A stretch of DNA of 63,350 bases from Candidatus Omnitrophota bacterium. Lineage in GTDB: Bacteria > Omnitrophota > Gorgyraeia > Gorgyraeales > Gorgyraeaceae. How positions within the stretch are numbered: position 1 is the first letter of the stretch; the number at the start of each line of letters is the position of its first letter. The translations under genes and the position numbers were made by a program. The stretch is from the NCBI GenBank assembly GCA_042572045.1, contig JBHPFI010000004.1, forward strand, positions 1 to 63,350. The letters run 5' to 3'. Shown here in pieces: positions 1 through 63,350 of the stretch. The notes under the pieces were generated by a model that saw only the letters and a list, made by a program, of their open reading frames with translations, was not told where the DNA came from and searched no databases.

Positions 1-2
1 AC

Positions 3-971
3 CCTGCTCGTTATGGTCGCTGGGACGATGAAATACAACTTAGTACACAGGATTTGACCTGCTTCCCCTGGGATTTAGTCATTATAGGAACCCCTCCGGA
101 AAACCATCTTGATATTGCCATGAATGTGCTTTCCAGGGAGCACGTAAAGGCAATATTAGTAGAGAAGCCTTTATCCCCACCTGACTTAGATAAAATACTC
201 TTGTTTAAAAAGAGCATCGAAAATTCAGAAGCAAAGATCTTTATAGGTTATAACCATACATTGACAAAAAATACGCAGGTAATGACAGAACTTATTACTG
301 AAAAATATTTTGGAGCTGTAAAAAGCATAAATGTATTTTTCAAAGAACATTGGAGAGGGATCTTTGCAGCGCATCCATGGTTATCAGGCCCTAAGGAAAG
401 TTACCTTGGAAATATCAGCCTGGGTGGCGGGGCAATATGTGAGCATTCTCACGGGATTAATCTATTTCAATATATTTCAAATATCACTAAAAATGGACGC
501 ATTTCTCAAGTATCGGCAAGCGCATCGATGGTTAAAAATAATGGGTTGCACTATGACGAACTCGCAGAGATGGATGTTGTTACTGAATCAGGCCTAAAGG
601 GGCATATCCAACAAGATGTTATTACATACCCTGCTATTAAAAAAGCGATGATTCAGTTCGACAATGCACATATAGACTATTTCATTAATAAGGCAGATGG
701 AGTGGATAATGTGACATATACATTAGATAAGACAGAATACATCTGTGATATTAGTAAAACAAGACCGGACGATTTTTATAATGAGATAAGACACATACAA
801 GACATTTTAAAAGGAGACCTTCTCTATGATAAAAGTCCAATAAGCATAGAACATGGGATCAATACTATGCTTGTTATTTGTGCTGTCTTCCGGTCAATAG
901 CTAAGAGGAGAGCAGTTAAAATTAATTATGATGAAATGGATGGCAAGCGTGCACTTACTTTAATTGATTAG
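3..971 (+). CDS. Gfo/Idh/MocA family oxidoreductase, 5'-truncated by the window edge
   Basis: The frame of ORF 54..971 is open back to position 3 (PARYGRWDDEIQLSTQDLTC...). It has the family motifs 'VIIGTPPENH', 'ILVEKP', 'IGYNH' and 'GGGAICEHSHGIN'. Confidence 0.8.
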   Translation, partial: PARYGRWDDEIQLSTQDLTCFPWDLVIIGTPPENHLDIAMNVLSREHVKAILVEKPLSPPDLDKILLFKKSIENSEAKIFIGYNHTLTKNTQVMTELITEKYFGAVKSINVFFKEHWRGIFAAHPWLSGPKESYLGNISLGGGAICEHSHGINLFQYISNITKNGRISQVSASASMVKNNGLHYDELAEMDVVTESGLKGHIQQDVITYPAIKKAMIQFDNAHIDYFINKADGVDNVTYTLDKTEYICDISKTRPDDFYNEIRHIQDILKGDLLYDKSPISIEHGINTMLVICAVFRSIAKRRAVKINYDEMDGKRALTLID

Positions 972-980
972 TGACTAAAA

Positions 981-2480
981 ATGGATAATAAATTCGATAA
1001 TTTATTTATATTGGATCTTGCAAATAACCATCAAGGCGATATCGAACACGCAAAAACTATAATAAAGGAAATTAGCGAGGTGGTTAAAAAATATAAAGTA
1101 AGGGCAGGCATTAAATTCCAGTTTAGGGATTTAGAGAATTTTATCCATAAATATAAAAGGGAAATTGGAAAAGATAAGATGGTGGATCGCTTTTTAACTA
1201 CAAATCTAAACGATAAAGAGTTTTTTGAATTAAAGAAATACGTGGATTCCCTTGGTCTTTTAACGGCATGCACGCCTTTCGATGAAGCCTCTGTGGAGAA
1301 GGTAGTAAAAATGAGGTTTGATTATATCAAGATTGCAAGCTGTTTAGCCCAAGATTGGCCTTTAGTGAAAAAAATCAGAGATACAGACATACCTTTGGTC
1401 GTATCGACAGGGGGATTGAGCTTGGAAGAGATAGATGAATTAGTATACTTCATATCAAAGAGGCGTAAGGAGTTTGCGCTTATGCATTGTGTATCAGTGT
1501 ATCCGACAGCGGATGAGCTATTTAATCTCAGGCGGATCGGTATTTTGAGCCGCAGATACCCCAGTCTTAAAATCGGATGGTCCACCCATGAAGATCCAAG
1601 CGATTACCAGACGATCAATCTATCCTATTCGTTAGGCGCCAGGGTTTTTGAAAAGCATATTGGTAAAAACACTGAAAAGTACAGCCTGAATCAGTATTCT
1701 GCAACCGGAGAAAATATCGACCAATGGTTAAATTCATTTGTCGAGATGAAGAAAAAAATAGATACCGAAGAAGAAATTTTCTTAGAAAGCCAAAAAGCAG
1801 CAATTAAGAAATTAGTTAGAGGGAGTTTTGTAAAAAGGTATATTGGGAAAAATAAAAAAATCGAGAAAGATGATTTATATTATGCATTTCCCTGTGATGA
1901 AAATGCGATTAGATGTCCGAGAAATTTTGAGTCTGTAAAAACACGGGAAGATATCAAGATAGATGCCGCGTTGACACCGGATAATGCAATATACGAAATA
2001 AGTCGTGAGGGTCTGATTGAAAAGGCGATACTAAAATTGCGAATGTTTTTACAAAAGAATAATTTCATCATCAATCATTATAACCATGTTGTTTTGTCAT
2101 GCCATAGTGGATTAGATAAATTTTACTCTGTTGGAAGTTATTTTATCGATTGCTCTAGTCGCCATTATATTAAAAAAATTATTGTTATGCTACCCGGACA
2201 GGTTCATCCGTCTCATAGGCATACTGATCGCTCTGAGTTGTATTCGATGATTCGAGGCGATTTGGTCGTTACGATTGACGGTGAAGCTCTCCATTTAAGA
2301 GAAGGAGAGCAGGTTGTCGTCGATAGAAATAGATATCATGAATTCTCTTCGAAAGATGGCGCTGTCTTTGAAGAGATTTCATATACGAAAAATCGCGCAG
2401 AGTCGCAATATAGAGATAATAAAATAAATAAAACTGATCGCTCAAAACGTATTATTCGTATCGAAGAGAAAATCTTATGA
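981..2480 (+). CDS. neuB: N-acetylneuraminate synthase family (NeuB/SpsE) protein with SAF-like linker and C-terminal cupin domain
   Basis: 'LANNHQGD', 'KFQFRD', 'CTPFDE', 'IKIAS', 'VSTGG', 'MHCVSVYP', 'GWSTHE' and 'FEKH' match the NeuB barrel. The C-terminal 'GQVHPSHRH...E...HEFSS...FEEIS' is a cupin metal site. Confidence 0.85.
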   Translation: MDNKFDNLFILDLANNHQGDIEHAKTIIKEISEVVKKYKVRAGIKFQFRDLENFIHKYKREIGKDKMVDRFLTTNLNDKEFFELKKYVDSLGLLTACTPFDEASVEKVVKMRFDYIKIASCLAQDWPLVKKIRDTDIPLVVSTGGLSLEEIDELVYFISKRRKEFALMHCVSVYPTADELFNLRRIGILSRRYPSLKIGWSTHEDPSDYQTINLSYSLGARVFEKHIGKNTEKYSLNQYSATGENIDQWLNSFVEMKKKIDTEEEIFLESQKAAIKKLVRGSFVKRYIGKNKKIEKDDLYYAFPCDENAIRCPRNFESVKTREDIKIDAALTPDNAIYEISREGLIEKAILKLRMFLQKNNFIINHYNHVVLSCHSGLDKFYSVGSYFIDCSSRHYIKKIIVMLPGQVHPSHRHTDRSELYSMIRGDLVVTIDGEALHLREGEQVVVDRNRYHEFSSKDGAVFEEISYTKNRAESQYRDNKINKTDRSKRIIRIEEKIL

Positions 2481-3181
2481 GGGATAGCCGATCCATTTTG
2501 GCAGTGGTTCCTGCTCATGGTGGCAGCAAGGGCATCAAACTAAAAAATTTGTTAAAATTAGATAATAAGACCTTAATAGAGCATGTAGCCAATGCTATCA
2601 GGGAATGTGATTTTATAGATGAGGCCGTTGTATCAACCGATCATGAATTGATAAAAGAGGAGGCAGTCAGAGTTGGCCTTAAAGCACCTTTTAGGAGACC
2701 GAAAGACCTATTAGGGGATTTTATATCTGATATTCAGGTATTAAGACATGCAATAAAAGAGTGCGGAATGATTTTCAACAGGACCTTTGACGTGATTTTA
2801 ATGTTACAACCGACTTCGCCCATAAGGTCGCGCAAACAGATACTCGATTGCATCGATTCCCTAATCGCAAATAAACTAGATTCATGTTTTACGGTTTCCA
2901 AGACCGATTCCAAGGCTCACCCCCTTAAGCAATTGAGAATGAAAGATAATAAAATATCATATTATGATCCAGAGGGAGAACGTATTATAGCAAGGCAGAT
3001 GTTGGGCACTGTATACCATCGTAATGGGGTCTGCTATGCCTTTACCCGTAAATGTATAATGAAAAAGGGAAAGATTATAACCGATAACAGTTCAGCTATT
3101 GTAATAGATGAATTTACTGTAAATATCGACAATATGTATGATGTAAGATTAGCCGAACTACATTTTAAAGGAGCATTGTAA
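2477..3181 (+). CDS. neuA: Acylneuraminate cytidylyltransferase (CMP-nonulosonate synthetase)
   Basis: 'VPAHGGSKGIKLKN', 'VSTD', 'LQPTSPIR', 'NGVCY' and 'VNIDNMYD'. ATGA overlap with neuB. Confidence 0.9.
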   Translation: MRDSRSILAVVPAHGGSKGIKLKNLLKLDNKTLIEHVANAIRECDFIDEAVVSTDHELIKEEAVRVGLKAPFRRPKDLLGDFISDIQVLRHAIKECGMIFNRTFDVILMLQPTSPIRSRKQILDCIDSLIANKLDSCFTVSKTDSKAHPLKQLRMKDNKISYYDPEGERIIARQMLGTVYHRNGVCYAFTRKCIMKKGKIITDNSSAIVIDEFTVNIDNMYDVRLAELHFKGAL

Positions 3182-3183
3182 TA

Positions 3184-4437
3184 GTGCAACATGACCTTGA
3201 GAGATGGCGAGGTTTTTTCTTTCAAACGACGAAAGACAATACCGATTTTAAGCGTAATTTATTTCTAGTTTATATTAAAAAGAAAAAATCTCTCTTTGTA
3301 CTCTATCGACTGATAGAGAAACTTAAAGATGGATTTTTCGGAAGCATTGCCGTACTTTCATTTTATTTAATCACTTACCTTTTTATTCGTTTCCCGCAGA
3401 ACAGAAAACGCATTTCAATGGCGCAATTGAAAACTGAAAAAAAATCCTATGGAGATATTTTTGGCGGGAATGGCAATAAGATTGGTTTGATATATCCTAG
3501 TTTACTAATATCCTTTTCATCTATTAGACCACTTGTTGGGAGGTTTTTATCTAAAAGAATAATGCATGATTTTCGTATATTAGGTGTAATTTTAAAACGA
3601 TATGATTTATTTATTGCCTTAAGAGCGATTCAATACCTTGCTTATTACGATCGTTTTAACTTTCAAATAGACAAGAAAAGCACCGATATGATTATTGTCT
3701 TCACGGACGGAAACCCGCACGGAAGGGCATTGATGCAATTAGCGCACAGTAAAAATATCAAGATGTGCTTTGTTTCTCATGGTGAGCCAAACGAGCCTGT
3801 ACTTCCAATTTATTGCGATCTTATTTACCTGCTTGGCGAGAGATCGTCGTTCAGATATAAAAAGGTTAAAAGCCGCTTTAAGAAAGTTTTATACCATGGG
3901 CATAAAGATGCATTCAAAAAAATACGAGAGATCGAATTTAAAACAAATCTTAGAATAGGGATATTTCTTAGTAAGTCAACAATATTAGATAATGTCATAA
4001 AATTAACCTATTTATTAAATAAGGCATTTAGATGCGAGGCCATTTTAATCCGAAGGCATCCAAATATGGATCTCTCAAAAAGGGAAGAGAAGACACTTCT
4101 AAAAAACTCTAAAGTACAGATAAGCAACGGTAGGTCAATCGATAGAGACATTGAAAAAAGCGACTTTATCCTAGCGGGTGATTCTACTGTCCATGTCGAT
4201 GCATTGTTAAGAGGTTGCCCCAGTTTTTACTATCGTGATCTCGAAGAAGATTTTTTTGACAGATATGGATATGTCAAAGAAGGGCTTATTCTCGATTGGA
4301 ATATAGATATGTCCCTGGACGATATAAATGATTTTTACCAAGATTTGAATAAAAAAAACAGGATTAATTATTATCTCAATACAGAAAAAGATTCACAAGA
4401 ATCAATTAAGGAGATAAATGAAATCATTTTTGAATAA
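3184..4437 (+). CDS. Hypothetical GT-B-like protein, candidate nonulosonic-acid transferase
   Basis: GTG start directly after neuA. Contains 'FVSHG', 'LIRRHP' and 'STVHVDALLRGCP', resembling HP and ST motifs of capsule/sialyltransferase-like GT-B proteins. Confidence 0.45.
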   Translation: MQHDLERWRGFFFQTTKDNTDFKRNLFLVYIKKKKSLFVLYRLIEKLKDGFFGSIAVLSFYLITYLFIRFPQNRKRISMAQLKTEKKSYGDIFGGNGNKIGLIYPSLLISFSSIRPLVGRFLSKRIMHDFRILGVILKRYDLFIALRAIQYLAYYDRFNFQIDKKSTDMIIVFTDGNPHGRALMQLAHSKNIKMCFVSHGEPNEPVLPIYCDLIYLLGERSSFRYKKVKSRFKKVLYHGHKDAFKKIREIEFKTNLRIGIFLSKSTILDNVIKLTYLLNKAFRCEAILIRRHPNMDLSKREEKTLLKNSKVQISNGRSIDRDIEKSDFILAGDSTVHVDALLRGCPSFYYRDLEEDFFDRYGYVKEGLILDWNIDMSLDDINDFYQDLNKKNRINYYLNTEKDSQESIKEINEIIFE

Positions 4438-5278
4438 AAAGCTCATCAGCTATTTTATTAAGATAATTATTGGGCTTGGCCTCTATCTCTATTTGTTTTT
4501 ACAAAACAAGATAAATTTCGATTTCTTTCAATATAAAAATAGCTTTCTTCTTATTCAATTGTTTGCGCTGCAGGTGTTCATGCTTGCCATAGGAACCCTG
4601 AGATGGCATCGTATTGGAGTGTATGCCTTTGGCATGAAGATTTCATTATTGACTACAGCTTATATTTCTTGGATCGGGCAGTTCTTTTCAACTTTTTTGC
4701 CCTCTACTGTTGGAGCTGATTTGAGCCGTATTTATTATGTCAGTAAAAAAATAAATATGCCCAAAAAGAAGTTGCTTAAAATAACGATCATGGATAGATT
4801 GACCGCATTGCTAACAGTCATAACATGGAGTGCCTTAGGGTTGGTTTTTTATTTCAAAGGTTTTAACTTATTTATGAGTGTATCCTCCATCTTGACTGTT
4901 TTAGCCTTGCTTAGATTACTTCCAAAAAGAAAATTGAAACAAATTTTATTTAAAAAAGATATTAAGCTGCCGCCATTTAGTGTTGTTATTTTAAGCCTAT
5001 TTATTTTTCTATTGAAAGCACTTTCGCTCTTTCTGATTATTTATTTAGTAAGAGACAAGGGAGGCATTAATGACTATTATCTTTGTCTAGGTTCCCAGTT
5101 CATTGAAGGACTGAGAATTTTACCTGCCAATATTGGCATGGGACATATATTGTTTGACAAGGCATTGGGCCTTATTGAAAACATCAATGGCGCTCAGATA
5201 TACAATATATATTTTACTGTTAAGATTTTATTCAAGGTAACAGGTTTGGTTGGTTGGTTATTTATACGAACAAACTGA
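4418..5278 (+). CDS. Lysylphosphatidylglycerol-synthase-TM / YbhN-like flippase-type membrane protein
   Basis: Multi-TM protein with 'LRWH', 'WIGQFFSTFLPSTVGADLSRIYY', 'MDRL' and 'LPANIGMG', typical of this family. Confidence 0.7.
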   Translation: MKSFLNKKLISYFIKIIIGLGLYLYLFLQNKINFDFFQYKNSFLLIQLFALQVFMLAIGTLRWHRIGVYAFGMKISLLTTAYISWIGQFFSTFLPSTVGADLSRIYYVSKKINMPKKKLLKITIMDRLTALLTVITWSALGLVFYFKGFNLFMSVSSILTVLALLRLLPKRKLKQILFKKDIKLPPFSVVILSLFIFLLKALSLFLIIYLVRDKGGINDYYLCLGSQFIEGLRILPANIGMGHILFDKALGLIENINGAQIYNIYFTVKILFKVTGLVGWLFIRTN

Positions 5279-5282
5279 TGTT

Positions 5283-6626
5283 ATGAAAAGAAAAGCAATT
5301 TTTATTTTTACTCTAAGTTTTCTGGTGTATTTATTATATTTCCTTGAAGCGAATCCAGGACATTATAGTTTAGATGTAGTAGACGGTTTACAGGCGGATT
5401 TACAATTTTGGGATCTAAAGAATTTTATTAGGATTTACCAGCCATCTTTTTATATAGTTCCCGCTTCATTATTTTATCTAATTGCTCAAAATTTAGCCGC
5501 ATTAGGTTTATTTCAAATTTTATTGGTTAGTGCAATAAATACATATACATGGCTCGTTCTTGCAAAATTCTCTAAAGTTAAAATAGCATGGGCTGTAGTT
5601 CTTTTAATGATATTCTCGCCACTAAATGGATGTATGACATTATGGTATCATCGCTCCTCACTATTTGGATGGCTGGTATTTTTAAACCTGGTATTACTTT
5701 ATAAATTCTCAAAGGTTCAAAGATTTAAAAACTTAGAAAGGGTTATTTTTCTAATAAATTTATTATTTATATCATTTTTACGAATGGATGGGATTATTGT
5801 TTCGCTATCATCCTTGTTTATTTACACCCTGAAGAGTAAGGAACAAAAGTGGATAAAAATAGCAATGTTAGCAGGTTTAATTTTAATGTTATATTCTTCA
5901 TTTGAAGACAGAGACTGCCCGACTCAGAAAGCCCTGTTATTTATATATCCAGTTCAGAGGATTCATCAAAGCACAGGCGTGGAATTCACAGATAAAGATA
6001 AACAGGTGTTAAAAAGAATAGTGCTTAATGAATCAGATAGAAAAATTTGGCTGGAAGGACAAGGATGGTTTGATTTTAATCTCATAAACCGCGATATGAC
6101 TCAAAATGAATTAGACAATTTTGCTAAATGGAGCAGTGTATTCATTACAAAAAACCTTTTTCATTTTATTAAAAGCCAAGCAGAGGTGTTTTTAGGAAGT
6201 TCTCTTTTTGGTGGAAGGCCTAATTATGGGTTTTATTTTTACCACAACAACCCTAGTAAAAAAGAAAGAAACTATGTAGAGATAAAAACAATAGATATTA
6301 AACGCTACTCTTATATTAAATTTCCTGGTAAAATTGCAGAGTTTATTTATCGCTATGCATATCTTGATTTAAACAATCCAATATCCATTTTTGTATTCTT
6401 GATGCTTAGCGCCTTTATGCCTTTTGTTTTTGTTTTTGTATATTCGGTAATCGCGTTCAAGCGCAATAGAAGAGTTTTGATTCCCCTTATACCTTTGCTT
6501 CTTTATAGTATTTTTATGTTTTTATTCCAGCCACTACCAAAGGCTTATTATTGGTATTGGCTAGTCTATAGCTATTCTTTTATTGTACTTGGTTTGGGAT
6601 ATGAAACTATTTCAAGGGAGAGATAA
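5283..6626 (+). CDS. Polytopic membrane protein, GT-C-like
   Basis: Start moved to ATG 5283. N-terminal TM, then 'PGHYSLD', about 8 further TMs, 'LRMDG', a large soluble loop and C-terminal TMs, consistent with GT-C topology. Confidence 0.5.
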   Translation: MKRKAIFIFTLSFLVYLLYFLEANPGHYSLDVVDGLQADLQFWDLKNFIRIYQPSFYIVPASLFYLIAQNLAALGLFQILLVSAINTYTWLVLAKFSKVKIAWAVVLLMIFSPLNGCMTLWYHRSSLFGWLVFLNLVLLYKFSKVQRFKNLERVIFLINLLFISFLRMDGIIVSLSSLFIYTLKSKEQKWIKIAMLAGLILMLYSSFEDRDCPTQKALLFIYPVQRIHQSTGVEFTDKDKQVLKRIVLNESDRKIWLEGQGWFDFNLINRDMTQNELDNFAKWSSVFITKNLFHFIKSQAEVFLGSSLFGGRPNYGFYFYHNNPSKKERNYVEIKTIDIKRYSYIKFPGKIAEFIYRYAYLDLNNPISIFVFLMLSAFMPFVFVFVYSVIAFKRNRRVLIPLIPLLLYSIFMFLFQPLPKAYYWYWLVYSYSFIVLGLGYETISRER

Positions 6627-6690
6627 GGGTTAATCGGAATGGTTCGACGAAATAAAGTTTAAATAACAGGCGATATTTAGATTATATATC

Positions 6691-8307
6691 ATGAAGATTA
6701 AGGTAGTAACTATTCTTATAATTATAAGCCTATTTCATATTGTGAATAACAGTATAGTATTACATCAAGACCAGAGCGTGCCTGTGTATGATAGGGCGTC
6801 TCATATACTTAGTGGTTATGAGATTTACAAGGACTACAATATCGTTTCTCCCCATGGTTTGCAAAAAGCTTATAGTTATTTCTATAACATAGCGGGAGGA
6901 TACTATCCCCCGTTTTTTTATCTTACTTCTGCCCCACTTTTCTATTTGGTAGCGTTAAATTCTGACTTTGCCCTTTATGCAAATATATTGTATCTTTTTA
7001 TTCTTATGTTTTCAGTATATGGAATTGGTAAAAACCTATATGACAGTAAGGTAGGTGTTCTATCTGCATTTGTGGTTTCTATGTTTCCTGGTATATTTGC
7101 ATTTTCAAGGGTAGCTTTTTTAGAGCTTCCTCTTACAGCAATGGTGACTCTCAGCATCTTTCTGCTTCTTTCGACAGAACATTTCAGAAAAAGATGGCTT
7201 TCTTTTCTTTTTGGATTAAGCATAGGCCTGGGGATGCTTACAAAGTGGTCTTTTGTAGTATACGTAATAGGCGTCTTAGTTTATTATGTTTTTATATCCA
7301 TAAAAGATAATCCAGAGGATCGTAAGAAGTTCCTATTAAATATATCACTGGCGCTATTTATAGCATTTATTGTAAGTGCACCCTGGTATATTGCTAATGC
7401 AATAAAGCTTATTAAAAATATTTTATTGATTTCTACATGGGAAGGGGCATACACTGGCAAACCATTATTATTCCATCTTCTTTTTTATATACGCAGTCTT
7501 TATCTCTATCAGATGTACCCATTTTTGTTTCTGTTGTTTACCCCGCTCTTTTTTAAACATCTGATCAGAAAGAAATGGGTTATTGTTCTTTGGTTAATTG
7601 CCCCATTTATATTATTTACAGTCTTAACTAATAAAGATGTGCGTTACACCATGCCTATGCTGCCGGCTATAGGCATAATAATCGCATCTGAGGCAGCGCA
7701 ATTAAGAAAAGGCATATTGGTAACAGTATGTTCATTTTTGTTATTTCAGTTTTTTTTATTATCTTATCTACCCACAAGCGTTTTTAATAGCATGCAATTA
7801 AGAACGCATCCCTTTGGAATAGATTTTAATTATGCAGAATACAAGGACAGCGATCCATTATTTGAAACCGGAATCCTTTTCCCAGATAGAAGAGGCCATA
7901 TGCGGAGGGAGCAGGCTCGCCAGATAGTCTCTGTTTTTAAAAGACATAAAGGTAGGGACAACGATTCATTAAAGGTCTTGTTCACCTTTAATATAGGAAA
8001 AATTTATTATAGTGTTCTTTTTGCCCTAGCACAGGAAAATTTAAGGCCGTTGGTACATTGTCCTGCCATGAAAGATATGGCCTTTATAGGGGAATTTTTA
8101 AAGAAAGATTTCAACTATGACAATTACTTACTCAAACATGACATTATAGTCACTAAGAGTGGCTATAAGGGGGGAAACGGTACAAGACAAGTAGATGTTT
8201 TAGGAAAATTGGACAAGGCATTTTTTAGGAACAAAGATAGTTTTGTTTTAATAGATAGCTTAGAGAATGATGATGGCAGTAAGGTCTGTATTTATAAAAG
8301 AATATAG
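6691..8307 (+). CDS. ArnT/PMT-like (GT39/GT83) GT-C glycosyltransferase
   Basis: 'YDRASH', 'YYPPFFY', 'VGVLSAFVVSMFP', 'LGMLTKWS', 'APWY' and 'KDVRYTMPMLP'. Confidence 0.8.
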   Translation: MKIKVVTILIIISLFHIVNNSIVLHQDQSVPVYDRASHILSGYEIYKDYNIVSPHGLQKAYSYFYNIAGGYYPPFFYLTSAPLFYLVALNSDFALYANILYLFILMFSVYGIGKNLYDSKVGVLSAFVVSMFPGIFAFSRVAFLELPLTAMVTLSIFLLLSTEHFRKRWLSFLFGLSIGLGMLTKWSFVVYVIGVLVYYVFISIKDNPEDRKKFLLNISLALFIAFIVSAPWYIANAIKLIKNILLISTWEGAYTGKPLLFHLLFYIRSLYLYQMYPFLFLLFTPLFFKHLIRKKWVIVLWLIAPFILFTVLTNKDVRYTMPMLPAIGIIIASEAAQLRKGILVTVCSFLLFQFFLLSYLPTSVFNSMQLRTHPFGIDFNYAEYKDSDPLFETGILFPDRRGHMRREQARQIVSVFKRHKGRDNDSLKVLFTFNIGKIYYSVLFALAQENLRPLVHCPAMKDMAFIGEFLKKDFNYDNYLLKHDIIVTKSGYKGGNGTRQVDVLGKLDKAFFRNKDSFVLIDSLENDDGSKVCIYKRI

Positions 8308-8311
8308 AGAC

Positions 8312-9475
8312 ATGAGAATTAAATTTATAAAATTAATAGATAAATACCTCGGGATACCACTGGTATCTTTTTTTTCATGCCTGAGGTATTTGAGGATTAA
8401 AAGAAAGACTCAGGAGAAAAAAGAAAAAACCATTCTCTTTGTAAAATTCTGGGGTATGGGTAATATTATTTTGTCATTACCGGCTGTTCGGGCTGTAGAG
8501 AAAACTTTCCCTGATTCAAAGATACTATTTTTAACGCTTGAAAAAAACAGGGGATTGGTTGAGGGTTGCCATCTTTCAGATGAAGTTTTATATTTAAAAT
8601 TAGGTTCTTTTTTTAAACTGTGTCTCAATAGCGTTAAATTGATTTTTAATCTGAGACGCAGAAAAATAGATATTGTGTTTGATTTTGAAGAATTTGCGAG
8701 ATTTTCCACGCTATTGATTTATCTTTCTGGAGCCCGAAACAGAATAGGCTTTTCAACAAAAGGCATATACAGGGCTGATCTCTATACAAAAACTCTTCCT
8801 TTTGAAGAGAATAGGCACACCATGGAGAATTTCATAGATCTTGTTGAGTTAGCAGGAGTAAAGGTATCAGATGTGGATTATATAAAGATTTCTTATTCTC
8901 AGAAAGACATGGTATATATCGACTCGTTCCTGGACGGCAGCCTTAAGGATTCAAGACCTATCATAGGATTGAATGTAGGCAGTGGTCCAAATGTATTATT
9001 AAGGCGGTGGCCAACTCATAACTTTATTGAATTGGGGAATATTCTGATGCAGGAGCTTGGCGCGAGATTATTATTCGTGGGGACAGAGAACGAAAGGGCC
9101 ATAGTCGATTCGGTTGTAAAAAAACTTAACCAAATTCCATTAAACCTGGTTGGATTGACAAATATGACACAATTAGCTTATTTAATAGAGAGGTGTCATA
9201 TTTTTATATCAAATGATAGTGGTCTTGCTCATTTTGCACAGGCAATGAAGGTCCCGACGGTTGTGCTATTTGGCCCTGAGAGCTCCGCTAAGTACGGACC
9301 CAGAGATTCGATGCATAAAGCTATATACAGGAACTTATCATGCAGTCCATGTTTGAGTGTTAATAATATGAAGAGTACGCGATGCAAGAATCCGATATGC
9401 ATTGAGAAGATAACAGTCGAAGAAGTATTTAATGAGGCAAAGAGGTTTTATGAAAAACGTGCTGTCGCTGGCTAA
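8312..9475 (+). CDS. Glycosyltransferase family 9 (heptosyltransferase-like)
   Basis: 'KFWGMGNIILSLP', 'RRWP', 'ISNDSGLAHFAQA', 'VLFGP' and 'CSPC...C...C'. Start placed at ATG 8312. Confidence 0.85.
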   Translation: MRIKFIKLIDKYLGIPLVSFFSCLRYLRIKRKTQEKKEKTILFVKFWGMGNIILSLPAVRAVEKTFPDSKILFLTLEKNRGLVEGCHLSDEVLYLKLGSFFKLCLNSVKLIFNLRRRKIDIVFDFEEFARFSTLLIYLSGARNRIGFSTKGIYRADLYTKTLPFEENRHTMENFIDLVELAGVKVSDVDYIKISYSQKDMVYIDSFLDGSLKDSRPIIGLNVGSGPNVLLRRWPTHNFIELGNILMQELGARLLFVGTENERAIVDSVVKKLNQIPLNLVGLTNMTQLAYLIERCHIFISNDSGLAHFAQAMKVPTVVLFGPESSAKYGPRDSMHKAIYRNLSCSPCLSVNNMKSTRCKNPICIEKITVEEVFNEAKRFYEKRAVAG

Positions 9476-10496
9476 AAATATAATCTCGTCTAATATCAAA
9501 AGATTAAGTTTTCCTTATAAATTGACATTTTCTATTACAAATAGGTGTAATTCCAGATGTAAGATCTGCTATATCTGGAAGAGAGGCACATCCGAGGAAT
9601 TGACCAGCAAAGAAATAGATACTTTCTTTAAAAAGTCAAATAGATTTAATTGGATAGACCTCACGGGTGGGGAGATATTTTTACGGGATGACCTTGAGGA
9701 GATAATAAACTCTATTTTAGCCAATTGTAAAGAGTTATACTTATTGCATTTCCCTACAAATGGTATGCTTACAGACCGAACTGTAAAGATAGTAGAAGAT
9801 ATTATGCCTTTTATGACTCACAAAAAACTTATTATTACTGTAAGTCTGGATGGACATGAAGCTCTGCATGATGATATCAGGGGTGTCCAAGGTTCCTATA
9901 GAAAGTCTATCGAGACATTCGGAAGATTGCGAAAAATAAAAGGTGCTGAAGTATATATAGGTATGACTCTATCTTCGTACAACTATTTACAACTGGATAG
10001 AATCTTTGAGTCTGTTAAAAAAGACTGCCCTTATCTGGGCTTCAGAGATTTTCATATCAATATCGTGCATAGCTCGAGTTTTCAATATGGAAATGAGGGT
10101 CAGATAAAGCCATATGACCCTAAGCTAGCAACAAGAGAGATTAATAATTTTATATCCAGAAAGAGTTTTAACCTGAACCCCGTATTATTATTAGAATGTT
10201 GTTATCTTCGACTGATCAGAAGGTATCTTATGGAGAAGAAGACTCCTATGCCTTGCAAGGCATTTTTTTCTTCGTGTTATATAAATGCAGAAGGGGATGT
10301 GTATCCTTGTTCTTTATACGATAAGAAGATGGGTAATATAAGGGATGAAGGAAGTGACTTGAAATCAATTTGGGAAAATACCTCGAATATTGATATCTTG
10401 TTACAGATAAAAGAGAAAAAGTGCCCTAATTGCTGGACTCCATGCGAGGCATATCAGAGTATATTGGGTAACCTGGCATTGCTATATATTAAATAA
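9450..10496 (+). CDS. Radical SAM enzyme with SPASM/twitch domain
   Basis: CxxxCxxC 'CNSRCKIC', 'TGGE', 'SLDG..LHDDIRG'. C-terminal 'CKAFFSSCYINAEGDVYPC...CPNCWTPC'. GAGG upstream of ATG 9450. Confidence 0.9.
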   Translation: MKNVLSLAKNIISSNIKRLSFPYKLTFSITNRCNSRCKICYIWKRGTSEELTSKEIDTFFKKSNRFNWIDLTGGEIFLRDDLEEIINSILANCKELYLLHFPTNGMLTDRTVKIVEDIMPFMTHKKLIITVSLDGHEALHDDIRGVQGSYRKSIETFGRLRKIKGAEVYIGMTLSSYNYLQLDRIFESVKKDCPYLGFRDFHINIVHSSSFQYGNEGQIKPYDPKLATREINNFISRKSFNLNPVLLLECCYLRLIRRYLMEKKTPMPCKAFFSSCYINAEGDVYPCSLYDKKMGNIRDEGSDLKSIWENTSNIDILLQIKEKKCPNCWTPCEAYQSILGNLALLYIK

Positions 10497-10503
10497 AAAA
10501 ATA

Positions 10504-11739
10504 ATGAAAAGCTATCCTCGACATATTGTGAATATGGTACCAGGGGCAGGACGGATAATATTCGGTTTCAATAAGAGTAAGACCGATTATGTCAGCAGGT
10601 TTGAGAAGGAGTTTGCAGGATACATAGGCGTTCCATACGCTATAGCTGTTTCCTCGGGTCGCACTGCCCTGTACTTGGCGCTTGAAAGCCTGGGGTTGAA
10701 ACAGGGGGATGAAGTGGCTCTGTCCGCGTATAACTTTCCAATCGTGCCTTTGGTGATAAAGAAAATGGGATTTGTGCCTGTTTTTGTAGACGCTGACCTG
10801 GAAACTTATAATATGGACATGGATTCAGTAGAAAAAAGTATTACACCCAGAACAAAGGCTGTAATCGCTACTCATCTCTTTGGCCAGGCTTGCGACATAA
10901 GGAAATTGAAGAAGATATGCATAGAGAGAGGGATAAGGCTTATTGAGGATTGCGCTCATTGCTGCGGTGCGGAATACGGAAAGCAGAGATTAGGCTCCTT
11001 TGGAGATATAGCGTATTTTAGTTTCAGCATGCCGAAGAATATTACATGTTTTGGCGGAGGCATGATAATAATAAAAGATACTGATATAAATGAAGCGATT
11101 AGAAAAAAAATAAATCAATTTTATCCGATTCCGGAGACCAAGGTGTTCAAGGGCGCATTGATCACTTATATTATACATTTTCTTCTAAGCCCCAGGATCT
11201 TTACTTTTTTCTCGTACCCTGTTTTAAGATTTTTCGATCTTCTGGGCTTTGGACCTTCTGACAGAGTACTGGATAAGGAACTCGCAGCATTTCTTGCAAA
11301 GGACCTGGAGAAAGATGTCGCCAGGTTGAACAATAAGCAGGCCAGGGTAGGACTGATGCAGCTTGATAGGATAGAAAAGATCAATAATAGATTAAAAAGG
11401 AATGCAGATCTAATAGCGAATCATCTCAAGAATACAGATAAGATTCAACTGCCCAGCCAGATAGCTTCATCCAGGGGTATTTTTTCTTATTATAGGATCC
11501 TGGTTGATGAACCGATGATGTTGAAAAGATTGCTATTGAGAAATGGCGTTGATTCCCAGAAGGGGAATATAATAGATTGCTCTAAGCTGGATTTTTTTAG
11601 AATCCGCAATAAAGACTCATTCCCCAACACAAGAATACTCTCTGAAAAAGGACTTGAAATACCGAGTAATTATATAATGAAAGATAGCGATATATTGAAC
11701 ATTTGCAGCGTTATAAAACGAGCATTGGGAGAGGATTAG
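10504..11739 (+). CDS. DegT/DnrJ/EryC1/StrS family PLP-dependent sugar aminotransferase
   Basis: 'VSSGRTAL', 'THLFG', 'IEDCAH' and 'FSFSMPKNITCFGGG' (PLP lysine). Confidence 0.9.
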   Translation: MKSYPRHIVNMVPGAGRIIFGFNKSKTDYVSRFEKEFAGYIGVPYAIAVSSGRTALYLALESLGLKQGDEVALSAYNFPIVPLVIKKMGFVPVFVDADLETYNMDMDSVEKSITPRTKAVIATHLFGQACDIRKLKKICIERGIRLIEDCAHCCGAEYGKQRLGSFGDIAYFSFSMPKNITCFGGGMIIIKDTDINEAIRKKINQFYPIPETKVFKGALITYIIHFLLSPRIFTFFSYPVLRFFDLLGFGPSDRVLDKELAAFLAKDLEKDVARLNNKQARVGLMQLDRIEKINNRLKRNADLIANHLKNTDKIQLPSQIASSRGIFSYYRILVDEPMMLKRLLLRNGVDSQKGNIIDCSKLDFFRIRNKDSFPNTRILSEKGLEIPSNYIMKDSDILNICSVIKRALGED

Positions 11740-13224
11740 ATGATCGGAAAGGCTATGTTGATATTCCCTGCCTCTTTGACGCTGAAGAGCTATTTTAAGG
11801 AGCTAACCCCACCTTTGGGCATCGCATATCTGGGCGCAGTCCTTAAAGAAAATGGTTTTCAAGTCAATATACTAGATGCTACGGCGGATGGCTGGGAACA
11901 CGAAGAGGTTATAAATAATGAATATATCAGATATGGCCTTTCTCTGGATAGCATAAGACAAAGGATAAAAGATTTTTCTCCTGATGTTCTGGGTGTTTCC
12001 TGTCTATTGTCTTCGCAATATAGAGAGATGCATGGTATTTGTAAGATAGCAAAGGATATCTCAAGAGATATGATCACCATAGTTGGCGGGGAACACCCGA
12101 GTTCATTGCCCCATGAAACGCTGAAGGATAAAAACATTGATTTTGTCGTGCTCGGAGAAGGCGAGATGACATTCAGAGATCTTTTGGTAAGAATGAACAA
12201 GGGGTGGCATTATAATGATTTGGATGGTCTCGCATTCAGGGATAACGGAAAGATAAAGATAAATCCCAAAAAGATGTTTATTAAAGACCTTGACATGCTG
12301 CCTTTTCCTGCAAGGCATTTACTTCCGATGCAGAAATATTTCACTATCAATCGACCACAGGCCTTAACATGGAGAAAAAGACCTAATACATCTGTAATTA
12401 CTTCAAGGGGTTGTGGGGCCAGATGCATCTTTTGCGGCACAACAAGACATTGGGGGAATCGCTTTAGGGCCAGGTCAGCTGAGAATGTCCTGAAAGAGAT
12501 AGATCGTTTAATAAAGGAGTATGGAATAAAGGAGGTTCAGTTTATAGACGACAACCTTTTGAGCGATAGGGGTCGGGCGCTTCAATTATTAGACGGACTA
12601 AAAGAAAGAAGATTATCATGGTGGGCGCCTCATGGTTTTGCGGTGTGGACACTGGACAAGGAGTTGTTAAGGAAACTCAAGGATAGTGGTTGTTATGAGA
12701 TTACCCTCGGTATCGATAGCGCTGATAAACGCGTGCTTAAGGAGATAATTCACAAGCCGTTAGATATAGATGTTGTTCCTTCTCTTGTGAAAGAGATGAG
12801 GAGACTGAGGATCAATACCAAGGCCTATTTTATAGTAGGCTTTCCTGGCGAAACGAAAAAAGAGATGAAAAGGACTTTTCGTTTTGCCAGAACCTTAAAA
12901 TTTGACGCAGCCACTTTTTTTATTGCATCCCCTTTACCAGGAACAGAGTTGTATAAAATATGTCATGAAAATAAGTATATAAAGGATGGATTTACATGGC
13001 AAGACCTGAATTTTGGCAAAGCTGTGATCGGCACAGAAGAATTTTCACCGGAAGAAATGCAGGAGTGGGCCCACAGAGAAACTTTACTAGTTAATCTAAG
13101 AACATTTTTTATTAATCCTGCAGGATTTATTAGGAAATTCGGCCCGATAATACTAAAAAATCCTTCCATATTTTTTAACTATTTTATAGCGCTTCTACGG
13201 TACACATTCAAAAAAAATATGTAA
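11740..13224 (+). CDS. Cobalamin-binding radical SAM enzyme (class B methyltransferase-like)
   Basis: 'PPLGIAYLGAVL', 'VGGEHPS', 'GEGE', 'TSRGCGARCIFC', 'FIDDN', 'FIVGFPGET' and 'PLPGTELY'. Confidence 0.9.
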   Translation: MIGKAMLIFPASLTLKSYFKELTPPLGIAYLGAVLKENGFQVNILDATADGWEHEEVINNEYIRYGLSLDSIRQRIKDFSPDVLGVSCLLSSQYREMHGICKIAKDISRDMITIVGGEHPSSLPHETLKDKNIDFVVLGEGEMTFRDLLVRMNKGWHYNDLDGLAFRDNGKIKINPKKMFIKDLDMLPFPARHLLPMQKYFTINRPQALTWRKRPNTSVITSRGCGARCIFCGTTRHWGNRFRARSAENVLKEIDRLIKEYGIKEVQFIDDNLLSDRGRALQLLDGLKERRLSWWAPHGFAVWTLDKELLRKLKDSGCYEITLGIDSADKRVLKEIIHKPLDIDVVPSLVKEMRRLRINTKAYFIVGFPGETKKEMKRTFRFARTLKFDAATFFIASPLPGTELYKICHENKYIKDGFTWQDLNFGKAVIGTEEFSPEEMQEWAHRETLLVNLRTFFINPAGFIRKFGPIILKNPSIFFNYFIALLRYTFKKNM

Positions 13225-13234
13225 TATTATATAT

Positions 13235-13452
13235 ATGGTAAATATTGTCGAAATGGGGGGGGGTTATGAAAAGTTACAATATAAGGCTAGAAGTTATCAC
13301 TGTTTAGAAAAGGAGATAGGAGATGGGACAAAATATGACCAGGTTTAATGGGATATGTAAAGAAAAAGGATTATTTAGAAGCAGTAGGGCAGTACAACAA
13401 GGTATTGGGGATGAGGCCAGAGGCAGTTGATTTACCAAATAGATTTTTATGA
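13235..13452 (+). pseudogene. Probable decayed TPR-protein fragment (two short frames joined at TAATG)
   Basis: 13235..13348 (37 aa) is followed by 13348..13452 'MGYVKKKDYLEAVGQYNKVLGMRPEA', which fits TPR spacing (G..Y...Y..A...Y.K.L...P). A G9 tract lies at 13255-13263. Confidence 0.4.
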
Positions 13453-13577
13453 AAACAATATGCAGGTAGATGGCAATAACTACGTCTTATTTAAGGTAGA
13501 TATAGAGATCCTAAAGTTCACTGGGACCTTAGAGCGGCTCAGAGATCAAATCTTCTAAAGCCTTTAATTTTAGAAAA

Positions 13578-15320
13578 ATGAATATTTTTAAAAATTCCGT
13601 TAAATCTGCAACTCTTGAAGCAAGGTTTTCTTATTTTGTATTACTTTTGCTTTTTTTGTTTCATTTTGTAAGCAATATAGTCATTATTGCAAGAGACACA
13701 ACACCTTTTATTGCAGATGCGTCAGAGTTTTACATACAAAGTTTTTATTATTGGCGGGGGGTTGTAGATTTTATCAAATCCGGCGATTTCCAAATGCTAG
13801 GCCTTATTTTTAAAGATAAGCCATTGCAGGCGCAGCTCCTTAGTTTTATCAGTATACCTTTTTATTCTATTTTAGGTTTCAGTCATGATACAGCTATTAT
13901 AGCAGGGCAGTTATTTTTTCTTGTACTGTTATTAAGCATATTCAAGATAGGCAGATTTCTTTTTAATAACACTGTTGGTCTTCTAGCAGCATTTATTATT
14001 TCATTCTACCCATCTGTCTTTGGTTTCTCCAGAGTGTATATGCTTACATTACCTATTTTGGCCATATCTGCATTGTGCGTATATCTTTTTATTAAAACAG
14101 GCGTATTTAAAAATCGTAAATATTCAGTATATTTTGGCCTGGCATGCGGCTTGGGAGGATTGTTAAGGCCACGTTTTTTTATCTATATTCTTATACCTGT
14201 AGTGCTGTATGCCGGGGGCTATATAGTTACTTTATTCAGAAAGAGAGATGACTTGAAGCGATTATTGACTAAACAGAAATTTTTTAATATCTTTCTTTCA
14301 ATATTCTGTTCTGGTTTTTTGCTTTTTCCGTGGTATTCTCTATCTAGCATATCCGAATATTTTAGATACCAGGATACATGGTCTACAATGCCAAATTTTT
14401 CAAATATAGGCCCAACACTTTTATATTATATTCAAGTATTATTCGGTTTGCAGTTACATTGGTTTTTTTCGTTTTTATTTCTATCAGGATTACTGGTATC
14501 TTTTTTTAATCGCGGCAGGAAATTAAGCATTTTTTTTCTTTTGGCCTGGTTTATTTTTACACTAATCCTTGTTTCAAGTTTTGGTTTAAAGGACTATAGC
14601 CGCCTTATTGTGCCTTTATGTGTACCGCTAGCACTTATATCTTCTTCAGGGGTAGAGAGCTTTGCGCGACAGAAAGCAGGTAAATTTATTTTATCTGCCT
14701 TAGGGTTTTTTGTCGTAGCCCAGTACTTTTTCATCTCGTATAGCCAGATGGCAGGAAAGATCATTTACAAGTCTATTCCTGTGATAAATAGGGAGCATGG
14801 ACGGAGATATTTTTATGACATATCTTTATCTTATGGGTTATTGCAAGCAAATGGTTATGATTGGAATATAGATAAGATGATGCCTTTATTTAAGACACGC
14901 AGGAACTTTGATGGGAAGTTCAGGTGGAGTCTCGTAAACAATAATCTTAGTTATTTGACTGTTTCAGGTATTCCGCACAATATCGATAATCTAATTAAAA
15001 TATTATATATAGACTGTCGTGGCTCACCAATTGTTACTGAAATCGAACAGAGGGCGGTTACAGGCAATCTTCCTGTATCTGTTGTCGGGTTGTACTCATC
15101 TGACTTTGAATACAGAGACCTGTTTACAGATTATGATTTTCGTAATATTGTTCTGGGGGCTGATTATGTTATTATATTCGAGGGGGGGGATCCAGGGGCA
15201 GGGATGCTTTCAGAAATAAAAGATATGTTTGATGCAAATATATCTAAATTTGAAGAACTAAAGACGATAAAGACTCCGTGGGGAGAAAGCCTGATCTATG
15301 GAGCAGGCGCAAGAAAATGA
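13578..15320 (+). CDS. ArnT/PMT-like GT-C glycosyltransferase, paralog of 6691..8307
   Basis: Shares 'VGLLAAFIISFYPSVFGFSRV', 'LFPWY' and 'RLIVPL' segments with the 6691 protein. Many TMs plus a soluble C-terminal domain. Confidence 0.8.
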   Translation: MNIFKNSVKSATLEARFSYFVLLLLFLFHFVSNIVIIARDTTPFIADASEFYIQSFYYWRGVVDFIKSGDFQMLGLIFKDKPLQAQLLSFISIPFYSILGFSHDTAIIAGQLFFLVLLLSIFKIGRFLFNNTVGLLAAFIISFYPSVFGFSRVYMLTLPILAISALCVYLFIKTGVFKNRKYSVYFGLACGLGGLLRPRFFIYILIPVVLYAGGYIVTLFRKRDDLKRLLTKQKFFNIFLSIFCSGFLLFPWYSLSSISEYFRYQDTWSTMPNFSNIGPTLLYYIQVLFGLQLHWFFSFLFLSGLLVSFFNRGRKLSIFFLLAWFIFTLILVSSFGLKDYSRLIVPLCVPLALISSSGVESFARQKAGKFILSALGFFVVAQYFFISYSQMAGKIIYKSIPVINREHGRRYFYDISLSYGLLQANGYDWNIDKMMPLFKTRRNFDGKFRWSLVNNNLSYLTVSGIPHNIDNLIKILYIDCRGSPIVTEIEQRAVTGNLPVSVVGLYSSDFEYRDLFTDYDFRNIVLGADYVIIFEGGDPGAGMLSEIKDMFDANISKFEELKTIKTPWGESLIYGAGARK

Positions 15321-16756
15321 GAATACTTTTAACCATACCACCTGTATTAAATAAAAGATCAAAGAAACAAGGTAATGGAAATCGCATAAAACGGGGTCTT
15401 TTGCCTCCTTTGGGCATTGGCTATATTGCATCTGTCTTGATCCAGGAGGGACACGAGGTGGATATTATCGATGCCCAGATCCTGGATTATGGCATTACTG
15501 AAATCTTGGAAGATATCGATAGATACAAGCCGGACATAATAGGAGTTTCTTTTTTAACACCACAGGAAGAACTGGCATATAGATTAATAGAGGAGGTAAA
15601 AAAACATTTTAAGAGTATCCAAGTTATTGTTGGGGGCGCTCATCCCACCTGTTTTCCTAAGAGGACTATGGACAGGTGTAAAGATATCGATATTTTAGTT
15701 ATAGGAGAGGGCGAATATATTATGCTTGAGCTGGTCCGTTGCCTGGAAGAAGGGAAGGCATTAAAGGGCGTAAAGGGCATTTATTATCGTGGTAATATGA
15801 GGGAGGCTTTAAAGACTCAAGAAGACACCCGGATAGTGAATCTCGATGCCTTGCCGTTTCCTGCGCGCCATCTTTATAAATTGTCTTCTTACATCCCAGA
15901 GCCTTTTGAAAATAAAAAGCTACCTTCGACCAGCATAATTGCTTCCCGAGGATGTACTTATGCCAAATGTACTTTTTGTTATCGTTCAGGGATATTAAAA
16001 AGACAATACAGGATCCAGAGTGCAGAGAAGAGTTTAGATGAAATACGCCATTTGATCAAAAATTTTGGGATCAAAGAATTTGTATTCTATGATGATGATC
16101 TTTCTTCGAATAAGAAATGGTTATTAAAGTTTTGTAGCTTATTGAGAAAAGAAAAGATTTTAATCACATGGTCTTTTCGTGGTAGGTCAAATACAGTCGA
16201 CCACGAGATTTTAAAACAGGCAAAAGAAGCAGGTTGTTTTAGCATTGCGTTTGGGTTTGAATCAGGTAATCAGGATCTGCTGGATAATATTAAAAAAGGA
16301 ATTACATTGGAAGATACCAGGCGCGTAGCTAGTTTAGCTAATGGCCTGGGGTTAGAAGTTGTAGGCACATTTATGTTAGGTTTGCCTGGAGAGAATCCCC
16401 AAAAAGCGGAAAAAACAATAGAGTTTGCTATAGAGCTTAACTGCACTTACGCAGCTTTCATACCTACCCATCCTTTCCTCGGAACCGAATTGTACGATCA
16501 ATGTCAAAGGCAAGGAAAGATTATGCAATCTACTTATTCGGATAAGGACATGTGCCATACTAGGTATATACCTAGAGTGACTTATGTACCCTCTGGATAT
16601 AAGAATAAGGAAGAACTTGAAGAAATGATAGTAAAGGCTTATAAGAGATTTTATCTGCGCCCAAGTTATTTTTGTAAACATATAAGAAAGATAAAGAGCT
16701 TTGAAGATATAAAAAAATACTGGAATGGATTTACATTCCTTTTAGGATTAGTTTAA
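15317..16756 (+). CDS. Cobalamin-binding radical SAM enzyme
   Basis: ATGA overlap at 15317. 'PPLGIGYIASVL', 'GGAHPT', 'SRGCTYAKCTFC' (CX4CX2C variant), 'FYDDD', 'GFESG' and 'FMLGLPGE'. Confidence 0.9.
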   Translation: MRILLTIPPVLNKRSKKQGNGNRIKRGLLPPLGIGYIASVLIQEGHEVDIIDAQILDYGITEILEDIDRYKPDIIGVSFLTPQEELAYRLIEEVKKHFKSIQVIVGGAHPTCFPKRTMDRCKDIDILVIGEGEYIMLELVRCLEEGKALKGVKGIYYRGNMREALKTQEDTRIVNLDALPFPARHLYKLSSYIPEPFENKKLPSTSIIASRGCTYAKCTFCYRSGILKRQYRIQSAEKSLDEIRHLIKNFGIKEFVFYDDDLSSNKKWLLKFCSLLRKEKILITWSFRGRSNTVDHEILKQAKEAGCFSIAFGFESGNQDLLDNIKKGITLEDTRRVASLANGLGLEVVGTFMLGLPGENPQKAEKTIEFAIELNCTYAAFIPTHPFLGTELYDQCQRQGKIMQSTYSDKDMCHTRYIPRVTYVPSGYKNKEELEEMIVKAYKRFYLRPSYFCKHIRKIKSFEDIKKYWNGFTFLLGLV

Positions 16757-16776
16757 ACAAAGGATGATAGGTTAGC

Positions 16777-17463
16777 ATGATAAAGGGGATCTCTATTTTT
16801 ATACCAGCATATAATGATGAAAAGACAGTTAGGCAATTAATCCTTGATGCTATCTCTGTCATGGATCCCCTGGATCTTGATTATGAAATAATTATTGTAG
16901 ATGATGCTAGCAGAGATGCAACGGTTAAAATAGTCAAAAGACTTGCCGAAACCCATAAAAAGGTAAAATTAGTACAGCATAAAGAGAACAGAGATTATGG
17001 CGGTGCATTAAGGAGTGGGTTTCGGGCTGCAACTAAGGAATGGATATTCTATACTGATGGAGATGGCCAGTATGATATAAAAGAGATAACAGGGTTATTG
17101 CCTTATGCAGGAGAGTTTGATCTTATAAATGGGTACATACAAAAAAGGATGGACCCATGGTATAGAATTTTTGCTGGGAAGATATATCAATTTTTGATAG
17201 ATTGTCTTTTTGGAAAGACACTGATTTATACAAATTGTGATTTTAGACTGATCAGAAAAGAGATTATAGATCGCGTCAGCATAAATTCAAACAGCGGTTT
17301 TGCTCCAGCAGAGATTATTATAAGATTAGTCAGGAGCGGGGTCAGGGTTAAACAGGTACCTGTGAGCCATTTTCCCAGAAGATACGGGCGCTCTACATTT
17401 TTTAATATGAAAAGGATATTTAGCATATTTTCTGATCTATGCAGATTTTTAATCAAAGCATGA
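16777..17463 (+). CDS. GT2 glycosyltransferase, DPM1/GtrB-like (candidate polyprenol-phosphate sugar synthase)
   Basis: 'FIPAYND', 'IIVDDASRD', 'NRDYGGALRSG', 'TDGDGQYD' and 'CDFRL'. Confidence 0.85.
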   Translation: MIKGISIFIPAYNDEKTVRQLILDAISVMDPLDLDYEIIIVDDASRDATVKIVKRLAETHKKVKLVQHKENRDYGGALRSGFRAATKEWIFYTDGDGQYDIKEITGLLPYAGEFDLINGYIQKRMDPWYRIFAGKIYQFLIDCLFGKTLIYTNCDFRLIRKEIIDRVSINSNSGFAPAEIIIRLVRSGVRVKQVPVSHFPRRYGRSTFFNMKRIFSIFSDLCRFLIKA

Positions 17464-19247
17464 AAAAAAGTCAGACTGCAATAATCTTACTTATAGCCAC
17501 CTTTGTTCTGTTGAGGCTACTTCTGATCTCTTCTCAAAGAGATAGTATTTTTGATCCCAATGAATTTATTTCCGGCACCATAGCAATGGAACTTATCCAT
17601 GGATTATCCTTCCCGCTCAAGTACTGCGTGCCAGATAATCATAATTATGGCTCTGTAGTAAACGGTATATTGATAGTCCCTTTTTATCTTTTATTCGGGC
17701 CATCTACTGCTTCAGCAAAAATGGTTTCAATACTGTTTTCCCTTGGAACGCTTATATTCTGGTATTTGCTACTAGATAGATTTTTTAACCACCGGGTAGC
17801 TGTGATAACAAGTCTATTGTTTATTTTCTCACCTATAGTATATACAAAATCCTCAGTACTTTCTGTAGGCGCTCACCCAGAAACTACTTTTTTTACGGCG
17901 ATTACCATGTTTATCTTGTACCTTATCTTTTTTGATAACAGAAAGAAAAACATTTATTTTGCATTACTTGGTCTTGTGTCTGGTTTTGGTTTCTTTTATT
18001 CCTATCTTTTCGGGGTGACATTACTGGTAGTTCTCATATTCTGGTTTGTCTTTGACAGGAGGTTTGTATTAAGACCCGAATTCTATATATTCCTGATATT
18101 TCTTTTGATAGGTTTCAGTCCAAGACTGTATTTTACTGCTGGATTTAAGGGTGCCTATAGAGGGATTTTATGGTTTACGGGTGAGACATTCAGGTGGGGT
18201 GATATATCTTTTGATTATATTTTGTTCAAGACACGAAGATTTCTAATAAATGACATGGTTCGTTTGTTTGATTTCAGGCACCCCCCGTTTTTCTTTAGAT
18301 ACCTCTATTATAGTTTATTCTTGATAAGCACTTTACTTCTTTTACAGTTCAAAAATAAGTGTCTTGCGTATAAGGAGGCGCTGCTATTAGTTTTTCCATT
18401 TGTGTTTTCAATGGTTTATATATTAAGCCGTTATGCCATATTCAAAAACTGGTCGTGCGCAGGATACATAGTGCCGCTTTACCCGTTTATATTTGTGATC
18501 ATTGCGGTATTCTTTGAGCGGCTGATGCGCGCAAAATACGTATTAATAAAGATACTATCAGCGGTAGTCCTATGCCTTATTCTTTTAGCCGGCCTTTATG
18601 GGAACATAGACTTGATAGGATTTAAAAAAATCGGACAGGGATTTATCTACAAGGGCTATTCTTATAGATTGTTTGGGGAGAGGGTTAGTTCAACTAATTT
18701 TGGTAACAAAAAATTTCTTAAAATAATCAAGAATATGGAGTTTCCTAAAAGGCAATATTTTTTAGAAGGGTTTGGCTGGTCTATTTCTTCCGCTCGTTCT
18801 CTATATGCAGTAGAAGAAGATATGAAGAGGTTTTCTTTTAGTAAAGTAGACAGGCTTCATTATTTTAAGGGCATGGGAAGAGGGCTGGCTCATCTAATGA
18901 GTCTGCGGCTGTGCGGCAAAAAAGACACCTTTGTCAGTCCATATGTTCTAACCCCATGTTTTTCAGTATTCAAGCACATTGCGAAGAATCACGAAGAAGA
19001 GCAAAGATATTTCTGGGAAGGCTTTGGACAGGGGCTTGATTTGTCGTCCGATACAATCGAAGTTATTAAAGATCATATCGAAGATAGATTTAAACCATAT
19101 CTTTATCAAGGTTTAGGAGATGCAGTTGCTGAGGTATTCTCGGAACAAAAACCCTTACTCCATGAATTCGACTCAAGGTACAGAAAATATATACATTCGG
19201 CTTATAGCAAAGCCCGCTCTGAGTTACTGCTAAAAGGACACATATAA
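17460..19247 (+). CDS. GT-C-like membrane protein with C-terminal repeated G-x-G helical motifs
   Basis: ATGA overlap at 17460. 'DPNEF..G..A', 'HNYGS', 'G.HPE' and many TMs. The C-terminus repeats Y/F-x-x-G-Phi-G four times. Confidence 0.6.
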   Translation: MKKSQTAIILLIATFVLLRLLLISSQRDSIFDPNEFISGTIAMELIHGLSFPLKYCVPDNHNYGSVVNGILIVPFYLLFGPSTASAKMVSILFSLGTLIFWYLLLDRFFNHRVAVITSLLFIFSPIVYTKSSVLSVGAHPETTFFTAITMFILYLIFFDNRKKNIYFALLGLVSGFGFFYSYLFGVTLLVVLIFWFVFDRRFVLRPEFYIFLIFLLIGFSPRLYFTAGFKGAYRGILWFTGETFRWGDISFDYILFKTRRFLINDMVRLFDFRHPPFFFRYLYYSLFLISTLLLLQFKNKCLAYKEALLLVFPFVFSMVYILSRYAIFKNWSCAGYIVPLYPFIFVIIAVFFERLMRAKYVLIKILSAVVLCLILLAGLYGNIDLIGFKKIGQGFIYKGYSYRLFGERVSSTNFGNKKFLKIIKNMEFPKRQYFLEGFGWSISSARSLYAVEEDMKRFSFSKVDRLHYFKGMGRGLAHLMSLRLCGKKDTFVSPYVLTPCFSVFKHIAKNHEEEQRYFWEGFGQGLDLSSDTIEVIKDHIEDRFKPYLYQGLGDAVAEVFSEQKPLLHEFDSRYRKYIHSAYSKARSELLLKGHI

Positions 19248-19320
19248 GTTTTTTACAAGGTGAGCATGGATCTTACTGAGAGGGTTTTCTATTCCATGAC
19301 TCTGTTGAGCTACAAATAAT

Positions 19321-20313
19321 ATGCAAAACAGTTTGTTTACCGGCAAAAAAGTAATGATTACAGGAGGTTTGGGTTTTATCGGAAGTAACCTTGCGCATGA
19401 ATTAGTAAAATTGAAAGCCAGGGTATTAATTGTAGATTCACTATCTCCTTTATGTGGCGGAAATATTTTTAATATAAAAGGCATCAAGAATAAATGCAAA
19501 GTAGTCATAAGAGATATCAGTGAGCAGTCTTTTATGAATAGTTTGGTAAAAAATCAAGATTTCATTTTTAATTTGGCGGGTCAAGTAAGCCATGTTGATA
19601 GTACAGAAGACCCATTTCAGGATTTAGAGACCAATTGCCATGCGCAGCTTTCACTGCTCGAGGCTTGCAAAAAGCATAATCCGAAGGCAAAGATAGTTTT
19701 TGCTGGAACAAGGGGGCAGTACGGGAAAACTACATATTTACCTGTAGATGAAAATCATCCAATGAATCCAGCGGATGTTAATGGAATCAACAAGATAGCG
19801 GCAGAATCATATCACATGATATACCATAGACATTATGGCTTAAGAACAACTTCTCTTAGATTGACAAATACCTATGGGCCCAGGCAGCAGATGAAAAATA
19901 AAAATCAGGGTTTTGTGAATTTTTTTATTCGGTCACTCATGGAGAGTAAAAATATAAAAATTTTTGGAGATGGCATGCAACTTAGAGATCTTAATTATAT
20001 AGATGATGTGACAAAGGCATTTCTGATTTCCGCTGTAAGCCAAAAAACCGATGGCCAAGTTTTCAATTTAGGTAGCAATAAAGGCGTCAGTGTCATTGGT
20101 ATAGCAAATTTGGTTATTGAGTTATTTGGGGCTGGAAGAATTGAGCATATCTCTTTCCCGGAAAATTACAGCAAGGTAGAAATAGGGGATTATATTGCTG
20201 ACGTTGCAAAAATAAAACAAATTTTAAACTGGGAAGCTTCTGTTTCTTTAAAAGAGGGGCTAAAGGCTACAATTGCGTATTATAAAAAGAACAGAAGGCA
20301 CTATTGGGAATGA
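19321..20313 (+). CDS. NAD-dependent epimerase/dehydratase (extended SDR) with atypical catalytic motif
   Basis: 'ITGGLGFIGSN', 'FNLAGQVSH', 'LRLTNTYGPRQ' and 'RDLNYIDD'. YxxxK reads NGINK. Confidence 0.85.
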   Translation: MQNSLFTGKKVMITGGLGFIGSNLAHELVKLKARVLIVDSLSPLCGGNIFNIKGIKNKCKVVIRDISEQSFMNSLVKNQDFIFNLAGQVSHVDSTEDPFQDLETNCHAQLSLLEACKKHNPKAKIVFAGTRGQYGKTTYLPVDENHPMNPADVNGINKIAAESYHMIYHRHYGLRTTSLRLTNTYGPRQQMKNKNQGFVNFFIRSLMESKNIKIFGDGMQLRDLNYIDDVTKAFLISAVSQKTDGQVFNLGSNKGVSVIGIANLVIELFGAGRIEHISFPENYSKVEIGDYIADVAKIKQILNWEASVSLKEGLKATIAYYKKNRRHYWE

Positions 20314-20354
20314 TTATCTAGGCCATGCTTATTAGAAAGACTCAAGATTATATA

Positions 20355-20382
20355 TTGAAAAAAATATAGTTTATACTATAAT
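20355..20382 (+). promoter_or_regulatory. Sigma70-type internal promoter
   Basis: TTGAAA (20355-20360), a 16-nt spacer and TATAAT (20377-20382), then GGAGG before ATG 20421. Confidence 0.6.
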
Positions 20383-20401
20383 AGGAGCTAAATAGGAGCT
20401 A
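20380..20401. repeat. Perfect 11-bp tandem direct repeat AATAGGAGCTA x2
   Basis: Read directly at 20380-20390 and 20391-20401. It overlaps the -10 box and predicted transcription start. Confidence 0.85.
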
Positions 20402-20420
20402 TATTAAAAGGGAGGTATCT

Positions 20421-21188
20421 ATGGGATACAATGTTGAGAAGTTTAAAAATCTATGTAAGGACAAGGGGTTTCTTGTTGCGCTTGGAAAGACAATGAGTTA
20501 TATGACATTTCTTGCGAGGAGGCGTAATCTTGAAAAGACCTGGAGTAGGGCATGCCTCAGGTCAGGCAGGCTTGAAGTAAAAGGATGGAATACAGGGCCA
20601 AGGTTTTTTTGGAATGGCAAGGAGTTGACAAAAAGCGCAGGGATGAACACGGCTATATTTGTAAATGGAAGATGGCATGATTCATCCAAGGCAAACTGGA
20701 AGCTTGCTCATGTAGAGTCTGATAGTTTGGTATTGAGAAATGCCTGGAACTCTTTACCTATAAAAGAGACATGGATCATATCCAAGGTTGGCAATGACAT
20801 ATTGAGGTGCGAGGTAAAAATAGAACCTAGTAAGGAGATCGAGTTTATCGAGCAGAAATTCATACTCATGCTTTCCGAGAAGTTCAATCAATGGTTTGAC
20901 AGTGCAAATAACCCGGTTAAATTTCTTGAATTTAAAGAGTGGAGTGGAATAAAACAGGTCAAGAAAGACAGCGATTTTATAGGTGTGCAATCAAACGTTG
21001 ACAAGACCCTGCCGAAGGTCACTTTAAGAAAGATAGGTCCAGGGCAGAATCTTTATGCGCAGATAGAAAACAGCGACGTTAAGACCAAAGCGCCTCTATT
21101 GAGTTTTGTCTCTTCCGTGAGAGATAGAGATCTAAAATACAAAAAAGGGTCCAACCCATTTTTTAAAGTAGAGATAAAAGTAAAATGA
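20421..21188 (+). CDS. Hypothetical protein: standalone copy of a ~200-aa beta-rich domain also fused to the next radical SAM enzyme
   Basis: Strong RBS. Aligns by eye with the C-terminus of 21185..23329 (W..ELTK..G; W..SS.A.W; RN.W..LPI...W; MLSEK...W). Confidence 0.8.
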   Translation: MGYNVEKFKNLCKDKGFLVALGKTMSYMTFLARRRNLEKTWSRACLRSGRLEVKGWNTGPRFFWNGKELTKSAGMNTAIFVNGRWHDSSKANWKLAHVESDSLVLRNAWNSLPIKETWIISKVGNDILRCEVKIEPSKEIEFIEQKFILMLSEKFNQWFDSANNPVKFLEFKEWSGIKQVKKDSDFIGVQSNVDKTLPKVTLRKIGPGQNLYAQIENSDVKTKAPLLSFVSSVRDRDLKYKKGSNPFFKVEIKVK

Positions 21189-23329
21189 AAATAGTATTAG
21201 CAAATTTACCCTGGAAGGTCCGCGATAGGTGGGGCGTGCGGGCTGGTTCCAGATGGCCACATATAAAATCCTACCAGGAAGGTGATTATCTCCCATTTCC
21301 TTTTTTCCTTGCCTATGCTGCAGCGCTTCTGAAAAAGAATGGCCATAGCGTTTACCTGATCGATGCCATAGCAGAGAAAATACATTATGAAGATTTTATC
21401 AGAAAGGTCAAGGGGGTCGCTCCTGATTTTATAGTTGCAGAAACGTCTACAGCATCGCTCTATAACGACACGGTTATTTTAAAGAGGTTAAGCAAGAAGG
21501 CCAAGATAGTCGTATGCGGACCAGATATAAATATTACAAAAGAAGATTTTTTGAAGGCCAATAGCTTTATTAGTTATGTATTAGTTGGTGAATACGAGAT
21601 GACGCTGCTGAACTTGCTACAACATCTGGATAAAGGCAGGAATATTGCCGGTGTTCTGGGGGTTATATATAGGCTAGATGGTAAGGTAATACGCAATCCA
21701 GATAGACCTTTATTGGAAGACCTGGACGTCCTTCCATGGCCGATGCGCGAATCTTTGCCAATGGAGAGGTATTTTGATATACCTGGAGACCTTGACCTGC
21801 CCAGCGTCCAGATGCTTTCATCAAGAGGCTGCCCTTTTCAGTGCATATTCTGCGCATGGCCGCAGATCATGTATAAAAAGGGAAATTATAGAACAAGGAG
21901 CGTAAGGGATGTAGTGGATGAGATGGAATACCTGGTGAATTATTATGGCTTTAAGTCAATCTATTTTGATGATGACACATGGAATATCGGTAAAGACAGG
22001 GTTCTTGAATTCTGCAAGGAGATTACTTCCATGAGGGACAAGAAACGCTTGAATGTACCCTGGGCAATGATGGCAAGGGCTGACCTGATGGATGAGGGGC
22101 AATTGGTGGCATTGAAGAAGTCAGGACTTCATGCTGTTAAATATGGCATAGAATCTGCTGATCAAGCTATGCTTGACAGGGCAAAGAAATCCATGGATTT
22201 CAAAAAGGCGGATCGCATGGTTAATCTTACCATGGCAATGGGGATAAACACGCATCTTACTTTTACCTTTGGATTGCCATGTGAGACAAAAGAGACTGTA
22301 GAAAAGACAATAGGCTATGCATTAAAGACTAATCCTGTATCAGCGCAGTTTTCTATAACCACCCCTTATCCAGGCACAGATTATTTTCTGGATCTGGAGA
22401 GAGGGGATCGCCTCTTAACAAGGGATTGGTCAGAATATGACGGAAATCACAAAGGTGTTTTTAATGGCGAGTTTCTTACAAGAGAAGAGCTCGTGGCAGC
22501 AAAGGAAAGGGCCATTACGTCATGGGGGAATCATTGTAGATATAGGCAACCAGCCCGGGATTTTCCTATAAGGAAATTGGTATTTAAATTCTGGAATTAT
22601 ATTTTTACTAAAGGTCTGTCTTTTGCAATATACAAGGTGTTTGATTATATGAGGTTTGCGGTAAAGAGAAGCGAGTTATATCAGAGAACAAACATGCATA
22701 AGATAGAGAAGGGGAGACTGAAGATCTTATTTGGCCTGGGAAAGGTCAATATCCTATGGGATAACGTCGAATTGACAAAAGGGGTCGGACTTTTTACGTC
22801 TATATCGCTATATAAAAACTGGTCTAATTCATCGCAGGCAGACTGGCATATCATAAAAGCTTCAGGTGATTCAGTGACAATGAGAAATGATTGGAAGAAC
22901 CTTCCGATCAGCCAGCTCTGGAGACTTTCTATTATTGATGAAAACAAGATCGATTGGGATATTAAGATTATTTACAAAGAAGATACCACATTGGATATGG
23001 AAAAGGCAGGTATAATGCTCTCAGAGAAATACGATAAATGGATCGTAGGTGATAGAGAAGGCGAGTTCAGTCTTGGCAGGAATTGGCAGGAGATAAATTT
23101 TAAAGATGTATCTAAAAGAGAGGTGCGTGCTACCAGAAGTACACCCAGCTCAAGGTTCCCGGATATAGCTTTAGAGTATTCAATAGATGGTATAAGCGGT
23201 GTATTACAGATCCAGAGTTCTTCCAGGGATTTAAAAGCCAGATTTATCAACACAAACCTCGCCAGCCGATATTATTACAAACGCGGAGAGTATAATTTCT
23301 TTAAAGGCAGGATACTCATAGGGACGTAG
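21185..23329 (+). CDS. Cobalamin-binding radical SAM enzyme (HpnJ-like N-terminus) with extra C-terminal beta-rich domain
   Basis: 'RAGSRWPH', 'PFPFFLAYAAALL', 'VGEYE', 'SRGCPFQCIFC', 'YFDDDT', 'GIES' and 'TPYPGT'. 714 aa. Confidence 0.9.
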   Translation: MKIVLANLPWKVRDRWGVRAGSRWPHIKSYQEGDYLPFPFFLAYAAALLKKNGHSVYLIDAIAEKIHYEDFIRKVKGVAPDFIVAETSTASLYNDTVILKRLSKKAKIVVCGPDINITKEDFLKANSFISYVLVGEYEMTLLNLLQHLDKGRNIAGVLGVIYRLDGKVIRNPDRPLLEDLDVLPWPMRESLPMERYFDIPGDLDLPSVQMLSSRGCPFQCIFCAWPQIMYKKGNYRTRSVRDVVDEMEYLVNYYGFKSIYFDDDTWNIGKDRVLEFCKEITSMRDKKRLNVPWAMMARADLMDEGQLVALKKSGLHAVKYGIESADQAMLDRAKKSMDFKKADRMVNLTMAMGINTHLTFTFGLPCETKETVEKTIGYALKTNPVSAQFSITTPYPGTDYFLDLERGDRLLTRDWSEYDGNHKGVFNGEFLTREELVAAKERAITSWGNHCRYRQPARDFPIRKLVFKFWNYIFTKGLSFAIYKVFDYMRFAVKRSELYQRTNMHKIEKGRLKILFGLGKVNILWDNVELTKGVGLFTSISLYKNWSNSSQADWHIIKASGDSVTMRNDWKNLPISQLWRLSIIDENKIDWDIKIIYKEDTTLDMEKAGIMLSEKYDKWIVGDREGEFSLGRNWQEINFKDVSKREVRATRSTPSSRFPDIALEYSIDGISGVLQIQSSSRDLKARFINTNLASRYYYKRGEYNFFKGRILIGT

Positions 23330-23352
23330 CTGCAGAGCTTGCCCTGCTAATA

Positions 23353-23370
23353 GGCAAAGTAAACTTTGCC
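23353..23370. promoter_or_regulatory. Perfect palindrome GGCAAAGT-AA-ACTTTGCC (operator or hairpin)
   Basis: 8-bp inverted arms with a 2-bp centre, 8 nt before ATG 23379. Function unknown. Confidence 0.4.
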
Positions 23371-23378
23371 GCTACATT

Positions 23379-24710
23379 ATGCATATGAGGTTATTACTGG
23401 ATAGAAAAAGGTCGCTTCCGAAATTGTTCATGGGATATTTAAAGAACAATGGCCTTCCATATGCCATGAAAAAGGTGTTCAAATACCTCAATCCTAAAAA
23501 TATACGACAGGAACACCTCGAGATGATAGGTATCTTTGACGGAGAATATGCCTATTCAGGCCCTAGCTTTGTACAGATAGACATAACTAATAACTGCAAT
23601 AATGATTGTATCGGGTGCTGGTGCAATTCACCTTTACTGGGGGATAGGAGATTGTCGCCTGAGGTCAAATCTCAAACCTTGTCTCTGGATATAGTGAAAT
23701 CGCTTCTGGACGAGGTTTCGGATATGGGTGCTAAAGAGATATATTACGCAGGCGGGGGAGAGCCATTTATGCATCCTAGAATGATGGAGATCCTGGAGTA
23801 CACAAAAAAGAAAAATCTTGCATGTTACGTAAATACAAACTTTACATTGATTGACAAGAAAAGGGCAAAAGAGATAGCGGATTTAGGTGTTGAGCACCTT
23901 ACAGTAAGCGTATGGGCAGGGACACCTGAGACGTACGCAAAGACCCATCCCAATAAGGACAAAGAGACATTCCATCGCATAAAAGATACGCTTTTGTACC
24001 TGAACTCCCTAAAAGGAGATGTTAAAAAACCATACATAAAGGTCTATCATGTAATCTCTAATATGAATTATCACGAGATATTCGAGATGGTGGATTTTGC
24101 GCTGGATACCGGTTCAGAATCGCTTGAATTCACAGTGATAGATACTATACCGGATGCAACAGATGCCTTGCTGGTCAACAGGGATGAGGCGATGGAGGTA
24201 GCACGTAAATGCGATATATTAAAATCCCGAATAGATAAAGGTGAGTTCAAGAAGAGCTTAAGGATTTTAAACTGGGAACATTTTTATCGACGCATTTCAA
24301 GTACTTTTGCTGAACAGGGGCAGTACGATAAAGGCCTTTTAGACGGGCTGCCATGCTATGTTGGCTGGACCTTTGCCAGGATACTTGCTGACGGAAATGT
24401 GAATTCATGTCTTAAGAGCCACAGGTTTCCTGTAGGAAACATATGCCGCATGAAATTTTCAAAGATATGGAATTCTCCAAGACAGAGAGAATTCAGGAAG
24501 AACGCTCTTAAGCGCAAAGAGGGAAATCAGTTTTTTGCAAAGATAGGTAATGACCCTAGCCTGAAGCTAGGATGCTACAAAAGCTGTGATGATGTAGGCA
24601 GGAATCTTTATATGCAGAGCAAGATCTCTTCCATAAGCGAATCAAAAGGGTTTTTATTAAAGAATCTAGCCAAATATTTCAGGGCCAGGAGGTTTTGTGC
24701 TCGTTTCTGA
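23379..24710 (+). CDS. Radical SAM enzyme with SPASM/twitch domain
   Basis: 'CNNDCIGC', 'GGGEPF' and 'CYVGWTFARILADGNVNSC...CYKSCDD'. Confidence 0.9.
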   Translation: MHMRLLLDRKRSLPKLFMGYLKNNGLPYAMKKVFKYLNPKNIRQEHLEMIGIFDGEYAYSGPSFVQIDITNNCNNDCIGCWCNSPLLGDRRLSPEVKSQTLSLDIVKSLLDEVSDMGAKEIYYAGGGEPFMHPRMMEILEYTKKKNLACYVNTNFTLIDKKRAKEIADLGVEHLTVSVWAGTPETYAKTHPNKDKETFHRIKDTLLYLNSLKGDVKKPYIKVYHVISNMNYHEIFEMVDFALDTGSESLEFTVIDTIPDATDALLVNRDEAMEVARKCDILKSRIDKGEFKKSLRILNWEHFYRRISSTFAEQGQYDKGLLDGLPCYVGWTFARILADGNVNSCLKSHRFPVGNICRMKFSKIWNSPRQREFRKNALKRKEGNQFFAKIGNDPSLKLGCYKSCDDVGRNLYMQSKISSISESKGFLLKNLAKYFRARRFCARF

Positions 24711-25716
24711 GGGTATTAAAAAACGTACGGTTAAGCCCGGTTTTTGCTGCTATGGCATAGTGGATCACTGTATGCTGAGATGTAAGATGTGTTATAAGTG
24801 GAAAGAGGATATTGCAGTAAAAAATCCAAGAGATGTCCCTTCGATGAGAGACTGGAAAACCTGCACGGATTCGCTTAGAGAAATAACAGGCCCCGGTTTT
24901 CTGATTAATTTTGGAGGAGGAGAACCTTTGCTTAAAAGAGATCTCTTAGAGCTTGTGAAGCATTGCAAGAAAAAGAGATTTATTACAAATATAGCAACAA
25001 ATGCCTATCTAATAGATGAGGATATGGCGCGGCGCATAGCTGATTCAGGCCTGGATAGCATAAATGTCTCCCTGGACAGCCTTGATGATAAAATCCACGA
25101 TTTCTTACGCGGCATTCCAGGGGTTTTTGGTAGGGCCATGAAGGCGATAGAATATCTTGATAGATACTGCACGGATCTTGAGATAATTATATGTTCAGTT
25201 ATCTATGATATAAGTCAAGACGGAATAGTAGATCTTGTAAAGTGGGCCAATTCCGATTCGAGAATTACACGTATAATTTTCATGGCTGCGATGCAGCCTA
25301 ATAATACTCCTCTAGATGGACATTGGTATGAGAATGAACATAGTTTTTTGTGGCCCAAGGATCCTGATAGGGTCTGTGGGAAGATAGATGAGATCCTGGA
25401 TTTAAAGAGACAGGGCTACAATGTAGGCAATGAAATTTTTCAATTAGAGGCATTCAAAAGATATTTTCACAATCCCGGTAATTTTGTCAAAAAAGGCAAG
25501 TGTAATCTTGATAAGGCTATCCATGTGAGCTCTGTTGGAGATATATATATGTGCTACAGGCGGGTCCTTTTGGGAAATATAAAAAAAGATAATCTAGCTG
25601 ATTTATGGTATTCAGAAAAAGCAGATGAGATAAGAAAAACCATAAGTTCCTGTGAAGACAATTGCCATTTTTTATTAAATTGTTATTTTGAAGAGGAGAG
25701 TTTCGATGAGCGTTGA
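24697..25716 (+). CDS. Radical SAM enzyme with SPASM/twitch domain
   Basis: 'CMLRCKMC', 'GGGEPLL', 'SLDS..IHDFLRG' and 'C......V...GDIYMC...C..NCHFLLNC'. Confidence 0.9.
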   Translation: MLVSEGIKKRTVKPGFCCYGIVDHCMLRCKMCYKWKEDIAVKNPRDVPSMRDWKTCTDSLREITGPGFLINFGGGEPLLKRDLLELVKHCKKKRFITNIATNAYLIDEDMARRIADSGLDSINVSLDSLDDKIHDFLRGIPGVFGRAMKAIEYLDRYCTDLEIIICSVIYDISQDGIVDLVKWANSDSRITRIIFMAAMQPNNTPLDGHWYENEHSFLWPKDPDRVCGKIDEILDLKRQGYNVGNEIFQLEAFKRYFHNPGNFVKKGKCNLDKAIHVSSVGDIYMCYRRVLLGNIKKDNLADLWYSEKADEIRKTISSCEDNCHFLLNCYFEEESFDER

Positions 25717-27253
25717 GTGCCAAGTGAAAGTAGAAGATATAATACAGACAGAGCGATTAGAGATAGGGTTCGGCTATTATTTATTTGCCAACGATAGCGA
25801 GTTACATGACAGGATAGCCGGGAAAAAAGGAGATTTTGAAAGGATCCGGAAGAATTTGAATAATGCCCGGTCTCTTAAGATAGGCTTGTCGCGTTATAAT
25901 TTCTATTGTCTGGATAGAATATTGAAATACGCTGCTTCATTTCTGGGTATAGATGTAGACGTGGATTCATTAAAGATAGAGATATTTCCAGTAACTGAGT
26001 GCTACTCAAGGTTTAATGATTATTTGAAAAAATTGAAAGAGATCGCCTTGGCTGGTAACATTGAATTCATCCTTCATGATAGCGAGTTAGGTGAGATATT
26101 AGAAAAAGTTTCAAGGTATGCGAAAGAAAAGATATGCGCTGAAAAAGAACTTGTAAGGTTTCTTAGTATTATAAGTGAAGAAGCCTTTATAGGTCCTCAG
26201 ACAATAGTATTCGATCCGTTTCACAGGTGTAACCAGAATTGCATACATTGCTGGGTACATACGCCATCCGTAAAACATCCTCAGGAATTTCTAAATAGGG
26301 AGTTTGATTTTGATCTCTTCAGGAGAATTATAGATGATGCCTCAGATATGATGGTGGATGGTATTATTTTACAGGGGGATGGAGAACCCCTTATGTACGA
26401 CAAGTTCAGGGATATGCTGCGTTATGCCAAAGACAAGGGGCTTGGCATACTCTTTTTCACAAACGGTATTCTTTTGAACGAAGAGGTTGCAAAAGAGATT
26501 ATAGATCTAGAGGTCAATGAGATATACTGCAGTTTTCCTGCGGGGACTCCAGAGGTGTACCATAAAGTCAGCGCCACGCAGCCAGAGAAGACATTTCATA
26601 TTATTACCGAGAACATGAAAAGATTCATGGAGATACGTAGAGAGGCTGGGAAGTCATTTCCTCATGTAATTATCAGTCACGTTATACACAATATGAATTA
26701 TCATGAGCTGATAGAGATGGCGATGAACGATTGCTATATGAAGCCCGATGCAGTGAGGTATTATCTTATACGACTCGACGTCATGAATCGTTTTCTCCAG
26801 TTAAAGCCCGAACATGTAGAGAGCATAAAGGGCGTGGTTCCAAAGATAGCAGACATATTACAAAAGGGCGAGATCGAGTTTGTGGATAATTTTGGATTTC
26901 AACTTGATAACTATGACGAAAAGACAGGTGCATGGTCAAAGGATTTCTTTCTGAAGAATGGTTGTAGCATAGGATGGTACTTTAATCTTATACCCGCAAA
27001 GTATGACATGAGTTTCTGCTGTCACTTGCGCACAGTAGGTTACGTGGATAAAAAATCCTACAAAGACATATGGTTTTCAAAAGAATACAAGAGATGGAGA
27101 AGACAGGCCAAATATATGAAGGCCAATGTGAATGCCAGGTTTTTAAATGGCCAGATACTGTACGATGAGCATTGTAACCACTGCGATAACCACCAGACCA
27201 TTCTCAGTAATATGAAGAAGATGAAAGAACTTGACCTCTACAAATACGTTTAA
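25706..27253 (+). CDS. Radical SAM/SPASM enzyme with extra N-terminal region; core paralogous to 23379..24710
   Basis: GAGGAG before ATG 25706. 'GPQTIVFD...CNQNCIHCW', 'GDGEPL' and 'CSIGWYF...FCC...CNHCDN'. Confidence 0.9.
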   Translation: MSVECQVKVEDIIQTERLEIGFGYYLFANDSELHDRIAGKKGDFERIRKNLNNARSLKIGLSRYNFYCLDRILKYAASFLGIDVDVDSLKIEIFPVTECYSRFNDYLKKLKEIALAGNIEFILHDSELGEILEKVSRYAKEKICAEKELVRFLSIISEEAFIGPQTIVFDPFHRCNQNCIHCWVHTPSVKHPQEFLNREFDFDLFRRIIDDASDMMVDGIILQGDGEPLMYDKFRDMLRYAKDKGLGILFFTNGILLNEEVAKEIIDLEVNEIYCSFPAGTPEVYHKVSATQPEKTFHIITENMKRFMEIRREAGKSFPHVIISHVIHNMNYHELIEMAMNDCYMKPDAVRYYLIRLDVMNRFLQLKPEHVESIKGVVPKIADILQKGEIEFVDNFGFQLDNYDEKTGAWSKDFFLKNGCSIGWYFNLIPAKYDMSFCCHLRTVGYVDKKSYKDIWFSKEYKRWRRQAKYMKANVNARFLNGQILYDEHCNHCDNHQTILSNMKKMKELDLYKYV

Positions 27254-27262
27254 GGATAAAAG

Positions 27263-27400
27263 ATGTTATATAGAGTAGTCAATAATAGATTGATTCGAGC
27301 TTTGTTTGTAGTCTTTATGTTTATGCTTTCTCTTTTAGCAGAATCTTATCTCTGGATTCTTAAGAAGGCCAGAGGTATTGTCATATTCCCAGGAAATTGA
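27263..27400 (+). CDS. Small 45-aa single-pass membrane protein (below the ORF-track cutoff)
   Basis: MLYRVVNNRLIRALFVVFMFMLSLLAESYLWILKKARGIVIFPGN. It starts 9 nt after the previous stop with AGGA upstream, and its stop is 1 nt before the next ATG, exactly filling the gap. Confidence 0.65.
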   Translation: MLYRVVNNRLIRALFVVFMFMLSLLAESYLWILKKARGIVIFPGN

Positions 27401-27401
27401 T

Positions 27402-28547
27402 ATGAAGATATTGATGGTCCATCCGCATGATATATTTTCCGAGGAAGAGCCCTGGACAGTAAGGATTAGGAGCATTGCCCTGGAATTTGTTAAAAGAGGA
27501 CACAAGGTAAGGCTTGTATATTTTCCTCTGAATTCTGAAAATGCCTCAAGGAAGTTAAACTGGGAAGGCATAGAGGTTTTTTCGCTTTCAAGAAGGCTTG
27601 GCGTAGACAATTTTCTTAAAAATATAATATTTATCACATACTTATCTGGCTGGGCAGACGTTATACATTTTCAGAAATGTTTTTATTACGCCGCATTGCC
27701 AGCATTAATAGCAGGATTGATTAGACGTAAACATATCCATTATGATTGGGATGATTGGGAGATAAAGATATATTTTTATTCAAGAGGTCAGAATTATTTG
27801 ATGGGTATGTTTTTATGGTTATCAGAAAGAATTATGCCTCTTTTAACTGATACTGTTTCGGTGTCGAGCAAGAGATTGAGAAGAGAATGCCTACGATATG
27901 GCTTGCCAGATGAAAGAATCTTTGAGGGGCATGTAGGAGCCGACCTTAAACACTTCAGCCCTAGGAATAATGGACAATACATAAAAGAGAGATATGGGAT
28001 ACAAGGGCCTCTGGTTATGTATGTCGGTCAGCTACATGGCGGACAGTATGTCGAGTTATTTATAGATGCTGCTACAGTGCTTTTTAAAAAAATACCTGAC
28101 GTAAGGTTTATGATAGTCGGCAGTGGTTATAGATTGTCCGAATTAAAAAAATATTCTGAGTTAGCCGGTCTTGACGGCAGGTTAATTTTTTCAGAATACG
28201 TGCACCATGATGAAGTCCCTTCTTATATGGCCGCAGCAGATATATGCGTAGCATGTTTTGAGAAGAATGATATCACGGAATGTAAAAGCCCTTTAAAAAT
28301 CGTAGAATACCTGGCGTCTGGCAAGCCGATAGTTGCAAGTAAAGTTGGTGAGGTCGAACGTATGATTGGCGAAGCGGGTATATTGACGGAGCCAGGCAAT
28401 GCTTCTTCTTTAGCCGATGCCATAGAAACATTGCTGCTGGATAAAGAATTAAGGTTAGAATGTTCGCATAAAGCAAGGAAGAGGGCAGAGGATAAATATA
28501 ATTGGTCAGATACGGCTGAAAGTCTATTGAGGGCATATCAGTTTTAA
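27402..28547 (+). CDS. GT4 glycosyltransferase
   Basis: 'YDWDDWE', 'VMYVGQL', 'MIVGSG', 'CKSPLKIVEYLASGKPIVAS' and 'YNW'. Start placed at ATG 27402. Confidence 0.9.
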   Translation: MKILMVHPHDIFSEEEPWTVRIRSIALEFVKRGHKVRLVYFPLNSENASRKLNWEGIEVFSLSRRLGVDNFLKNIIFITYLSGWADVIHFQKCFYYAALPALIAGLIRRKHIHYDWDDWEIKIYFYSRGQNYLMGMFLWLSERIMPLLTDTVSVSSKRLRRECLRYGLPDERIFEGHVGADLKHFSPRNNGQYIKERYGIQGPLVMYVGQLHGGQYVELFIDAATVLFKKIPDVRFMIVGSGYRLSELKKYSELAGLDGRLIFSEYVHHDEVPSYMAAADICVACFEKNDITECKSPLKIVEYLASGKPIVASKVGEVERMIGEAGILTEPGNASSLADAIETLLLDKELRLECSHKARKRAEDKYNWSDTAESLLRAYQF

Positions 28548-28565
28548 GCTACTTGTAAATTGATA

Positions 28566-29660
28566 ATGAAAATTATATTTGTCACAAGAGAAGGCTATAA
28601 TCTAGCTGGTGCGAGAATCAGGGCCTATAATTTTTCAAAAGAGTTAAGAAGGCGCGGCATAGATGCAGAAGTGCTTTCTTACGCAGATAAACTTGGCGCA
28701 AAAGACGGTATTTATGAAGCCTCAATGGGCTTGTCAGAAAAGATCAAACATAACATAGCTGCTTATAGAAAGCTATGCTGTCATAAAGATGCCATCATAG
28801 TTTTACAACGCGTCAATTATCATTCATTCGCCCCCCTTCTTACCTGTATTATAAAAAGAAATAGACTTGTTTTAGATATAGACGATTGGGAGACAAGAGA
28901 AGACCCGCGATATCTATTTGGATTTTATCCTACCTCAAAAGCAGAATATCTTACAAGAAGGATTGCCAGGTTAGCTGATTTCTGTATAACGGGTAGCCTG
29001 TATTTAAAAGATTATATCTTGCGATTCAATAAAGAGGTTCATTATATCCCGTCTTGCGTGAATACAGAGTTTTTCTGTCCTAATGGGATAAACAGAAAAG
29101 CAGAAGATGTGAAATTTGCATGGATAGGGACATTGCATCGCAGGGATGATGTGGAGAATGTAAAGTTTATAATCGATTGCTTTAAAAGGGTAAACGCGAG
29201 GTCTATAGATATTTCATTAGATATTGTCGGAGACGGTATATACAGACAAGAAATCGAACGATATATCTCCGGTTGCACCTTAAAGCATAAAATAAACTTT
29301 ATTGGCTGGGTCCATCCTGATAAGATGCCTTCTTATTTAGAGGATATCGACATAGGGCTATTTCCGTTAATACAGAACACAAGATTTAACCTATCTAAAA
29401 GCCCGACAAAACTTTTCGAGTATATGGCTATGAAAAAACCAACAGTTTCTTCTCGTATGGGAGAGGCAATGGCTATTGTGGAAGACGAAAAAGATGGTTT
29501 TTTGGCTAATGATAAAGGGGATTTTATCCATAAGATGGAGATCTTGGCCAAAGATATTAGCTTGAGAAGGGAAATGGGGTATAAGGCCAGGGCGAAAGTC
29601 ACGGAGAATTATTCGCTTAGTTTTGCAGGGGATAAGTTGTCCAGAGTTTTTGGAGGATAG
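28566..29660 (+). CDS. GT4 glycosyltransferase
   Basis: 'LDIDDWE', 'WIG', 'DIGLFP' and 'KSPTKLFEYMAMKKPTVSS'. Confidence 0.9.
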   Translation: MKIIFVTREGYNLAGARIRAYNFSKELRRRGIDAEVLSYADKLGAKDGIYEASMGLSEKIKHNIAAYRKLCCHKDAIIVLQRVNYHSFAPLLTCIIKRNRLVLDIDDWETREDPRYLFGFYPTSKAEYLTRRIARLADFCITGSLYLKDYILRFNKEVHYIPSCVNTEFFCPNGINRKAEDVKFAWIGTLHRRDDVENVKFIIDCFKRVNARSIDISLDIVGDGIYRQEIERYISGCTLKHKINFIGWVHPDKMPSYLEDIDIGLFPLIQNTRFNLSKSPTKLFEYMAMKKPTVSSRMGEAMAIVEDEKDGFLANDKGDFIHKMEILAKDISLRREMGYKARAKVTENYSLSFAGDKLSRVFGG

Positions 29661-29705
29661 TCATATAAGTGAGAAAAACGCACTTCTTAGAGAATCTTTA
29701 CATAA

Positions 29706-29867
29706 ATGAATAACCTGTTTTCCGGAGACTACAAAGAATGGGAGCATCCTTTTTCAAGAGATGTCTTTGGGGAGATGCCCATGTCTTTAAACAGAGGTGG
29801 ATTTAAACTCCTGGAGTCAGGGCGTGGTGCTGCGAATGTCGTGGGCATCAAAGAAGGAGCATTTTAA
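29706..29867 (+). pseudogene. 53-aa ORF, possible remnant of a class I SAM-dependent methyltransferase N-terminus
   Basis: MNNLFSGDYKEWEHPFSRDVFGEMPMSLNRGGFKLLESGRGAANVVGIKEGAF. 'KLLESGRGAA' resembles motif I (VLE.G.G.G). No clear RBS. Confidence 0.25.
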
Positions 29868-29869
29868 AT

Positions 29870-30766
29870 ATGGAAGAAGCTGTAGTAATATCAATTGTCA
29901 TTGTGGGTTATAACGTAGCCAGACATCTCCCTCCCTGTTTAGATTCAATATACAGACAGTCCTATAAAAATTTCGAGGTAATCTTTGTTAATAATGGCTC
30001 TACCGACAATATAGTCTCGATATTAAAATCTTACACTTCGGTCAAGGTAATAAATAATGACGAAAATAAAGGTTTTTGTTTTGCTAACAATCAAGCTATT
30101 AAAATAGCCAAGGGGGATTATGTACTTAGCTTGAATAGCGATGTAGTTTTGGATGAGAATTTTCTATTAGAGCTAAAGAGTGCGGCCGAGAGAGATGATG
30201 CTGGTTTGTTTGGTGCGAAGATCCTGAAGGACGAAGATAGAAGCATAGATTCTACGGGTCTTAGGCTATCATGGTTCTACAGGTTTTTTGACAGAGGCAG
30301 CGACGAGATAGATAGGGGGCAGTATGATATGCAGGTTGATATATTTGGTCCATGCGGGGCATCTGCGCTATATAAAAAAGAGATGCTGGAGGATATAAGA
30401 TATAATGGAGAATATTTTGATGAAGATTTCTTCTTTTTGGGCGAGGATTTTGACCTTGCCTGGCGTGCCAAGAAAAGAGGATGGAAGGCTATGTTTGTTC
30501 CGAAGGCTGTTTGCTACCATATCAGGAATAGTACAAATTTTAACAGAGATTTCAGAGAATTTCTTTCATTTAGAAACAGGTCTTTTTTGTTAATAAAGAA
30601 TTCAAGTTTAAACTTTAGATACCTTATTGTTTTTTTCTTGTATGATACCCCAAGATTCCTTTATATGTTGCTTACAAATCGATATGCATGCAGGGCATTG
30701 TATGAGGTAATAAAATACAGACCTAAGATGTTAAGAAAAAGGTTAGGTAATGCCAAAACAACGTAA
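29870..30766 (+). CDS. GT2 glycosyltransferase
   Basis: 'VNNGSTD', 'NKGFCFANNQ', 'LNSDV', 'PCGASALY' and 'EDFDLAWRA...GWK'. Confidence 0.9.
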   Translation: MEEAVVISIVIVGYNVARHLPPCLDSIYRQSYKNFEVIFVNNGSTDNIVSILKSYTSVKVINNDENKGFCFANNQAIKIAKGDYVLSLNSDVVLDENFLLELKSAAERDDAGLFGAKILKDEDRSIDSTGLRLSWFYRFFDRGSDEIDRGQYDMQVDIFGPCGASALYKKEMLEDIRYNGEYFDEDFFFLGEDFDLAWRAKKRGWKAMFVPKAVCYHIRNSTNFNRDFREFLSFRNRSFLLIKNSSLNFRYLIVFFLYDTPRFLYMLLTNRYACRALYEVIKYRPKMLRKRLGNAKTT

Positions 30767-32840
30767 GATTTTTACAGTTTTTTTAATATCCTTAACTTTT
30801 TTTGTTACCGGTGTATTTGCTGATCAGAAAAGTGATTCTTTTGACGTAGCAATATTTAAAGAAGAAAATTTTTCATACACAAGGGGTCTTGACGGTTTAA
30901 CCCCTGAGTGGATAGCTGGTTCCCTCGAAGATACGTACAATATTATGTTTTTAAACGCAGACCAATTAAAAAACAAAAGATTGTTTAATACTGATAAGGT
31001 TGATTTATTGATCCTTTCTTATGGCGGAATTATGTCAGAAGATGTATCTTCTGCTATAGTTGAGTTTATAAGAGATGGTGGGGGACTTTTTACAACTGGA
31101 GGTATACCTTTTAGTGATAAATATCTCTTAAGCATGGGCGTATCTTATTATGTAATAGATAGGGAAGACATAGCATCTGTAGATACTAAAGCAGATATTA
31201 TATTAGATACTGAGTTCGAAATGAAAGAGCCTTTTTCTGATCAATATGGCCTATGCGTAAAGATTTCCGAAAGAATCTATAATAAGCTCCCTACGATGGG
31301 TAATGTTTTTCCCTTTAGGATACCTGCGAGAGATTTTATAAACCCTGTTATTCTCCTAGATAAAAACGATAATTACATAGGGGCGCCCGTAACGCTAGTT
31401 AAAAGCTGGAAGAATCCTTATAAAAGTACAGGCAGGATTCCTAATAAATGGTGCTTGATTGGATTCGTGGGCGAACAACACCCTTTAAATCCAAAAGATA
31501 AGAATTCTGCAAAAAGGCTAAAGCATATATTGGAGTTTTTAAGCACAAGGGTTATCCTTAAAGACATAGAAACAGAATATGCCTCATATAGAGACGGCGA
31601 GACAATTAGTCTAACTACAGAGATGCTGAATTATGGCACAGAGAGAAAGAGGGTAGAGTTACACATTTCTATTGCAGAAAAAGGCAGGGTTTTATTTAAA
31701 GAGAAAAAAGATATTTCAATAGACGGCGGAGAAGCAAAAACGATAAATACTGTATGGAAGCCTGAAATATTAGAGAGTGACTTTTACGAAGTAAGGGCAG
31801 TTTTAAGATTAGATGGCCGCGTTATTGATGAGGAGCAAAATGCTTTTACGGCCTGGCATATAGATAGACTTAAAAAGGTCCCATGGTTGTCAATAAAAGG
31901 CAGGCGTTTTTATCGAGATGACGAGCCAATTTACTTACATGGTGTTAATTATTATGAAAGTAAGACCGGTGGCCTTATGTGGGCCAGGCCAAATATGCTT
32001 GATATCGAAAGAGATTTAAAGCTTATGTCGAACTTTGGGATAAATTTTTTAAGGGTTCATTATCACCATCCAGGGTGGTTCAGTGGTTATTTTAAAAGAG
32101 TAGAGTTGCCTATTTCAGATTATTTTGACAAGGTAGAGAATATCGAGAGATCTTTAAGGATTTTAGATGCCTTTGTAGTGCTGTGCAATAAGTATGGTAT
32201 TTATTTTCATCCGGATTTATTTACATTGGTGCCTGAAGAAATGGGAGATCCAAGAGGATGGATCGGTGACCTTAAAAGGTGCACCGATCACGAAAAGATA
32301 GAAGCGCAAAAAGAATTTGTTAAGGTCCTTTCAGCGAGATATAAAGACATGCCTAATATTATTTGGGATTTATGGAACGAGCCTTTTTTGGACAAGGGAA
32401 ATACTGTATTTTTAAAAAACTGGACAGAGGAAATCAAGGATTGCTTTAGGGCAAATGGCGACCAGCATCTCATAACTCTTGGATCCGATGAAAGCATTGA
32501 ACTGGTTGATACGTTGGATTTTGTATGCGGCCATGGACATGATGTAGAAATACCGGATTTAAACAAGCCTTTTATTATGCAAGAGATATGGAACGAGTCA
32601 GATTTAAGTCCAGAAAGAGAGGCCCTTCAGGCAGAGAAATTAGTGAGGGATTTTGCGGCATGTGTTGAACAGGGAGGAGCTGGTTTTGCGCCCTGGCAAT
32701 GGACCAGGCAATCTTGTTTATGGGACGATGCGAGCGATCCAGAAAGATGGGATAATGAGTTAGGGCTGTGTGTTCGCGAAGACGGAAGCCTGAAACCAGC
32801 AGGAAGGCTTTACAAGGATTTAATAAGGAATGCAGAATGA
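30750..32840 (+). CDS. Secreted multidomain protein with GH5-like (clan GH-A) catalytic domain
   Basis: Signal peptide ('...FFVTGVFA|DQ'), an N-terminal GATase-like segment and an Ig-like segment. Then 'HGVNYY', 'NFLRVH', 'WDLWNEP' (acid/base) and 'PFIMQEI' (nucleophile). Confidence 0.7.
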   Translation: MPKQRKIFTVFLISLTFFVTGVFADQKSDSFDVAIFKEENFSYTRGLDGLTPEWIAGSLEDTYNIMFLNADQLKNKRLFNTDKVDLLILSYGGIMSEDVSSAIVEFIRDGGGLFTTGGIPFSDKYLLSMGVSYYVIDREDIASVDTKADIILDTEFEMKEPFSDQYGLCVKISERIYNKLPTMGNVFPFRIPARDFINPVILLDKNDNYIGAPVTLVKSWKNPYKSTGRIPNKWCLIGFVGEQHPLNPKDKNSAKRLKHILEFLSTRVILKDIETEYASYRDGETISLTTEMLNYGTERKRVELHISIAEKGRVLFKEKKDISIDGGEAKTINTVWKPEILESDFYEVRAVLRLDGRVIDEEQNAFTAWHIDRLKKVPWLSIKGRRFYRDDEPIYLHGVNYYESKTGGLMWARPNMLDIERDLKLMSNFGINFLRVHYHHPGWFSGYFKRVELPISDYFDKVENIERSLRILDAFVVLCNKYGIYFHPDLFTLVPEEMGDPRGWIGDLKRCTDHEKIEAQKEFVKVLSARYKDMPNIIWDLWNEPFLDKGNTVFLKNWTEEIKDCFRANGDQHLITLGSDESIELVDTLDFVCGHGHDVEIPDLNKPFIMQEIWNESDLSPEREALQAEKLVRDFAACVEQGGAGFAPWQWTRQSCLWDDASDPERWDNELGLCVREDGSLKPAGRLYKDLIRNAE

Positions 32841-34333
32841 AGATAGTCCTTGCAAATTCAATAGGAATAGATTCTGAAGGATATTATATTATTCACTCTC
32901 CTAGTCGATGGTCAGAAGGGGTAAAAAGCAAAGATAGATGGTTTGCCTATTACCCATGGGAACTTGCACACTGCTCTTCGCTTTTGAAGAAATATACAGA
33001 CCATCATGTTAAATTTGTGGATGGGTGCCTTGAACGCTTGAACTACAGGCGTTATCTTGAGAAGATAAAGGATGAGAGCCCTGATTGGCTGATAGTAGAA
33101 AGCGCCACTAGGATGATAGATGAGAATCTAAAGCTGGCAAAGGAATTGAAAAATAGATTGGGCGCGAAGATAGTTTTTGTAGGACATCACGCGAGCGCCT
33201 TTCCCGAATATATCTTACATGATGGCGCTGATTTTGTTTGTGTAGGAGAATATGAATATACTGTTTTAGAATTAATGCAGGGAAAGGACCCGAAGGATAT
33301 CCCCGGACTTTATCCAAACAAGAGAAGGCCGCTATTGGATATAAATAGCCTTCCTTGGCCAGAGGACGAAGACGTAAGCCGCTTGAAGTATGGAATGCCG
33401 GGCGAACCCAGTTCTGAATATCTAGAAATTCAGATGTATGCGTCTCGCGGATGTCCGAGGTCCTGTGATTTTTGTGTAGCTAGAAATGTTTATTATGCGC
33501 AGCCTAACTGGAGGCAAAGAGACGTTAATGATATTATAAATGAACTAAAACATCTGAAGAATAGATATCCAAAAATGGAAGGCATCTTTTTTGATGAGGA
33601 AGAACATAATGCGAGCAAGGATTTTATTTTAAAATTGACCAAGGCTATTATTGATAATGGCTTAGATGGTTTGCATTATGAGGCAATGTGTGACATAAGG
33701 ACGTTGGATAAAGAGATGATGGAGGCAATGTATGAGGCAGGTTACTATAAGATAAGGGTGGGTATCGAGACAACCAGCCCTGATCTTTTACGTTACAGTA
33801 GAAAAGAATTGGATATTGATATTGTCACGAAAAAGCTGGAACAGGCCAAAGAGATAGGATTAAAGACTTACGGCACCTTTATGGTAGGCATGCCAGGCTC
33901 TTCAAAGGAAGAGGATATAAAGACATCTTCATATATTGAGAATGGAATATCAAACGGTGTTTTAGATAATGTTCAGATATCTATTTGTACGCCTCAGCCA
34001 GGAACGCCTTTTTACAATTACGCCAAAGGCAAGAAGTACATTGTTGCTGAAGATTATAAAGATTTTGACGGGGGAAGGCGTTCTGTAGTTAGCTATCCTG
34101 AATATAACAATAAATCCATCGAATCTGTTAAAGACTTTGTATACAGGTCCCGCGAGCACGCTTCTTTTTTAAGAAATATTAGAAAAGGCAGGATGCTGAG
34201 TTGGGCGTTGAGGACATACAAAAGATATGGGGTTTTTACAACAATAGTTAAACTGGCAAATCGATTTAAACTTGAGGCGGTTCATTTTCTATTAAGGGAA
34301 AGATATATAAGACGCCTGGATATGAATGAGTAA
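32837..34333 (+). CDS. Cobalamin-binding radical SAM enzyme (HpnJ-like N-terminus)
   Basis: ATGA overlap at 32837. 'HSPSRW', 'YYPWELAH', 'VGEYE', 'ASRGCPRSCDFC', 'FFDEE', 'GIET' and 'TPQPGTP'. Confidence 0.9.
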   Translation: MKIVLANSIGIDSEGYYIIHSPSRWSEGVKSKDRWFAYYPWELAHCSSLLKKYTDHHVKFVDGCLERLNYRRYLEKIKDESPDWLIVESATRMIDENLKLAKELKNRLGAKIVFVGHHASAFPEYILHDGADFVCVGEYEYTVLELMQGKDPKDIPGLYPNKRRPLLDINSLPWPEDEDVSRLKYGMPGEPSSEYLEIQMYASRGCPRSCDFCVARNVYYAQPNWRQRDVNDIINELKHLKNRYPKMEGIFFDEEEHNASKDFILKLTKAIIDNGLDGLHYEAMCDIRTLDKEMMEAMYEAGYYKIRVGIETTSPDLLRYSRKELDIDIVTKKLEQAKEIGLKTYGTFMVGMPGSSKEEDIKTSSYIENGISNGVLDNVQISICTPQPGTPFYNYAKGKKYIVAEDYKDFDGGRRSVVSYPEYNNKSIESVKDFVYRSREHASFLRNIRKGRMLSWALRTYKRYGVFTTIVKLANRFKLEAVHFLLRERYIRRLDMNE

Positions 34334-34345
34334 AGAAAGGCCCGC

Positions 34346-36001
34346 TTATCTAATAAAATATCCTGAATATTTTGAGTAGAACTCCTGGATTTTAATTTCT
34401 TCTTTTGCCGCCTTTTCTGTTTCGCCTATCCTTATGTATAACTCAAATAATTTTTTATGCAAGGCTTCATTTGCCGGATAAAACGCGGATGCCTTTTCAA
34501 GCTCAGATATGGCGTCTTCGATCCTGTTGTTGTTGAGATAGAGCATGCCTAGGTTTTTATGATAGAAAGGCGAATAAGGATTGAGCGAGATGGCCTTCCG
34601 GTAGTCATTTATACGGATATGATATAAATCATTATATGGCTCCAGGGAAATAGCTTTTTTATATTCACCTTTTTGGAAACAACGTAACGCAGCAAGAGAT
34701 TTTGTATTAAAATAGATTGTCAGTAAAATTATTATAAGTATAAAGGGCCTTATTCTGTTATTGCCTTTATTGTCAGAGGCTGTTATAGATTTTTGTGAAA
34801 TAATCCCTAGGCTTATCCACCATAAATGCGACACCTGCGGTATGAAATAAGAAAAGTCAAAGAGATTATTTATAATAAAGATATAGCATGAAGTTATAAG
34901 CCCTGCGTTGAAGTGATTTTTCTCAAGCCTAAAAGATCTTTTTATAAAGACCCAGATTAATAAGACTATAGAGATTATACCTAACAGCCCTGTTTCCGCC
35001 CATGTCTGCAAGAAGATATTATGCGCAAATCTTGTTTCGTTTCCCAAGAGCTCTATATATTTAGGATAGATATTGCCAAGATTCCCGAGCCCTATTCCTT
35101 TGAGCGGAAAATCTTTTATGATTTGCGAGGTGCTTCTCCAGAAACTCAGTCGTTGCAATATCGTATTCTGTTGATTTGCAAAGTTAATAAACATGTTATA
35201 GCGTAATAGAAGCAGGAAAAAAGGCAATACCAATATAAACATGCTGACGATCAAGGTTATTCTGCGAGGGAATCTACGCAGAAGGATGAAAAATACGATG
35301 ACCCCAAAGGATAGGCTTGTCCATCCAGCAAGAGATTTCGTGAAAAGTAAAGCGGTAAGCATGGATATAAGACAGAGGCTCAGGGATAAACAGAGTTTCT
35401 TGTTCTTTGTGTTGTCCAATATAAGTCCGGCGCAAAGAGGTATCGCCATTACTAGGTAAGACGCAAACATGTTCGGCGAAAAGAAACTTGCTATCGACCT
35501 CTTGGTTATAAAGATTTCTTTGATGTAACTTGTTTCTAGTATATATTTTGAATGAAGATTTAAATATTCCTTTGTATGCTCGAACCCCCAAAGATATTGA
35601 TATATTCCGTAGATGCTCAGTATTGAAGCCCCGATTAAAATGACGCCTATTAATTTGATCGATTCTTCTTTTTTAAGTGCGGAGGCGAACATAAAAAGAC
35701 ATAACAAAGGTATTACTTGATAGATTTGGTGCACACTTGAGCGTAGATTTATGGAGTAAGCTAATGATATAATTATTGAAAGTATGTATAAAAAGAGAGG
35801 CTTGCTAAAAAGATTTGCCGAGAACCTGAATTTTTTGGTGCTTAATAACCATACAAAGGATACCATTAGGATGGTCATGCCGATGTAGCCGCCTAAGACA
35901 GGATAAGCCATTTCTGAAACAAAAGCATGGATAAATATTAAGATTGAGAATAGAAAGAACAATAGAGGCGATATCTTATCTGGATTAGATTTTAACGCCA
36001 T
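34346..36001 (-). CDS. O-antigen ligase / O-oligosaccharyltransferase (WaaL/Wzy_C family) with C-terminal TPRs
   Basis: Multi-TM protein with 'SPNMFASYL', 'TKSLAGW', 'QRLSFW', 'GIGLGN' and 'AHNIFLQTWAETGLLG'. TPR-like 'AISLNP...YHKNLGMLY...A...LEKA'. Start placed at ATG 36001. Confidence 0.85.
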   Translation of the reverse strand: MALKSNPDKISPLLFFLFSILIFIHAFVSEMAYPVLGGYIGMTILMVSFVWLLSTKKFRFSANLFSKPLFLYILSIIISLAYSINLRSSVHQIYQVIPLLCLFMFASALKKEESIKLIGVILIGASILSIYGIYQYLWGFEHTKEYLNLHSKYILETSYIKEIFITKRSIASFFSPNMFASYLVMAIPLCAGLILDNTKNKKLCLSLSLCLISMLTALLFTKSLAGWTSLSFGVIVFFILLRRFPRRITLIVSMFILVLPFFLLLLRYNMFINFANQQNTILQRLSFWRSTSQIIKDFPLKGIGLGNLGNIYPKYIELLGNETRFAHNIFLQTWAETGLLGIISIVLLIWVFIKRSFRLEKNHFNAGLITSCYIFIINNLFDFSYFIPQVSHLWWISLGIISQKSITASDNKGNNRIRPFILIIILLTIYFNTKSLAALRCFQKGEYKKAISLEPYNDLYHIRINDYRKAISLNPYSPFYHKNLGMLYLNNNRIEDAISELEKASAFYPANEALHKKLFELYIRIGETEKAAKEEIKIQEFYSKYSGYFIR

Positions 36002-36011
36002 GATATAATAT

Positions 36012-36040
36012 ATTATAAAGTGTAAACATGATTTAGGCAA
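36012..36040 (-). promoter_or_regulatory. Sigma70-type promoter for the WaaL-like gene
   Basis: Minus strand TTGCCT (36040-36035), 17 nt, TATAAT (36017-36012). Only 10 nt separate it from the ATG. Confidence 0.55.
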
Positions 36041-36061
36041 TATGAAAAATACAAGCCCTTC

Positions 36062-36102
36062 CTGACTTGAGAAATCAGTCAATCACAAAAGTGTCAAGTT
36101 GG
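36062..36102 (+). mobile_element. Mini inverted-repeat element, copy A (41 bp)
   Basis: CTGACTTGAGAAATCAGTCAATCACAAAAGTGTCAAGTTGG, similar to the reverse complement of 54841-54880. Confidence 0.7.
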
Positions 36103-36159
36103 GGAGGCGGAATAAAAACCATAGTTATAAAAGAATATAAAAAAAATATTATTGGATTC

Positions 36160-37053
36160 ATGATATCGATAATTATAGTGAATTATAACAGGCGTGATTT
36201 GTTAAAGAGATGCCTGGATTCTGTAAGAGGGCAGGGCTTTAAAGATCTAGAGATCATTGTGGTTGACAATGCGTCGTCGGATGACAGCGTTGAAATGGTC
36301 AATGCATACTATCCAGAAGTTAGGCTGATATCCAATACAAGAAATCTCTTTTTTTGTAAGGCCTACAATCAAGGAATAGATGAGTCAAAAGGGAATTTTA
36401 TATTGTGTTTAAATAATGATATTATTCTGGATAAGGATTATTTAAAAGAGGCGCTTAGCGCAATATCTTCAGACACCAAGATAGGCATGATTAGCGGCAA
36501 GGTTTTCAGGATGGATACGAAGATGATAGATTCAACAGGGCTATTTCTGGGTAAAAATAGAAAGGCGATTGAAAGAGGCTATGGCAAAAGAGACGGGAGG
36601 CAATACGAAAAGCCCGAATATATTTTTGGCGTAAGCGGCGCATGCGCGTTCTTCAGGAAAAGCATGCTGATAGATGTAAAAGATAAGAACGGGTACTTTG
36701 ACGAGAGTTTTGCGATGTATTATGAGGATCTGGATTTGTGCTGGAGGGCTCAGAAAAGAGGGTGGAAGGCGTATTATAATCCAAAGGCAACAGCCTATCA
36801 TGTCAGGGCAGGCACGGCAGTTGTCCGCAATGGCAGAAAAGGTCCGAATTTTATATATCTACCAAGGGATTTTAAAAAGATGTACATTGGCAATAGATAT
36901 AAGTGTATAAGAAAAAATGATACATTTTTAGGGGTTTTGGTGAATTTGCCATTTATCCTGTTGTATGAGATAAAGGTATGGGGATACTTGGCCCTTAATT
37001 CAATATTTAATTTTGCCCGAACATTATTCTTCAGACAAAAATCCCTGACTTGA
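36160..37053 (+). CDS. GT2 glycosyltransferase, paralog of 29870..30766
   Basis: 'IIIVNYN', 'VVDNASSD', 'LNNDI', 'VSGACAFF' and 'EDLDLCWRAQKRGWK'. Start placed at ATG 36160. Confidence 0.9.
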   Translation: MISIIIVNYNRRDLLKRCLDSVRGQGFKDLEIIVVDNASSDDSVEMVNAYYPEVRLISNTRNLFFCKAYNQGIDESKGNFILCLNNDIILDKDYLKEALSAISSDTKIGMISGKVFRMDTKMIDSTGLFLGKNRKAIERGYGKRDGRQYEKPEYIFGVSGACAFFRKSMLIDVKDKNGYFDESFAMYYEDLDLCWRAQKRGWKAYYNPKATAYHVRAGTAVVRNGRKGPNFIYLPRDFKKMYIGNRYKCIRKNDTFLGVLVNLPFILLYEIKVWGYLALNSIFNFARTLFFRQKSLT

Positions 37054-37155
37054 CAATTCAGTCAATGACAAAAAGTTATCCGCCTCGTCCTGGTTTCGGT
37101 GGATAATCCGCCGTAGCTTATCTACTATGAAGTTTCTTCTTTGCCGAAGACGGAT
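37045..37155 (+). mobile_element. Inverted-repeat element, copy B (long form, right end missing)
   Basis: Shares exact runs ACAATTCAGTCAATGACAAAA, ATAATCCGCCGTAGCTTATCTAC and ATGAAGTTTCTTCT with the reverse complement of 39801-39936. Confidence 0.8.
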
Positions 37156-37175
37156 CGTCCCTGGAAGGATTTTTC

Positions 37176-37204
37176 TTGACCGCAATAGCAAAACATAGTA
37201 TAAT
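37176..37204 (+). promoter_or_regulatory. Sigma70 promoter of rpsO
   Basis: TTGACC, 17 nt, TATAAT, followed by GGAGGT and GTG 37225. Confidence 0.85.
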
Positions 37205-37224
37205 CTGCGTTCGGAGGTGCACAA

Positions 37225-37494
37225 GTGGCATTGGAAAAGAAAAGAAAAGAAACACTCGTAGCAGATTTTGCTGAGCATGAAAAAGATACGGGTTCTTGCA
37301 GTGTGCAGGTGGCTTTACTTACCGAGCGGATTAATGGTCTTACCGAGCATTTTAAAACTCACAGAAAAGATTTTAATTCCAGGGTAGGTCTTTTGAGATT
37401 GGTAAGCCAGAGAAAAAGGCTGCTGGAATATTTAAAGAGAGAGAATACCGAAAAGTATCGCGGTCTCGTAGAAAAATTAAAACTGAAGAAATAG
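37225..37494 (+). CDS. rpsO: 30S ribosomal protein S15
   Basis: 'HEKDTGSCSVQVALLTERINGLTEHFKTHRKD..SRVGLLRLVSQRKRLLEYL', 89 aa, upstream of pnp. Confidence 0.98.
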   Translation: MALEKKRKETLVADFAEHEKDTGSCSVQVALLTERINGLTEHFKTHRKDFNSRVGLLRLVSQRKRLLEYLKRENTEKYRGLVEKLKLKK

Positions 37495-37508
37495 TTTAAT
37501 TAGGGAAT

Positions 37509-37611
37509 GGGCGCGATTCTTTGGCTGCGCTCAGGACGAATAAGATGCGCCCTGCAAAAAATGTAAGGGTGGCATTTGAAGGTCCTGGTCAAGGTCGATG
37601 AATGTAGCCCT
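37509..37611 (+). other. Two consecutive stem-loops after rpsO (one REP-like)
   Basis: GGGCGC(37509)...GCGCCC(37552) encloses CTTTGGCTGCGCTCAGGACGAA. AGGGTGGCATT(37566) pairs with AATGTAGCCCT(37611). Confidence 0.55.
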
Positions 37612-37616
37612 TCTTG

Positions 37617-37640
37617 GGCGGATTAAAATCCGCCTTTTTT
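37617..37640 (+). terminator. Intrinsic terminator between rpsO and pnp
   Basis: GGCGGAT-TAAA-ATCCGCC followed by T6. Confidence 0.75.
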
Positions 37641-37725
37641 GTCAGATAAATACATGATCCGTCGTAACGGATTCAATTTGTCTGTCGAGATTGGACAAAT
37701 TAAAGAGAGGATAAGGATAAATAAT

Positions 37726-39804
37726 ATGAAAAAAGTTGAAAGAAAGATTGGTAGAGAAAATTTAATTATAGAAACAGGTAAGATGGCGAAGCAGGCAGAC
37801 GGGGCAGTTTGCATACAGTACGGCAGTACAGTATTGCTGGTTACTGCTGTGTGCTCAAGGAAGCTGCGTGAAGGTATGGACTTTTTTCCTCTTACGATAG
37901 AATATCAGGAAAAAACATACGCTGCAGGCAAGATCCCTGGAGGATATTTTAAAAGAGAAGGTCGTCCTACCGAGAAAGAGATTTTGACATGCAGGCTTGT
38001 AGACAGGCCTATAAGACCATTATTCTCCAAAGGATTTATGAACGAGGTTCAGATCTTTGCGATAGTGCTTTCAAGCGACGGGGAGAATGATTCTGATATC
38101 CCTGCAATAATAGGAGCTTCATGCGCGTTGACTATTTCAGATATACCTTTTTTAGGTCCCATAGGAGCAGTGAAGATTGGCCTGATAGACGATGAATTTG
38201 TCATAAACCCTACCTTTAAAGAGCTTGAAGCCAGCAAAATGAATCTGGTCGCAGTTGGACTTAAGGATAGGATTGTTATGCTTGAGGCCGGGGCCAGCGA
38301 GGTTTCAGAAGAGAAGGTGCTCGAGGCAATAAAGTTGGCACAGGGTTATATAAATGAGACCATAGAATTGCAGGAAGGATTGCAGAAGAAGTGCGGAAAG
38401 AAAAAGTTTGAACCAGAGCTAAAAGTTGTGACTAAAGAATTATACGAAAAAGTTAAAAAGCTGTCTGTGTCAAAGTTGAAGGAAATAAATCAGCTCACGG
38501 CAAAGGAACAAAGACAAGAAGCGATCGATATTTTAGGCGATAAGATTATAGAGAAGTTAAAAGGCGAGGATGAATCTCTTGATGATATTGATATAAAGAA
38601 TACATTGATTAAATTAGAAAAAGAGGAGGTCCGAAGTTTCATTCTAGAAGGGAAGAAAAGGATAGATGGGAGAGGGTATGAAGATATAAGGCCTATAAAT
38701 TGTGAGGCTGGGATATTGCCCAGGACACATGGGTCTGGCCTGTTTACAAGAGGGGAGACTCAGAGCTTAGCTACTACAACATTAGGCACGAGTCAGGATG
38801 AGCAGCGTATGGATGCCCTCGAGGGAGAAAGGTTCAAGAGCTTTATGCTGCATTACAATTTCCCGCCATTCAGCGTAGGTGAAGTAAGGCCGACAAGGGG
38901 ACCTGGCAGAAGAGAAATCGGGCATGGCGCTCTGGCAGAAAAGGCCCTTAAGCCAATAATGCCTTCGAGCGAGGAGTTTCCTTACACGGTAAGGGTTGTT
39001 TCAGACATCCTTGAATCAAATGGGTCCAGCAGCATGGCGACTGTTTGTGCCGGCACACTTTCTTTGATGGACGCAGGGGTTCCTATCAAGAAGCCTGTTG
39101 CGGGTATGGCTATGGGTTTAATAAAAGAACAGAGAGGCGCCGCTATCTTAACTGACATAGCGGGTATTGAAGATCATTTTGGAGATATGGATTTTAAGGT
39201 TACAGGAACAGATGCCGGCATTACTGCTGTGCAGATGGACTTGAAGATCGATGGCATAAAGCTCGATCTAATAAAGAAGATAATGGAACAAGCAAAGGCT
39301 GCGAGATTCTTTGTTTTAGATAAAATTTTGGAAATTATAAAGAACCCCAGAGAGAATGTTTCTGAATACGCCCCGAAGATAATCGCTATTACCATAAACC
39401 AGAACAAGATTAGAGATTTGATAGGGCCTGGCGGGAAGGTAATAAAAAGGATCATTCAAGAGACGGGCGCAAACATTGAAGTGGATGATGATGGCAAGGT
39501 CTCTGTTTCATCTGAGAGTGAAGACTCTATCAATAAGGCCATAGAGATTATAAAGGGTATAACAGGCAGCCTGGAAATAGGTACGGTATTTGACGGTACG
39601 ATTACGAGAATTATGAATTTTGGTGCATTTTGCGAAATTCTTCCTGGCAAAGAAGGATTGATACATGTGTCTGAGTTGTCAGATAAGTTTGTTAAAAATG
39701 CAGAAGAGGTTGTGAAGGTCGGTGACAAGGTTAAGGCCAAACTTATCAAGGTAGACGAGAAGGGTAGATTAAATCTGAGCTTGAAGCAGGCACAAGAGTC
39801 CTAA
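37726..39804 (+). CDS. pnp: Polyribonucleotide nucleotidyltransferase (PNPase)
   Basis: 'ETGKMAKQADG', 'DFFPLT', 'RREIGHG', 'ESNGSSSMA' and 'DHFGDMDFKV', plus KH and S1 domains. Start placed at ATG 37726. Confidence 0.98.
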   Translation: MKKVERKIGRENLIIETGKMAKQADGAVCIQYGSTVLLVTAVCSRKLREGMDFFPLTIEYQEKTYAAGKIPGGYFKREGRPTEKEILTCRLVDRPIRPLFSKGFMNEVQIFAIVLSSDGENDSDIPAIIGASCALTISDIPFLGPIGAVKIGLIDDEFVINPTFKELEASKMNLVAVGLKDRIVMLEAGASEVSEEKVLEAIKLAQGYINETIELQEGLQKKCGKKKFEPELKVVTKELYEKVKKLSVSKLKEINQLTAKEQRQEAIDILGDKIIEKLKGEDESLDDIDIKNTLIKLEKEEVRSFILEGKKRIDGRGYEDIRPINCEAGILPRTHGSGLFTRGETQSLATTTLGTSQDEQRMDALEGERFKSFMLHYNFPPFSVGEVRPTRGPGRREIGHGALAEKALKPIMPSSEEFPYTVRVVSDILESNGSSSMATVCAGTLSLMDAGVPIKKPVAGMAMGLIKEQRGAAILTDIAGIEDHFGDMDFKVTGTDAGITAVQMDLKIDGIKLDLIKKIMEQAKAARFFVLDKILEIIKNPRENVSEYAPKIIAITINQNKIRDLIGPGGKVIKRIIQETGANIEVDDDGKVSVSSESEDSINKAIEIIKGITGSLEIGTVFDGTITRIMNFGAFCEILPGKEGLIHVSELSDKFVKNAEEVVKVGDKVKAKLIKVDEKGRLNLSLKQAQES

Positions 39805-39936
39805 CTTTACACATGAAATTGATCCATCCGCCTTCGCCACAGAAGAAACTTCATCGTAGATAAGCTACGGCGGATTATTCACCGAAAGTCGAACTAGGGT
39901 GGATAACTTTTGTCATTGACTGAATTGTAAAGTTAG
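39801..39936 (-). mobile_element. Inverted-repeat element, copy C (136 bp, complete)
   Basis: Perfect 11-bp terminal inverted repeats CTAACTTTACA / TGTAAAGTTAG. Internal CCGCC...GGCGG hairpin. The left end contains the pnp TAA. Confidence 0.85.
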
Positions 39937-39945
39937 TGGAGATAG

Positions 39946-40686
39946 ATGAGCGTAGCTACGGCAATAATCTCGGGTATCGTGCAGGGCGTAACAGAGTTCT
40001 TGCCGGTTTCAAGTTCAGGTCACCTTGTTATCCTCCACAAATTAACAGGATTAGAAGAACCGCAGATATTTTTTGATATTTTTTTACATGTAGGTACCCT
40101 GCTAGCTATATTCATAGTATTCTGGAATGATATAGTAGGACTGGTAACCACAAAAAAACGGATAGGTTTTTTTGTTTTTATAGGCACGGCATCCACAGCG
40201 TTTTTTGTGTTGGTTTTTGGAAAAGGGATTGAATCTGCGTTTGGCAATCTCAAGATTGTAGGCGCAATGCTTATTGTGACAGGCATCTGGCTTATCCTTG
40301 GAAATTTTCTAAGATTTGGCACAGGGCCTCTATCGGGATTTAAGGCGATTTTGATAGGACTGGCGCAAGGTGTGGCTCTTTTGCCAGGCATATCAAGGAG
40401 CGGCGCAACTATTTCCACAGCCCTTTTTCTGGGTATTGACGCTAAAAGCTCAGCAAGGTTTTCCTTTTTGCTATCCATACCGGCGATTATAGGGGCACTT
40501 TTATTCAAGATAAGAGAAACCGCCTTTTTGGGTTTTAGCGTAAATTATTTTTTTGGTCTTATCGCCTCTTGCATTGTCGGCATTTTATCATTAAAATTGT
40601 TATTAAGAATGCTTTACGGTAATAAGTTTCACCTGTTTGGTTTTTACTGTATCTTTGCAGGGATGCTTGTATTGCTGGTGTTATGA
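39946..40686 (+). CDS. uppP: Undecaprenyl-diphosphate phosphatase
   Basis: 'VQGVTEFLPVSSSGHL', 'HVGTL', 'PGISRSGATI' and 'ARFSFLLSIP'. Confidence 0.95.
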   Translation: MSVATAIISGIVQGVTEFLPVSSSGHLVILHKLTGLEEPQIFFDIFLHVGTLLAIFIVFWNDIVGLVTTKKRIGFFVFIGTASTAFFVLVFGKGIESAFGNLKIVGAMLIVTGIWLILGNFLRFGTGPLSGFKAILIGLAQGVALLPGISRSGATISTALFLGIDAKSSARFSFLLSIPAIIGALLFKIRETAFLGFSVNYFFGLIASCIVGILSLKLLLRMLYGNKFHLFGFYCIFAGMLVLLVL

Positions 40687-42905
40687 AGAGACAAAAAAAG
40701 GATCTTATAATTTCTTTTGGCTTGTTTACAGTGGCCTTGCTTTTGCTGGCCTCCATGGTTTCTTACTCTCCCTATGATATTCGCTTTGAAACATCCGATC
40801 CTAATTCTCCTATACGAAATTATATTGGCATAGTAGGCGCCTATGTTGCATGGAGTATCTTTAAAATTATAGGATATGCAGGGTTTCTTATACCCTTTCT
40901 CTGTTTTATTTGGGGCATTGGCGGTTTGGCAGAGAGATCGGAACAGAGGCCATTGTTTAAATATTTGGGAATAATCCTATTATTTTGTTCAAGCGCATCG
41001 TTCTTTAGTCTGACAGGCGTAGAGGATTCTGTGTTGATGGTGGAAAGGGGAGGGATATTAGGCCTATTTCTATCGCAGATTATCCTTGGATATTTTGGGA
41101 GTATTGGAGGGTATATTATAACTTTTACCTTGACCATTTTGGCACTTATAGTTGCTACTGAATTTTTAATCATTCCGTTGGTTTCATTTTTATTTTTACA
41201 TACATGGAATGCGTTAGGGAATCTAAGAAAAAAACGCCCCCACAAGGCACTGTTTGGAAAGAAAGAAGGGACTGAAGCAAAACCAAGAATAAGGCCTGCA
41301 GTGAAGATGGAGAGGTCCGAACATATAACGCAAAGCGCAAAGACCATAGATGCGCAAGAGAAGAAAAAGTACGAGAAAAAGAAAGAAGGACCTGTTTTAC
41401 CGAAGATTGTGCTACCAAAGCCCGATCCAAAGCCAGTTTCTAAAAGACCTGTAAGGATTGAACCAAGGGTGGTCGGAGATTATAAATTGCCAACCTTGAA
41501 TTTATTGAATTCACCTCCGCCTGTGTCAGAAAGGATGCTGGGAGAGGATCTGGAAGCCAGCGCCAGGATACTTGAAGATACATTGCGCGATTTCAATATA
41601 GAAGCAAAGGTAGTAAATGTAACTAAAGGCCCTGTCATTACCAGATACGAATTGCAACCAGCCCCTGGCGTAAAGGTTAATAAGATTACGGCATTGAACG
41701 ACGATATAGCGCTTGTCATGAAGGCCTCAACTGTCAGGATTGTGGCGCCTATACCTGGAAAATCAGCAGTTGGCATAGAGGTGCCTAATCAGAGCATGTC
41801 TTTGGTTTATCTCAGGGAATTGCTTGAATCCAGTGAATATCAGAAAAAGGCAGTATCTTCAAAGCTTACCATTGCGCTTGGAAAGAATATTTCTGGCAAG
41901 AGCGTAGTCGCGGACCTTGGAGATATGCCGCATCTTTTGATAGCAGGCACTACTGGCTCTGGAAAGACCGTGTGCGTAAATTCATTGATAATGAGTATGA
42001 TATATAACGCCACCCCGGATGAATTGAAATTTTTAATGGTAGATCCAAAAATGGTAGAGCTGGCCATTTATAATGACTTGCCGCATCTTTTATGTCCCGT
42101 GATTACTGATGTAAAGAAGGCCTCAGGCATGCTCGATTGGGCGGTAAATGAGATGGAAGAAAGATATAAGATGCTGGCGAAGCTTACCGCCAGAAACATA
42201 GATGCATTTAATAAAAAGTCGGATAAAAAGCTTCCTTATATAGTTATTATCATAGATGAACTGGCAGATCTCATGATGGTAGCGCAGCAGGACGCAGAGA
42301 ATGCAATCACAAGGCTCTCACAGCTTTCCAGGGCAGTAGGCATACATATAATACTTGCTACGCAGAGACCTTCGGTGGATGTTGTGACGGGTGTGATAAA
42401 GGCGAACTTTCCCGCAAGGATATCTTTTAAAGTAGCGTCAAAGGTGGACTCTAGGACTGTTCTGGACATGAACGGAGCTGATAAATTATTAGGCAAGGGT
42501 GATATGTTGTTCTTACAGCCTGGCAGCGCGAAACCAATAAGGGCGCAAGGCACGCTCCTTACAGATTGCGAGATAGAAAAGGTTACCAAGGTGGTAAAAG
42601 AGCAGCGCGAGGCAATTTATGACGATGAAATACTCAAGCGGCAGAAGAAGAGCGCATCCAGTAGGGGCGGATTTGAGAAGGATGAATTTTTTGATGAGGC
42701 CGTAAGAATGGTTCTTGAAACAGAACAGGCGTCTGTTTCAATGCTCCAGCGCAGGCTTAGATTGGGATACACAAGGGCCGCTAGATTAATAGATGCCATG
42801 GAAGAGGAAGGGATCGTGGGCCAGTTTAGAGGAAGTAAACCCAGAGAAATCTTGATAAAAGAGTATAAAGGTAAAGAAGAATCTAGCGAGTTAGATTCTC
42901 AATAA
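40683..42905 (+). CDS. ftsK: DNA translocase FtsK/SpoIIIE
   Basis: 4TM N-terminus, 'PHLLIAGTTGSGKT', 'DPKMVEL', 'IIDELADLM', 'ATQRPSVDV' and gamma domain 'SVSMLQRRLRLGYTRAARLID'. Confidence 0.97.
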   Translation: MKRQKKDLIISFGLFTVALLLLASMVSYSPYDIRFETSDPNSPIRNYIGIVGAYVAWSIFKIIGYAGFLIPFLCFIWGIGGLAERSEQRPLFKYLGIILLFCSSASFFSLTGVEDSVLMVERGGILGLFLSQIILGYFGSIGGYIITFTLTILALIVATEFLIIPLVSFLFLHTWNALGNLRKKRPHKALFGKKEGTEAKPRIRPAVKMERSEHITQSAKTIDAQEKKKYEKKKEGPVLPKIVLPKPDPKPVSKRPVRIEPRVVGDYKLPTLNLLNSPPPVSERMLGEDLEASARILEDTLRDFNIEAKVVNVTKGPVITRYELQPAPGVKVNKITALNDDIALVMKASTVRIVAPIPGKSAVGIEVPNQSMSLVYLRELLESSEYQKKAVSSKLTIALGKNISGKSVVADLGDMPHLLIAGTTGSGKTVCVNSLIMSMIYNATPDELKFLMVDPKMVELAIYNDLPHLLCPVITDVKKASGMLDWAVNEMEERYKMLAKLTARNIDAFNKKSDKKLPYIVIIIDELADLMMVAQQDAENAITRLSQLSRAVGIHIILATQRPSVDVVTGVIKANFPARISFKVASKVDSRTVLDMNGADKLLGKGDMLFLQPGSAKPIRAQGTLLTDCEIEKVTKVVKEQREAIYDDEILKRQKKSASSRGGFEKDEFFDEAVRMVLETEQASVSMLQRRLRLGYTRAARLIDAMEEEGIVGQFRGSKPREILIKEYKGKEESSELDSQ

Positions 42906-43027
42906 CAATAAGAGGTTTAGACTTAAGCTGCCGACAGATTCCTACTTTTATATGTTCCAAATGTTAAAGGCAGGCATATTTAATATTAAAAAAACACAGA
43001 TTTATTTTAGATACATCCAAAAGAACA

Positions 43028-43780
43028 ATGCCTGAATCTCCTGGAAAAACGCTCAAGAAAATACGAGAAGCAAAACAGCTTTCCATAGAAGAAGTTTCAG
43101 AAAGAATCCGTATCCCCAAAAAAATCATATCAGCTATAGAAGAAGACAGATTGCAAGAAATAGCATCTAGTTTTTACGCAAGGACTTTTGTGAAGTCATA
43201 TTCTCAGTTTCTGGGAGCGCTGGGAGAAAAGACAGTAAAAGAATACCTGGACGGCACTCAGAAAAAAGAGAAACCTGTGCTTATTCTGAAAGGCGAAAAG
43301 GTACAAGGGGAATGGTTTATAAAATATAAAAGATACATAGGCCTTAGCATACTGGCTCTCTTTGGCGTCTGGATGTTCTTTTTCAGTCTTCTGCAGATAA
43401 GGAAGTTCATAAAATATGTTTCTACGAAAGCCCGTGTCCAGATTGCCAGAAAACAAGAACCTAGCAGTAAAACCAAGTTGCCTGATAAAGTCACCTTGAT
43501 ATCAACAACCACTTCGGCTAAAAAGATACAGGGGTTTGATCTTGAAATTATAGCGCGTGTCGATACATGGGTGCATGCTACAGAAGACGGGAAACTCTTA
43601 TTTAAAGGCATATTGAAAAAGAAACAAAAAGATGTCTGGCGCGCAAAAAAAGAAATAAAGTTAGAGCTTGGCAATGCCGGGGGTGTAGTGCTGAAACTTA
43701 ATAGAAAAAATCTGGGTCCTATTGGCAAGAAAGGGCAAAAAAAGGAAATTATTATTACAAAAGATGGAATAAAGCAATAA
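43028..43780 (+). CDS. rodZ: RodZ-like protein (HTH, TM, DUF4115-like C-terminus)
   Basis: 'GKTLKKIRE..LSIEEVSERIRI', 'YARTFVKSYSQFLG', a single TM and 'ELGNAGGV.L.LN'. Lies between ftsK and rimO. Confidence 0.75.
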   Translation: MPESPGKTLKKIREAKQLSIEEVSERIRIPKKIISAIEEDRLQEIASSFYARTFVKSYSQFLGALGEKTVKEYLDGTQKKEKPVLILKGEKVQGEWFIKYKRYIGLSILALFGVWMFFFSLLQIRKFIKYVSTKARVQIARKQEPSSKTKLPDKVTLISTTTSAKKIQGFDLEIIARVDTWVHATEDGKLLFKGILKKKQKDVWRAKKEIKLELGNAGGVVLKLNRKNLGPIGKKGQKKEIIITKDGIKQ

Positions 43781-43810
43781 GCTATAAACAGTAAGCTATT
43801 GTTTAAGAGA

Positions 43811-43837
43811 GGGGGGGGGGATTATCCCCCGTTTTTT
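43811..43837 (+). repeat. G10 homopolymer forming GGGGGA-TTA-TCCCCC hairpin plus T6 just before the rimO start
   Basis: Read directly: G x10 at 43811-43820, then ATTATCCCCCGTTTTTT, then ATG 43838. Confidence 0.8.
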
Positions 43838-45100
43838 ATGAAGAAGACTTTTGGCATTATAAGTTTGGGTTGTCCTAGAAACCTTGTGGACTCTGAATGT
43901 ATTGTTTCTGAATTTAAAAAAAGAGGATACGCGTTTCAGGATAGGGCCATCGACGTTGATACTGTGATTATCAATACATGCGCCTTTATCGAGGATGCGA
44001 AAAAGGAATCAATAGATATTATTTTAAAGACTATAGAAGCGAAAAAAAATGGCGCACTAAAAAAGATAATAGTGGCAGGGTGTCTTTCAGAGAGATATCC
44101 TGAAGAATTAAAAAAAGACCTAAGGGGTGTGGATGAGTTTAGAGGCGTGCGGGATTTTAATTCTACCTTTAGAAGAACTCCTGCTGCGAGATTAACGCCT
44201 CGGCATTATGCGTATATCAAGATTTCAGAAGGATGCAAGAATAAGTGTACCTATTGCATAATACCGCATATAAAAGGTCGATATAGAAGTAGAGACAAGA
44301 AGTCAATAATAAAGGAAGCAAAAGAGTTGATTCAAAGAGGAGTCAAAGAGATTATTTTGGTAGGTCAGGATACATCTCTATATGGCACAGATCTATACAA
44401 AAAGAAAGCTCTTGCAGAACTATTAAAAGAGCTGGATGAGATTTCAGATGGAGCTTGGATCAGGTTGCTTTATTGTCATCCTGCAAATATAGATAAAGAC
44501 CTGATAAGGACAATAAGGGACAGCAAAAATATATGCAAATACATTGATTTGCCTATCGAACATGCTAGCGACAGGATATTGAGACGCATGGGCCGGAAAG
44601 TCACCAAGAGAGATATCATTTCGTTGATACAGCATATCAGAAGAGAGATTCCATGTGCAGCCATAAGGACGTCGCTCATCGTTGGTTTTCCTGGTGAAAA
44701 AGAAAAGGATTTTCAGGAATTATCGACCTTTGTTAAGAAGATTAGGTTTGAAAGATTGGGGCTTTTCAGGTATTCTAGAGAGGAAAATACTCCAGCATGC
44801 AAATATAAGGATCAGGTTTCAGAAAAGAAGAAACAATCCCGGTTTGATAAAATAATGTTACTGCAGCAGGATATAGCCAGAAATATAAACCAAAGTTTTA
44901 AAGGTCGCACAGTAAAGGTATTGATTGAGGAAAAGAAAGATTGTTATATAGGCAGGACTGAATATGATGCTCCGGAAGTAGACGGACTGGTGTATGTAAA
45001 AGGCGAAGGCTTAAAAGTGGGCAGTTTTTATAATGTCCGCATAGTGGATACATACGAGTATGATCTGGTAGGGGAAGCGGTGACAGAAGAGAGGAAATAA
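43838..45100 (+). CDS. rimO: Ribosomal protein S12 methylthiotransferase
   Basis: 'SLGCPRNLVDSE', 'NTCAFIEDAKKES', 'KISEGCKNKCTYC', 'DAPEVDG' and a TRAM domain. Confidence 0.95.
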   Translation: MKKTFGIISLGCPRNLVDSECIVSEFKKRGYAFQDRAIDVDTVIINTCAFIEDAKKESIDIILKTIEAKKNGALKKIIVAGCLSERYPEELKKDLRGVDEFRGVRDFNSTFRRTPAARLTPRHYAYIKISEGCKNKCTYCIIPHIKGRYRSRDKKSIIKEAKELIQRGVKEIILVGQDTSLYGTDLYKKKALAELLKELDEISDGAWIRLLYCHPANIDKDLIRTIRDSKNICKYIDLPIEHASDRILRRMGRKVTKRDIISLIQHIRREIPCAAIRTSLIVGFPGEKEKDFQELSTFVKKIRFERLGLFRYSREENTPACKYKDQVSEKKKQSRFDKIMLLQQDIARNINQSFKGRTVKVLIEEKKDCYIGRTEYDAPEVDGLVYVKGEGLKVGSFYNVRIVDTYEYDLVGEAVTEERK

Positions 45101-45666
45101 TGAATTTACCAAATAAATTGACAATTTCTAGAATAATCCTGGCAGGCGTTTTTATACTGTCTTTGTTTATTGAAGGGGTAGGGGCTAAATTTGTCGCGCT
45201 TGCAGTTTTTCTGATAGCCTGTATCACAGATTACTATGATGGTTTCATTGCAAGAAAAAATAATATTATAACAGATTTTGGGAGGCTTATGGATCCTATC
45301 GCCGACAAGATCCTGATCCTGGGCGGTTTTTTGGCCTTTGTTGAGATGAAGATAATACCCGCATGGATGGTAATAGTGATCATTGCAAGAGAATTGCTTA
45401 TCACGGGCATAAGGATACTGGCTGTGTCGAAAAAGAAGGTGCTCTCAGCAGAGATGGCAGGAAAACACAAAACAGTTTCTCAGATAGTGGCAGTGTTGTC
45501 TATACTCGTATTTTTGATAATCAGGGATTCGGCTTTTACGTTTCGGTATATAGAGTATTATCATGGAGGCATCTATGCGCTTATGTTGATCACTGTCTTG
45601 ATGACGGTGATATCGGGCGTTTCATATATGCTGAAAAACAAATATATTTTTACAGGTGAGAAATGA
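45100..45666 (+). CDS. pgsA: CDP-diacylglycerol--glycerol-3-phosphate 3-phosphatidyltransferase
   Basis: 'MNLPNKLT', 'TDYYDGFIAR', 'FGRLMDPIADK' and 'GKHKT'. Confidence 0.95.
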   Translation: MNLPNKLTISRIILAGVFILSLFIEGVGAKFVALAVFLIACITDYYDGFIARKNNIITDFGRLMDPIADKILILGGFLAFVEMKIIPAWMVIVIIARELLITGIRILAVSKKKVLSAEMAGKHKTVSQIVAVLSILVFLIIRDSAFTFRYIEYYHGGIYALMLITVLMTVISGVSYMLKNKYIFTGEK

Positions 45667-46106
45667 GACGTTTCTGTGGATTGATCGCGAGCGTTTTTTA
45701 TATAGGTTATACGCCTGTTGCGCCGGGCAGCATAGGGAGTTTTGCGGCGCTTTTTTTGTATTGTTTTATAAAAGATAACCCGTTCTTAATGGGTCTTGGC
45801 ATTGTTGTAGCTCTTACACTTGGTCTTTTAACTACAGGAACGGCAGAGAAATTTTTTGGCGCAAAGGATGCGAGCGAAATAATAATAGATGAATTTACCG
45901 GCATGTTGATTAGTTTGTACCTATTGCCTGCGACCATGGGCTATGTGGTAGCGGCGTTTTTGCTTTTCAGATTTTTCGATATAATAAAGCCTAAGCCTAT
46001 AAAAAATCTGGAAAAGCTGGATGGCTCTCTCGGCATAATGGCGGACGATGTAATGGCAGGAATATATGCTAATCTGATACTGCAGTTTGTCTATAGGGTG
46101 TTATAG
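45663..46106 (+). CDS. pgpA: Phosphatidylglycerophosphatase A
   Basis: 'APGSIGS', 'DASEIIIDEFTG', 'FRFFDIIKP' and 'GIMADDVMAG'. Confidence 0.95.
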   Translation: MRRFCGLIASVFYIGYTPVAPGSIGSFAALFLYCFIKDNPFLMGLGIVVALTLGLLTTGTAEKFFGAKDASEIIIDEFTGMLISLYLLPATMGYVVAAFLLFRFFDIIKPKPIKNLEKLDGSLGIMADDVMAGIYANLILQFVYRVL

Positions 46107-46134
46107 AGACTTTATTTTTCTATATTGTCTTTTT

Positions 46135-46306
46135 TGGTTGCAGGGGTGGGGTTATTCGGCACTGAAACGTTTTGCCGTCAGCTACGGTTTACGGCTCGTT
46201 CTTCTTTACGACTATCGTTTTTAGACATGAACAGAACTCGCCATAAATCCTTGCGGAGACATTTGCCAAAACATTTCTAATGTGCTTCAAGCCCCACCCC
46301 TGCAAC
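46135..46306. mobile_element. ~170-bp long inverted-repeat element with tRNA-3'-end-like arms
   Basis: 15-bp perfect IR GTTGCAGGGGTGGGG (46137-46151) / CCCCACCCCTGCAAC (46292-46306). Nested pair GAAACGTTTTG / CAAAACATTTC. The minus strand ends ...CCCACCCCTGCAACCA. Confidence 0.65.
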
Positions 46307-46338
46307 TCTCCGAATTTCTACGAAGGAGCCCAGCGTTT

Positions 46339-46908
46339 TCAACCCTTCCTTAAATCTTGCGTTATTAATGGCGTGTAGATGGCGCCTTTTGGTGTGAGTG
46401 TACTTTGGAATAAGATGATTTTATCGATTTTAATCTCGTCCTGAGAGCAAAAATCTACTTCATTAAGGAGTTTCATAAGCCCTGGAATATTCTTAGAGGT
46501 CCTGACCCTTCCTAATGTAAAATGGGCTTTATATTCACGATTTTCCCTTTGTGTGCCTATTTTTTCCAGCTCAGTTTCGATTTTATTGCTCAAGGCCTTT
46601 AAGGGTCTTGAGTTGTCGATTCCCATCCAGATGACTCGCGGGCGCTTCATGTTAGGAAATGTTCCTATCGCGGAAAGACGGATATAAAATTCGCTAACAT
46701 TGTCCGTGATAGATTTTAAGACCAAAGATATGTCTCGTATTTTGTTTTCTTGTATATTTCCGAGAAATTTGAGGGTAAGATGCATCTGGTTTTCGGTCGC
46801 CCATTTTATATCCGCGTTGGACCTTTTGAGCTTAGAGATAAGTTCGGAGAGTTTTTGTTTGTTCGGGGGGTCGATTTCTACGGCGATAAAGGCGCGGATT
46901 GTATTCAT
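46339..46908 (-). CDS. thpR: RNA 2',3'-cyclic phosphodiesterase (2'-5' RNA ligase family)
   Basis: 'RAFIAV', two 2H motifs 'HLTL' and 'HFTL', 'RPRVIWMG' and 'QSTLTPKGAIY'. Confidence 0.93.
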   Translation of the reverse strand: MNTIRAFIAVEIDPPNKQKLSELISKLKRSNADIKWATENQMHLTLKFLGNIQENKIRDISLVLKSITDNVSEFYIRLSAIGTFPNMKRPRVIWMGIDNSRPLKALSNKIETELEKIGTQRENREYKAHFTLGRVRTSKNIPGLMKLLNEVDFCSQDEIKIDKIILFQSTLTPKGAIYTPLITQDLRKG

Positions 46909-46911
46909 GGA

Positions 46912-48174
46912 TTATCGATAGCGTTTCAATAACTCCAGTCTCAACATATCCAAGGCTGCCTGCGCGGCTTTATATTTTACGATCTTCCGCTGCCCAAGGA
47001 AGTGGAATTCTTTAGAAATAGTTTTTTTGTTTGTTGAAAGCGCGACATAGACAAGCCCCACGGGTTTTTTCTTAGCGCCGCCTCCGGGTCCAGCAATGCC
47101 GCTAATGCCTATACCTATATCAGTTTCAGCCAAGACCCTTACATTTTTTGCCATTAAACCTGCTACTTTTTTTGAAACCGCGCCATATCTTTTTATGGTT
47201 TTTAGAGGTATATTTAGGATTTTATTTTTTGATTCGTTGCTGTAGACTACAATGCCCGTTCTGAAATATCTGGAGCTTCCGGGGACAGATGTTATTCGAT
47301 CTCCAAGAAGTCCTCCTGTGCAGGATTCAGCAATAGATAATGTTTTCTTCGCGTTTAAAAGGCATTTTCCCGCGGCCTGTTCCAGGTTTTCATCGTCATA
47401 TCCGAAGATATAATTCTTTAGTCGAGACCTAATCCTTTTTTCTATGTTATCTATTGTAGAATTTATTTTATGCCTATTTTGTTCAGTTAGAGTTATTTTT
47501 ACATTTATTTCTCCGGGATGAGGGTATATGCCCATCTGGACATTGCCCTTAATTTTTAATATATCTTTTATTTTTTCATTCACGCTTGACTCCGGAAGGC
47601 CTGTTATTCTTATGAGGCGCGATTTAACTATTTTGCCTGTTTGGAAATTTTTCTTCAGAAACGGTATAATAGTTCTTTTAAGCATGGGGTATATCTCAAA
47701 AGGCACACCTGGCACAGCAATCAATGCTTTTTTATAAAGAGGGATTAAGAGGCCGGGCGCGGTTCCAATATTGTTCAATATAGGTTTTGCCCCTTCTGGG
47801 ACAAGGGCCTGGCGGAGGTTATTTTTAGGCATTTTCAGCTTTCGTTTTTTAAAATGCGCTTTTATGTGCTTCGCAACCTTATCCTGAAAGATTAGTTTTT
47901 TATCCAAAGCCCTTGCTATACATTCAAGCGTTAGATCGTCAACAGTAGGACCAAGGCCCCCCGTCAAAATAACAATGCTCGAATTATTTAAGGCAGCCCT
48001 AATAGAAGAAATAATGATTTCAGGCTCATCTGGGATGGATATGTGTCTGGTTGTTCTTATGCCAGCAGAGGAAAGATTTCTTGATATATATTCAGCGTTT
48101 GTGTTTGTAATGTGCCCTAATAAAATTTCGTTTCCTATACAGATTACAGATGCGGATATTTCCATAGCACCCAT
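46912..48174 (-). CDS. cinA: Competence/damage-inducible protein CinA (MoCF-binding plus PncC domain)
   Basis: 'IGNEILLG..TNTNA', 'TGGLGPTVDDLT', 'GTAPG', 'AESCTGGL' and 'SGIAGPGG'. Confidence 0.95.
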   Translation of the reverse strand: MGAMEISASVICIGNEILLGHITNTNAEYISRNLSSAGIRTTRHISIPDEPEIIISSIRAALNNSSIVILTGGLGPTVDDLTLECIARALDKKLIFQDKVAKHIKAHFKKRKLKMPKNNLRQALVPEGAKPILNNIGTAPGLLIPLYKKALIAVPGVPFEIYPMLKRTIIPFLKKNFQTGKIVKSRLIRITGLPESSVNEKIKDILKIKGNVQMGIYPHPGEINVKITLTEQNRHKINSTIDNIEKRIRSRLKNYIFGYDDENLEQAAGKCLLNAKKTLSIAESCTGGLLGDRITSVPGSSRYFRTGIVVYSNESKNKILNIPLKTIKRYGAVSKKVAGLMAKNVRVLAETDIGIGISGIAGPGGGAKKKPVGLVYVALSTNKKTISKEFHFLGQRKIVKYKAAQAALDMLRLELLKRYR

Positions 48175-48228
48175 TATATGTAAGATTTAAGCTATAATCA
48201 ATACTTTATTTAATAATATACTCCCTTG

Positions 48229-48301
48229 ATAACTTGATAAATCCTCAATGACAAAAGTTGTCCGCCTCTGGCTGATGGATCAATTTCATGTGTCAAGTTA
48301 G
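48229..48301 (+). mobile_element. Inverted-repeat element, copy D (73 bp)
   Basis: TAACTTGATAAATCCTCAATGACAAAAGT is identical to the reverse complement of copy E. The right arm GATGGATCAATTTCATGTGTCAAGTTAG nearly matches copy C. Confidence 0.8.
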
Positions 48302-48375
48302 CAAGGAATGCCAGGGCCATGAAAAATTTTTTGAAAGAAATTGCAAGAATATGTGTCTTGTATGGCGGGAGGTGA

Positions 48376-48384
48376 TGCTATAAT
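48376..48384 (+). promoter_or_regulatory. Extended -10 element (TGCTATAAT), candidate recA promoter
   Basis: TGnTATAAT about 130 nt upstream of the recA ATG. No good -35 at 17 nt. Confidence 0.45.
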
Positions 48385-48512
48385 TTTCTTTACTTTAATA
48401 TGTTAGAGTTGTATAATTTTAGCAAAGTCAGTGGGTTAGAGAATAACGCAACAAAAAGGTCGAAGTTAACTTTGTCTGCCTGAAGTAGGCTTATCTATAG
48501 GGGGGATATAAA

Positions 48513-49547
48513 ATGGTAAAAAAAGAGGAAAAGAAGACGATATCCAAAGATGGTAAGGGAAAGGCGTTGGATATGGCGCTTACGCAAATAGAGAAACAGT
48601 TTGGCAAGGGTTCCATTATGAGGTTGGGCAATAATACAAAGCTTGACGTTGAAGTGATTCCAACAGGAGCGCTGTCTCTTGATCTGGCTTTAGGGGTTGG
48701 CGGCGTGCCAAGGGGCAGGGTTGTGGAGATCTTTGGTCCTGAGGCAGGAGGTAAGACCACTTTAACTCTGAGCATTATTTCAGAGGTCCAGAAACAGGGC
48801 GGGGTAGCTGCTTTTATAGATGCCGAACATGCATTAGACCCTGTTTATGCTAAGAAGCTAAGAGTAAAACTGGATGACCTTTTGATATCTCAGCCAGATA
48901 CGGGTGAGCAGGCGCTTGATATCGTGGAGATGCTTGTGCGCAGCAACGCCGTTGACCTTATTGTTATAGATTCTGTGGCAGCGCTGGTACCGAAGGCGGA
49001 AATAGAAGGAGAGATGGGGGATAGGCATATAGGGCTTCAGGCAAGGCTGATGTCGCAGGCGCTGAGGAAATTGACAGCCATTATTGCAAAATCAAATACC
49101 TGTGTTATCTTCATAAATCAAATAAGAATGAAAATAGGGGTTATGTTCGGCAATCCTGAAACCACAACAGGAGGAAGGGCATTAAAATTTTATTCTTCTG
49201 TAAGAATAGATTTAAGGAGAATAAGCGTCCTAAAATCAGGAGACAATGTGATTGGTGCAAGGATAAGGGCCAAGGTTGTCAAAAATAAGGTAGCACCCCC
49301 TTTTAGAAAAACTGAATTTGATATTATGCATGACGAGGGCATCTCTAATCCAGGGAGCATTTTAGATCTAGGGGTTGAGACAGGGGTTTTAGAAAAGTCT
49401 GGTTCATGGATAACATATGAGAAGGAGAAGATAGGGCAAGGCAGAGAATCTGCCAGAGAATTCTTGAGAAACAATCTTAAGATGAGCAATGAGATTGAGA
49501 AAAAGATCAAGGAACTAGCGCTTGTTAAGTCCTCAGAGAAGAAATAA
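48513..49547 (+). CDS. recA: Recombinase RecA
   Basis: '[15 protein letters not shown]', 'GPEAGGKTT', 'IDAEHALDP', '[14 protein letters not shown]' and '[10 protein letters not shown]'. 344 aa, no intein. Confidence 0.99.
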
Positions 49548-49624
49548 CCGCAATGCTTTCAATATTGATTACGCCCGGTCCGGCCTTTAACCCCTGTCTA
49601 TTCATAAAGGAGGAAACATAGGTT

Positions 49625-51070
49625 ATGAGGACATGGAGAGGTCTTGTTTTAACGCTTGCAATATTTTTGATAACAGGCGTTGTCTCTGCCGGCCCTCCGC
49701 AAGAGGCCCTTAGTTTGCAGGAGGCATTTGTTGAAGTCTCTAAAAAAGTTGGACCTGCTGTTGTTAGCATAAGCACAGAGCATACAGAGCGCTATCAGAC
49801 CAGATATTATCCTTTTGCGCTCTTTGAGGATAGATTTTTTGATGAATTTTTTGATGATTTTTTTACGACCGGCCCTGACAGGGAATTCAAGAGACTTGGC
49901 CTTGGCTCAGGAGTTATCATTGATAAAGAGGGCTATATACTTACAAACGAGCACGTGATCCGTGGCGCAGACAGGATTACTGTTACCTTGCCTGATGGCA
50001 GGGCGTTTGATGGCCATGTAACAGGTTTTGATATGTATTCGGACTTGGCAGTTGTTAAGATTGAGCCAAAGGGCGAGTTACCATTTGCCGAATTAGGCGA
50101 TTCAGATGAAGTAGAGATAGGTCATTGGGCAATAGCGATCGGTAATCCTTTTGCCTTTGCAGTAAAAAATCCAGAGCCAACGCTTACCGTAGGAGTGGTA
50201 AGCGCTTTAAATAGAAGTCTTCCAAGGACAGACAGGAGGATCAGGGAGTATTCTGATTTAATACAGACAGACGCTGCTATCAATCCAGGCAATAGCGGTG
50301 GCCCGCTGGTGAATATTCACGGTAAGATAATAGGTGTAAATGTCGCTATTTTTACTTTGAGCGGCGGTTCCGAAGGCATAGGTTTTGCAGTGCCGATAAA
50401 TACAGCCAAGAGGATAATGGATGATTTGATGCAGGGCAAAGAGGTCCTTTATGGTTGGATAGGCGTGATTATTCAAGATATTGATTCTGACCTGGCTGAC
50501 TATTTTGGTTTAAAGAGTAAATACGGTGTTTTGATTTCTAGGATTTTGGAAAAAAGCCCGGCTGAGGAAGCTGGTTTAAAAGCAGGGGACGCGATAGTTT
50601 CTTTTGAGAATGAGAAAATAAGAAACACCCATGATTTAATCAGGACGGTTTTAAAGAAAGATATAGGCGAAAAAGCAGCCCTCGGCATATTAAGAGAGGA
50701 TGGTCTTCAATCTATCGACGTAGAGATAGGAAAGAGGCCGCAAGAAAAGAGCGTGAAGACAGAAGAGAAACTAAAGGCCGCGCCAGAGTCACGAATAGGG
50801 TCTAAATTTTGGAGGGGGCTTGAGGTTTCTGAGATTACACCTGAGATAGCAAGGCGTTTTAAGCTGAGCGCTGGATCAGGGGTCATTGTCATGGATGTGA
50901 CACCAGGTAGACCTGCTGAAAAATCCGGAATAAGGCCGGGAGATGTGATTTATGAAATAAACAGGATCCATGTCAAAAATATGAATGACTACAAAAAGGC
51001 CGTGTTAAGCGTTTCAGGAGATGTTTTGGTCGGGACATACAGAGGTTACGTAATAATAAAAGAGAACTAA
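49625..51070 (+). CDS. degP: DegP/DegQ (HtrA) periplasmic serine endoprotease with two PDZ domains
   Basis: Signal peptide, 'GLGSGVII', 'TNEHV', 'SDLAVVKI' and 'QTDAAINPGNSGGPL'. Confidence 0.93.
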   Translation: MRTWRGLVLTLAIFLITGVVSAGPPQEALSLQEAFVEVSKKVGPAVVSISTEHTERYQTRYYPFALFEDRFFDEFFDDFFTTGPDREFKRLGLGSGVIIDKEGYILTNEHVIRGADRITVTLPDGRAFDGHVTGFDMYSDLAVVKIEPKGELPFAELGDSDEVEIGHWAIAIGNPFAFAVKNPEPTLTVGVVSALNRSLPRTDRRIREYSDLIQTDAAINPGNSGGPLVNIHGKIIGVNVAIFTLSGGSEGIGFAVPINTAKRIMDDLMQGKEVLYGWIGVIIQDIDSDLADYFGLKSKYGVLISRILEKSPAEEAGLKAGDAIVSFENEKIRNTHDLIRTVLKKDIGEKAALGILREDGLQSIDVEIGKRPQEKSVKTEEKLKAAPESRIGSKFWRGLEVSEITPEIARRFKLSAGSGVIVMDVTPGRPAEKSGIRPGDVIYEINRIHVKNMNDYKKAVLSVSGDVLVGTYRGYVIIKEN

Positions 51071-51080
51071 ATGGGAATCA

Positions 51081-53600
51081 ATGAAGGTTGATGAAATAAG
51101 AGATAGATTTTTAAGATTTTTTGAAAAGCGGGACCACGCGATTTATCCCAGCGATTCGCTTGTCCCTGCTAATGATTCTACCCTTCTTTTTACAGGAGCA
51201 GGTATGAATCAGTTTAAGGAGGAGTTTTTGGGCAGGGTAAGGGGCTCTAAAAGGGCTGCTACATGCCAGAAATGTTTAAGGACAGGTGATCTTGAGAATG
51301 TGGGTAAGACGCCCAACCATCATACATTTTTTGAGATGCTTGGAAATTTCTCATTCGGTGATTATTTTAAAAAGGAGGCGATTGTTTGGGCCTGGGAATT
51401 CCTTAAGGAGGACCTGGGCTTGAAAGAAGGAGATCTATGGGTATCTGTGTATCAGGATGATAGCGAGGCATATGATATATGGAAAAATATCGTTAAATTG
51501 CCTCAAGAGAGGATTTTAAAATTAGGAGCAAAAGAGAATTTCTGGCCGTCGAATGCACCGGCCGATGGACCAAACGGTCCATGCGGACCCTGTTCCGAGA
51601 TTTTTTATGGAGGGCCGGATGGTGTGGAGGTCTGGAATCTTGTATTTACGCAGTTTGACAGGAGAGAAGGAGGCGCGCTGGATCCTTTGCCGAATAAAAA
51701 CATAGATACTGGTATGGGGCTCGAGAGGATCGCAAGGGTCATGCAGGGAAAAAAGACGAATTTTGAGATAGATTCATTCCGACCTATTATAGATACAATA
51801 AAGGAGCTAGCCTCAAGACCTAATGTACAGAAAAATATAAACGCGATCGCGGATCACATACGGGCTGTTACCTTCGCGATAGCTGACGGGGTATTGCCAT
51901 CCAATGAAGACAGGGGCTATGTAATCCGCAAGCTAATAAGAAAGGCGTTTTGGTATGGCAGGTCGCTTGGACTCCAAGGACCGTTTCTGTATAAAATAGT
52001 GCCTGTAGTAGCAAAGGTAATGAAAAAGGTATACCCTGAACTTACCGGCCAAAGAGAAGATATCGCGCAGGTGGTCTTGGCTGAAGAGAAGAGGTTTACG
52101 AATACTATCCAGGAAGGACTTGAAAGGCTGGAAACAATGATGGATAATTCTAAGTCTTCAGGCGTGCTTTCCGGGATAGATGTTTTCAAGCTATATGATA
52201 CATATGGTTTTCCTGTAGAATTGACGCAAGCTATAGCAAGGAATAAAAAGATAGATGTAGATATTAAAGGATTTGAAAGATGCATGAAAGAACAGCGCGT
52301 CAAATCAAAAGAGAAGAGCAAGATAAAAGGCTCTATATTCGAGGTCAAAGGAGACACAAAACTAAGATTGCCTGAGGAGACAATTTTTATAGAAGATAAG
52401 GAGGAAATGGAGACCGAGGTCTTGCAGATTACAGGAAATGCTATTTTTTTAAAAGAGACAAATTTTTATGGAGAAAAAGGCGGACAGGTAGGCGATTCAG
52501 GCTGGCTGATCAGAGACGGTAAGGTTGTCGCAGACGTTATTAATGCGATTGATGTCGCAGGCAGGGTGCAGCATGAAATAAAAGCAAAAGAGAAAGGATT
52601 GAAGATAGGCGACAAGGTAATAGCGAAAATAGATATTGATCGCAGAGAAAAAATAAAGAAGAACCATACTGCAACGCATCTCCTGCACAATGCCTTAAGA
52701 AAGGTTTTGGGACAGCACGTGAAACAATCAGGCTCCCTTGTTGCGCCGGACCGCTTGCGGTTTGATTTTAGACATTTTAAGGCGCTTACGGAAGAAGAAC
52801 TTTCTAGGATAGAAGAGATCGTGAACGGCTATATAAAAAAGAATAACTGCATAGAGACTAAAGAGATGGCTTTCAATGAGGCAAAAAGAGAGGGCGCGAT
52901 TGCTCTTTTTGGGGAAAAGTACGGAGACAGGGTGCGATTGGTTTCTGTAGGGGGTTACAGCAAGGAATTGTGTGGAGGTATGCATGTAAGAGAAACAGGC
53001 GAGATAAATATATTTAAGATTATCTCAGAGGGTTCTATTGCGAGCGGCGTAAGAAGGATTGAGGCTGTTACATGGGAGAGGGCCAATAAAAAGATCAAAG
53101 AACAAGAGGATTTAATAAGGCAAATAGCCATAGAATTGAAAACATCCCCTGAGGGTATACTTAAGGCAATAGAAAACATGACACAGAGACTTAAAGGATT
53201 GGAAAAAGAATTAGAGGATATAGGCACTAAGACTGTAGAACTTAGCATAAATAGCGTCGTAGAGAATAAAAAAGAGATAAAAGGTAATCATATTATCATT
53301 GATGAGATTAAAAACGCAGATATGGATTTACTGAGAAAGGCCGCGGATATAATAAAAAGTAGATTAAAAGAAGGCGTATTTGTGCTTGTGTCTGAGAAAG
53401 GGAATAAGACTTCAATGATCGTGAGCGTATCTCTTAAAGATGCAAACTTAAGCGCGATCAAGATTTTAAACGATACAGGCTCTTCCTTTGGCATAAAAGG
53501 CGGGGGCAGGCCTGATTTTGCCCAGGCTGGTGGGCGTTCAAACGTTGATATCGGTAAGATATTGAAAAAAGCAGAAGATGTAATAAAGGGGTATTTATGA
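51081..53600 (+). CDS. alaS: Alanine--tRNA ligase
   Basis: 'LLFTGAGMNQFK', 'HHTFFEMLGNFSFGDYFK', 'IDTGMGLERI', editing motifs 'HTATHLLH' and 'ELCGGMH', and 'GGGRPDFAQAGG'. Confidence 0.99.
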   Translation: MKVDEIRDRFLRFFEKRDHAIYPSDSLVPANDSTLLFTGAGMNQFKEEFLGRVRGSKRAATCQKCLRTGDLENVGKTPNHHTFFEMLGNFSFGDYFKKEAIVWAWEFLKEDLGLKEGDLWVSVYQDDSEAYDIWKNIVKLPQERILKLGAKENFWPSNAPADGPNGPCGPCSEIFYGGPDGVEVWNLVFTQFDRREGGALDPLPNKNIDTGMGLERIARVMQGKKTNFEIDSFRPIIDTIKELASRPNVQKNINAIADHIRAVTFAIADGVLPSNEDRGYVIRKLIRKAFWYGRSLGLQGPFLYKIVPVVAKVMKKVYPELTGQREDIAQVVLAEEKRFTNTIQEGLERLETMMDNSKSSGVLSGIDVFKLYDTYGFPVELTQAIARNKKIDVDIKGFERCMKEQRVKSKEKSKIKGSIFEVKGDTKLRLPEETIFIEDKEEMETEVLQITGNAIFLKETNFYGEKGGQVGDSGWLIRDGKVVADVINAIDVAGRVQHEIKAKEKGLKIGDKVIAKIDIDRREKIKKNHTATHLLHNALRKVLGQHVKQSGSLVAPDRLRFDFRHFKALTEEELSRIEEIVNGYIKKNNCIETKEMAFNEAKREGAIALFGEKYGDRVRLVSVGGYSKELCGGMHVRETGEINIFKIISEGSIASGVRRIEAVTWERANKKIKEQEDLIRQIAIELKTSPEGILKAIENMTQRLKGLEKELEDIGTKTVELSINSVVENKKEIKGNHIIIDEIKNADMDLLRKAADIIKSRLKEGVFVLVSEKGNKTSMIVSVSLKDANLSAIKILNDTGSSFGIKGGGRPDFAQAGGRSNVDIGKILKKAEDVIKGYL

Positions 53601-54817
53601 AGATTCTAAGGTTGGCTAGTAAAGAGATGGAGAATTTATTCGAAAGATACTATTATAAAAAGAAACGTGTAGCGGAAAAAGTCAGTAAGATTGTACAAGA
53701 TGTAAGAGAAAATGGAGATAAGGCGCTCATCAGATATACCAGGATGTTTGATAAGGTTAAGCTTTCTCCAAAGGATTTAAAAGTAAGCGCAAACGAGATC
53801 AATGGCTCGTACCAGAATATAGATACAGATTTTATATCGAGCCTTAAGACTATAATTGATAATATACAAAAGTTTCATAAAAAACAATTGCCAAAACCCT
53901 GGAAGATAAAACAAGAGGAGGGCGTGGAATTAGGAGAGATCTTTAGGCCTATCGAAAGCGTAGGGATTTATGTGCCAGCAGGTACAGCGCCTCTTGTTTC
54001 GAGTGTTTATATGAGTGTTTTGCCTGCAAGGATAGCGGGTGTAAAGAAGATAATTCTCGCTACACCCCCTATGAAATTCGGAAACGTTGATCCGCATATA
54101 CTTGCAGTGGCAAATCTTTTAAAGGTTGACGAGGTCTATAAGATAGGCGGCGCTCAGGCAATAGCGGCTATGGCCTTTGGTACAAAGACGATTCCAAAAG
54201 TAACCAAGATTATCGGTCCAGGCAATGACTATGTCACTGAGGCCAAGCGACAGGTATTTGGATATGTTGACATAGATATGCTGGCGGGACCTAGCGAGGT
54301 TGCAATATTGGCAAATCAGTTTTCAGACAAGGATTACGTTGTTCACGACCTTTTGGCTCAGGCAGAGCACTTGAAAGGCCTGTCAATACTTATAACTACG
54401 TCTAAAAAATTTGCCAAGGTAATGAAGAAGGAAATAGATAAAGGATACATTGTGCTCACAAAGAATATAGAACAGGCAGCGGAAATCATAAACAGAATTG
54501 CGCCGGAGCATCTTGAGATACTCATAAAAAGGCCTAATAGGATCCTGAAACTCATAAAGAACGCAGGCGCAGTGTTTATAGGACCCTATTCGCCTGTTTG
54601 TATAGGGGATTACATAGCTGGGCCGAGTCATGTGCTGCCGACAGGAGGGACGGCTAGATTTTTTTCAGGACTTAGCGTGAGGTCTTTTCTTAAAAGCACG
54701 CACACGATTTGTTATTCCAAAAAAGCGCTTGAGAAAGAAAAAACAGCTATTGAGAAGATGACAAAGATAGAAGGCCTGCACAATCATTTGGAATCGTTTA
54801 AGGTAAGGTTTAAATAA
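53597..54817 (+). CDS. hisD: Histidinol dehydrogenase
   Basis: 'GIYVPAG', 'GGAQAIAAMAFGT', 'AGPSEV', 'DLLAQAEH', 'APEHLE' and 'GDYIAGPSHVLPT'. Confidence 0.96.
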   Translation: MKILRLASKEMENLFERYYYKKKRVAEKVSKIVQDVRENGDKALIRYTRMFDKVKLSPKDLKVSANEINGSYQNIDTDFISSLKTIIDNIQKFHKKQLPKPWKIKQEEGVELGEIFRPIESVGIYVPAGTAPLVSSVYMSVLPARIAGVKKIILATPPMKFGNVDPHILAVANLLKVDEVYKIGGAQAIAAMAFGTKTIPKVTKIIGPGNDYVTEAKRQVFGYVDIDMLAGPSEVAILANQFSDKDYVVHDLLAQAEHLKGLSILITTSKKFAKVMKKEIDKGYIVLTKNIEQAAEIINRIAPEHLEILIKRPNRILKLIKNAGAVFIGPYSPVCIGDYIAGPSHVLPTGGTARFFSGLSVRSFLKSTHTICYSKKALEKEKTAIEKMTKIEGLHNHLESFKVRFK

Positions 54818-54840
54818 AATGGTTGGCTGTACAGGTCTTT

Positions 54841-54880
54841 CTAACTTGACACTTTTGTCATTGAGGATTTATCAAGTTAG
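54841..54880 (-). mobile_element. Mini inverted-repeat element, copy E (40 bp)
   Basis: CTAACTTGACACTTTTGTCATTGAGGATTTATCAAGTTAG, with 9-bp perfect termini CTAACTTGA / TCAAGTTAG. Confidence 0.8.
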
Positions 54881-54894
54881 GAAATAAGAGGTAT

Positions 54895-55542
54895 ATGAGG
54901 ATAATTGAGTTAGGGCTTACAGATTTTTTAGAGGCGTACGAGATCCAGAGCGAACTTGTAAAAAAGGTTTCGCAAGGACTTTCTGATAACACGTTGCTTA
55001 TTACAGAGCACAGGCCTGTTATTACAATAGGCAGGAGGGGGTCTCAGGAAAATATTTTAAAAACAAAGGAATTCCTGTCATCGCATAATATAGAGATTGT
55101 TTATGTTGCCAGAGGTGGAGATGTTACGTATCATGGCCCTGGCCAGATAATCGCCTACCCTATTTTTAAGCTGGAGAACGAAGGCCGAGATATACATAGG
55201 TTTTTAGATTTCTTGGAAGAAGTGGGCAGGCATTTTTTAGAACAATATGGGCTCCTGGGTGAAAGAAGGCCTGGTTTTAGAGGCATATGGATTGACGGAA
55301 AAAAGATAGGTTCGCTAGGGATAGGCGTAAAGAGATGGGTAACTTATCATGGCCTGGCAATAAATGTCAATACAGACCTTACGCCTTTTTCATTTATCAG
55401 GCCTTGCGGGATAAAGGGTGCGGAGATTAGTTCTTTAAAGAATCTCTTGGGTTATGACTTAGAGATCAGAGATGCTAAAGATAGACTTGAAGCCTCATTT
55501 AAAAAGATTTCCTTATTGGCTGAAGCAGTCTCTAAAAGTTAA
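54895..55542 (+). CDS. lipB: Octanoyltransferase
   Basis: 'EHRPVITIGRR', 'RGGDVTYHGPGQ', 'KKIGSLG', 'HGLAINV' and 'PCGI'. Confidence 0.95.
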   Translation: MRIIELGLTDFLEAYEIQSELVKKVSQGLSDNTLLITEHRPVITIGRRGSQENILKTKEFLSSHNIEIVYVARGGDVTYHGPGQIIAYPIFKLENEGRDIHRFLDFLEEVGRHFLEQYGLLGERRPGFRGIWIDGKKIGSLGIGVKRWVTYHGLAINVNTDLTPFSFIRPCGIKGAEISSLKNLLGYDLEIRDAKDRLEASFKKISLLAEAVSKS

Positions 55543-56338
55543 TTCTAACGCAAAAGAGACAAGACTCCTACTCCATGATTTACAAATAAATACTGTATGT
55601 CAGAGCGCGCGTTGTCCGAATATACACGATTGTTTTTCGAGAAAGAGATGTACATTTTTAATATTAGGCAGTTATTGCACGAGGTCTTGCCGGTTCTGTG
55701 CTGTTAAGACCGAGAAGTATTTGGAGCCGCCGGACAAAAGAGAACTTTTTAAGATAAGAGACGCAGTTAAAAGATTAGGCATGTCTAGCGCAGTGATAAC
55801 CTCTGTCACAAGAGATGATTTGGACGATGGGGGCGCAGGTCATTTTGTGGATTGCGTAGAGATTTTGAAAGAGGCTAAAGTTGGTTTGAACATAGAAGTG
55901 CTTGTGCCTGATTTTCTCGGCAAAAGAAGTTCTATAGAGAGAATAGTTTCTGCAATGCCGCATATTTTTTCCCATAACGTGGAAACCGTACCTAGGCTAT
56001 ACAGTAAAGTAAGGCCGCAAGCAGATTACCAAAGATCCTTGGATGTTTTAAGGTATGTAAAGGAATTGGATGAGCGTATTTTTACAAAGAGCGGTTTGAT
56101 GGTGGGGCTTGGCGAGACCAGGCGCGAGATTTACCGCGCGATGGAGGATCTAAAAAAAGCAGGTTGTGATATTATAACAATAGGTCAATATCTTAAGCCT
56201 GATCCATGCTGTCTAGAGGTTGAAGAATTTTTTCATCCAGAGGAATTTGCGCGCTTTTCAGAGAGGGCAAGGGGTCTTGGATTTAAGAGATCTTTCTGCA
56301 GCCCTTTCGCGAGGTCTTCTTATCAAAGGATGTTATAA
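55472..56338 (+). CDS. lipA: Lipoyl synthase
   Basis: CX4CX5C 'CQSARCPNIHDC', 'CTRSCRFC', 'HNVETVPRLY', 'TKSGLMVGLGE' and 'RSSY'. Confidence 0.97.
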   Translation: MLKIDLKPHLKRFPYWLKQSLKVNSNAKETRLLLHDLQINTVCQSARCPNIHDCFSRKRCTFLILGSYCTRSCRFCAVKTEKYLEPPDKRELFKIRDAVKRLGMSSAVITSVTRDDLDDGGAGHFVDCVEILKEAKVGLNIEVLVPDFLGKRSSIERIVSAMPHIFSHNVETVPRLYSKVRPQADYQRSLDVLRYVKELDERIFTKSGLMVGLGETRREIYRAMEDLKKAGCDIITIGQYLKPDPCCLEVEEFFHPEEFARFSERARGLGFKRSFCSPFARSSYQRML

Positions 56339-56396
56339 TCCGTTTTGGCAACTCTATGAAAAGGGCCACATTAACCATAGAAACAAAGGAGGCAAT

Positions 56397-56627
56397 ATGG
56401 TAGAATTAAAGTTGCCCGAATTGACAGAAGGCGTAGACGAGGCGGTTGTTTCTTTTTGGCATTTCAAAGAAGGCGATGTTATTAAAGAAGGCGACGAAGT
56501 GGTTGAGATGGCTACTGATAAGGCAGTATTTAATGTGCCCTCAAAGGCCTCGGGTAAATTAAAAAAGATCGTAGCAAAAGAAGGGGATACTGTTAAGGTG
56601 GGAGAGGCGCTGGCCGTTATTGAATAG
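56397..56627 (+). CDS. Standalone E2-type lipoyl/biotinyl carrier domain (76 aa)
   Basis: AGGAGG before ATG 56397. 'LPELTEG...W..KEGD...EGD..VEMATDKA...P...G' with the DKA lipoylation lysine. Confidence 0.9.
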   Translation: MVELKLPELTEGVDEAVVSFWHFKEGDVIKEGDEVVEMATDKAVFNVPSKASGKLKKIVAKEGDTVKVGEALAVIE

Positions 56628-56628
56628 T

Positions 56629-56691
56629 ACGAGGGAATAGGGAGGAGAGGCGAAAGGTGGCGGATTCGTCCATCGGCTTTAACCCCCTCGT
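56629..56691. repeat. Intergenic stem-loop with nested REP-like GGCGGATTCGTCC hairpin
   Basis: ACGAGGG (56629) pairs with CCCTCGT (56691). The inner GGA-TTCG-TCC carries a UUCG loop. Confidence 0.5.
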
Positions 56692-56714
56692 CCTTCGTTA
56701 AAATGGAGGTGTAT

Positions 56715-57200
56715 ATGAAAGAAATCTTAGAGATTCTGGAAAAGGATGCCCGAACAACGCCCGAAGAAATTTCAAAGGTCTTAAAAAAGAAGGTTGGGTT
56801 GGTAAAGAAGGCCATAAAGAGATTTGAAAAAGACGGTATAATACTTAAATACAAAACCATTCTTAATAGGGAGATTGTAAAAGATGACGCAAGGAGTGTG
56901 CGGGCCTTAATAGAGGTAAAGATCGCACCGCAAAGAGGCTATGGTTTTGACCATATAGCCGAGAGGATTTATAGATTTCCAGAAGTTATTAGCTGTTATC
57001 TTCTCTCAGGTACGTATGATCTTTTATTGGTTGTGGAAGGGAAGGATATAAACGGCGTAAGTAGCTTTGTTTCTGAGCGCCTTGCAACGCTTGATAACGT
57101 AAGGGGCACAGTGACGCATTTTCTTTTGAAGAAATACAAAGAGGACGGAGATATGCTTAAGCGCGCAGAGAGGGACAAAAGGATAGCAATATCATTTTGA
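56715..57200 (+). CDS. Lrp/AsnC family transcriptional regulator
   Basis: GGAGGT before ATG 56715. 'EILEILEKDARTT..EI' HTH and 'FPEV.SCYLLSGTYDLL'. Confidence 0.9.
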   Translation: MKEILEILEKDARTTPEEISKVLKKKVGLVKKAIKRFEKDGIILKYKTILNREIVKDDARSVRALIEVKIAPQRGYGFDHIAERIYRFPEVISCYLLSGTYDLLLVVEGKDINGVSSFVSERLATLDNVRGTVTHFLLKKYKEDGDMLKRAERDKRIAISF

Positions 57201-57239
57201 AATAAGGTGTTATAACCATATTACACAAGGACAGATAGA

Positions 57240-58412
57240 ATGAATATCTCTAAAAAAGTACAAAAAATGCCGCCTTCGGGTATAAGAGAATTTTTTGAGC
57301 TGGTTATAGGCATGAAGGATGTTATTTCTCTTGGTGTTGGCGAGCCAGATTTTGTCACACCATGGAATATATGCGAGGCCAGCATTTTTTCTATAGAAAA
57401 GGGCTATACCTCATATACGTCCAACAAAGGTCTTTATGAATTAAGGTCGCAGATCGCAAGGTCATTGAGAAATAAGCATGCTATTGGCTACAAACCAGAA
57501 GATGAGATACTTATTACTACAGGCGTAAGTGAAGCCCTAGACCTTGCTGTGAGGGCTCTTTTAAATCCAGGCGATAAGGTCCTTATACCAGTTCCTTATT
57601 ATGTGTCATATTATCCTGTTACCTTTTTAGCAGGAGGGACACCGGTATTTATTAATACAAAAAAGACTGGATTTAAATTGACGCCGTCGTTAATAGAAAG
57701 TCACATATCAAAAGGCGTAAAGGCGATTATTTTTAATTATCCCGCAAATCCCACAGGCGTCTCTTATTCAAAAAAAGAACTCCTCGCATTGTCAAAGGTG
57801 TTCATAAAGAATAATCTGATTGTCATAAGTGATGAGATCTATGATGAGCTGACCTATGATTTTTCGCATACACCGATTAGCACATTAAGGGGTATGAAAG
57901 AACGGACCATCTATCTGAACGGTTTTTCCAAGACTTTTGCAATGACAGGCTGGCGAGTAGGATTTGCCTGTGGATCCAAAGAGATAATAAACGCCATGAC
58001 GAAGATACATCAGTACACTATGCTATGCGCTCCTATAATGGGGCAGATGGCGGCGCTCGAGGCATTAAAGGGCGGCAGTCATTCTGTGATGGAAATGAAG
58101 CGCGAATATAAAAGAAGGCGCGAATTTATAGTCGATAGATTGAATGAAATAGGGCTTGAGTGCCCTAAACCAGAAGGGTCATTCTATGTATTCCCTTCTA
58201 TAGAGACTACAGGCATGGACTGCCTTGAGTTTGCAAAGCGATTATTAAAGGAAAAAAAAGTGGCGGTTGTGCCAGGTACTGCGTTCGGTTCGGAAGGAAA
58301 TGCCCATATACGGGTTTCATACACTTCTACTATGTCGGATCTAAAAGAGGCATGTCTGCGTATAGAGAGGTTTTTAAAAAAGCCCAAAGTAGACCCAAAA
58401 GGACCTAGTTAA
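57240..58412 (+). CDS. Class I/II PLP aminotransferase (YugH/aspartate aminotransferase-like)
   Basis: 'SLGVGEPDF', 'NYPANPTG', 'SDEIY', 'GFSKTFAMTGWRVG' and 'VPGTAFG'. Confidence 0.93.
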   Translation: MNISKKVQKMPPSGIREFFELVIGMKDVISLGVGEPDFVTPWNICEASIFSIEKGYTSYTSNKGLYELRSQIARSLRNKHAIGYKPEDEILITTGVSEALDLAVRALLNPGDKVLIPVPYYVSYYPVTFLAGGTPVFINTKKTGFKLTPSLIESHISKGVKAIIFNYPANPTGVSYSKKELLALSKVFIKNNLIVISDEIYDELTYDFSHTPISTLRGMKERTIYLNGFSKTFAMTGWRVGFACGSKEIINAMTKIHQYTMLCAPIMGQMAALEALKGGSHSVMEMKREYKRRREFIVDRLNEIGLECPKPEGSFYVFPSIETTGMDCLEFAKRLLKEKKVAVVPGTAFGSEGNAHIRVSYTSTMSDLKEACLRIERFLKKPKVDPKGPS

Positions 58413-58456
58413 TATCTCGAGAGGTCCTGATTACTAGATATACAATTACTGGATAA

Positions 58457-59575
58457 ATGAGCTTAGATAAGAAAATACTCTTAATGTATATAACATTAAA
58501 TTCCGGTCACCACCGTGCCAGTCTTGCTATTGAAAATGCTCTGAAAGAGATTTCCCCATCAGTCGAAATCCTCAATATAAATGCCTTTGGATACACAAAT
58601 CCTATCCTGGAAAAGATAATAAACAGGACGTACATGGGGGTTATTAAAAACAAGCCAGAGGTATGGGAGTATCTGTATGATAATCCAAAAGTTTTAAAAG
58701 GGGTGCAAGGTATGCGCGAGGCCATACACAGGTTTAATTCTAAAAAACTAAAGACCTTGCTCAAGGATTTTAACCCTGATGCTGTTTTGTGTACGCAGGC
58801 CTTTCCGTGCGGCATGGTGTCGGATTACAAGAAGAATATAAAATCGCAGCTTCCTCTAGTAGGGATTTTGACAGATCATGCGCCGCATTCTTACTGGATA
58901 TTTAATGATGTTGACTGCTATATTACCCCCTCCGACATAAGCAAGGAGAGTTTCGTAAAGAACGGCATCAGCGAATCCAAGGTAAAGGTTTTTGGTATAC
59001 CTATTGATCCAAGATTCGCAAGGCACCATGATAAAAAAGAGATTTTCCCAAAATTGGGCCTTGATCCGAACTTTCCCACAGTGCTTATTATGGGAGGGAG
59101 TCAGGGATTAGGCCCTGTTGAAAATATAGTAGATATCCTGGAAGGAATAAAGACCTATTTTCAGTTAGCAGTTATTTGTGGGACAAATAAAAGACTCGGA
59201 AAGGTCCTTCATGGAAGAATGCGCAGATATAAGAAAAAGCTGGTTGTTTTTGACCATATAGAAAACGTTGATGAATTGATGGAGATTTCAAGCGTAGTCA
59301 TTACAAAGCCAGGGGGCCTTACTACCTCCGAGGCATTATCTAAGGATTTGCCTATGATTATTGTACATCCGATACCAGGCCAGGAGGCAAAAAACACAGA
59401 ATTTCTTTTACAGCAAGGTGTGGCGGTTAAGGCAGAGGACAATGAAGACATTGCAGTCCTTATCCAGGAGCTATTATTAAACAATACAAAGTTAAATGAG
59501 ATGAAAAAGAGAGCCGGCGAATTAAAACGGCCCAATGCGGCGATGAATATAGCTGAGCTCGTGTTGAACATGTAG
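58457..59575 (+). CDS. MGDG synthase / UgtP-like diacylglycerol glycosyltransferase (GT28)
   Basis: 'SGHHRAS', 'CTQAFP', 'TDH', 'GIPI', 'MGGSQG', 'TKPGGLTTSEAL' and 'PIPGQE..N'. Confidence 0.88.
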   Translation: MSLDKKILLMYITLNSGHHRASLAIENALKEISPSVEILNINAFGYTNPILEKIINRTYMGVIKNKPEVWEYLYDNPKVLKGVQGMREAIHRFNSKKLKTLLKDFNPDAVLCTQAFPCGMVSDYKKNIKSQLPLVGILTDHAPHSYWIFNDVDCYITPSDISKESFVKNGISESKVKVFGIPIDPRFARHHDKKEIFPKLGLDPNFPTVLIMGGSQGLGPVENIVDILEGIKTYFQLAVICGTNKRLGKVLHGRMRRYKKKLVVFDHIENVDELMEISSVVITKPGGLTTSEALSKDLPMIIVHPIPGQEAKNTEFLLQQGVAVKAEDNEDIAVLIQELLLNNTKLNEMKKRAGELKRPNAAMNIAELVLNM

Positions 59576-59595
59576 TTTTTATAGTTTCAAACAAT

Positions 59596-60477
59596 ATGTT
59601 TTTCTATATTCTATATAAAATTGGATATATTATTGCAAATGCGTTACCGTTAGGAGCTGCATATTGGGTCGCAGAGGTATTTTCTAATATACAGTATTCT
59701 GTTGCAAAAAAGGATAGAGATGCCGTGCTTCAGAATCTGAGTATATTGCTCAAAAAGGATAAAAAAGAGTGCCGCGTTTTGGCGCAGCAGGTTTTTAGGA
59801 ACTTCGGATTGTATCTTGTTGATTTTTTCAGGATGAGGAGGCTTGACAAGGAGGCTGTTAAAAAAAGGGTTACCGTTGAGGGTATTGAAAATATTGACAG
59901 GGTCTTGGCGCAGAATAAAGGAGTTATCGCTCTTACATGTCACATTGGCAACTGGGAGATGGGCGGGGTAGTAATGGGAATAAAAGGTTATAATATATCT
60001 GCCGTTGTCCTGAATCACAAACATAAAAGTATAAATGATTTTTTTATCAGGCAAAGAGAAGAAAAAGGTCTAAAGGCGATCCCCATGAGCTCTGTTATGA
60101 AGCGTTGCGTTTCAACCTTGTTAAATAAAGAGATACTTGCGCTGGCAGGCGATAGGGATTTTACGAACTCTGGTATAAAGTTAGATTTTTTTGGAATGCA
60201 TACAAACATTCCAAAAGGGCCAGCCGCGCTTAGTCTAAAGACCGATTCGCCGATTGTTCCAGCTTTTTTTATAAGAGAGGACAGGTTTAATTACAGATTT
60301 ATATTTGACAATCCCATCGAAGCGAAAAAACGCCCCGATACCAAAGAAGATGATCTTATAAGAGAAACAACGCAGGAGTTTGTATCAGTGATGGAGGGCT
60401 ATATCAGAAGATATCCGGAGCAGTGGCTGTTATTTAGAAGATTCTGGGAAGTCCCGCAAGACGCATTTGTGATATGA
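59596..60477 (+). CDS. Lysophospholipid/lipid A acyltransferase family (HtrB/LpxL-like)
   Basis: 'TCHIGNWE', 'GDRD', 'FFG....PKGPAAL' and 'YPEQW'. Confidence 0.85.
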   Translation: MFFYILYKIGYIIANALPLGAAYWVAEVFSNIQYSVAKKDRDAVLQNLSILLKKDKKECRVLAQQVFRNFGLYLVDFFRMRRLDKEAVKKRVTVEGIENIDRVLAQNKGVIALTCHIGNWEMGGVVMGIKGYNISAVVLNHKHKSINDFFIRQREEKGLKAIPMSSVMKRCVSTLLNKEILALAGDRDFTNSGIKLDFFGMHTNIPKGPAALSLKTDSPIVPAFFIREDRFNYRFIFDNPIEAKKRPDTKEDDLIRETTQEFVSVMEGYIRRYPEQWLLFRRFWEVPQDAFVI

Positions 60478-60556
60478 GGTCCATTTCAAATCTTTAGAGG
60501 GGGTTCTTTTCGGTAATTAGAAGATTTATGTATATTAGAAGAGGTGACTTTATTAT

Positions 60557-61258
60557 ATGAGAAATGATGGCAAGGTTTGGAACGGGATGAATATATTTGT
60601 TGTAATACCTACATACAATGAGACCAGGACCATTGGCCATATCGTGAAGGATTTAAGGCAAAAGGATTTTCGTGTAGTAGTGGTAGACGATGGTTCAACC
60701 GACCATACTATTGTAGACGCGAATAAATTTGGAGCAGAGCTTATAGTGTATCCAAAAAATGTCGGCAAAGGCCGATGTATAAGAGAGGGCTTGGAATATT
60801 CTCTCGAGAACGGATGTGATGTTGCTATTATGATGGACGGTGACGGCCAGCATGACTTGAGAGAAATTGACAAGTTTCTTGAGGAATACAAGAAGTCTGG
60901 CTCAGATATTGTGCTTGGCAACAGGATGCACAAACCAGAAAAAATGCCTTTTATCAGGCGTTGCACAAATCTATTTATGTCGTTCGTGATATCGTTTATT
61001 TTAAAGAAAAAGATAGAAGATTCGCAGTGCGGCTATAGACTGATATCCAGAAAGGCAATCGAGAAGATGTCTTTAAACGCGTCAAAATATGAAATAGAAT
61101 CCGAGATACTTCTTGAAGCAAAGAGGCACGCCCTTTACATATCTTCTGTAGAGATAGGTTCAATTTATGGCGGAGAGTCTAGTCAGATCAATCCTTTTTT
61201 TGATACGCTCAGATTTATAAGGCTTATTATCCATGAATCGTTGCGAAAGAAGCACTGA
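60557..61258 (+). CDS. GT2 glycosyltransferase (DPM1-like)
   Basis: 'VIPTYNE', 'VVDDGSTD', 'NVGKG', 'MDGDGQH' and 'DSQCGYR'. Start could be 60557 or 60587. Confidence 0.88.
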   Translation: MRNDGKVWNGMNIFVVIPTYNETRTIGHIVKDLRQKDFRVVVVDDGSTDHTIVDANKFGAELIVYPKNVGKGRCIREGLEYSLENGCDVAIMMDGDGQHDLREIDKFLEEYKKSGSDIVLGNRMHKPEKMPFIRRCTNLFMSFVISFILKKKIEDSQCGYRLISRKAIEKMSLNASKYEIESEILLEAKRHALYISSVEIGSIYGGESSQINPFFDTLRFIRLIIHESLRKKH

Positions 61259-61925
61259 ATATCTGCGGCAGAAAATGGTCGATGAACAGCTATTGAGACG
61301 CGATATCAAAGACGGGAAGGTGCTTGATGCCTTTAGGGCTGTTCCCCGCCATAGCTTTGTAGATCTTCCAATGCGCAAGAATGCATATAGCGATTTCCCT
61401 CTTTCCATCGGAGAAGGCCAAACCATATCTCAGCCATATATTGTTGCGCTCATGGTGCAGCTTCTGGACATCAAGAAGAATGATAAAATATTAGAGATAG
61501 GCACCGGTTCAGGCTATGAGACGGCAATATTAGCTGAATTAGGAGGAACAGTATTTTCTCTCGAGCGGATGAAGAGTTTGGCTGTAAAGGCAAGAGATCT
61601 TTTGAAGAGTCTCGGTTATGGGAATATAGAGATAAAAACGTGTGATGGAACGCTCGGTTATGAAGCACATGCTCCGTTTGACAAGATCGTTGTTACGGCA
61701 AGTTCGCCAAATGTCCCGAAACCGCTTTTAGACCAACTTTCAGCGTGCGGGAAAATGGTTATTCCGATTGGTTCAAGATTTTCTCAGACCTTGGTGCTTA
61801 TTGAAAAGCCTAACAAAGGCCGTGTTTCTGAAAAAGATGTATGTGGATGTGTTTTTGTGCCGTTAGTAGGTAGACATGGTTGGTCAAATGAAACCCAGAC
61901 CCGTCACGATGGCTCTGTTGGCTGA
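61233..61925 (+). CDS. pcm: Protein-L-isoaspartate O-methyltransferase
   Basis: 'VPRHSFV', 'QTISQPYIVA', 'LEIGTGSGY', 'APFDKIVVTA' and 'FVPLVG'. Confidence 0.96.
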   Translation: MNRCERSTEYLRQKMVDEQLLRRDIKDGKVLDAFRAVPRHSFVDLPMRKNAYSDFPLSIGEGQTISQPYIVALMVQLLDIKKNDKILEIGTGSGYETAILAELGGTVFSLERMKSLAVKARDLLKSLGYGNIEIKTCDGTLGYEAHAPFDKIVVTASSPNVPKPLLDQLSACGKMVIPIGSRFSQTLVLIEKPNKGRVSEKDVCGCVFVPLVGRHGWSNETQTRHDGSVG

Positions 61926-61930
61926 ATCTG

Positions 61931-61970
61931 ATCCGCCAAAGGCGGATTTAATTCGTCCGCGCAAGGCGAA
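61931..61970. repeat. REP-like hairpins ATCCGCC-AAA-GGCGGAT and TTCGTCCGCGCAAGGCGAA
   Basis: Read directly in the pcm-downstream gap. The TCCGCC/GGCGGA core recurs at other intergenic sites. Confidence 0.6.
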
Positions 61971-61978
61971 CTCATTAA

Positions 61979-62470
61979 ATGCAAGAACGAATCTTTGATT
62001 TTCTATATTCTTTTGGTCTGTCGCCAAAGACGCTGATTCTATTTTTAAGCACCCTACCTGTTACGGAATTAAGGGCCTCGATACCTATAGGCATTCTTGT
62101 ATTAAAGCAGGATGTCAAGGTAGCCTTTTTTTATTCAATAGTCGGGAATATTTTACCCATAGCCCCGATATATTTTTTATTGAAACCTGTGTCCAAAAGG
62201 TTAAGCAGGACCGCATATATGCGTAGATTTTTTGAATGGCTTTTTAAAAGGGCAAAACAGCGCTCAGGTTTTATAGAACGCTACGAAGCGTTGGGGCTTA
62301 TGCTTTTTGTCTCTATACCTTTTCCAGGCACTGGCGTATGGACAGGGTGCATTATAGCTTCGCTTTTACGCATGAGATTTGTGCCGACCTTTCTTGCTGC
62401 TTCACTAGGTGTTGTAATAGCAGCTATAATAGTAACAGTAATAACAGTTACCGGGAAAGATATGTTTTAA
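61979..62470 (+). CDS. Small multi-drug export-like membrane protein (COG2426-type)
   Basis: 'LPVTELRASIP', 'GNILP', 'LFVSIPFPGTGVWTG' and 'GVVIAAII'. Confidence 0.85.
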   Translation: MQERIFDFLYSFGLSPKTLILFLSTLPVTELRASIPIGILVLKQDVKVAFFYSIVGNILPIAPIYFLLKPVSKRLSRTAYMRRFFEWLFKRAKQRSGFIERYEALGLMLFVSIPFPGTGVWTGCIIASLLRMRFVPTFLAASLGVVIAAIIVTVITVTGKDMF

Positions 62471-62530
62471 ATAGGAAATCCAATCCTGAGTATAACCGCA
62501 AAGGATAAGATTTAAGGTGTAAAAAAGACC

Positions 62531-63049
62531 ATGTTACACATATATACAGGTAATGGCAAAGGTAAGACCACTTCAGCTTTTGGCTTGGCAATGAGGGCCA
62601 GTGGCCAGGGGCTCAATGTGATTATATACCAGTTTTTAAAACCAAAACCCATTTTGTGCGGAGAACAGATTTTCGCCAAAAGAATGAAAGGTATAAAGCT
62701 TGTAACGTTTAAACAGACGCATCCTATGTTTGAGCGTTCCAGCGCTGCATTATCGAATTTAAAAAAGACTATTAGAAATGATTTTACGATAGCGAAGAAA
62801 ACTGTTTTAGGCAGGCGATACGATATGGTGGTGCTAGATGAGATTATTAATGTTGTGGACCAGGGTTTTATCAAAGAGGAAAGTTTTTTAAGCCTATTAA
62901 AAAATAGGCCTAAAAAGATAGAGCTTATACTTACAGGAAGGGGCGATATCTCCCGCATTGAAGAATACGCAGATTACGTAACCATAATGATAGACAAGAA
63001 ACACCCTTTTAGAAAGGATGTAGCGGCCCGTAGGGGTATAGAATATTGA
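62531..63049 (+). CDS. cobO: Cob(I)alamin adenosyltransferase
   Basis: 'IYTGNGKGKTTSAFGLAMRA', 'QFLK', 'VVLDEI', 'ELILTGR', 'ADYVT' and 'KHPF....ARRGIEY'. Confidence 0.93.
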   Translation: MLHIYTGNGKGKTTSAFGLAMRASGQGLNVIIYQFLKPKPILCGEQIFAKRMKGIKLVTFKQTHPMFERSSAALSNLKKTIRNDFTIAKKTVLGRRYDMVVLDEIINVVDQGFIKEESFLSLLKNRPKKIELILTGRGDISRIEEYADYVTIMIDKKHPFRKDVAARRGIEY

Positions 63050-63350
63050 AGAAGATAGTTTTCTTAATCTTGTTTTTACTGTTTGCGCTTGAATGCAGGG
63101 CAGAGCCGCATCGGATAATTTCTCTTGCACCGAATGCCACCGAGATCTTATTTGCTCTTGGGCTTGAGCAGTCTATCGTTGCCGTAGATGAATATTCGAA
63201 TTATCCTGAAAAGGTCAGGCAGATAGAACGCATAGGAGCGTTTAATAATCCAAACATTGAAAGGATGATTTTATTAAGACCTGATTATATTCTGGTAAAC
63301 GCAGATATGGATAAAGAGCTCTCAGATTATCTGGAACGCTTAGGCTCGAA
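63046..63350 (+). CDS. BtuF-like cobalamin/iron-siderophore ABC substrate-binding protein, 3'-truncated
   Basis: TTG start overlapping the cobO stop. MKKIVFLILFLLFALECRAEPHRIISLAPNATEILFALG...AVDEYSNYP...PNIE....LRPD. Confidence 0.85.
   Translation, partial: MKKIVFLILFLLFALECRAEPHRIISLAPNATEILFALGLEQSIVAVDEYSNYPEKVRQIERIGAFNNPNIERMILLRPDYILVNADMDKELSDYLERLGS

Follow-up and report, generated by a model that had tools for sequence, protein, structure and literature searches.

Genes of the block and of the surrounding locus

The window analysed here, a 63,350-nt stretch of a Candidatus Omnitrophota contig, contains four genes on the + strand, arranged head to tail from 8312 to 13224. They encode, in this order, a GT9-family enzyme, a radical SAM/SPASM enzyme, a DegT-family aminotransferase and a B12-binding radical SAM enzyme (B12a). 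The block is part of a surface-glycan locus of ~36 kb, which also encodes a flippase-like protein, three GT-C transferases of the PMT_2 type and an ArnC/DPM-like GT2. The features considered below are:

4418..5278, + strand: LPG_synthase_TM/flippase-like membrane protein (PF03706, 2.1e-14; TIGR00374 flippase-like domain)
6691..8307, + strand: GT-C glycosyltransferase, PMT_2 (PF13231, 2e-11; PF02366, 3e-10)
8312..9475, + strand: GT9-family glycosyltransferase of a distinct subfamily (PF01075, 3.6e-29); ATG at 8312, or alternative start at 8267
9450..10496, + strand: radical SAM enzyme with a SPASM/twitch-type C-terminal domain (PF04055, 2.4e-11; PF13186, 2e-09); ORF start 9432, likely ATG at 9450
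10504..11739, + strand: DegT/DnrJ/EryC1-family PLP aminotransferase (PF01041, 4.7e-70)
11740..13224, + strand: B12-binding (class B) radical SAM enzyme, B12a (PF02310, 3.8e-26; PF04055, 2e-21)
13578..15320, + strand: second GT-C (PMT_2) transferase (PF13231, 9.9e-10)
15278..16756, + strand: second B12-binding radical SAM enzyme, HpnJ/BchE-like (PF04055 and PF02310)
16777..17463, + strand: ArnC/DPM-like GT2 (PF00535, 1.1e-28)
17439..19247, + strand: third GT-C (PMT_2) transferase (PF13231, 9.1e-12)
19321..20313, + strand: NDP-sugar 4,6-dehydratase/epimerase-type SDR (PF01370, 6.7e-47)

The preliminary description had called the four genes tightly coupled, and the junctions read from the sequence bear this out; its four domain assignments also agree with Pfam. 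The GT9 stop codon is at 9473-9475, and the likely ATG of the SPASM gene at 9450, with AAGAGG 4 nt before it, gives an overlap of 26 nt; the collection's gene call for the SPASM protein, 348 aa, is consistent with this start. The SPASM and DegT genes are 7 nt apart, and the TAG stop of the DegT gene abuts the ATG of the B12 gene (0-nt gap). The 5' limit of the "cassette" is arbitrary, because the upstream PMT_2 gene stops at 8307, just 4 nt ahead of the GT9 ATG, and the region from 1 to 34 kb is a single co-directional gene run with overlaps at most junctions. The first sizeable gap (353 nt, 13225-13577) is found 3' of the B12 gene. An Rfam scan of the whole window detected no cobalamin riboswitch or other RNA, and scans for promoters and terminators around the cassette were not usefully above the shuffled background.

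Judged by domains alone, the locus has a three-component polyprenyl-phosphate sugar/GT-C set (GT2, flippase, GT-C). The LPG_synthase_TM protein is a candidate flippase for a lipid-linked sugar, and its family also occurs beside relatives of the cassette in three other loci (L001, L111 and L115). The GT2 is a candidate polyprenyl-phosphate sugar synthase; its best NCBIfam matches, ArnC (92 bits) and dolichyl-phosphate hexose transferase, are both under cut-off, as are the match of the second B12 radical SAM enzyme to HpnJ (224 bits) and those of the SDR to dTDP-glucose 4,6-dehydratase (153 bits) and LegB (142 bits). The SDR is a candidate alternative source of a keto-sugar, and a GFO/MocA oxidoreductase is encoded at 3-971. 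The locus also contains Wzy_C, GT2/GT4, NeuB and a CMP-type CTP_transf_3, the sole nucleotidyltransferase; no hexose/heptose nucleotidyltransferase was seen there.

This gene content bears on the setting proposed in the preliminary description, which had seen aminoglycoside-tailoring logic in the cassette. BtrN is a twitch radical SAM dehydrogenase, GenD2/GenS2 carry out oxidation and then transamination, and GenD1/GenK are B12 radical SAM C-methyltransferases. The likeness to the BtrN, GenS2 and GenD1 logic is formal: the same three enzyme classes are present, and an oxidise-aminate-C-methylate order on a sugar is plausible. In addition, scyllo-inosose aminotransferases from the PDB match the DegT protein; however, perosamine synthase, ArnB and DesI match it about equally. 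No cyclitol synthase came up in the ORF scan, and genes for GT-C, flippase-like, Wzy_C, GT2/GT4, NeuB and CMP-transferase proteins mark a surface-glycan locus rather than secondary metabolism. An aminoglycoside-type secondary-metabolite gene cluster was therefore rejected on gene context as hardly credible. What can be kept is the oxidation-amination-C-methylation sequence itself, which is plausible on a surface-glycan sugar, possibly a lipid-linked one.

Sequence and fold relationships of the SPASM, GT9 and B12 enzymes

The SPASM enzyme has the cluster motif C39-x3-C43-x2-C46 and scores above the PF04055 cut-off, which places it in the radical SAM superfamily; by its sequence, it is a member of a large uncharacterised family of ~350-aa proteins, with 2230 homologs listed and ~480 loci/species in bacterial and archaeal reference genomes. 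Apparent long SPASM "fusions" were set aside, since the ORF caller over-extends genes at high-GC loci. The C-terminal region matches PF13186 with 38.1 bits (cut-off 21.5) and has six conserved cysteines (C275, C282, C293, C331, C334 and C338), with CX2CX3C as the second block, whereas the reference motif has seven (CX9-15GX4C...CX2CX5CX3C...C); thus, this domain may be twitch-like or a partial SPASM domain. The preliminary description had compared the enzyme to BtrN, but we found no specific kinship: phmmer against the PDB did not retrieve BtrN at E <= 0.01, and in a Foldseek search with the AF2 model (pLDDT 93.6) BtrN ranked 20th (TMq 0.43), with SkfB, BlsE, SuiB, anSME and EpeE ahead of it. 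Dehydrogenases (anSME and BtrN) as well as sugar enzymes (BlsE and DesII) are among the fold neighbours, but all TM-scores are ~0.6, a level at which dehydrogenase, epimerase, thioether-forming and other SPASM chemistries are not separable.

The same searches raise the question of whether the enzyme is a peptide (RiPP) maturase whose position in a glycan locus is incidental: SkfB, SuiB and YydG/EpeE are its top sequence and fold matches, and NCBIfam lists ScmE, PapB and AlbA. However, every one of these scores is far under its family cut-off. The radical SAM core begins near residue 30 and is preceded by a single predicted helix, with no peptide-recognition domain apparent before it, and no precursor peptide gene was noticed adjacent. 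Across 89 loci with SPASM orthologs from many phyla, on the other hand, glycosyltransferases are constant neighbours. We consider a RiPP maturase highly improbable and rejected it, too, on gene context.

The GT9 enzyme matches PF01075 with 102.2 bits (gathering cut-off 22), but it falls under all heptosyltransferase equivalog cut-offs in NCBIfam (WaaC/WaaF/WaaQ), the best being TIGR02195 (101 versus 134.6 bits), with far lower scores for the rest; 3TOV and WaaF are its closest solved relatives. Its N-terminus carries a hydrophobic extension and its C-terminus the motif CSPC...C...C; these features are shared by 16 partner GT9s and by the GT9 of L115. The subfamily is also found in DPANN archaea, which do not have LPS, and the previously suggested heptose or core acceptor is therefore uncertain. 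On other contigs of the source genome there are an HldE kinase domain that scores above cut-off and a gene resembling GmhA, one of them close to another GT9 copy, which indicates that heptose is available but not tied to the cassette. The neighbours of 20 further Omnitrophota genes of this GT9 subfamily are mixed (TPR proteins, methyltransferases, some PMT_2, B12 and SPASM paralogs).

B12a belongs to class B, with 91.7 bits for PF02310 (cut-off 32.1), 77.3 bits for PF04055 and the cluster motif C225-x3-C229-x2-C232; 3679 homologs were listed. Its best NCBIfam match is the Sden_1168 family (NF038361), at 310 bits against a cut-off of 575. The B12-binding domain and radical SAM core are shared with SD_1168 (Sden_1168), PhpK and Fom3, but the locus showed no phosphonate genes. 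The substrate of Fom3 is cytidylylated, which finds a parallel in the fusion of some B12a orthologs with a nucleotidyltransferase. B12a orthologs also adjoin, or are fused with, a class I methyltransferase. Considering its sequence, B12a is a probable methyltransferase; SD_1168 is counted among methyltransferases (PMC12931638). Full-text searches of the open-access literature found no paper on the role of the SPASM or B12 family and no relevant paper on Sden_1168, on radical SAM/SPASM enzymes with a heptosyltransferase, on radical SAM enzymes with polyprenyl phosphate and GT-C, or on DprE1 with an aminotransferase and polyprenyl.

Recurrence of the gene order and the DegT clade

All four genes are found in the same order in one metagenome contig (L108: GT9 C-terminus, SPASM, DegT, B12 N-terminus), with identities of 66% for SPASM, 61% for DegT and 70% for the B12 N-terminus, and SPASM-DegT-B12 recurs in another (L109). 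The two contigs come from different samples, and their proteins are 58-70% identical to those of the window. Conservation of the four-gene order, which the preliminary description had made the test of its reading, holds among near relatives but not beyond them: among the 89 SPASM-ortholog loci, DegT was adjacent in none and within 10 kb in three, and a B12 enzyme was directly downstream in four. One Woesearchaeota and one Nanoarchaeota locus have GT9-SPASM-B12a without DegT, and with the exception of the source genome, SPASM and B12a orthologs occur in separate Omnitrophota genomes.

The usual partners of the SPASM family are instead the special GT9 subfamily or a DPM-like GT2: a GT9 is found within 10 kb in 46 of the 89 loci, a DPM-like GT2 in 41 and an SDR in 32. 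GT9 and GT2 are largely alternatives (GT9 only, 35 loci; GT2 only, 30; both, 11), and the partner type clusters on the SPASM tree. PMT_2 proteins account for 16 of 49 otherwise unlabelled direct neighbours, and at some loci HpnA/OleD-like SDRs are located between GT9 and SPASM. Because most of the 89 loci have no aminotransferase, the core job of the SPASM family requires no amination.

The DegT protein is a bona fide family member (PF01041, 237 bits) in which the PLP-binding lysine and the EDCA aspartate are present (K178 and D149, both invariant), and its fold matches perosamine synthase and ArnB (TMt ~0.85). None of the named equivalogs (ArnB, PseC, LegC, DesI, RfbH, WecE) scored above cut-off, the best being the LegC family (156 versus 420 bits). 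What sets it apart is a three-helix insertion of ~50 residues (residues ~205-265), which is missing from canonical DegTs and from every solved structure compared. To our knowledge, characterised DegT enzymes all act on soluble substrates; the hydrophobicity of the insertion is only suggestive. Insertion-type DegTs form a single clade (99% local support), and a radical SAM gene is a neighbour in 17 of 35 insertion-type loci but in none of the 49 canonical loci of comparable length (Fisher p = 2e-8). In the window's own subclade, this is the case for 18 of 24 members. Members of this subclade other than the window's DegT adjoin DedA/VTT (weakly UptA-like) proteins, PMT_2, GT87 and DPM-like GT2. 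A sister subclade with the same insertion has Mur ligase and FemAB genes as neighbours.

In the largest group of the subclade, the sole partner, encoded in one operon with DedA, is a radical SAM enzyme resembling AprD4/HpnJ. AprD4, the radical SAM diol dehydratase of apramycin biosynthesis, is also the closest solved relative of B12a by sequence (8e-21), together with TokK. Thus, B12a, and not the SPASM enzyme, might form the ketone by AprD4-like diol dehydration, with DegT then yielding an amino-deoxy sugar and no C-methylation taking place. However, AprD4 does not bind cobalamin (PMC12931638), whereas B12a has a strong B12-binding domain. Furthermore, B12a scores only 98 bits against the AprD4 family model versus 310 bits for the Sden_1168 family, and the AprD4-like enzymes that partner other DegTs are no more than its distant kin (82-104 bits). 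We regard this route as improbable.

One relative locus (L115) has the same GT9 subfamily, LPG_synthase_TM, an insertion-type DegT, PMT_2 and a DprE1-like FAD oxidase (1e-35 to DprE1 in the PDB; 214 bits for NCBIfam DprE1). The oxidase occupies the position expected for the SPASM gene, and no radical SAM gene was found within the 17.6 kb examined. This replacement is known from L115 only, with no second case among the neighbours of the 20 further Omnitrophota GT9-subfamily genes; it is consistent with the SPASM enzyme acting as a dehydrogenase.

Proposed route and its relation to known systems

We propose tentatively, and with confidence just short of even, that the four genes work as a tailoring sub-module of a large surface-glycan locus and serve to oxidise, aminate and methylate a sugar in an uncultured anaerobic member of Omnitrophota. 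Starting from the observed gene order, domains, motifs, co-occurrence and DprE1-like replacement, we infer the substrate, the individual reactions and their order as follows. The membrane-anchored GT9, or the downstream ArnC/DPM-like GT2, would load a sugar onto a membrane-bound carrier or acceptor. The SPASM/twitch enzyme would then abstract a hydrogen atom and convert a sugar hydroxyl to a ketone, in an oxygen-independent parallel to the DprE1-like FAD oxidase of L115. The insertion-bearing DegT would convert the ketone to an amine, and B12a would methylate an unactivated carbon. Finally, the flippase-like protein and the PMT_2 GT-C transferases would take the completed sugar across the membrane and attach it on the outside. 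A more specific version, in which the radical SAM enzymes and the insertion-bearing DegT tailor polyprenyl-phosphate-linked sugars directly, the SPASM family being an anaerobic DprE1 analogue and the GT9 subfamily a carrier-loading alternative to DPM-like GT2, is possible but doubtful.

The neighbourhoods of B12a point in a different direction. Its orthologs lie amid soluble nucleotide-sugar genes: in Omnitrophota (L202, L204 and L205) they occur with NTP_transferase, a 4,6-dehydratase-like SDR, an RmlC/FdtA-like isomerase and canonical DegT, and two nucleotidyltransferase fusions (P0256 and P0265) have a GDP-heptose-like pathway context in L111. These neighbours and fusions suggest an NDP-sugar rather than a lipid-linked substrate for the B12a step. 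It is conceivable, although we rate it as rather unlikely, that the whole route is an ordinary nucleotide-sugar one, where the SDR at 19321-20313 or the GFO/MocA protein makes an NDP-keto-sugar, DegT aminates it and B12a C-methylates it, while SPASM and GT9 act elsewhere, for example in epimerisation or some different alteration of the transferred sugar. The window has its own dehydratase-type SDR, and the SPASM and B12a families are independently distributed, both as this route would have it. On the other hand, the window's DegT is non-canonical and comes from the radical SAM-associated clade, the contiguous SPASM-DegT-B12a block is kept in L108 and L109 whereas the SDR is 6 kb off, and CTP_transf_3 is the only nucleotidyltransferase in the locus.

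The proposed oxidation, amination and methylation in a surface-glycan locus resembles several known systems in part. Gentamicin/butirosin tailoring differs from it in that the SPASM enzyme lacks specific kinship to BtrN, the surroundings here are GT-C transferases and flippase-like proteins, and the DegT has an insertion that is absent from the known enzymes. In mycobacteria, DprE1/DprE2 epimerise decaprenyl-phosphoryl-ribose; in both cases, a sugar hydroxyl becomes a ketone on a lipid-linked sugar later used by GT-C, as proposed here, but the oxidant would be of the radical SAM type, amination would take the place of reduction at the ketone, and the lipid-linked substrate is our inference. 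Three-component systems for lipid A/glycan modification, namely Arn (ArnB, ArnC, ArnT), GtrA/B/V, LgmABC and FlmF2/NaxD/FlmK, offer another parallel: a DegT-family aminotransferase, an ArnC-like GT2, a flippase and an ArnT-like GT-C are combined in a single locus, and an amino sugar is sent to the surface. The substrate of ArnB is a soluble UDP-keto-sugar from ArnA. Arn systems have no radical SAM enzymes, however, and the window's proteins are under all Arn equivalog cut-offs.

The window places both large radical SAM families beside a radical SAM-associated aminotransferase clade. Together with the non-orthologous replacement by a DprE1-like oxidase, this gives a defined and assayable hypothesis: a mass change of -2 Da, followed by amination and then by a change of +14 Da. 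Should the substrate be lipid-linked, the route would provide the first known cases of transamination and of radical C-H chemistry on polyprenyl-phosphate sugars, and the enzymes would represent an undescribed class of lipid-linked sugar tailoring common to many bacterial phyla and DPANN archaea. Such a class would account for some of the radical SAM genes that are so numerous in Omnitrophota and DPANN genomes.

The cassette and its glycan locus

Open reading frames, domain matches and junctions bear out the tight coupling of four genes that the preliminary description had proposed.

Genes of the cassette (window coordinates, strand, product, domain matches)
8267/8312-9475, + strand, GT9 (PF01075, 3.6e-29)
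9432/9450-10496, + strand, SPASM radical SAM enzyme (PF04055 and PF13186)
10504-11739, + strand, DegT aminotransferase (PF01041, 4.7e-70)
11740-13224, + strand, B12 radical SAM enzyme (PF02310, 3.8e-26, and radical SAM, 2e-21)

As read from the sequence, the GT9 ATG lies at 8312, with the stop of the preceding gene, which encodes the GT-C glycosyltransferase PMT_2, at 8307, 4 nt before it. The likeliest start of the SPASM gene is 9450, with AAGAGG 4 nt ahead and a 26-nt overlap with GT9; this start matches the protein collection's gene call, a protein of 348 aa. A 7-nt gap separates the SPASM and DegT genes, and the ATG of the B12 gene directly abuts the DegT stop codon. On the 3' side of the B12 gene is a 353-nt non-coding gap (13225-13577), larger than any other gap in this part of the locus, which gave no match in an Rfam scan and holds one possible ORF of about 35 codons starting near 13324.

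The boundary of the unit that had been placed at 8312 did not hold up: the whole region from 1 to 34 kb is one co-directional glycan locus.

Genes around the cassette in the 1-34 kb locus, in order
Before the cassette: GFO/MocA, NeuB-cupin, CMP-transferase, LPG_synthase_TM (flippase-like membrane protein), PMT_2
Directly after the cassette: PMT_2, second B12 radical SAM enzyme, ArnC/DPM-like GT2, PMT_2, SDR
After the SDR: third B12 radical SAM enzyme, three more SPASM enzymes, two GT4, GT2, GH5
Last, after GH5: fourth B12 radical SAM enzyme; then Wzy_C on the opposite strand

The window GT9 carries an N-terminal extension of about 40 residues with a hydrophobic helix and the pattern xLDxxxGxP (8312-8470), as well as a C-terminal four-cysteine motif, CSPC…C…C (C359, C362, C373 and C378; 9340-9410). 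Both features are conserved in GT9s paired with this SPASM family, archaeal ones included. The genome (1.64 Mb, 81% complete) has four further GT9 matches, and its other contigs encode an HldE kinase domain above the cut-off and a GmhA-like protein (197 bits versus a cut-off of 209), which bears on a possible transfer of heptose by the window GT9. The genome's share of radical SAM genes is unusually high: 16 matches are of SPASM type and more than 35 of B12 type; several of these genes lie in long arrays (e.g., contigs C10:5900-28300, C12, C26 and C27).

The SPASM family and conservation of gene order

The SPASM enzyme is a member of a large family that has no name. Proteins of this family are about 350 aa long and 43-66% identical, and have C39/C43/C46 and six conserved cysteines in the C-terminal part in common. 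Reference genomes carry the family at 480 loci, in taxa that range from Nanoarchaeota and Altiarchaeota to Myxococcota and Bacteroidota; of 201 Omnitrophota genomes, only 9 have it. The confident structure model (pLDDT 93.6) has SkfB, BlsE, SuiB, anSME, EpeE, MoaA, BtrN and DesII as fold neighbors, with TM-scores of about 0.5-0.65, and the predicted fold is a generic twitch/SPASM one that includes both sugar-acting enzymes and dehydrogenases. There is no specific kinship to BtrN: BtrN was not among the PDB sequence matches and ranked 20th by fold.

Near relatives keep the four-gene order. Contig L108 has the same order as the cassette, from a GT9 C-terminus (…CSPCLSIRNMKTTCCRNPLCLKEIT…) through SPASM (66% identity) and DegT (61%) to a B12 N-terminus (70%), and contig L109 contains a SPASM C-terminus (61%), DegT (58%) and the B12 enzyme (68%). 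However, this conservation does not extend to the family at large: among 89 loci with a SPASM ortholog, DegT is adjacent in none, and the next gene downstream encodes a B12 radical SAM enzyme in 4. Immediately upstream, on the same strand, 20 of these loci have GT9, 14 DPM-like GT2 and 7 SDR, and PMT_2 enzymes make up 16 of the 49 unlabelled direct neighbors. Within 10 kb, GT9 is found at 46 loci, DPM-like GT2 at 41, SDR at 32, B12 radical SAM at 17 and DegT at 3. GT9 and DPM-like GT2 are largely alternative partners (GT9 only, 35; GT2 only, 30; both, 11; neither, 13), and partner type clusters on the SPASM tree. One Woesearchaeota and one Nanoarchaeota locus have GT9, SPASM and the B12 gene without DegT. 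A SPASM/GT9 locus from a MAG titled Klebsiella pneumoniae (L096, CAMBZJ010000006.1) groups on the tree with Alphaproteobacteria, Binatia and Myxococcota MAGs, and the bin is probably mislabelled.

At some loci, GT9 and SPASM are separated by an HpnA/OleD-like SDR. This arrangement is compatible with an oxidise-then-reduce pair of the DprE1/DprE2 kind, without being proof of one.

The DegT clade and its partners

Two residues of the DegT protein are invariant: the catalytic lysine, K178, and the EDCA aspartate, D149. The protein's alignment with all solved relatives is limited to residues ~30-200, because the lysine is followed by an insertion of about 50 residues that is absent from every solved DegT structure. 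The AlphaFold model (overall pLDDT 91.7) confidently places three helices in the insertion (211-227, 230-246 and 251-265), the first two of which are more hydrophobic than control helices.

A metagenome scan placed the insertion-type DegTs in one clade (99% local support) with two subclades. A radical SAM neighbor is present at 17 of 35 insertion-type loci versus 0 of 49 canonical DegT loci of similar length (Fisher p = 2e-8), and in the window's subclade at 18 of 24 members. The commonest operon there runs from an AprD4/HpnJ-like radical SAM gene through DegT to a DedA/VTT protein (weakly UptA-like), with PMT_2, GT87, GMC oxidase or DPM-like GT2 nearby; to our knowledge, it has not been described before. 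It recurs in metagenomes (L117, L123 and L132; also L120, L125, L127, L128, L131 and L196), sometimes with PMT_2 or GT87 close by. The second subclade has 12 members, found with Mur ligase and FemAB genes. At its loci L137, L138, L143, L149, L150, L153, L165 and L167, alpha/beta-hydrolase genes also occur, and radical SAM genes are not the neighbors.

One member of the window's subclade, L115, has no radical SAM gene in the 17.6 kb covered. Its DegT instead adjoins an oxidase that matches DprE1 (PDB, 1e-35; next class, 1e-11; NCBIfam DprE1, 214 bits, below the cut-off). Also in the locus are PMT_2, LPG_synthase_TM and a GT9 that belongs to the window's special subfamily, with both the xLDxxxGxP hydrophobic extension and the CSPC…C…C motif. 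We read the oxidase of this one locus as a putative non-orthologous replacement, a keto-forming oxidase in the SPASM slot.

The B12 step and the proposed chemistry

The B12 enzyme carries a strong B12-binding domain. Among curated families it scores best against Sden_1168 (310 bits versus a cut-off of 575) and next best against HpnJ (179 bits); the solved proteins closest to it are AprD4 (8e-21) and TokK. A 2026 review counts SD_1168 among methyltransferases (PMC12931638). In the B12 enzyme's own family, also very large, some members are fused to a nucleotidyltransferase (P0256, P0265) or a class I methyltransferase (P0312, P0332). The first of these partners is a sugar-1-phosphate nucleotidyltransferase, and P0256 (L111:8001-10313) is surrounded by STT3/PMT_2, LPG_synthase_TM, GHMP kinase, SIS, HAD, transaldolase and GT2 genes, which resemble a GDP-heptose-type pathway that supplies a GT-C system. 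Another contig, L112 (1353-19722), combines a SPASM enzyme, a methyltransferase and a 1006-aa membrane protein that is YfhO-like with at least eight radical SAM genes of B12 type; five of these eight or more are closely paralogous to the B12 enzyme of the window.

Of 201 Omnitrophota genomes, 12 have an ortholog of the B12 enzyme, and all of these except the window's own lack the SPASM ortholog. Because the B12 orthologs are found among genes of nucleotide-sugar type (NTP_transferase, dehydratase-type SDR, RmlC/FdtA-like, canonical DegT and class I methyltransferase), the substrate of the B12 step may be a nucleotide sugar.

The most economical reading of the conserved SPASM-DegT-B12 block is that one sugar, either lipid-linked or an NDP-sugar, would be oxidised to a ketone by one or other of the radical SAM enzymes, transaminated and C-methylated. 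This reading is supported by the association of the DegT clade with radical SAM genes and by the DprE1-like replacement. Of the aminoglycoside-like tailoring proposed in the preliminary description, the reaction logic is retained, whereas aminoglycoside-like metabolism is rejected as a framing, the setting being a cell-surface glycan locus with GT-C enzymes. A more fitting frame for the cassette is the tailoring of a sugar of a cell-surface glycan, delivered by GT-C enzymes.

Follow-up and report, generated by a model that had tools for sequence, protein, structure and literature searches.

A probable REP/BIME-like family of nested palindromic repeats in an Omnitrophota genome

Analysis of a 63,350-nt stretch of DNA from a Candidatus Omnitrophota bacterium (the window) and of the 1.64-Mb assembly to which it belongs (G000) revealed that five small inverted-repeat elements of the window are members of the most abundant repeat family of that assembly, of which 123 copies were catalogued. 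These elements are probably REP/BIME-like, non-coding, hairpin-forming palindromic repeats, and their long forms are best read as a short core carrying inserted GC hairpins. In this genome the core represents a superfamily of repeats of long standing in this family of Omnitrophota.

All five copies were found where a preliminary description of the window had placed them (Table 1), and the left arm that they share, the right terminus TGT(C/A)AAGTT(A/G)G, the GATGGATCAATTTCATGT common to copies C and D and the TCCGCC hairpins were as it described. No further copies of the family were found in the window. Copy A has TG at both ends, where most copies have TA. In copy B the left arm is followed by a long-loop hairpin, TTATCCGCC..GGTGGATAA, and then by a TCCGCC hairpin whose loop holds a 36-bp insert (GTAGCTTATCTAC..GAAGTTTCTTC); the conserved rpsO promoter (TTGACC-N17-TAGTATAAT) follows in place of a right terminus, and the stop codon of the upstream GT2 gene (TGA, 37051-37053) lies within the copy. 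The pnp stop codon (TAA, 39802-39804) likewise lies within copy C, and uppP starts 9 bp past the other end of that element. The flanks of copy D (CCTTG/CAAGG) lengthen its palindrome by 5 bp; across the genome, flanks lengthening the palindrome by 4-8 bp were found at 6 of 81 copies, versus 0.5 expected, in keeping with insertion into palindromes. A reading of copies B and C as a composite transposon or inversion flanking rpsO-pnp was rejected, because the order and orientation of GT2-rpsO-pnp-uppP are the same in relatives.

Table 1. Repeat copies, their parts and free-standing hairpins in the window
Feature	Position	Strand	Description
Copy A	36062..36102	+	41-bp short core, subfamily T1 (CTGACTTGAGAAATCAGTCAATCACAAAAGTGTCAAGTTGG); divergent spacer between a minus-strand gene and a GT2 glycosyltransferase gene
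Copy B	37045..37155	+	111-bp long form; left arm and inserts, without right terminus
Copy B, left arm	37045-37075	+	T1
Copy C	39801..39936	-	complete 136-bp form
Copy C, left arm	39936-39906	-	
Copy C, long-loop hairpin	39905-39875	-	
Copy C, TCCGCC/GGCGGA hairpin	39874-39827	-	36-bp third-level insert in loop, 39868-39833
Copy C, tail	39826-39813	-	TGGATCAATTTCAT
Copy C, right terminus	39812-39801	-	
Copy D	48229..48301	+	73-bp form in divergent spacer
Copy D, left arm	48229-48258	+	T2
Copy D, GC hairpin	48259-48275	+	one hairpin
Copy D, tail	48276-48289	+	TGGATCAATTTCAT
Copy D, right terminus	48290-48301	+	
Copy E	54841..54880	-	40-bp short core, exact match to T2 consensus; between a plus-strand gene (end 54817) and lipB (start 54895)
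Free GC hairpins	61930..61975	+	GATCCGCCAAAGGCGGAT and CGTCCGCGCAAGGCGAAC, then CTCATTAAAT tail; outside any core

The genome-wide count confirmed a real family of dispersed, non-autonomous inverted repeats whose size classes are nested. The 123 copies comprise 73 short forms (41-bp T1 or 40-bp T2), 41 long forms and 9 variants, and decayed and truncated copies are common among them. The terminal sequence CTAACTTGACA is the commonest non-low-complexity 11-mer of the genome (97 occurrences), and the 24-mer of the short-form junction, with up to three mismatches, was found 71 times in G000, never in the reversed control and 0-5 times in each of 40 relatives. Exact-pattern scans of genome contigs and metagenome contigs gave no match, nor did an exact look-up of the RpsO protein. 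The location at gene boundaries and in both orientations, as described for the five copies, holds throughout the assembly: 122 of the 123 copies lie outside ORFs, though about 92% of the genome is coding as judged by a crude ORF caller, and orientation relative to genes is unbiased (54:44 among co-directional copies). Promoters are not favoured: of 121 copies, 98 have co-directional genes on either side and 4 lie in convergent spacers. The median distance is 10 nt from the stop codon and 30 nt from the next start codon, and most copies are at gene 3′ ends or inside operons.

The earlier suggestion that the termini supply stop codons was borne out: the stop codon of the upstream gene lies inside the element for 31 of the 98 co-directional copies, as TAA at positions 2-4 (22 cases) versus TGA at positions 7-9 (9 cases). 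Promoter reshaping through the TTGACA of the termini, suggested at the same time, was not supported, as -10-like hexamers are not enriched beside the elements (15% versus 19% in the background), and a role in hybrid promoters was rejected on the same count. An intrinsic terminator role was rejected too, since a T-run within 12 nt accompanies 10% of copies versus 11% of background spacers and so few copies occupy convergent spacers. At the gathering threshold Rfam matched nothing in the window, and 36000-40000 gave no relevant match with E ≤ 1. The copies are predicted to be co-transcribed because they are located in operon spacers and at stop codons, and they would probably act, at most, as passive mRNA hairpins like REPs.

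The basic unit of the family is a core of 40-41 bp (CTAACTTGAcAAATCAGTCAATGACAAAAGTGTCAAGTTAG) with termini CTAACTTGACA / TGTCAAGTTAG, the former constituting a perfect 11-bp terminal inverted repeat (TIR). It can be folded into an 11-bp outer stem closing two small inner hairpins of repeated TTGAC/GTCAA pentamers (z = -4.0 for the short form). The ends of most copies read C-TA-ACTTGACA...TGTCAAGT-TA-G, and terminal variants change at one end without a matching direct-repeat change at the other. Long forms span 73-141 bp and are composed, in order, of the left arm, one to four GC hairpins of the CCGCC-N3-GGCGG type, a TCAATTTCAT tail and the right terminus. Alignment of 34 complete long forms revealed an invariant insertion point, AAAAGT^GTGTCAAG, in the loop of the 3′ inner hairpin, and a composite build of variable hairpin-unit number and linker motifs, as in a BIME-like mosaic. 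The hairpins are either T[AG]T[CT]CGCC-N3-GGCGGATAA or long-loop TTATCCACC-N14-GGTGGATAA, and the tail is (TGG)CTCAATTTCAT. Size classes of 73/74, 91/92, 101-104, 117-141 and 129/130 bp were found, each with both T1 and T2 left arms, and the short junction is also the same in the two subfamilies. The 92-nt form folds with the outer stem closing a multiloop of GC hairpins (-20.4 kcal/mol, z = -6.3). Covariation among the 72 distinct short forms of G000 is weak: pair 10-32 of the outer stem is G:C in 6 versus C:G in 34, and inner hairpin 1 has 12 G:C, essentially reflecting the split between T1 and T2.

Hairpins of the inserted kind also occur alone. Perfect CCGCC-N3-GGCGG hairpins number 45 in the genome versus 0 in a reversed-genome control; 27 of them lie inside cores and about 13 are free in intergenic DNA, several carrying a CTCATTAAA tail. 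The free pair in the window (Table 1) is of the module type that is also nested in long forms. Nesting extends further in two ways: copies B and C bear an extra insert within the loop of one GC hairpin, and a different palindrome, a 26-nt GTAG REP belonging to a separate family with 3 copies in G000, is nested in another core at G000:C2:53809.

Comparison was made with relatives from other genera than that of G000. Among 38 genomes of the bacterial family, 27 carry the pattern AACTTNACA-N15-23-TGTNAAGTT and 11 have no copy; reversed controls gave 0, except for 3 per strand in G009. Across the 27 genomes the variable base of the arms covaries as G/C, T/A or C/G, defining a superfamily with arms TAA(C/G)TTnACA...TGTnAA(G/C)TTA, cores of 35-41 bp and 0-373 copies per genome. 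High counts are found in G009 (373), G051 (189) and G008 (130); with 373 or more copies in 1.6 Mb, the first of these has about one per four genes. The short core is nearly the sole form in the relatives: as a simple 39-bp unit it makes up 71 of the 72 copies in 260 kb of G009, and G004, G002 and G020 have near-perfect palindromes of 39-41 bp with the same TGTCAAAAGTG(T/C)CAAGTTA right half. At the pnp stop codon, where G000 has its 136-bp form, a plain 39-bp core was found in L082 (another Omnitrophota genus) and a remnant in L081; short cores occupy the GT2-rpsO spacer of G009 and G008, and about eight relatives have none there. An empty-site comparison, proposed in the preliminary description, showed 15 of 26 G009 sites filled at exactly the same position in the congener G021; clean empty sites were found at 3 of 26 in one direction and none was usable in the other. 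At the three, divergence prevents the junction from being read, and none of the comparisons captured an insertion event.

Many copies persist at orthologous sites, apparently evolving in concert. At all 15 orthologous copies, G009 and G021 are distinguished by one paired swap, TAACTT/AAGTTA versus TAAGTT/AACTTA. Symmetrical changes of this kind would also arise from a single protein binding both arms. Copies B and C occupy two old sites separated by 2.7 kb and have in common the unique 36-bp third-level insert, which is present in full twice in the genome and elsewhere as one fragment only, and long forms cluster along the contigs (15 adjacent long-long pairs versus 9.2 expected, p = 0.013).

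These data suggest a route by which GC hairpins would have entered the core at a single fixed point, singly or in rows of up to four. Cores and modules may spread and be homogenised via single-stranded hairpin intermediates, formed as cruciforms or at replication forks, with the exposed loops of existing palindromes as preferred landing sites. The agent could be a hairpin-specific recombination activity, most obviously a Y1/HUH-type enzyme, gene conversion over short tracts, or both. Since all long forms share the tail, one founding insertion followed by amplification and recombination is inseparable from repeated insertion.

A search for a mobiliser identified only one Y1/RAYT-like gene in the assembly, G000:C9:375-1685, which scored 80.8 bits against a RAYT cut-off of 80. 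The gene lies behind a c-di-GMP riboswitch and includes a membrane and a C-terminal extension, and one degenerate family copy is located 270 bp upstream. Orthologues of this gene were found in genomes with 0 family copies (G007, G012, G001 and G047), and the genome with the highest copy number has none. A canonical RAYT is present in G009, flanked by GTAG REPs and not by family cores. A RAYT as specific mobiliser was rejected on the grounds that the phyletic pattern of the Y1 orthologues does not track the family. No REPtron, that is, a RAYT flanked by family repeats, was found, and the GTAG or CGTC tag of classical REPs is absent from the termini.

The preliminary description had called the elements MITE-like. 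IS630/Tc1-mariner-type enzymes use TA as their target, in many cases as part of CTAG, and duplicate it. On a MITE reading the family would be moved in trans by such a DDE transposase, the C-TA...TA-G ends representing a duplicated target plus TIRs and the size classes internal rearrangements. The ends of most copies have this form, copy A has TG in place of TA at both ends, the excess of TAA over TGA among junction stops is expected from insertion into the TA of a stop codon, and copy numbers are very unequal among related genomes. We nevertheless consider a true MITE improbable. No direct repeat outside the termini was found around the copies; the TA within the conserved ends could be a duplication and is indistinguishable from part of the TIR; the terminal variants do not behave as direct repeats. 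Neither an autonomous IS with the family termini, for which the preliminary description had proposed a search, nor any long element bounded by them was found, and no gene of the DDE_3, DDE_Tnp_1 or rve class (IS630, IS4/5 and rve types) was found in the assembly, which is 81% complete. DDE_3 occurs in 2 of the 38 family genomes, which hold 3 and 1 family copies, and not in the high-copy relatives G009, G051 and G008. Moreover, most sites are stably filled in two congeners, and the 40-bp short form is below typical MITE size. Still less probable is an internal-deletion series, in which an ancestor of about 136 bp or more spread first and gave rise to 104-, 92-, 74- and 41-bp forms by successive internal deletions at short direct repeats. 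The nested sizes with both ends common to all forms, the tandem direct-repeat hairpin units (GGCGGATAA-TCCGCC) that could mediate slippage and the GT microhomology at the short-form junction would agree with it, and slippage between hairpin units probably explains some of the variation in unit number. As a general account the series is largely contradicted by the data: it is disfavoured because relatives in other genera have almost only the short core (G009, and also G004, G002, G020, G006 and G008), including the orthologous copy at the pnp stop. The short junction is identical in T1 and T2, the inserted hairpins also exist alone, and the largest forms are unique or rare, as with the insert of copies B and C. 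The other alternative of the preliminary description, a core that acquires REP inserts, fits better, given the modules at a fixed point, the free hairpins and the short cores in relatives.

Two further explanations were weighed. The arms could be a cis-element bound by a regulator, a nucleoid protein or sigma region 4 (through the TTGACA repeats), or the copies could be operon-punctuating hairpins acting through mRNA processing, stabilisation or translation uncoupling; they would then be kept by selection, not transposition, and the inserts would be tolerated passengers. The preliminary description had itself held that copies fixed at orthologous sites across distant relatives, with only the palindromic ends conserved, would point to transcription-factor operators. 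The arms are indeed conserved across genera while interiors differ, and many sites are shared, among them those of G009 and G021 and, across genera, the pnp-stop and GT2-rpsO sites; copies take up operon spacers, with stop and start codons nearby, and paired arm changes preserve the stem. An operator is unlikely all the same because copy number ranges from 0 to 373 within one family and most copies are at 3′ ends or inside operons. The cis-element reading as a whole we also regard as unlikely: 11 of the 38 genomes manage without a copy, the 0-373 range is seen even within one genus, both orientations are equally frequent, decayed and truncated copies are common, T-runs and -10 boxes are at background level, most copies lie between co-directional genes and not at promoters, and Rfam has no match. 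Also improbable is active hairpin-directed copy-correction, which would maintain the TAA(C/G)TTnACA palindromes, so that these would not be ordinary decaying repeats, while the loops of existing palindromes capture further hairpin modules. This reading draws on the paired C:G to G:C swap in 15 of 15 copies together with the unique insert of copies B and C, and on the capture of hairpin modules by exposed palindrome loops, that is, hierarchical palindrome-in-palindrome growth. The enzyme could be a Y1/HUH protein, for example the one controlled by the c-di-GMP riboswitch, or one of another kind.

Omnitrophota are uncultured, small-genome bacteria, and no repeat family was found described for them in the literature searched. 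The present family provides stop codons for about a quarter of its upstream neighbours and fills operon spacers, and it will mislead programs for gene calling, promoter prediction and assembly. It offers a clean natural system for studying the spread of REP-like repeats that lack both GTAG tag and RAYT, the use of palindromes as landing pads by other palindromes and the possible concerted evolution of dispersed repeats of 40 bp.

Several known systems resemble it in part. The small dispersed repeats (SDR) of heterocystous cyanobacteria, reportedly described by Elhai et al. in 2008, are said to be palindromic mobile repeats of about 20-30 nt that insert within one another and within other hairpins and have no recognised transposase; they belong to another phylum and are unrelated in sequence. 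Correia elements are 104-157 bp long, with demonstrable TA duplication and, as here, discrete size classes that differ by an internal segment. Like the present family, these Neisseria elements of the MITE class (CREE/NEMIS) have terminal inverted repeats with TA at the ends, lie beside genes, are co-transcribed and can alter gene ends (Delihas 2011, PMC3184786). They differ in having 26-bp TIRs and functional promoters (PMC3184786), whereas here the unit is 40 bp with no promoter signal, size classes arise by addition of hairpins and no target-site duplication could be demonstrated. The REPIN-RAYT system (Bertels and Rainey 2011, PMC3116915; bioRxiv 10.1101/2021.07.10.451892) is similar in its vertically persisting populations of hairpin repeats, genome-specific master sequences, long lineage persistence and single-copy Y1 transposase-like gene. 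In the present case, however, the occurrence of the Y1 orthologue among genomes does not parallel that of the family, the Y1 gene is riboswitch-controlled with a membrane and a C-terminal extension, and the canonical RAYT found in a relative has GTAG REPs on its flanks.

The closest likeness is to REP/BIME sequences. Both are short imperfect palindromes (20-40 bp), present between genes about 100 times or more, in either orientation and frequently inside operons; both form mosaic clusters with variable numbers of hairpin units, differ strongly in abundance from lineage to lineage and have termini that give stop codons. REPs nested in larger target palindromes, and REP termini giving stop codons, have been described (Di Nocera et al. 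2013, PMC3733652), with REP units inside longer palindromes in A. variabilis (GTAG-15), T. roseum (GTAG-23) and H. neapolitanus (CGTC-1). The present core differs in ending in CTAAC/GTTAG with no GTAG/CGTC tag, and in being AT-rich with TTGACA repeats where REPs are GC-rich; "empty" palindromes are the majority here (73 of 123), whereas no such palindromes free of linked REPs were found in A. variabilis or H. neapolitanus (PMC3733652). The behaviour of the family matches what is known of REP/BIME sequences, and it is a new example of this familiar type rather than a new kind of element or principle.

The source assembly of the window, here G000 (1.64 Mb, 66 contigs, 40.5% G + C, 81% completeness; the window is its contig C4), has as nearest matches of its window PNPase Candidatus Omnitrophota MAGs, at 73-76% identity. 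The five inverted repeats of the preliminary description, copies A to E, were all found exactly where it had placed them, and a scan of the window with the terminal 11-mer found no copies beyond these. A repeat finder independently recovered the match of B with C (83% across 111 nt), and also found a 32-nt right part common to C and D and a left arm identical across 29 nt in D and E.

Repeat copies and related features in the window
Feature	Position	Strand	Description
Copy A	36062-36102	+	41 bp
Copy B	37045-37155	+	111 bp, without right end; provides the stop codon of the glycosyltransferase (GT2) gene
rpsO promoter, with spacing to start codon	37170-37224		TTGACC-N17-TAGTATAAT
Copy C	39801-39936	-	136 bp; provides the pnp stop codon
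Copy D	48229-48301	+	73 bp
Copy E	54841-54880	-	40 bp
Two adjacent free-standing GC hairpins	61930-61975		GATCCGCCAAAGGCGGAT, CGTCCGCGCAAGGCGAAC, with CTCATTAAAT tail

The most frequent non-low-complexity 11-mer in G000 was CTAACTTGACA (97 occurrences). A Hamming scan of the assembly using two left-arm consensus sequences gave 123 copies: 73 short forms, 34 complete long forms (73-141 bp) and 16 whose right end could not be recognised; sorted by form, the same 123 comprise 73 short, 41 long and 9 short variants. Short forms are either T1 (..GACAAATCAGTCAA..; 41 bp in 48 copies, 39 bp in one) or T2 (..GA[T/G]AAATCCTCAA..; 24, each of 40 bp). The short core has a perfect outer stem of 11 bp (CTAACTTGACA/TGTCAAGTTAG) and an interior of three to four TTGAC/GTCAA pentamers able to form two small inner hairpins; folded as single-stranded DNA it gave -8.6 kcal/mol (z = -4.0). 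Once aligned, the 34 complete long forms showed a strictly modular order of left arm, hairpin A, hairpin B, tail and right terminus. Hairpin A is optional and sometimes doubled, with a short version (T[AG]T[CT]CGCC-GCAG-GCG[AG]ATAA) and a long-looped version (TTATCCACC-N14-GGTGGATAA); hairpin B (TCCGCC-N3-GGCGGA) is obligatory, and the conserved tail is TGG(A/C)TCAATTTCAT. Hairpin B alone gives the 73/74 bp class, short A plus B the 91/92 bp class, long A plus B the 101-104 bp class and extra units the 117-141 bp class, and T1 and T2 left arms are both present in each. Every insert starts after AAAAGT, the loop of the 3′ inner hairpin, and the long form folds into an outer stem closing a multiloop of GC hairpins. 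In B and C a third-level insert, a 36-bp segment GTAGCTTATCTAC...GAAGTTTCTTC..., lies inside the hairpin B loop; elsewhere in G000 only one fragment of it was found (C2:56660, contig:position). The catalogue and its size classes bear out the view of a nested, non-autonomous inverted-repeat family.

The placement at gene boundaries and in both orientations, first seen in the window, holds genome-wide. A crude ORF-based call, by which about 92% of G000 is coding, puts 122 of 123 copies outside ORFs. Co-directional genes flank 98 copies (orientation to transcription 54:44), divergent genes 18 and convergent genes 4. Little spacer is left around the copies: the median gap to the upstream stop codon is 10 nt, and that to the following start codon 30 nt. 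As proposed for the termini, at 31 of the 98 copies lying between co-directional genes the upstream gene ends on a stop codon within the element, either TAA at positions 2-4 (n = 22) or TGA at positions 7-9 (n = 9). The further proposal that the termini reshape promoters was unsupported: a -10-like hexamer at the right distance was found for 15% of copies versus 19% of background, which gives no support to a hybrid-promoter role. A role as intrinsic terminator was likewise unsupported, since T-runs are not enriched after copies (10% versus 11% in background spacers) and convergent-spacer copies are few. An Rfam search of the elements found no family match, and covariation among the 72 distinct short forms was weak, mostly mirroring the T1/T2 split. 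Their position within operons means that the copies must be transcribed; like REPs, they would give predicted stable hairpins close to stop codons and to ribosome-binding sites.

The size series had been read either as internal deletions or as a core that acquires REP inserts. The pattern AACTTNACA-N15-23-TGTNAAGTT was found in 27 of 38 genomes of the bacterial family (0 to 373 copies each), and its reversed control was almost blank, with 0 hits everywhere but relative G009 (3 per strand). Across these genomes the variable arm base covaries between the arms (G/C, T/A, C/G), and the interior is specific to each genome. In the 260 kb of G009 examined, 71 of 72 copies were simple 39-bp cores, with an insert before the right arm in the other; relatives G004, G002 and G020 carry near-perfect palindromes of 39-41 bp, having the right half TGTCAAAAGTG(T/C)CAAGTTA in common with the G000 core. 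At the pnp-uppP junction, the place of the 136-bp form in G000, the counterpart in another Omnitrophota genus (locus L082) is an uninterrupted 39-bp core containing the TAA that stops pnp, and a remnant was found in L081. Cores of 39-41 bp occupy the GT2-rpsO spacer in G009 and G008, other palindromes do so in G001 and G005, and about eight relatives have nothing there. The GC module also exists by itself: perfect CCGCC-N3-GGCGG hairpins number 45 in G000 versus 0 in the reversed control. Cores contain 27 of these; about 13 others are free-standing between genes, and several of those carry a CTCATTAAA tail similar to the in-core tail. Finally, a different palindrome, a 26-nt GTAG REP, is nested in another core at C2:53809, away from the usual insertion point. 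Based on the wide distribution of the core pattern, the short cores of relatives, including those at the pnp stop and in the GT2-rpsO spacer, the free module and this second kind of nesting, we favour accretion onto a short ancestral core. The simple cores of G009 and the L082 junction speak against the deletion series, although unit number may still change by slippage between tandem GGCGGATAA-TCCGCC units.

Other palindromes were also observed. Several free GC hairpins lie directly upstream of a ribosome-binding site (e.g. C3:10145, C35:13283 and C32:12062). G000 has three GTAG REPs (C2:53809, C22:24910 and C23:25402), one nested in a TTGACA core. GTAG REPs of 26-28 nt (GTAG-N7-TTTAAA-N7-CTAC) are found within the GT2 coding region upstream of rpsO, at about the same place in several genera (G007, L011; G004, L021; G025, L024), in what looks like in-frame REP insertion. 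At least 14 genera of the family (L011-L024) have conserved both the rpsO promoter and its distance from the start codon; the spacer upstream is a hotspot whose palindromic repeat differs between almost all genomes.

No flanking direct repeat was found at G000 copies, in agreement with the earlier remark that no target-site duplication is visible. The conserved C-TA...TA-G ends raised the possibility of an IS630/mariner-type TA duplication at CTAG, but DDE_3, DDE_Tnp_1 and rve genes are all absent from the 81%-complete G000 assembly, and DDE_3 occurs in only 2 of 38 family genomes, each with 1-3 repeat copies, and in none of the high-copy ones, which argues against such a mobiliser. The sole Y1_Tnp gene of G000 (C9:375-1685) encodes 436 aa with the HUH motif and YIHxNP tyrosine intact, scoring 80.8 bits against NCBIfam REP_Tyr_transpos (cut-off 80), and a degenerate T2-like copy lies 270 bp upstream. 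Full-length orthologues were found in G007, G012, G001 and G047, all with 0 family copies; G009, with 373, is without one. G009 does have a canonical short RAYT (G009:C1:179345-179857), with GTAG REPs (GTAGGGGAGCCTTAAGGCTCCCCTAC) rather than TAACTT cores on either side. This arrangement is a classical REPtron, and belongs to the bacterial family in which the untagged TAACTT elements are found. From the RAYT with its GTAG REPs, the phyletic mismatch of Y1 and the absence of DDE genes, it follows that the core family lacks both the GTAG/CGTC tag and REPtron that define REPs and the matching autonomous element that defines MITEs. The MITE label is therefore unsupported.

The Y1/RAYT-like gene is preceded by a c-di-GMP-I-GGC riboswitch (RF03167, C9:173-251, locus L009; 61.4 bits, gathering score 59) and a terminator, ATCCAGGCAATTTGCCTGGATTTTTTT, and the riboswitch leader is kept upstream of orthologues in six other genera; an HUH protein under second-messenger control is unusual. 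The protein also has a transmembrane helix and a C-terminal domain recurring in neighbouring genes. The GTAGGGGAGCCTTAAGGCTCCCCTAC REPs beside the G009 RAYT are nested in a longer AACTTATCCACA palindrome.

Copy number within the single genus g6 ranges from 0 to 189, which is typical of mobile or selfish repeats. G009 was compared with its congener G021 (about 85% DNA identity) at 26 G009 sites with alignable flanks. A family element was found at exactly the same position in 15, a different palindrome in 6, a cleanly empty site in 3 and an unrelated short sequence in 2; judged from these alignments, many copy sites are old. All 15 shared sites have TAACTT...AAGTTA in G009 versus TAAGTT...AACTTA in G021, the same paired C:G to G:C swap, and both genomes contain a minority of the other arm type, with hybrids in G009. 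This pattern rules out independent substitution, and hints that the dispersed 39-bp repeats changed by concerted evolution, apparently short-tract conversion or in-place replacement. G000 adds three signs of the same kind: a derived insert is common to B and C, whose sites are old and separated by just 2.7 kb, each architecture occurs on both left-arm types, and long forms are clustered along contigs (15 adjacent long-long pairs versus 9.2 expected, p = 0.013). Flanks extend the palindrome by 4-8 bp in 6 of 81 complete copies versus 0.5 expected, among them copy D (CCTTG/CAAGG), which is consistent with elements having inserted at the centre of palindromes already in place. G021 also has a further repeat family, AAAAATAGGGACAGACACCTATTTTT, sometimes enclosed by TAAGTT...AACTTAA arms (L070, L067 and L078); it occupies sites 35, 41, 63 and 64 of the comparison, where G009 holds an ordinary core.

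Correia elements have TA-ended TIRs and discrete size classes, both of which resemble those of the core family; long vertical persistence and genome-specific master sequences are shared with REPIN-RAYT systems. A literature search found no paper linking Omnitrophota with REP, RAYT, MITE or REPIN. The closest match is the REP/BIME class, and the core family belongs to this kind of repeat. Di Nocera et al. (PMC3733652) described REPs with termini that supply stop codons; larger palindromes with REP units nested in them, among them palindromes of 41 bp in H. neapolitanus; CGTC REPs that have no dedicated transposase; and TIR families on the flanks of RAYT-like genes. Of the initial interpretation, the nested non-autonomous family with a core gaining REP-like inserts stands, and the MITE label and deletion series do not. 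The core family differs from known systems in its untagged AT-rich TTGACA-type arms, in having no mobiliser among the genes searched, in the abundance of unoccupied cores and in the apparent concerted change of orthologous copies; its main points of interest are the palindrome-in-palindrome architecture and this hint of concerted evolution.

Follow-up and report, generated by a model that had tools for sequence, protein, structure and literature searches.

What is the long, structured inverted repeat that lies between pgpA and thpR in this Omnitrophota genome, and does it have anything to do with tRNA? We analyzed a stretch of 63,350 nucleotides (the window), in which the two genes converge across a spacer of 232 nt, with pgsA upstream and cinA and recA farther on. 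A sequence-only reading of the spacer had proposed a tRNA-derived or tRNA-targeting mobile relic, or a tRNA mimic, whose arms resemble the 3' end of an initiator tRNA and which sits next to the RNA-end-processing enzyme ThpR. Our analysis leads to a different answer: the element is probably a solitary, slightly degenerate copy of a non-coding mobile hairpin repeat of the ERIC/REP-like kind, which we call family A. The features of the locus are as follows.

45663..46106, + strand: pgpA (phosphatidylglycerophosphatase A; Pfam PF04608, E 1.3e-38), the upstream convergent neighbor, outside the element
46127..46136, + strand: GTCTTTTTTG, the family's 5' terminal (G)TC plus T-run; copies L015, L052, L016, L039, L019 and L022 begin likewise
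46137..46151, + strand: left arm of the closing stem, GTTGCAGGGGTGGGG, 15 nt, 100% complementary; a copy-specific variable stem
46140..46303, + strand: match to covariance model R1 (polar core plus inner closing stem), 141.1 bits, E 2e-31
46182..46187, + strand: CTACGG, 5' side of a conserved internal loop, facing CCTT at 46249-46252; columns C55, T56, C58, G59, G60 and C122-T125 are invariant in 67 copies
46200..46235, + strand: apical region, variable in sequence and length (columns 78-119 of alignment A1), deleted in short derivatives
46249..46254, + strand: CCTTGC, 3' side of the conserved internal loop and start of helix 4, in invariant columns
46277..46281, + strand: CTAAT, a conserved 5-nt asymmetric bulge; C150, T151, A153 and T154 are invariant in 67 copies
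46292..46306, + strand: right arm of the closing stem, CCCCACCCCTGCAAC, read earlier as a plus-strand T-stem and acceptor strand
46339..46908, - strand: thpR/ligT (2H phosphoesterase; PF02834, E 6.7e-26, also PF13563), the downstream convergent neighbor, outside the element

Much of the secondary structure described earlier was confirmed. The arms GTTGCAGGGGTGGGG and CCCCACCCCTGCAAC form a perfect 15-bp inverted repeat (46137-46151 with 46292-46306) with 140 nt between them. The motif, with up to two mismatches allowed, occurs three times in the window against 0.23 expected, and none of 100 shuffles reached three. The nested stem GAAACGTTTTG/CAAAACATTTC is 91% complementary, and the stem GTTCT/AGAAC belongs to the conserved fold of the family. 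The proposed pairing of GCCGT with ACGGC gives way to a different one: covariation across the family supports GTCAGC with GCGGAGAC and TTTACGGC with GCCATAAA instead. The 183 nt of the element fold into a single rod on either strand, with energies of -68.5 kcal/mol (z -5.9) for the + strand and -75.6 kcal/mol (z -7.6) for the - strand. The family's sense strand corresponds to the + strand of the window, as a profile search with nhmmer scored 140 bits forward versus 14.5 bits in reverse. The element owes its polarity to the CTAAT bulge, which is opposed by just 1-3 nt (TG) on the 5' strand. We found neither a sigma-70-like promoter nor a terminator-like site in the spacer (46107-46338).

We note some further features of the surrounding DNA. 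The final codons of pgpA (46086-46102, TTTGTCTATAGGGTGTT) are echoed at 76% identity past the stop codon (46115-46131, TTTTTCTATATTGTCTT), and a fainter TTTCTA word lies to the right of the element at 46312-46320. This echo could be a decayed duplication from the insertion, or could be chance in AT-rich DNA. Separately, the divergent spacer between cinA and recA (48224-48306) holds a 19-nt inverted repeat, 84% complementary with 45 nt between its arms, that is unrelated to family A.

We then compared the element with tRNA. The letters on which the tRNA reading was built are literally present, as CCCAC-CCCTGCA-A-CCA on the minus strand and TTCAAGC-CCCAC-CCCTGCA-A on the plus strand, and thpR is indeed adjacent. 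The structure around them does not follow. A T-arm would need GTGGG before TTCAAGC, where the element has TGTGC, which cannot pair with CCCAC. When the arms were set against the 3' ends of the genome's own tRNAs, the best in-register identity among the 40 that encode CCA was 15/27, a value attained by 9.6% of random 27-mers from the genome that end in CCA (17% with G+C matched) and so at chance level. The A72 that had been taken as an initiator signature is not shared by the genome's initiator tRNA (C15:8776-8852), which ends CCCCGCT-A-CCA and thus has U72. ARAGORN detected no tRNA genes in the window, and Rfam returned nothing for the element region at the gathering threshold, tRNA and tRNA-like families included; with E values up to 10 allowed, it gave two low matches to eukaryotic families, both far below threshold, one of which just abuts the right edge of the element.

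The family explains what the tRNA-like letters are. The supposed acceptor and T-stem form the closing stem, helix 1, whose sequence differs in nearly every one of the 67 aligned copies yet stays complementary, with both sides varying in all 14 pairs. In other copies the place of the supposed T-loop TTCAAGC is taken by CTCAGAC, CTTAGAT, CGAAGAC and the like, and the CCA of the minus strand complements the G(G) or TGG at the end of the family's 5' T-run. A search for further copies, which the sequence-only reading had suggested, was decisive: it recovered many in related genomes. As for ThpR, the PF02834 gene is next door as described, but a functional tie is not borne out. Other copies lie between all kinds of genes, away from thpR, and the cinA-thpR/pgpA loci of ~28 relatives lack the element, so the proximity is incidental. 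Of the original proposal, the mobile relic survives and everything related to tRNA falls away; a tRNA-derived, tRNA-targeting or tRNA-mimicking element with an initiator-like acceptor end and a link to ThpR is now scarcely credible.

Two other structured elements were considered and rejected. Because the element is a rod of ~180 nt, we asked about 6S RNA, which is recognized by a match to RF00013 and present as a single housekeeping copy per genome. The genuine 6S RNA of this genome lies elsewhere (G000:C22:2323-2508; RF00013, 87.8 bits), and the element gave no match. Integron attC sites carry conserved R''/R' boxes (RYYYAAC / GTTRRRY) at their ends and stand in co-oriented cassette arrays beside intI. 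The GTTGCAG...CTGCAAC ends of the window copy are particular to it and absent from other copies; copies of A lie between housekeeping genes in both orientations.

We sought to determine how widely the element occurs. The window genome (1.64 Mb, 66 contigs, 81% complete) holds one copy of A. BLAST against 60 relatives returned many copies per genome at 72-87% identity; G034, G020, G033, G012 and G028, for instance, have 7 to >16 copies, with at least 13-16 scored matches in each of G034, G020, G033, G012, G007, G024 and G028-G030. Other GTDB families in the class of the window also gave matches. Among close relatives, copy number ranges from 0 to >16. These numbers, including the single copy in the 81%-complete window genome, are lower bounds, because metagenome-assembled genomes (MAGs) break at repeats. 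As an example, a scaffold gap (NN) falls near position 1500 of L231 (G034:C30), exactly where sister species carry the repeat; we therefore discarded this apparent empty site in G034 as an assembly gap.

Wider searches set the limits of the family. A scan for the exact pattern, using one genome per prokaryotic species (GTDB), found at least 120 stretches; among the 80 records listed, nearly all were labeled Candidatus Omnitrophota or Omnitrophica and the rest Planctomycetales or plain "bacterium". The same pattern had no match in 2.9 million viral contigs, and carriage by phage was rejected on this ground. We also built a covariance model, R1, of 161 positions and 32 pairs, and applied it to genomes sampled across the phylum. 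It matched 72 of 401 genomes (18%) and 55 of 282 genera, with seven candidates scored per genome, so that counts per genome are again lower bounds. All matches fell inside the class of the window, in at least 15 families, with a patchy distribution. We found no description of Omnitrophota repeats in the literature. Family A is thus apparently undescribed and confined to Candidatus Omnitrophota.

Each copy of A consists of a polar core of ~146 nt and its own closing stem of 10-20 bp, ~185 nt in total. Because the element is near-palindromic, BLAST strand calls are unreliable, and we therefore took orientation from a profile HMM and the covariance model. The profile of the 146-nt core separated the two orientations cleanly (~135 versus ~25 bits), which establishes that A has polarity. 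Alignment of 67 copies supports a conserved fold of 43 pairs in five helices. Across the alignment, 89.7% of cells are paired, compared with 72.0% after column shuffling and 39-48% with the partners slid; cells with both partners changed number 575 against 194 in shuffles, and none of 500 shuffles reached the observed value. The invariant letters cluster in asymmetric loops, namely CTACGG opposite CCTT and the 5-nt CTAAT bulge; the pattern by which loci were gathered itself built in part of this invariance, although the CTAAT columns lie outside that pattern. The closing stem is near-unique to each copy while its complementarity is kept. Its consensus is ...GCTGAGCCAGGCTGGGG / CCCCAGCCTGGCTCAGC..., frequently with (G)TC and a T-run before it and an A-run and GA(C) after it, so that a typical copy has the ends (G)TCTTTTTG...CAAAAAGA(C). 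Copies with a deleted center were found in L023, L029 and L054. Mismatches in the core are G-T in 18 cases and A-C in 14; with the two about equally frequent, nothing marks one strand as the folding strand.

Many copies of A are embedded in a larger hairpin, B (for example L045:11517-11853 in G020 and L042:13811-14248 in G034, among many others). From outside to inside, B consists of a variable outer stem of ~25 bp, a conserved GCCTC on the left and GCGTC with a small hairpin on the right, a variable 8-bp stem, and then a conserved GAGCGGGCACGGTGTC opposite GACGAGCGAG, within which A lies. The left part of B thus reads GCCTC..GAGCGGGCACGGTGTC and the right part GACGAGCGAG..CGGAGC followed by the small hairpin and GCGTC. 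B also exists alone, with a short hairpin tip in the place that A takes in composites, from which we infer that in the composite A sits within the tip of B. One such B+A composite folds as a 337-nt rod (~340 nt in general terms) at -170 kcal/mol (z -11.6), and Rfam gave no match to it.

We next looked at where copies of A stand relative to genes. In the fetched loci, 87 of 125 copies could be classified by gene context, as follows.

Tandem genes, A in gene direction: 40 copies
Tandem genes, A against gene direction: 30 copies
Convergent genes: 8 copies
Divergent genes: 9 copies

There is no orientation preference of A relative to genes (40 versus 30). The copies lie between ordinary genes and occupy most of their spacers, and six that seemed to lie inside open reading frames resemble over-called frames. 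No direct repeat flanks any of 62 simple copies, as a target-site duplication would, and no conserved target motif is present at the insertion sites; hence no known transposition chemistry is indicated. Within the 1.33 Mb of fetched loci we found no open reading frame between the arms of A that would mark a split copy or an autonomous parent. The element itself has no coding capacity, promoter or terminator.

The junction of the window was compared with that of its relatives. The convergent cinA-thpR/pgpA synteny is kept in ~28 relatives, and none carries A at the junction; this conservation also eliminates a recent inversion of cinA-thpR. The stop codons of pgpA and thpR mostly lie ~0-20 nt apart in these relatives, with a few longer spacers, against 232 nt in the window, which identifies the window copy as a lineage-specific insertion. 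These observations bear as well on the simplest account of the locus, that the palindrome is a plain bidirectional intrinsic terminator, or arose by chance, between two convergent genes. Its position between converging 3' ends and its perfect, G+C-rich stem are what this account would expect. An intrinsic terminator is a short G+C-rich hairpin with a T-run after it on the strand being transcribed. Here 140 nt of conserved, structured sequence lie within the stem, the terminator scan was empty, and the layout of the family is reversed: its T-run stands 5' of the stem and its A-run 3', so the T-run precedes the stem on either strand, which excludes an intrinsic terminator. The presence of homologous copies at over 100 unrelated sites and the short junction in relatives also count against this account, and we regard a terminator or chance palindrome as very improbable.

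Sister species within a single genus, with flanks ~80-94% identical, allowed filled and empty sites to be compared, bearing in mind that such differences in occupancy may be gain or loss. In G020 a 343-nt B+A insert occupies the exact position at which two genes overlap in G034, and a 438-nt mosaic in G034 corresponds to 21 nt in G020. At one further site, G020 and G029 carry A, G025 and G032 have 0-5 nt, and G030, G028 and G033 carry unrelated palindromes, while G034 has a 29-nt spacer that keeps the GAGCAAA of the right arm. We considered whether the outer stem might be copied from adjoining target DNA, and rejected this, as at this one informative site the 7 shared nt, GAGCAAA, belong to a recurrent end of the form 5' TTTTGCT / 3' AGCAAAA. 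Since this end recurs in unrelated copies, GAGCAAA fits better as the remnant of an imprecise deletion.

The same comparisons revealed a change of orientation and several replacements. Between G005 (L236) and G029 (L232) both junctions are identical, and the B+A interior is inverted: 90 of 152 positions match when it is read in reverse, versus 29 of 49 read directly. The alignment suggests that the interior flipped in place between the inverted outer arms, and such flips would account for the absence of an orientation bias. Sites with A in one species and another palindrome in its sister include L046:11397-11503 and L235 (G033). The replacing palindromes are made of 7-8-nt words, for example AAGGTTAAAGGTGTAAGG...CCTTAAACC or TAGCGTAGAGCGGATAGCG..., and several repeat families appear to compete for identical gene boundaries.

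To gauge constraint, we compared the cores of orthologous copies with third codon positions of the flanking genes. The cores are 0.75-0.98 identical, versus 0.80-0.92 for third codon positions. Some copies look neutral (0.88 versus 0.874, and 0.817 versus 0.797, for core versus third codon positions), and others are better conserved than third positions (0.979 versus 0.80, and 0.944 versus 0.874). The consensus is nonetheless maintained across families whose ThpR proteins share just 30-45% identity. A consensus that is kept while some copies drift agrees with selection for the capacity to propagate and not for every single copy, and some copies may have a host function. The window copy is a solitary, slightly decayed member of A. 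It forms 38 of the 43 consensus pairs and has uncompensated changes at three conserved pairs (46180/46255, 46192/46243 and 46168/46273); its 3' A-run is missing, the counterpart CAAAAAGAC being absent and CTCTCCGAAT standing on the right side instead.

The strength of the fold raises the question of whether A is a functional structured RNA family, either a trans-acting small RNA or a cis element (a 3' UTR or intercistronic stabilizer, a processing site or a protein platform), that occurs as multiplied genes and whose window copy is functional. The invariant asymmetric loops (CTAAT, CTACGG/CCTT), the strong covariation, a fold far more stable than shuffles, a consensus held over at least 15 GTDB families, and orthologous copies that exceed third codon positions in conservation are all consistent with such a role. 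On the other side, A is found in both orientations relative to flanking transcription (40:30) and in every type of intergenic space, lacks both promoter-like and terminator-like sites as well as a T-run downstream of the stem, and shows no excess of G-U over A-C mismatches that would mark one folding strand. Its occurrence is erratic, with 0 to >16 copies among close relatives and 18% of sampled genomes positive, and one and the same site may hold unrelated repeats or nothing. The neutral-like drift of some copies and the uncompensated defects of the window copy also weigh against function. We judge a functional RNA unlikely on this balance, and retain the reading of A as a mobile DNA repeat.

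How does A relate to repeat systems that are already known? ERIC/IRU elements of Enterobacteriaceae and Vibrio are imperfect palindromes of more than 100 nt that lie between genes in either orientation and are conserved across genera. Their copy number varies widely between relatives, with internal insertion and deletion variants, and they are not known to have a transposase or an established mechanism of mobility. Family A shares these traits, being an intergenic imperfect palindrome of >100 nt, found in both orientations and across genera in variable copy number, but this places it in the same functional class, not the same sequence family. The two share no sequence relation and belong to different phyla. 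A is also built differently: it measures ~185 nt, its asymmetric internal loops are invariant and its closing stem co-varies rapidly. It differs again in nesting inside a second hairpin repeat to give rods of ~340 nt and in having flipped in place at one site.

REP sequences are 20-40 bp long and combine as two inverted copies into REPINs of ~100 bp, which are mobilized by RAYT transposases of the Y1 HUH type (PMC3116915, PMC3337134, PMC3733652). As with REP, BIME and REPIN sequences, A is an extragenic palindrome without genes, its hairpin is held by compensated changes, repeat types form mosaic clusters at shared intergenic sites, and the family persists for a long time within a lineage. Y1_Tnp genes are common in the host genomes, as in REP/REPIN-RAYT systems. 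Unlike REPs and REPINs, A is a single long polar hairpin of ~185 nt whose ends lack a GTAG or CGTC tag, it is present in tens of copies rather than hundreds, and no Y1 gene flanked by elements was seen in 26 loci.

The last point was pursued across the relatives. Genes with Y1_Tnp (PF01797) are present in 55 of 61 relatives, and one is present in the window genome; their numbers do not track the copy number of A. Neither A nor B was found within 1.5-3 kb of Y1_Tnp genes at any of the 26 loci, and we rejected a RAYT/REPIN linkage of A on this ground. The analysis turned up no gene that mobilizes A. The sole Y1_Tnp match of the window genome (G000:C9:447-740) sits within an open frame of 442 aa, and similar frames of 427-485 aa occur in G007, G012, G014, G001, G030 and G057. 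This frame seems to encode a long, conserved protein that includes a Y1-like domain, and not a typical RAYT of 150-250 aa.

Miniature inverted-repeat transposable elements (MITEs) have conserved terminal inverted repeats, are flanked by a direct target-site duplication, and share their ends with a related autonomous insertion sequence. In common with MITEs such as Correia/NEMIS of Neisseria, RUP and MITEAba12, A is small, non-coding and dispersed, is polymorphic for presence and absence, has derivatives with internal deletions, and would fold as a hairpin when transcribed. It departs from them in having no target-site duplication and in that what might pass for a terminal inverted repeat is a variable, compensated stem, the conserved part being internal; nor was a parent insertion sequence with matching ends found in the 1.33 Mb of fetched loci. 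PATEs of the IS200/IS605 type resemble A in lacking target duplications and conserved terminal inverted repeats, and in that DNA hairpins are likely what is recognized. In PATEs, however, the two subterminal hairpins differ from each other and insertion takes place 3' of a fixed short motif, whereas A has one long hairpin, no target motif and no linkage to a Y1 gene.

Taken as a mobile hairpin repeat, A would spread as selfish, non-autonomous DNA. A trans-acting enzyme might recognize the folded hairpin, as single-stranded DNA or a cruciform, by its invariant asymmetric loops. Selection at the level of propagation would keep the consensus, while single insertions would drift and be deleted or overwritten. 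The window copy would then have no tRNA-related role and act at most as a passive, strong hairpin between two converging transcripts. A more adventurous version, which we put forward as a long shot, is that the CTAAT bulge and the CTACGG/CCTT loop are the recognition sites of a dedicated, undescribed, non-RAYT machinery that copies, excises and flips long DNA or RNA hairpins at gene boundaries of this Omnitrophota class, or that the family has been domesticated as a class-wide structured RNA. If a dedicated machinery were at work, it would be a new mobility system, or even an RNA-mediated one, given that the ~340-nt B+A rods are viroid-like in shape.

For the pgpA/thpR locus, these results remove a false lead: there is no tRNA mimic here and no substrate of ThpR. 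For the phylum, the little-studied intergenic repeats of Omnitrophota gain a well-delimited family, with a covariance model, a polarity, invariant loops and a nesting partner, B, and with a record that includes sites filled in one sister species and empty in another, as well as a single flip in place. There are practical consequences as well. Repeats of this kind break MAG assemblies and thereby affect completeness and contiguity, and A-type repeats swell lists of candidate novel structured RNAs and mark gene boundaries with fast turnover. The enzyme that moves or maintains A, once found, would give an uncultured phylum a hairpin-specific enzyme acting on DNA (or RNA).
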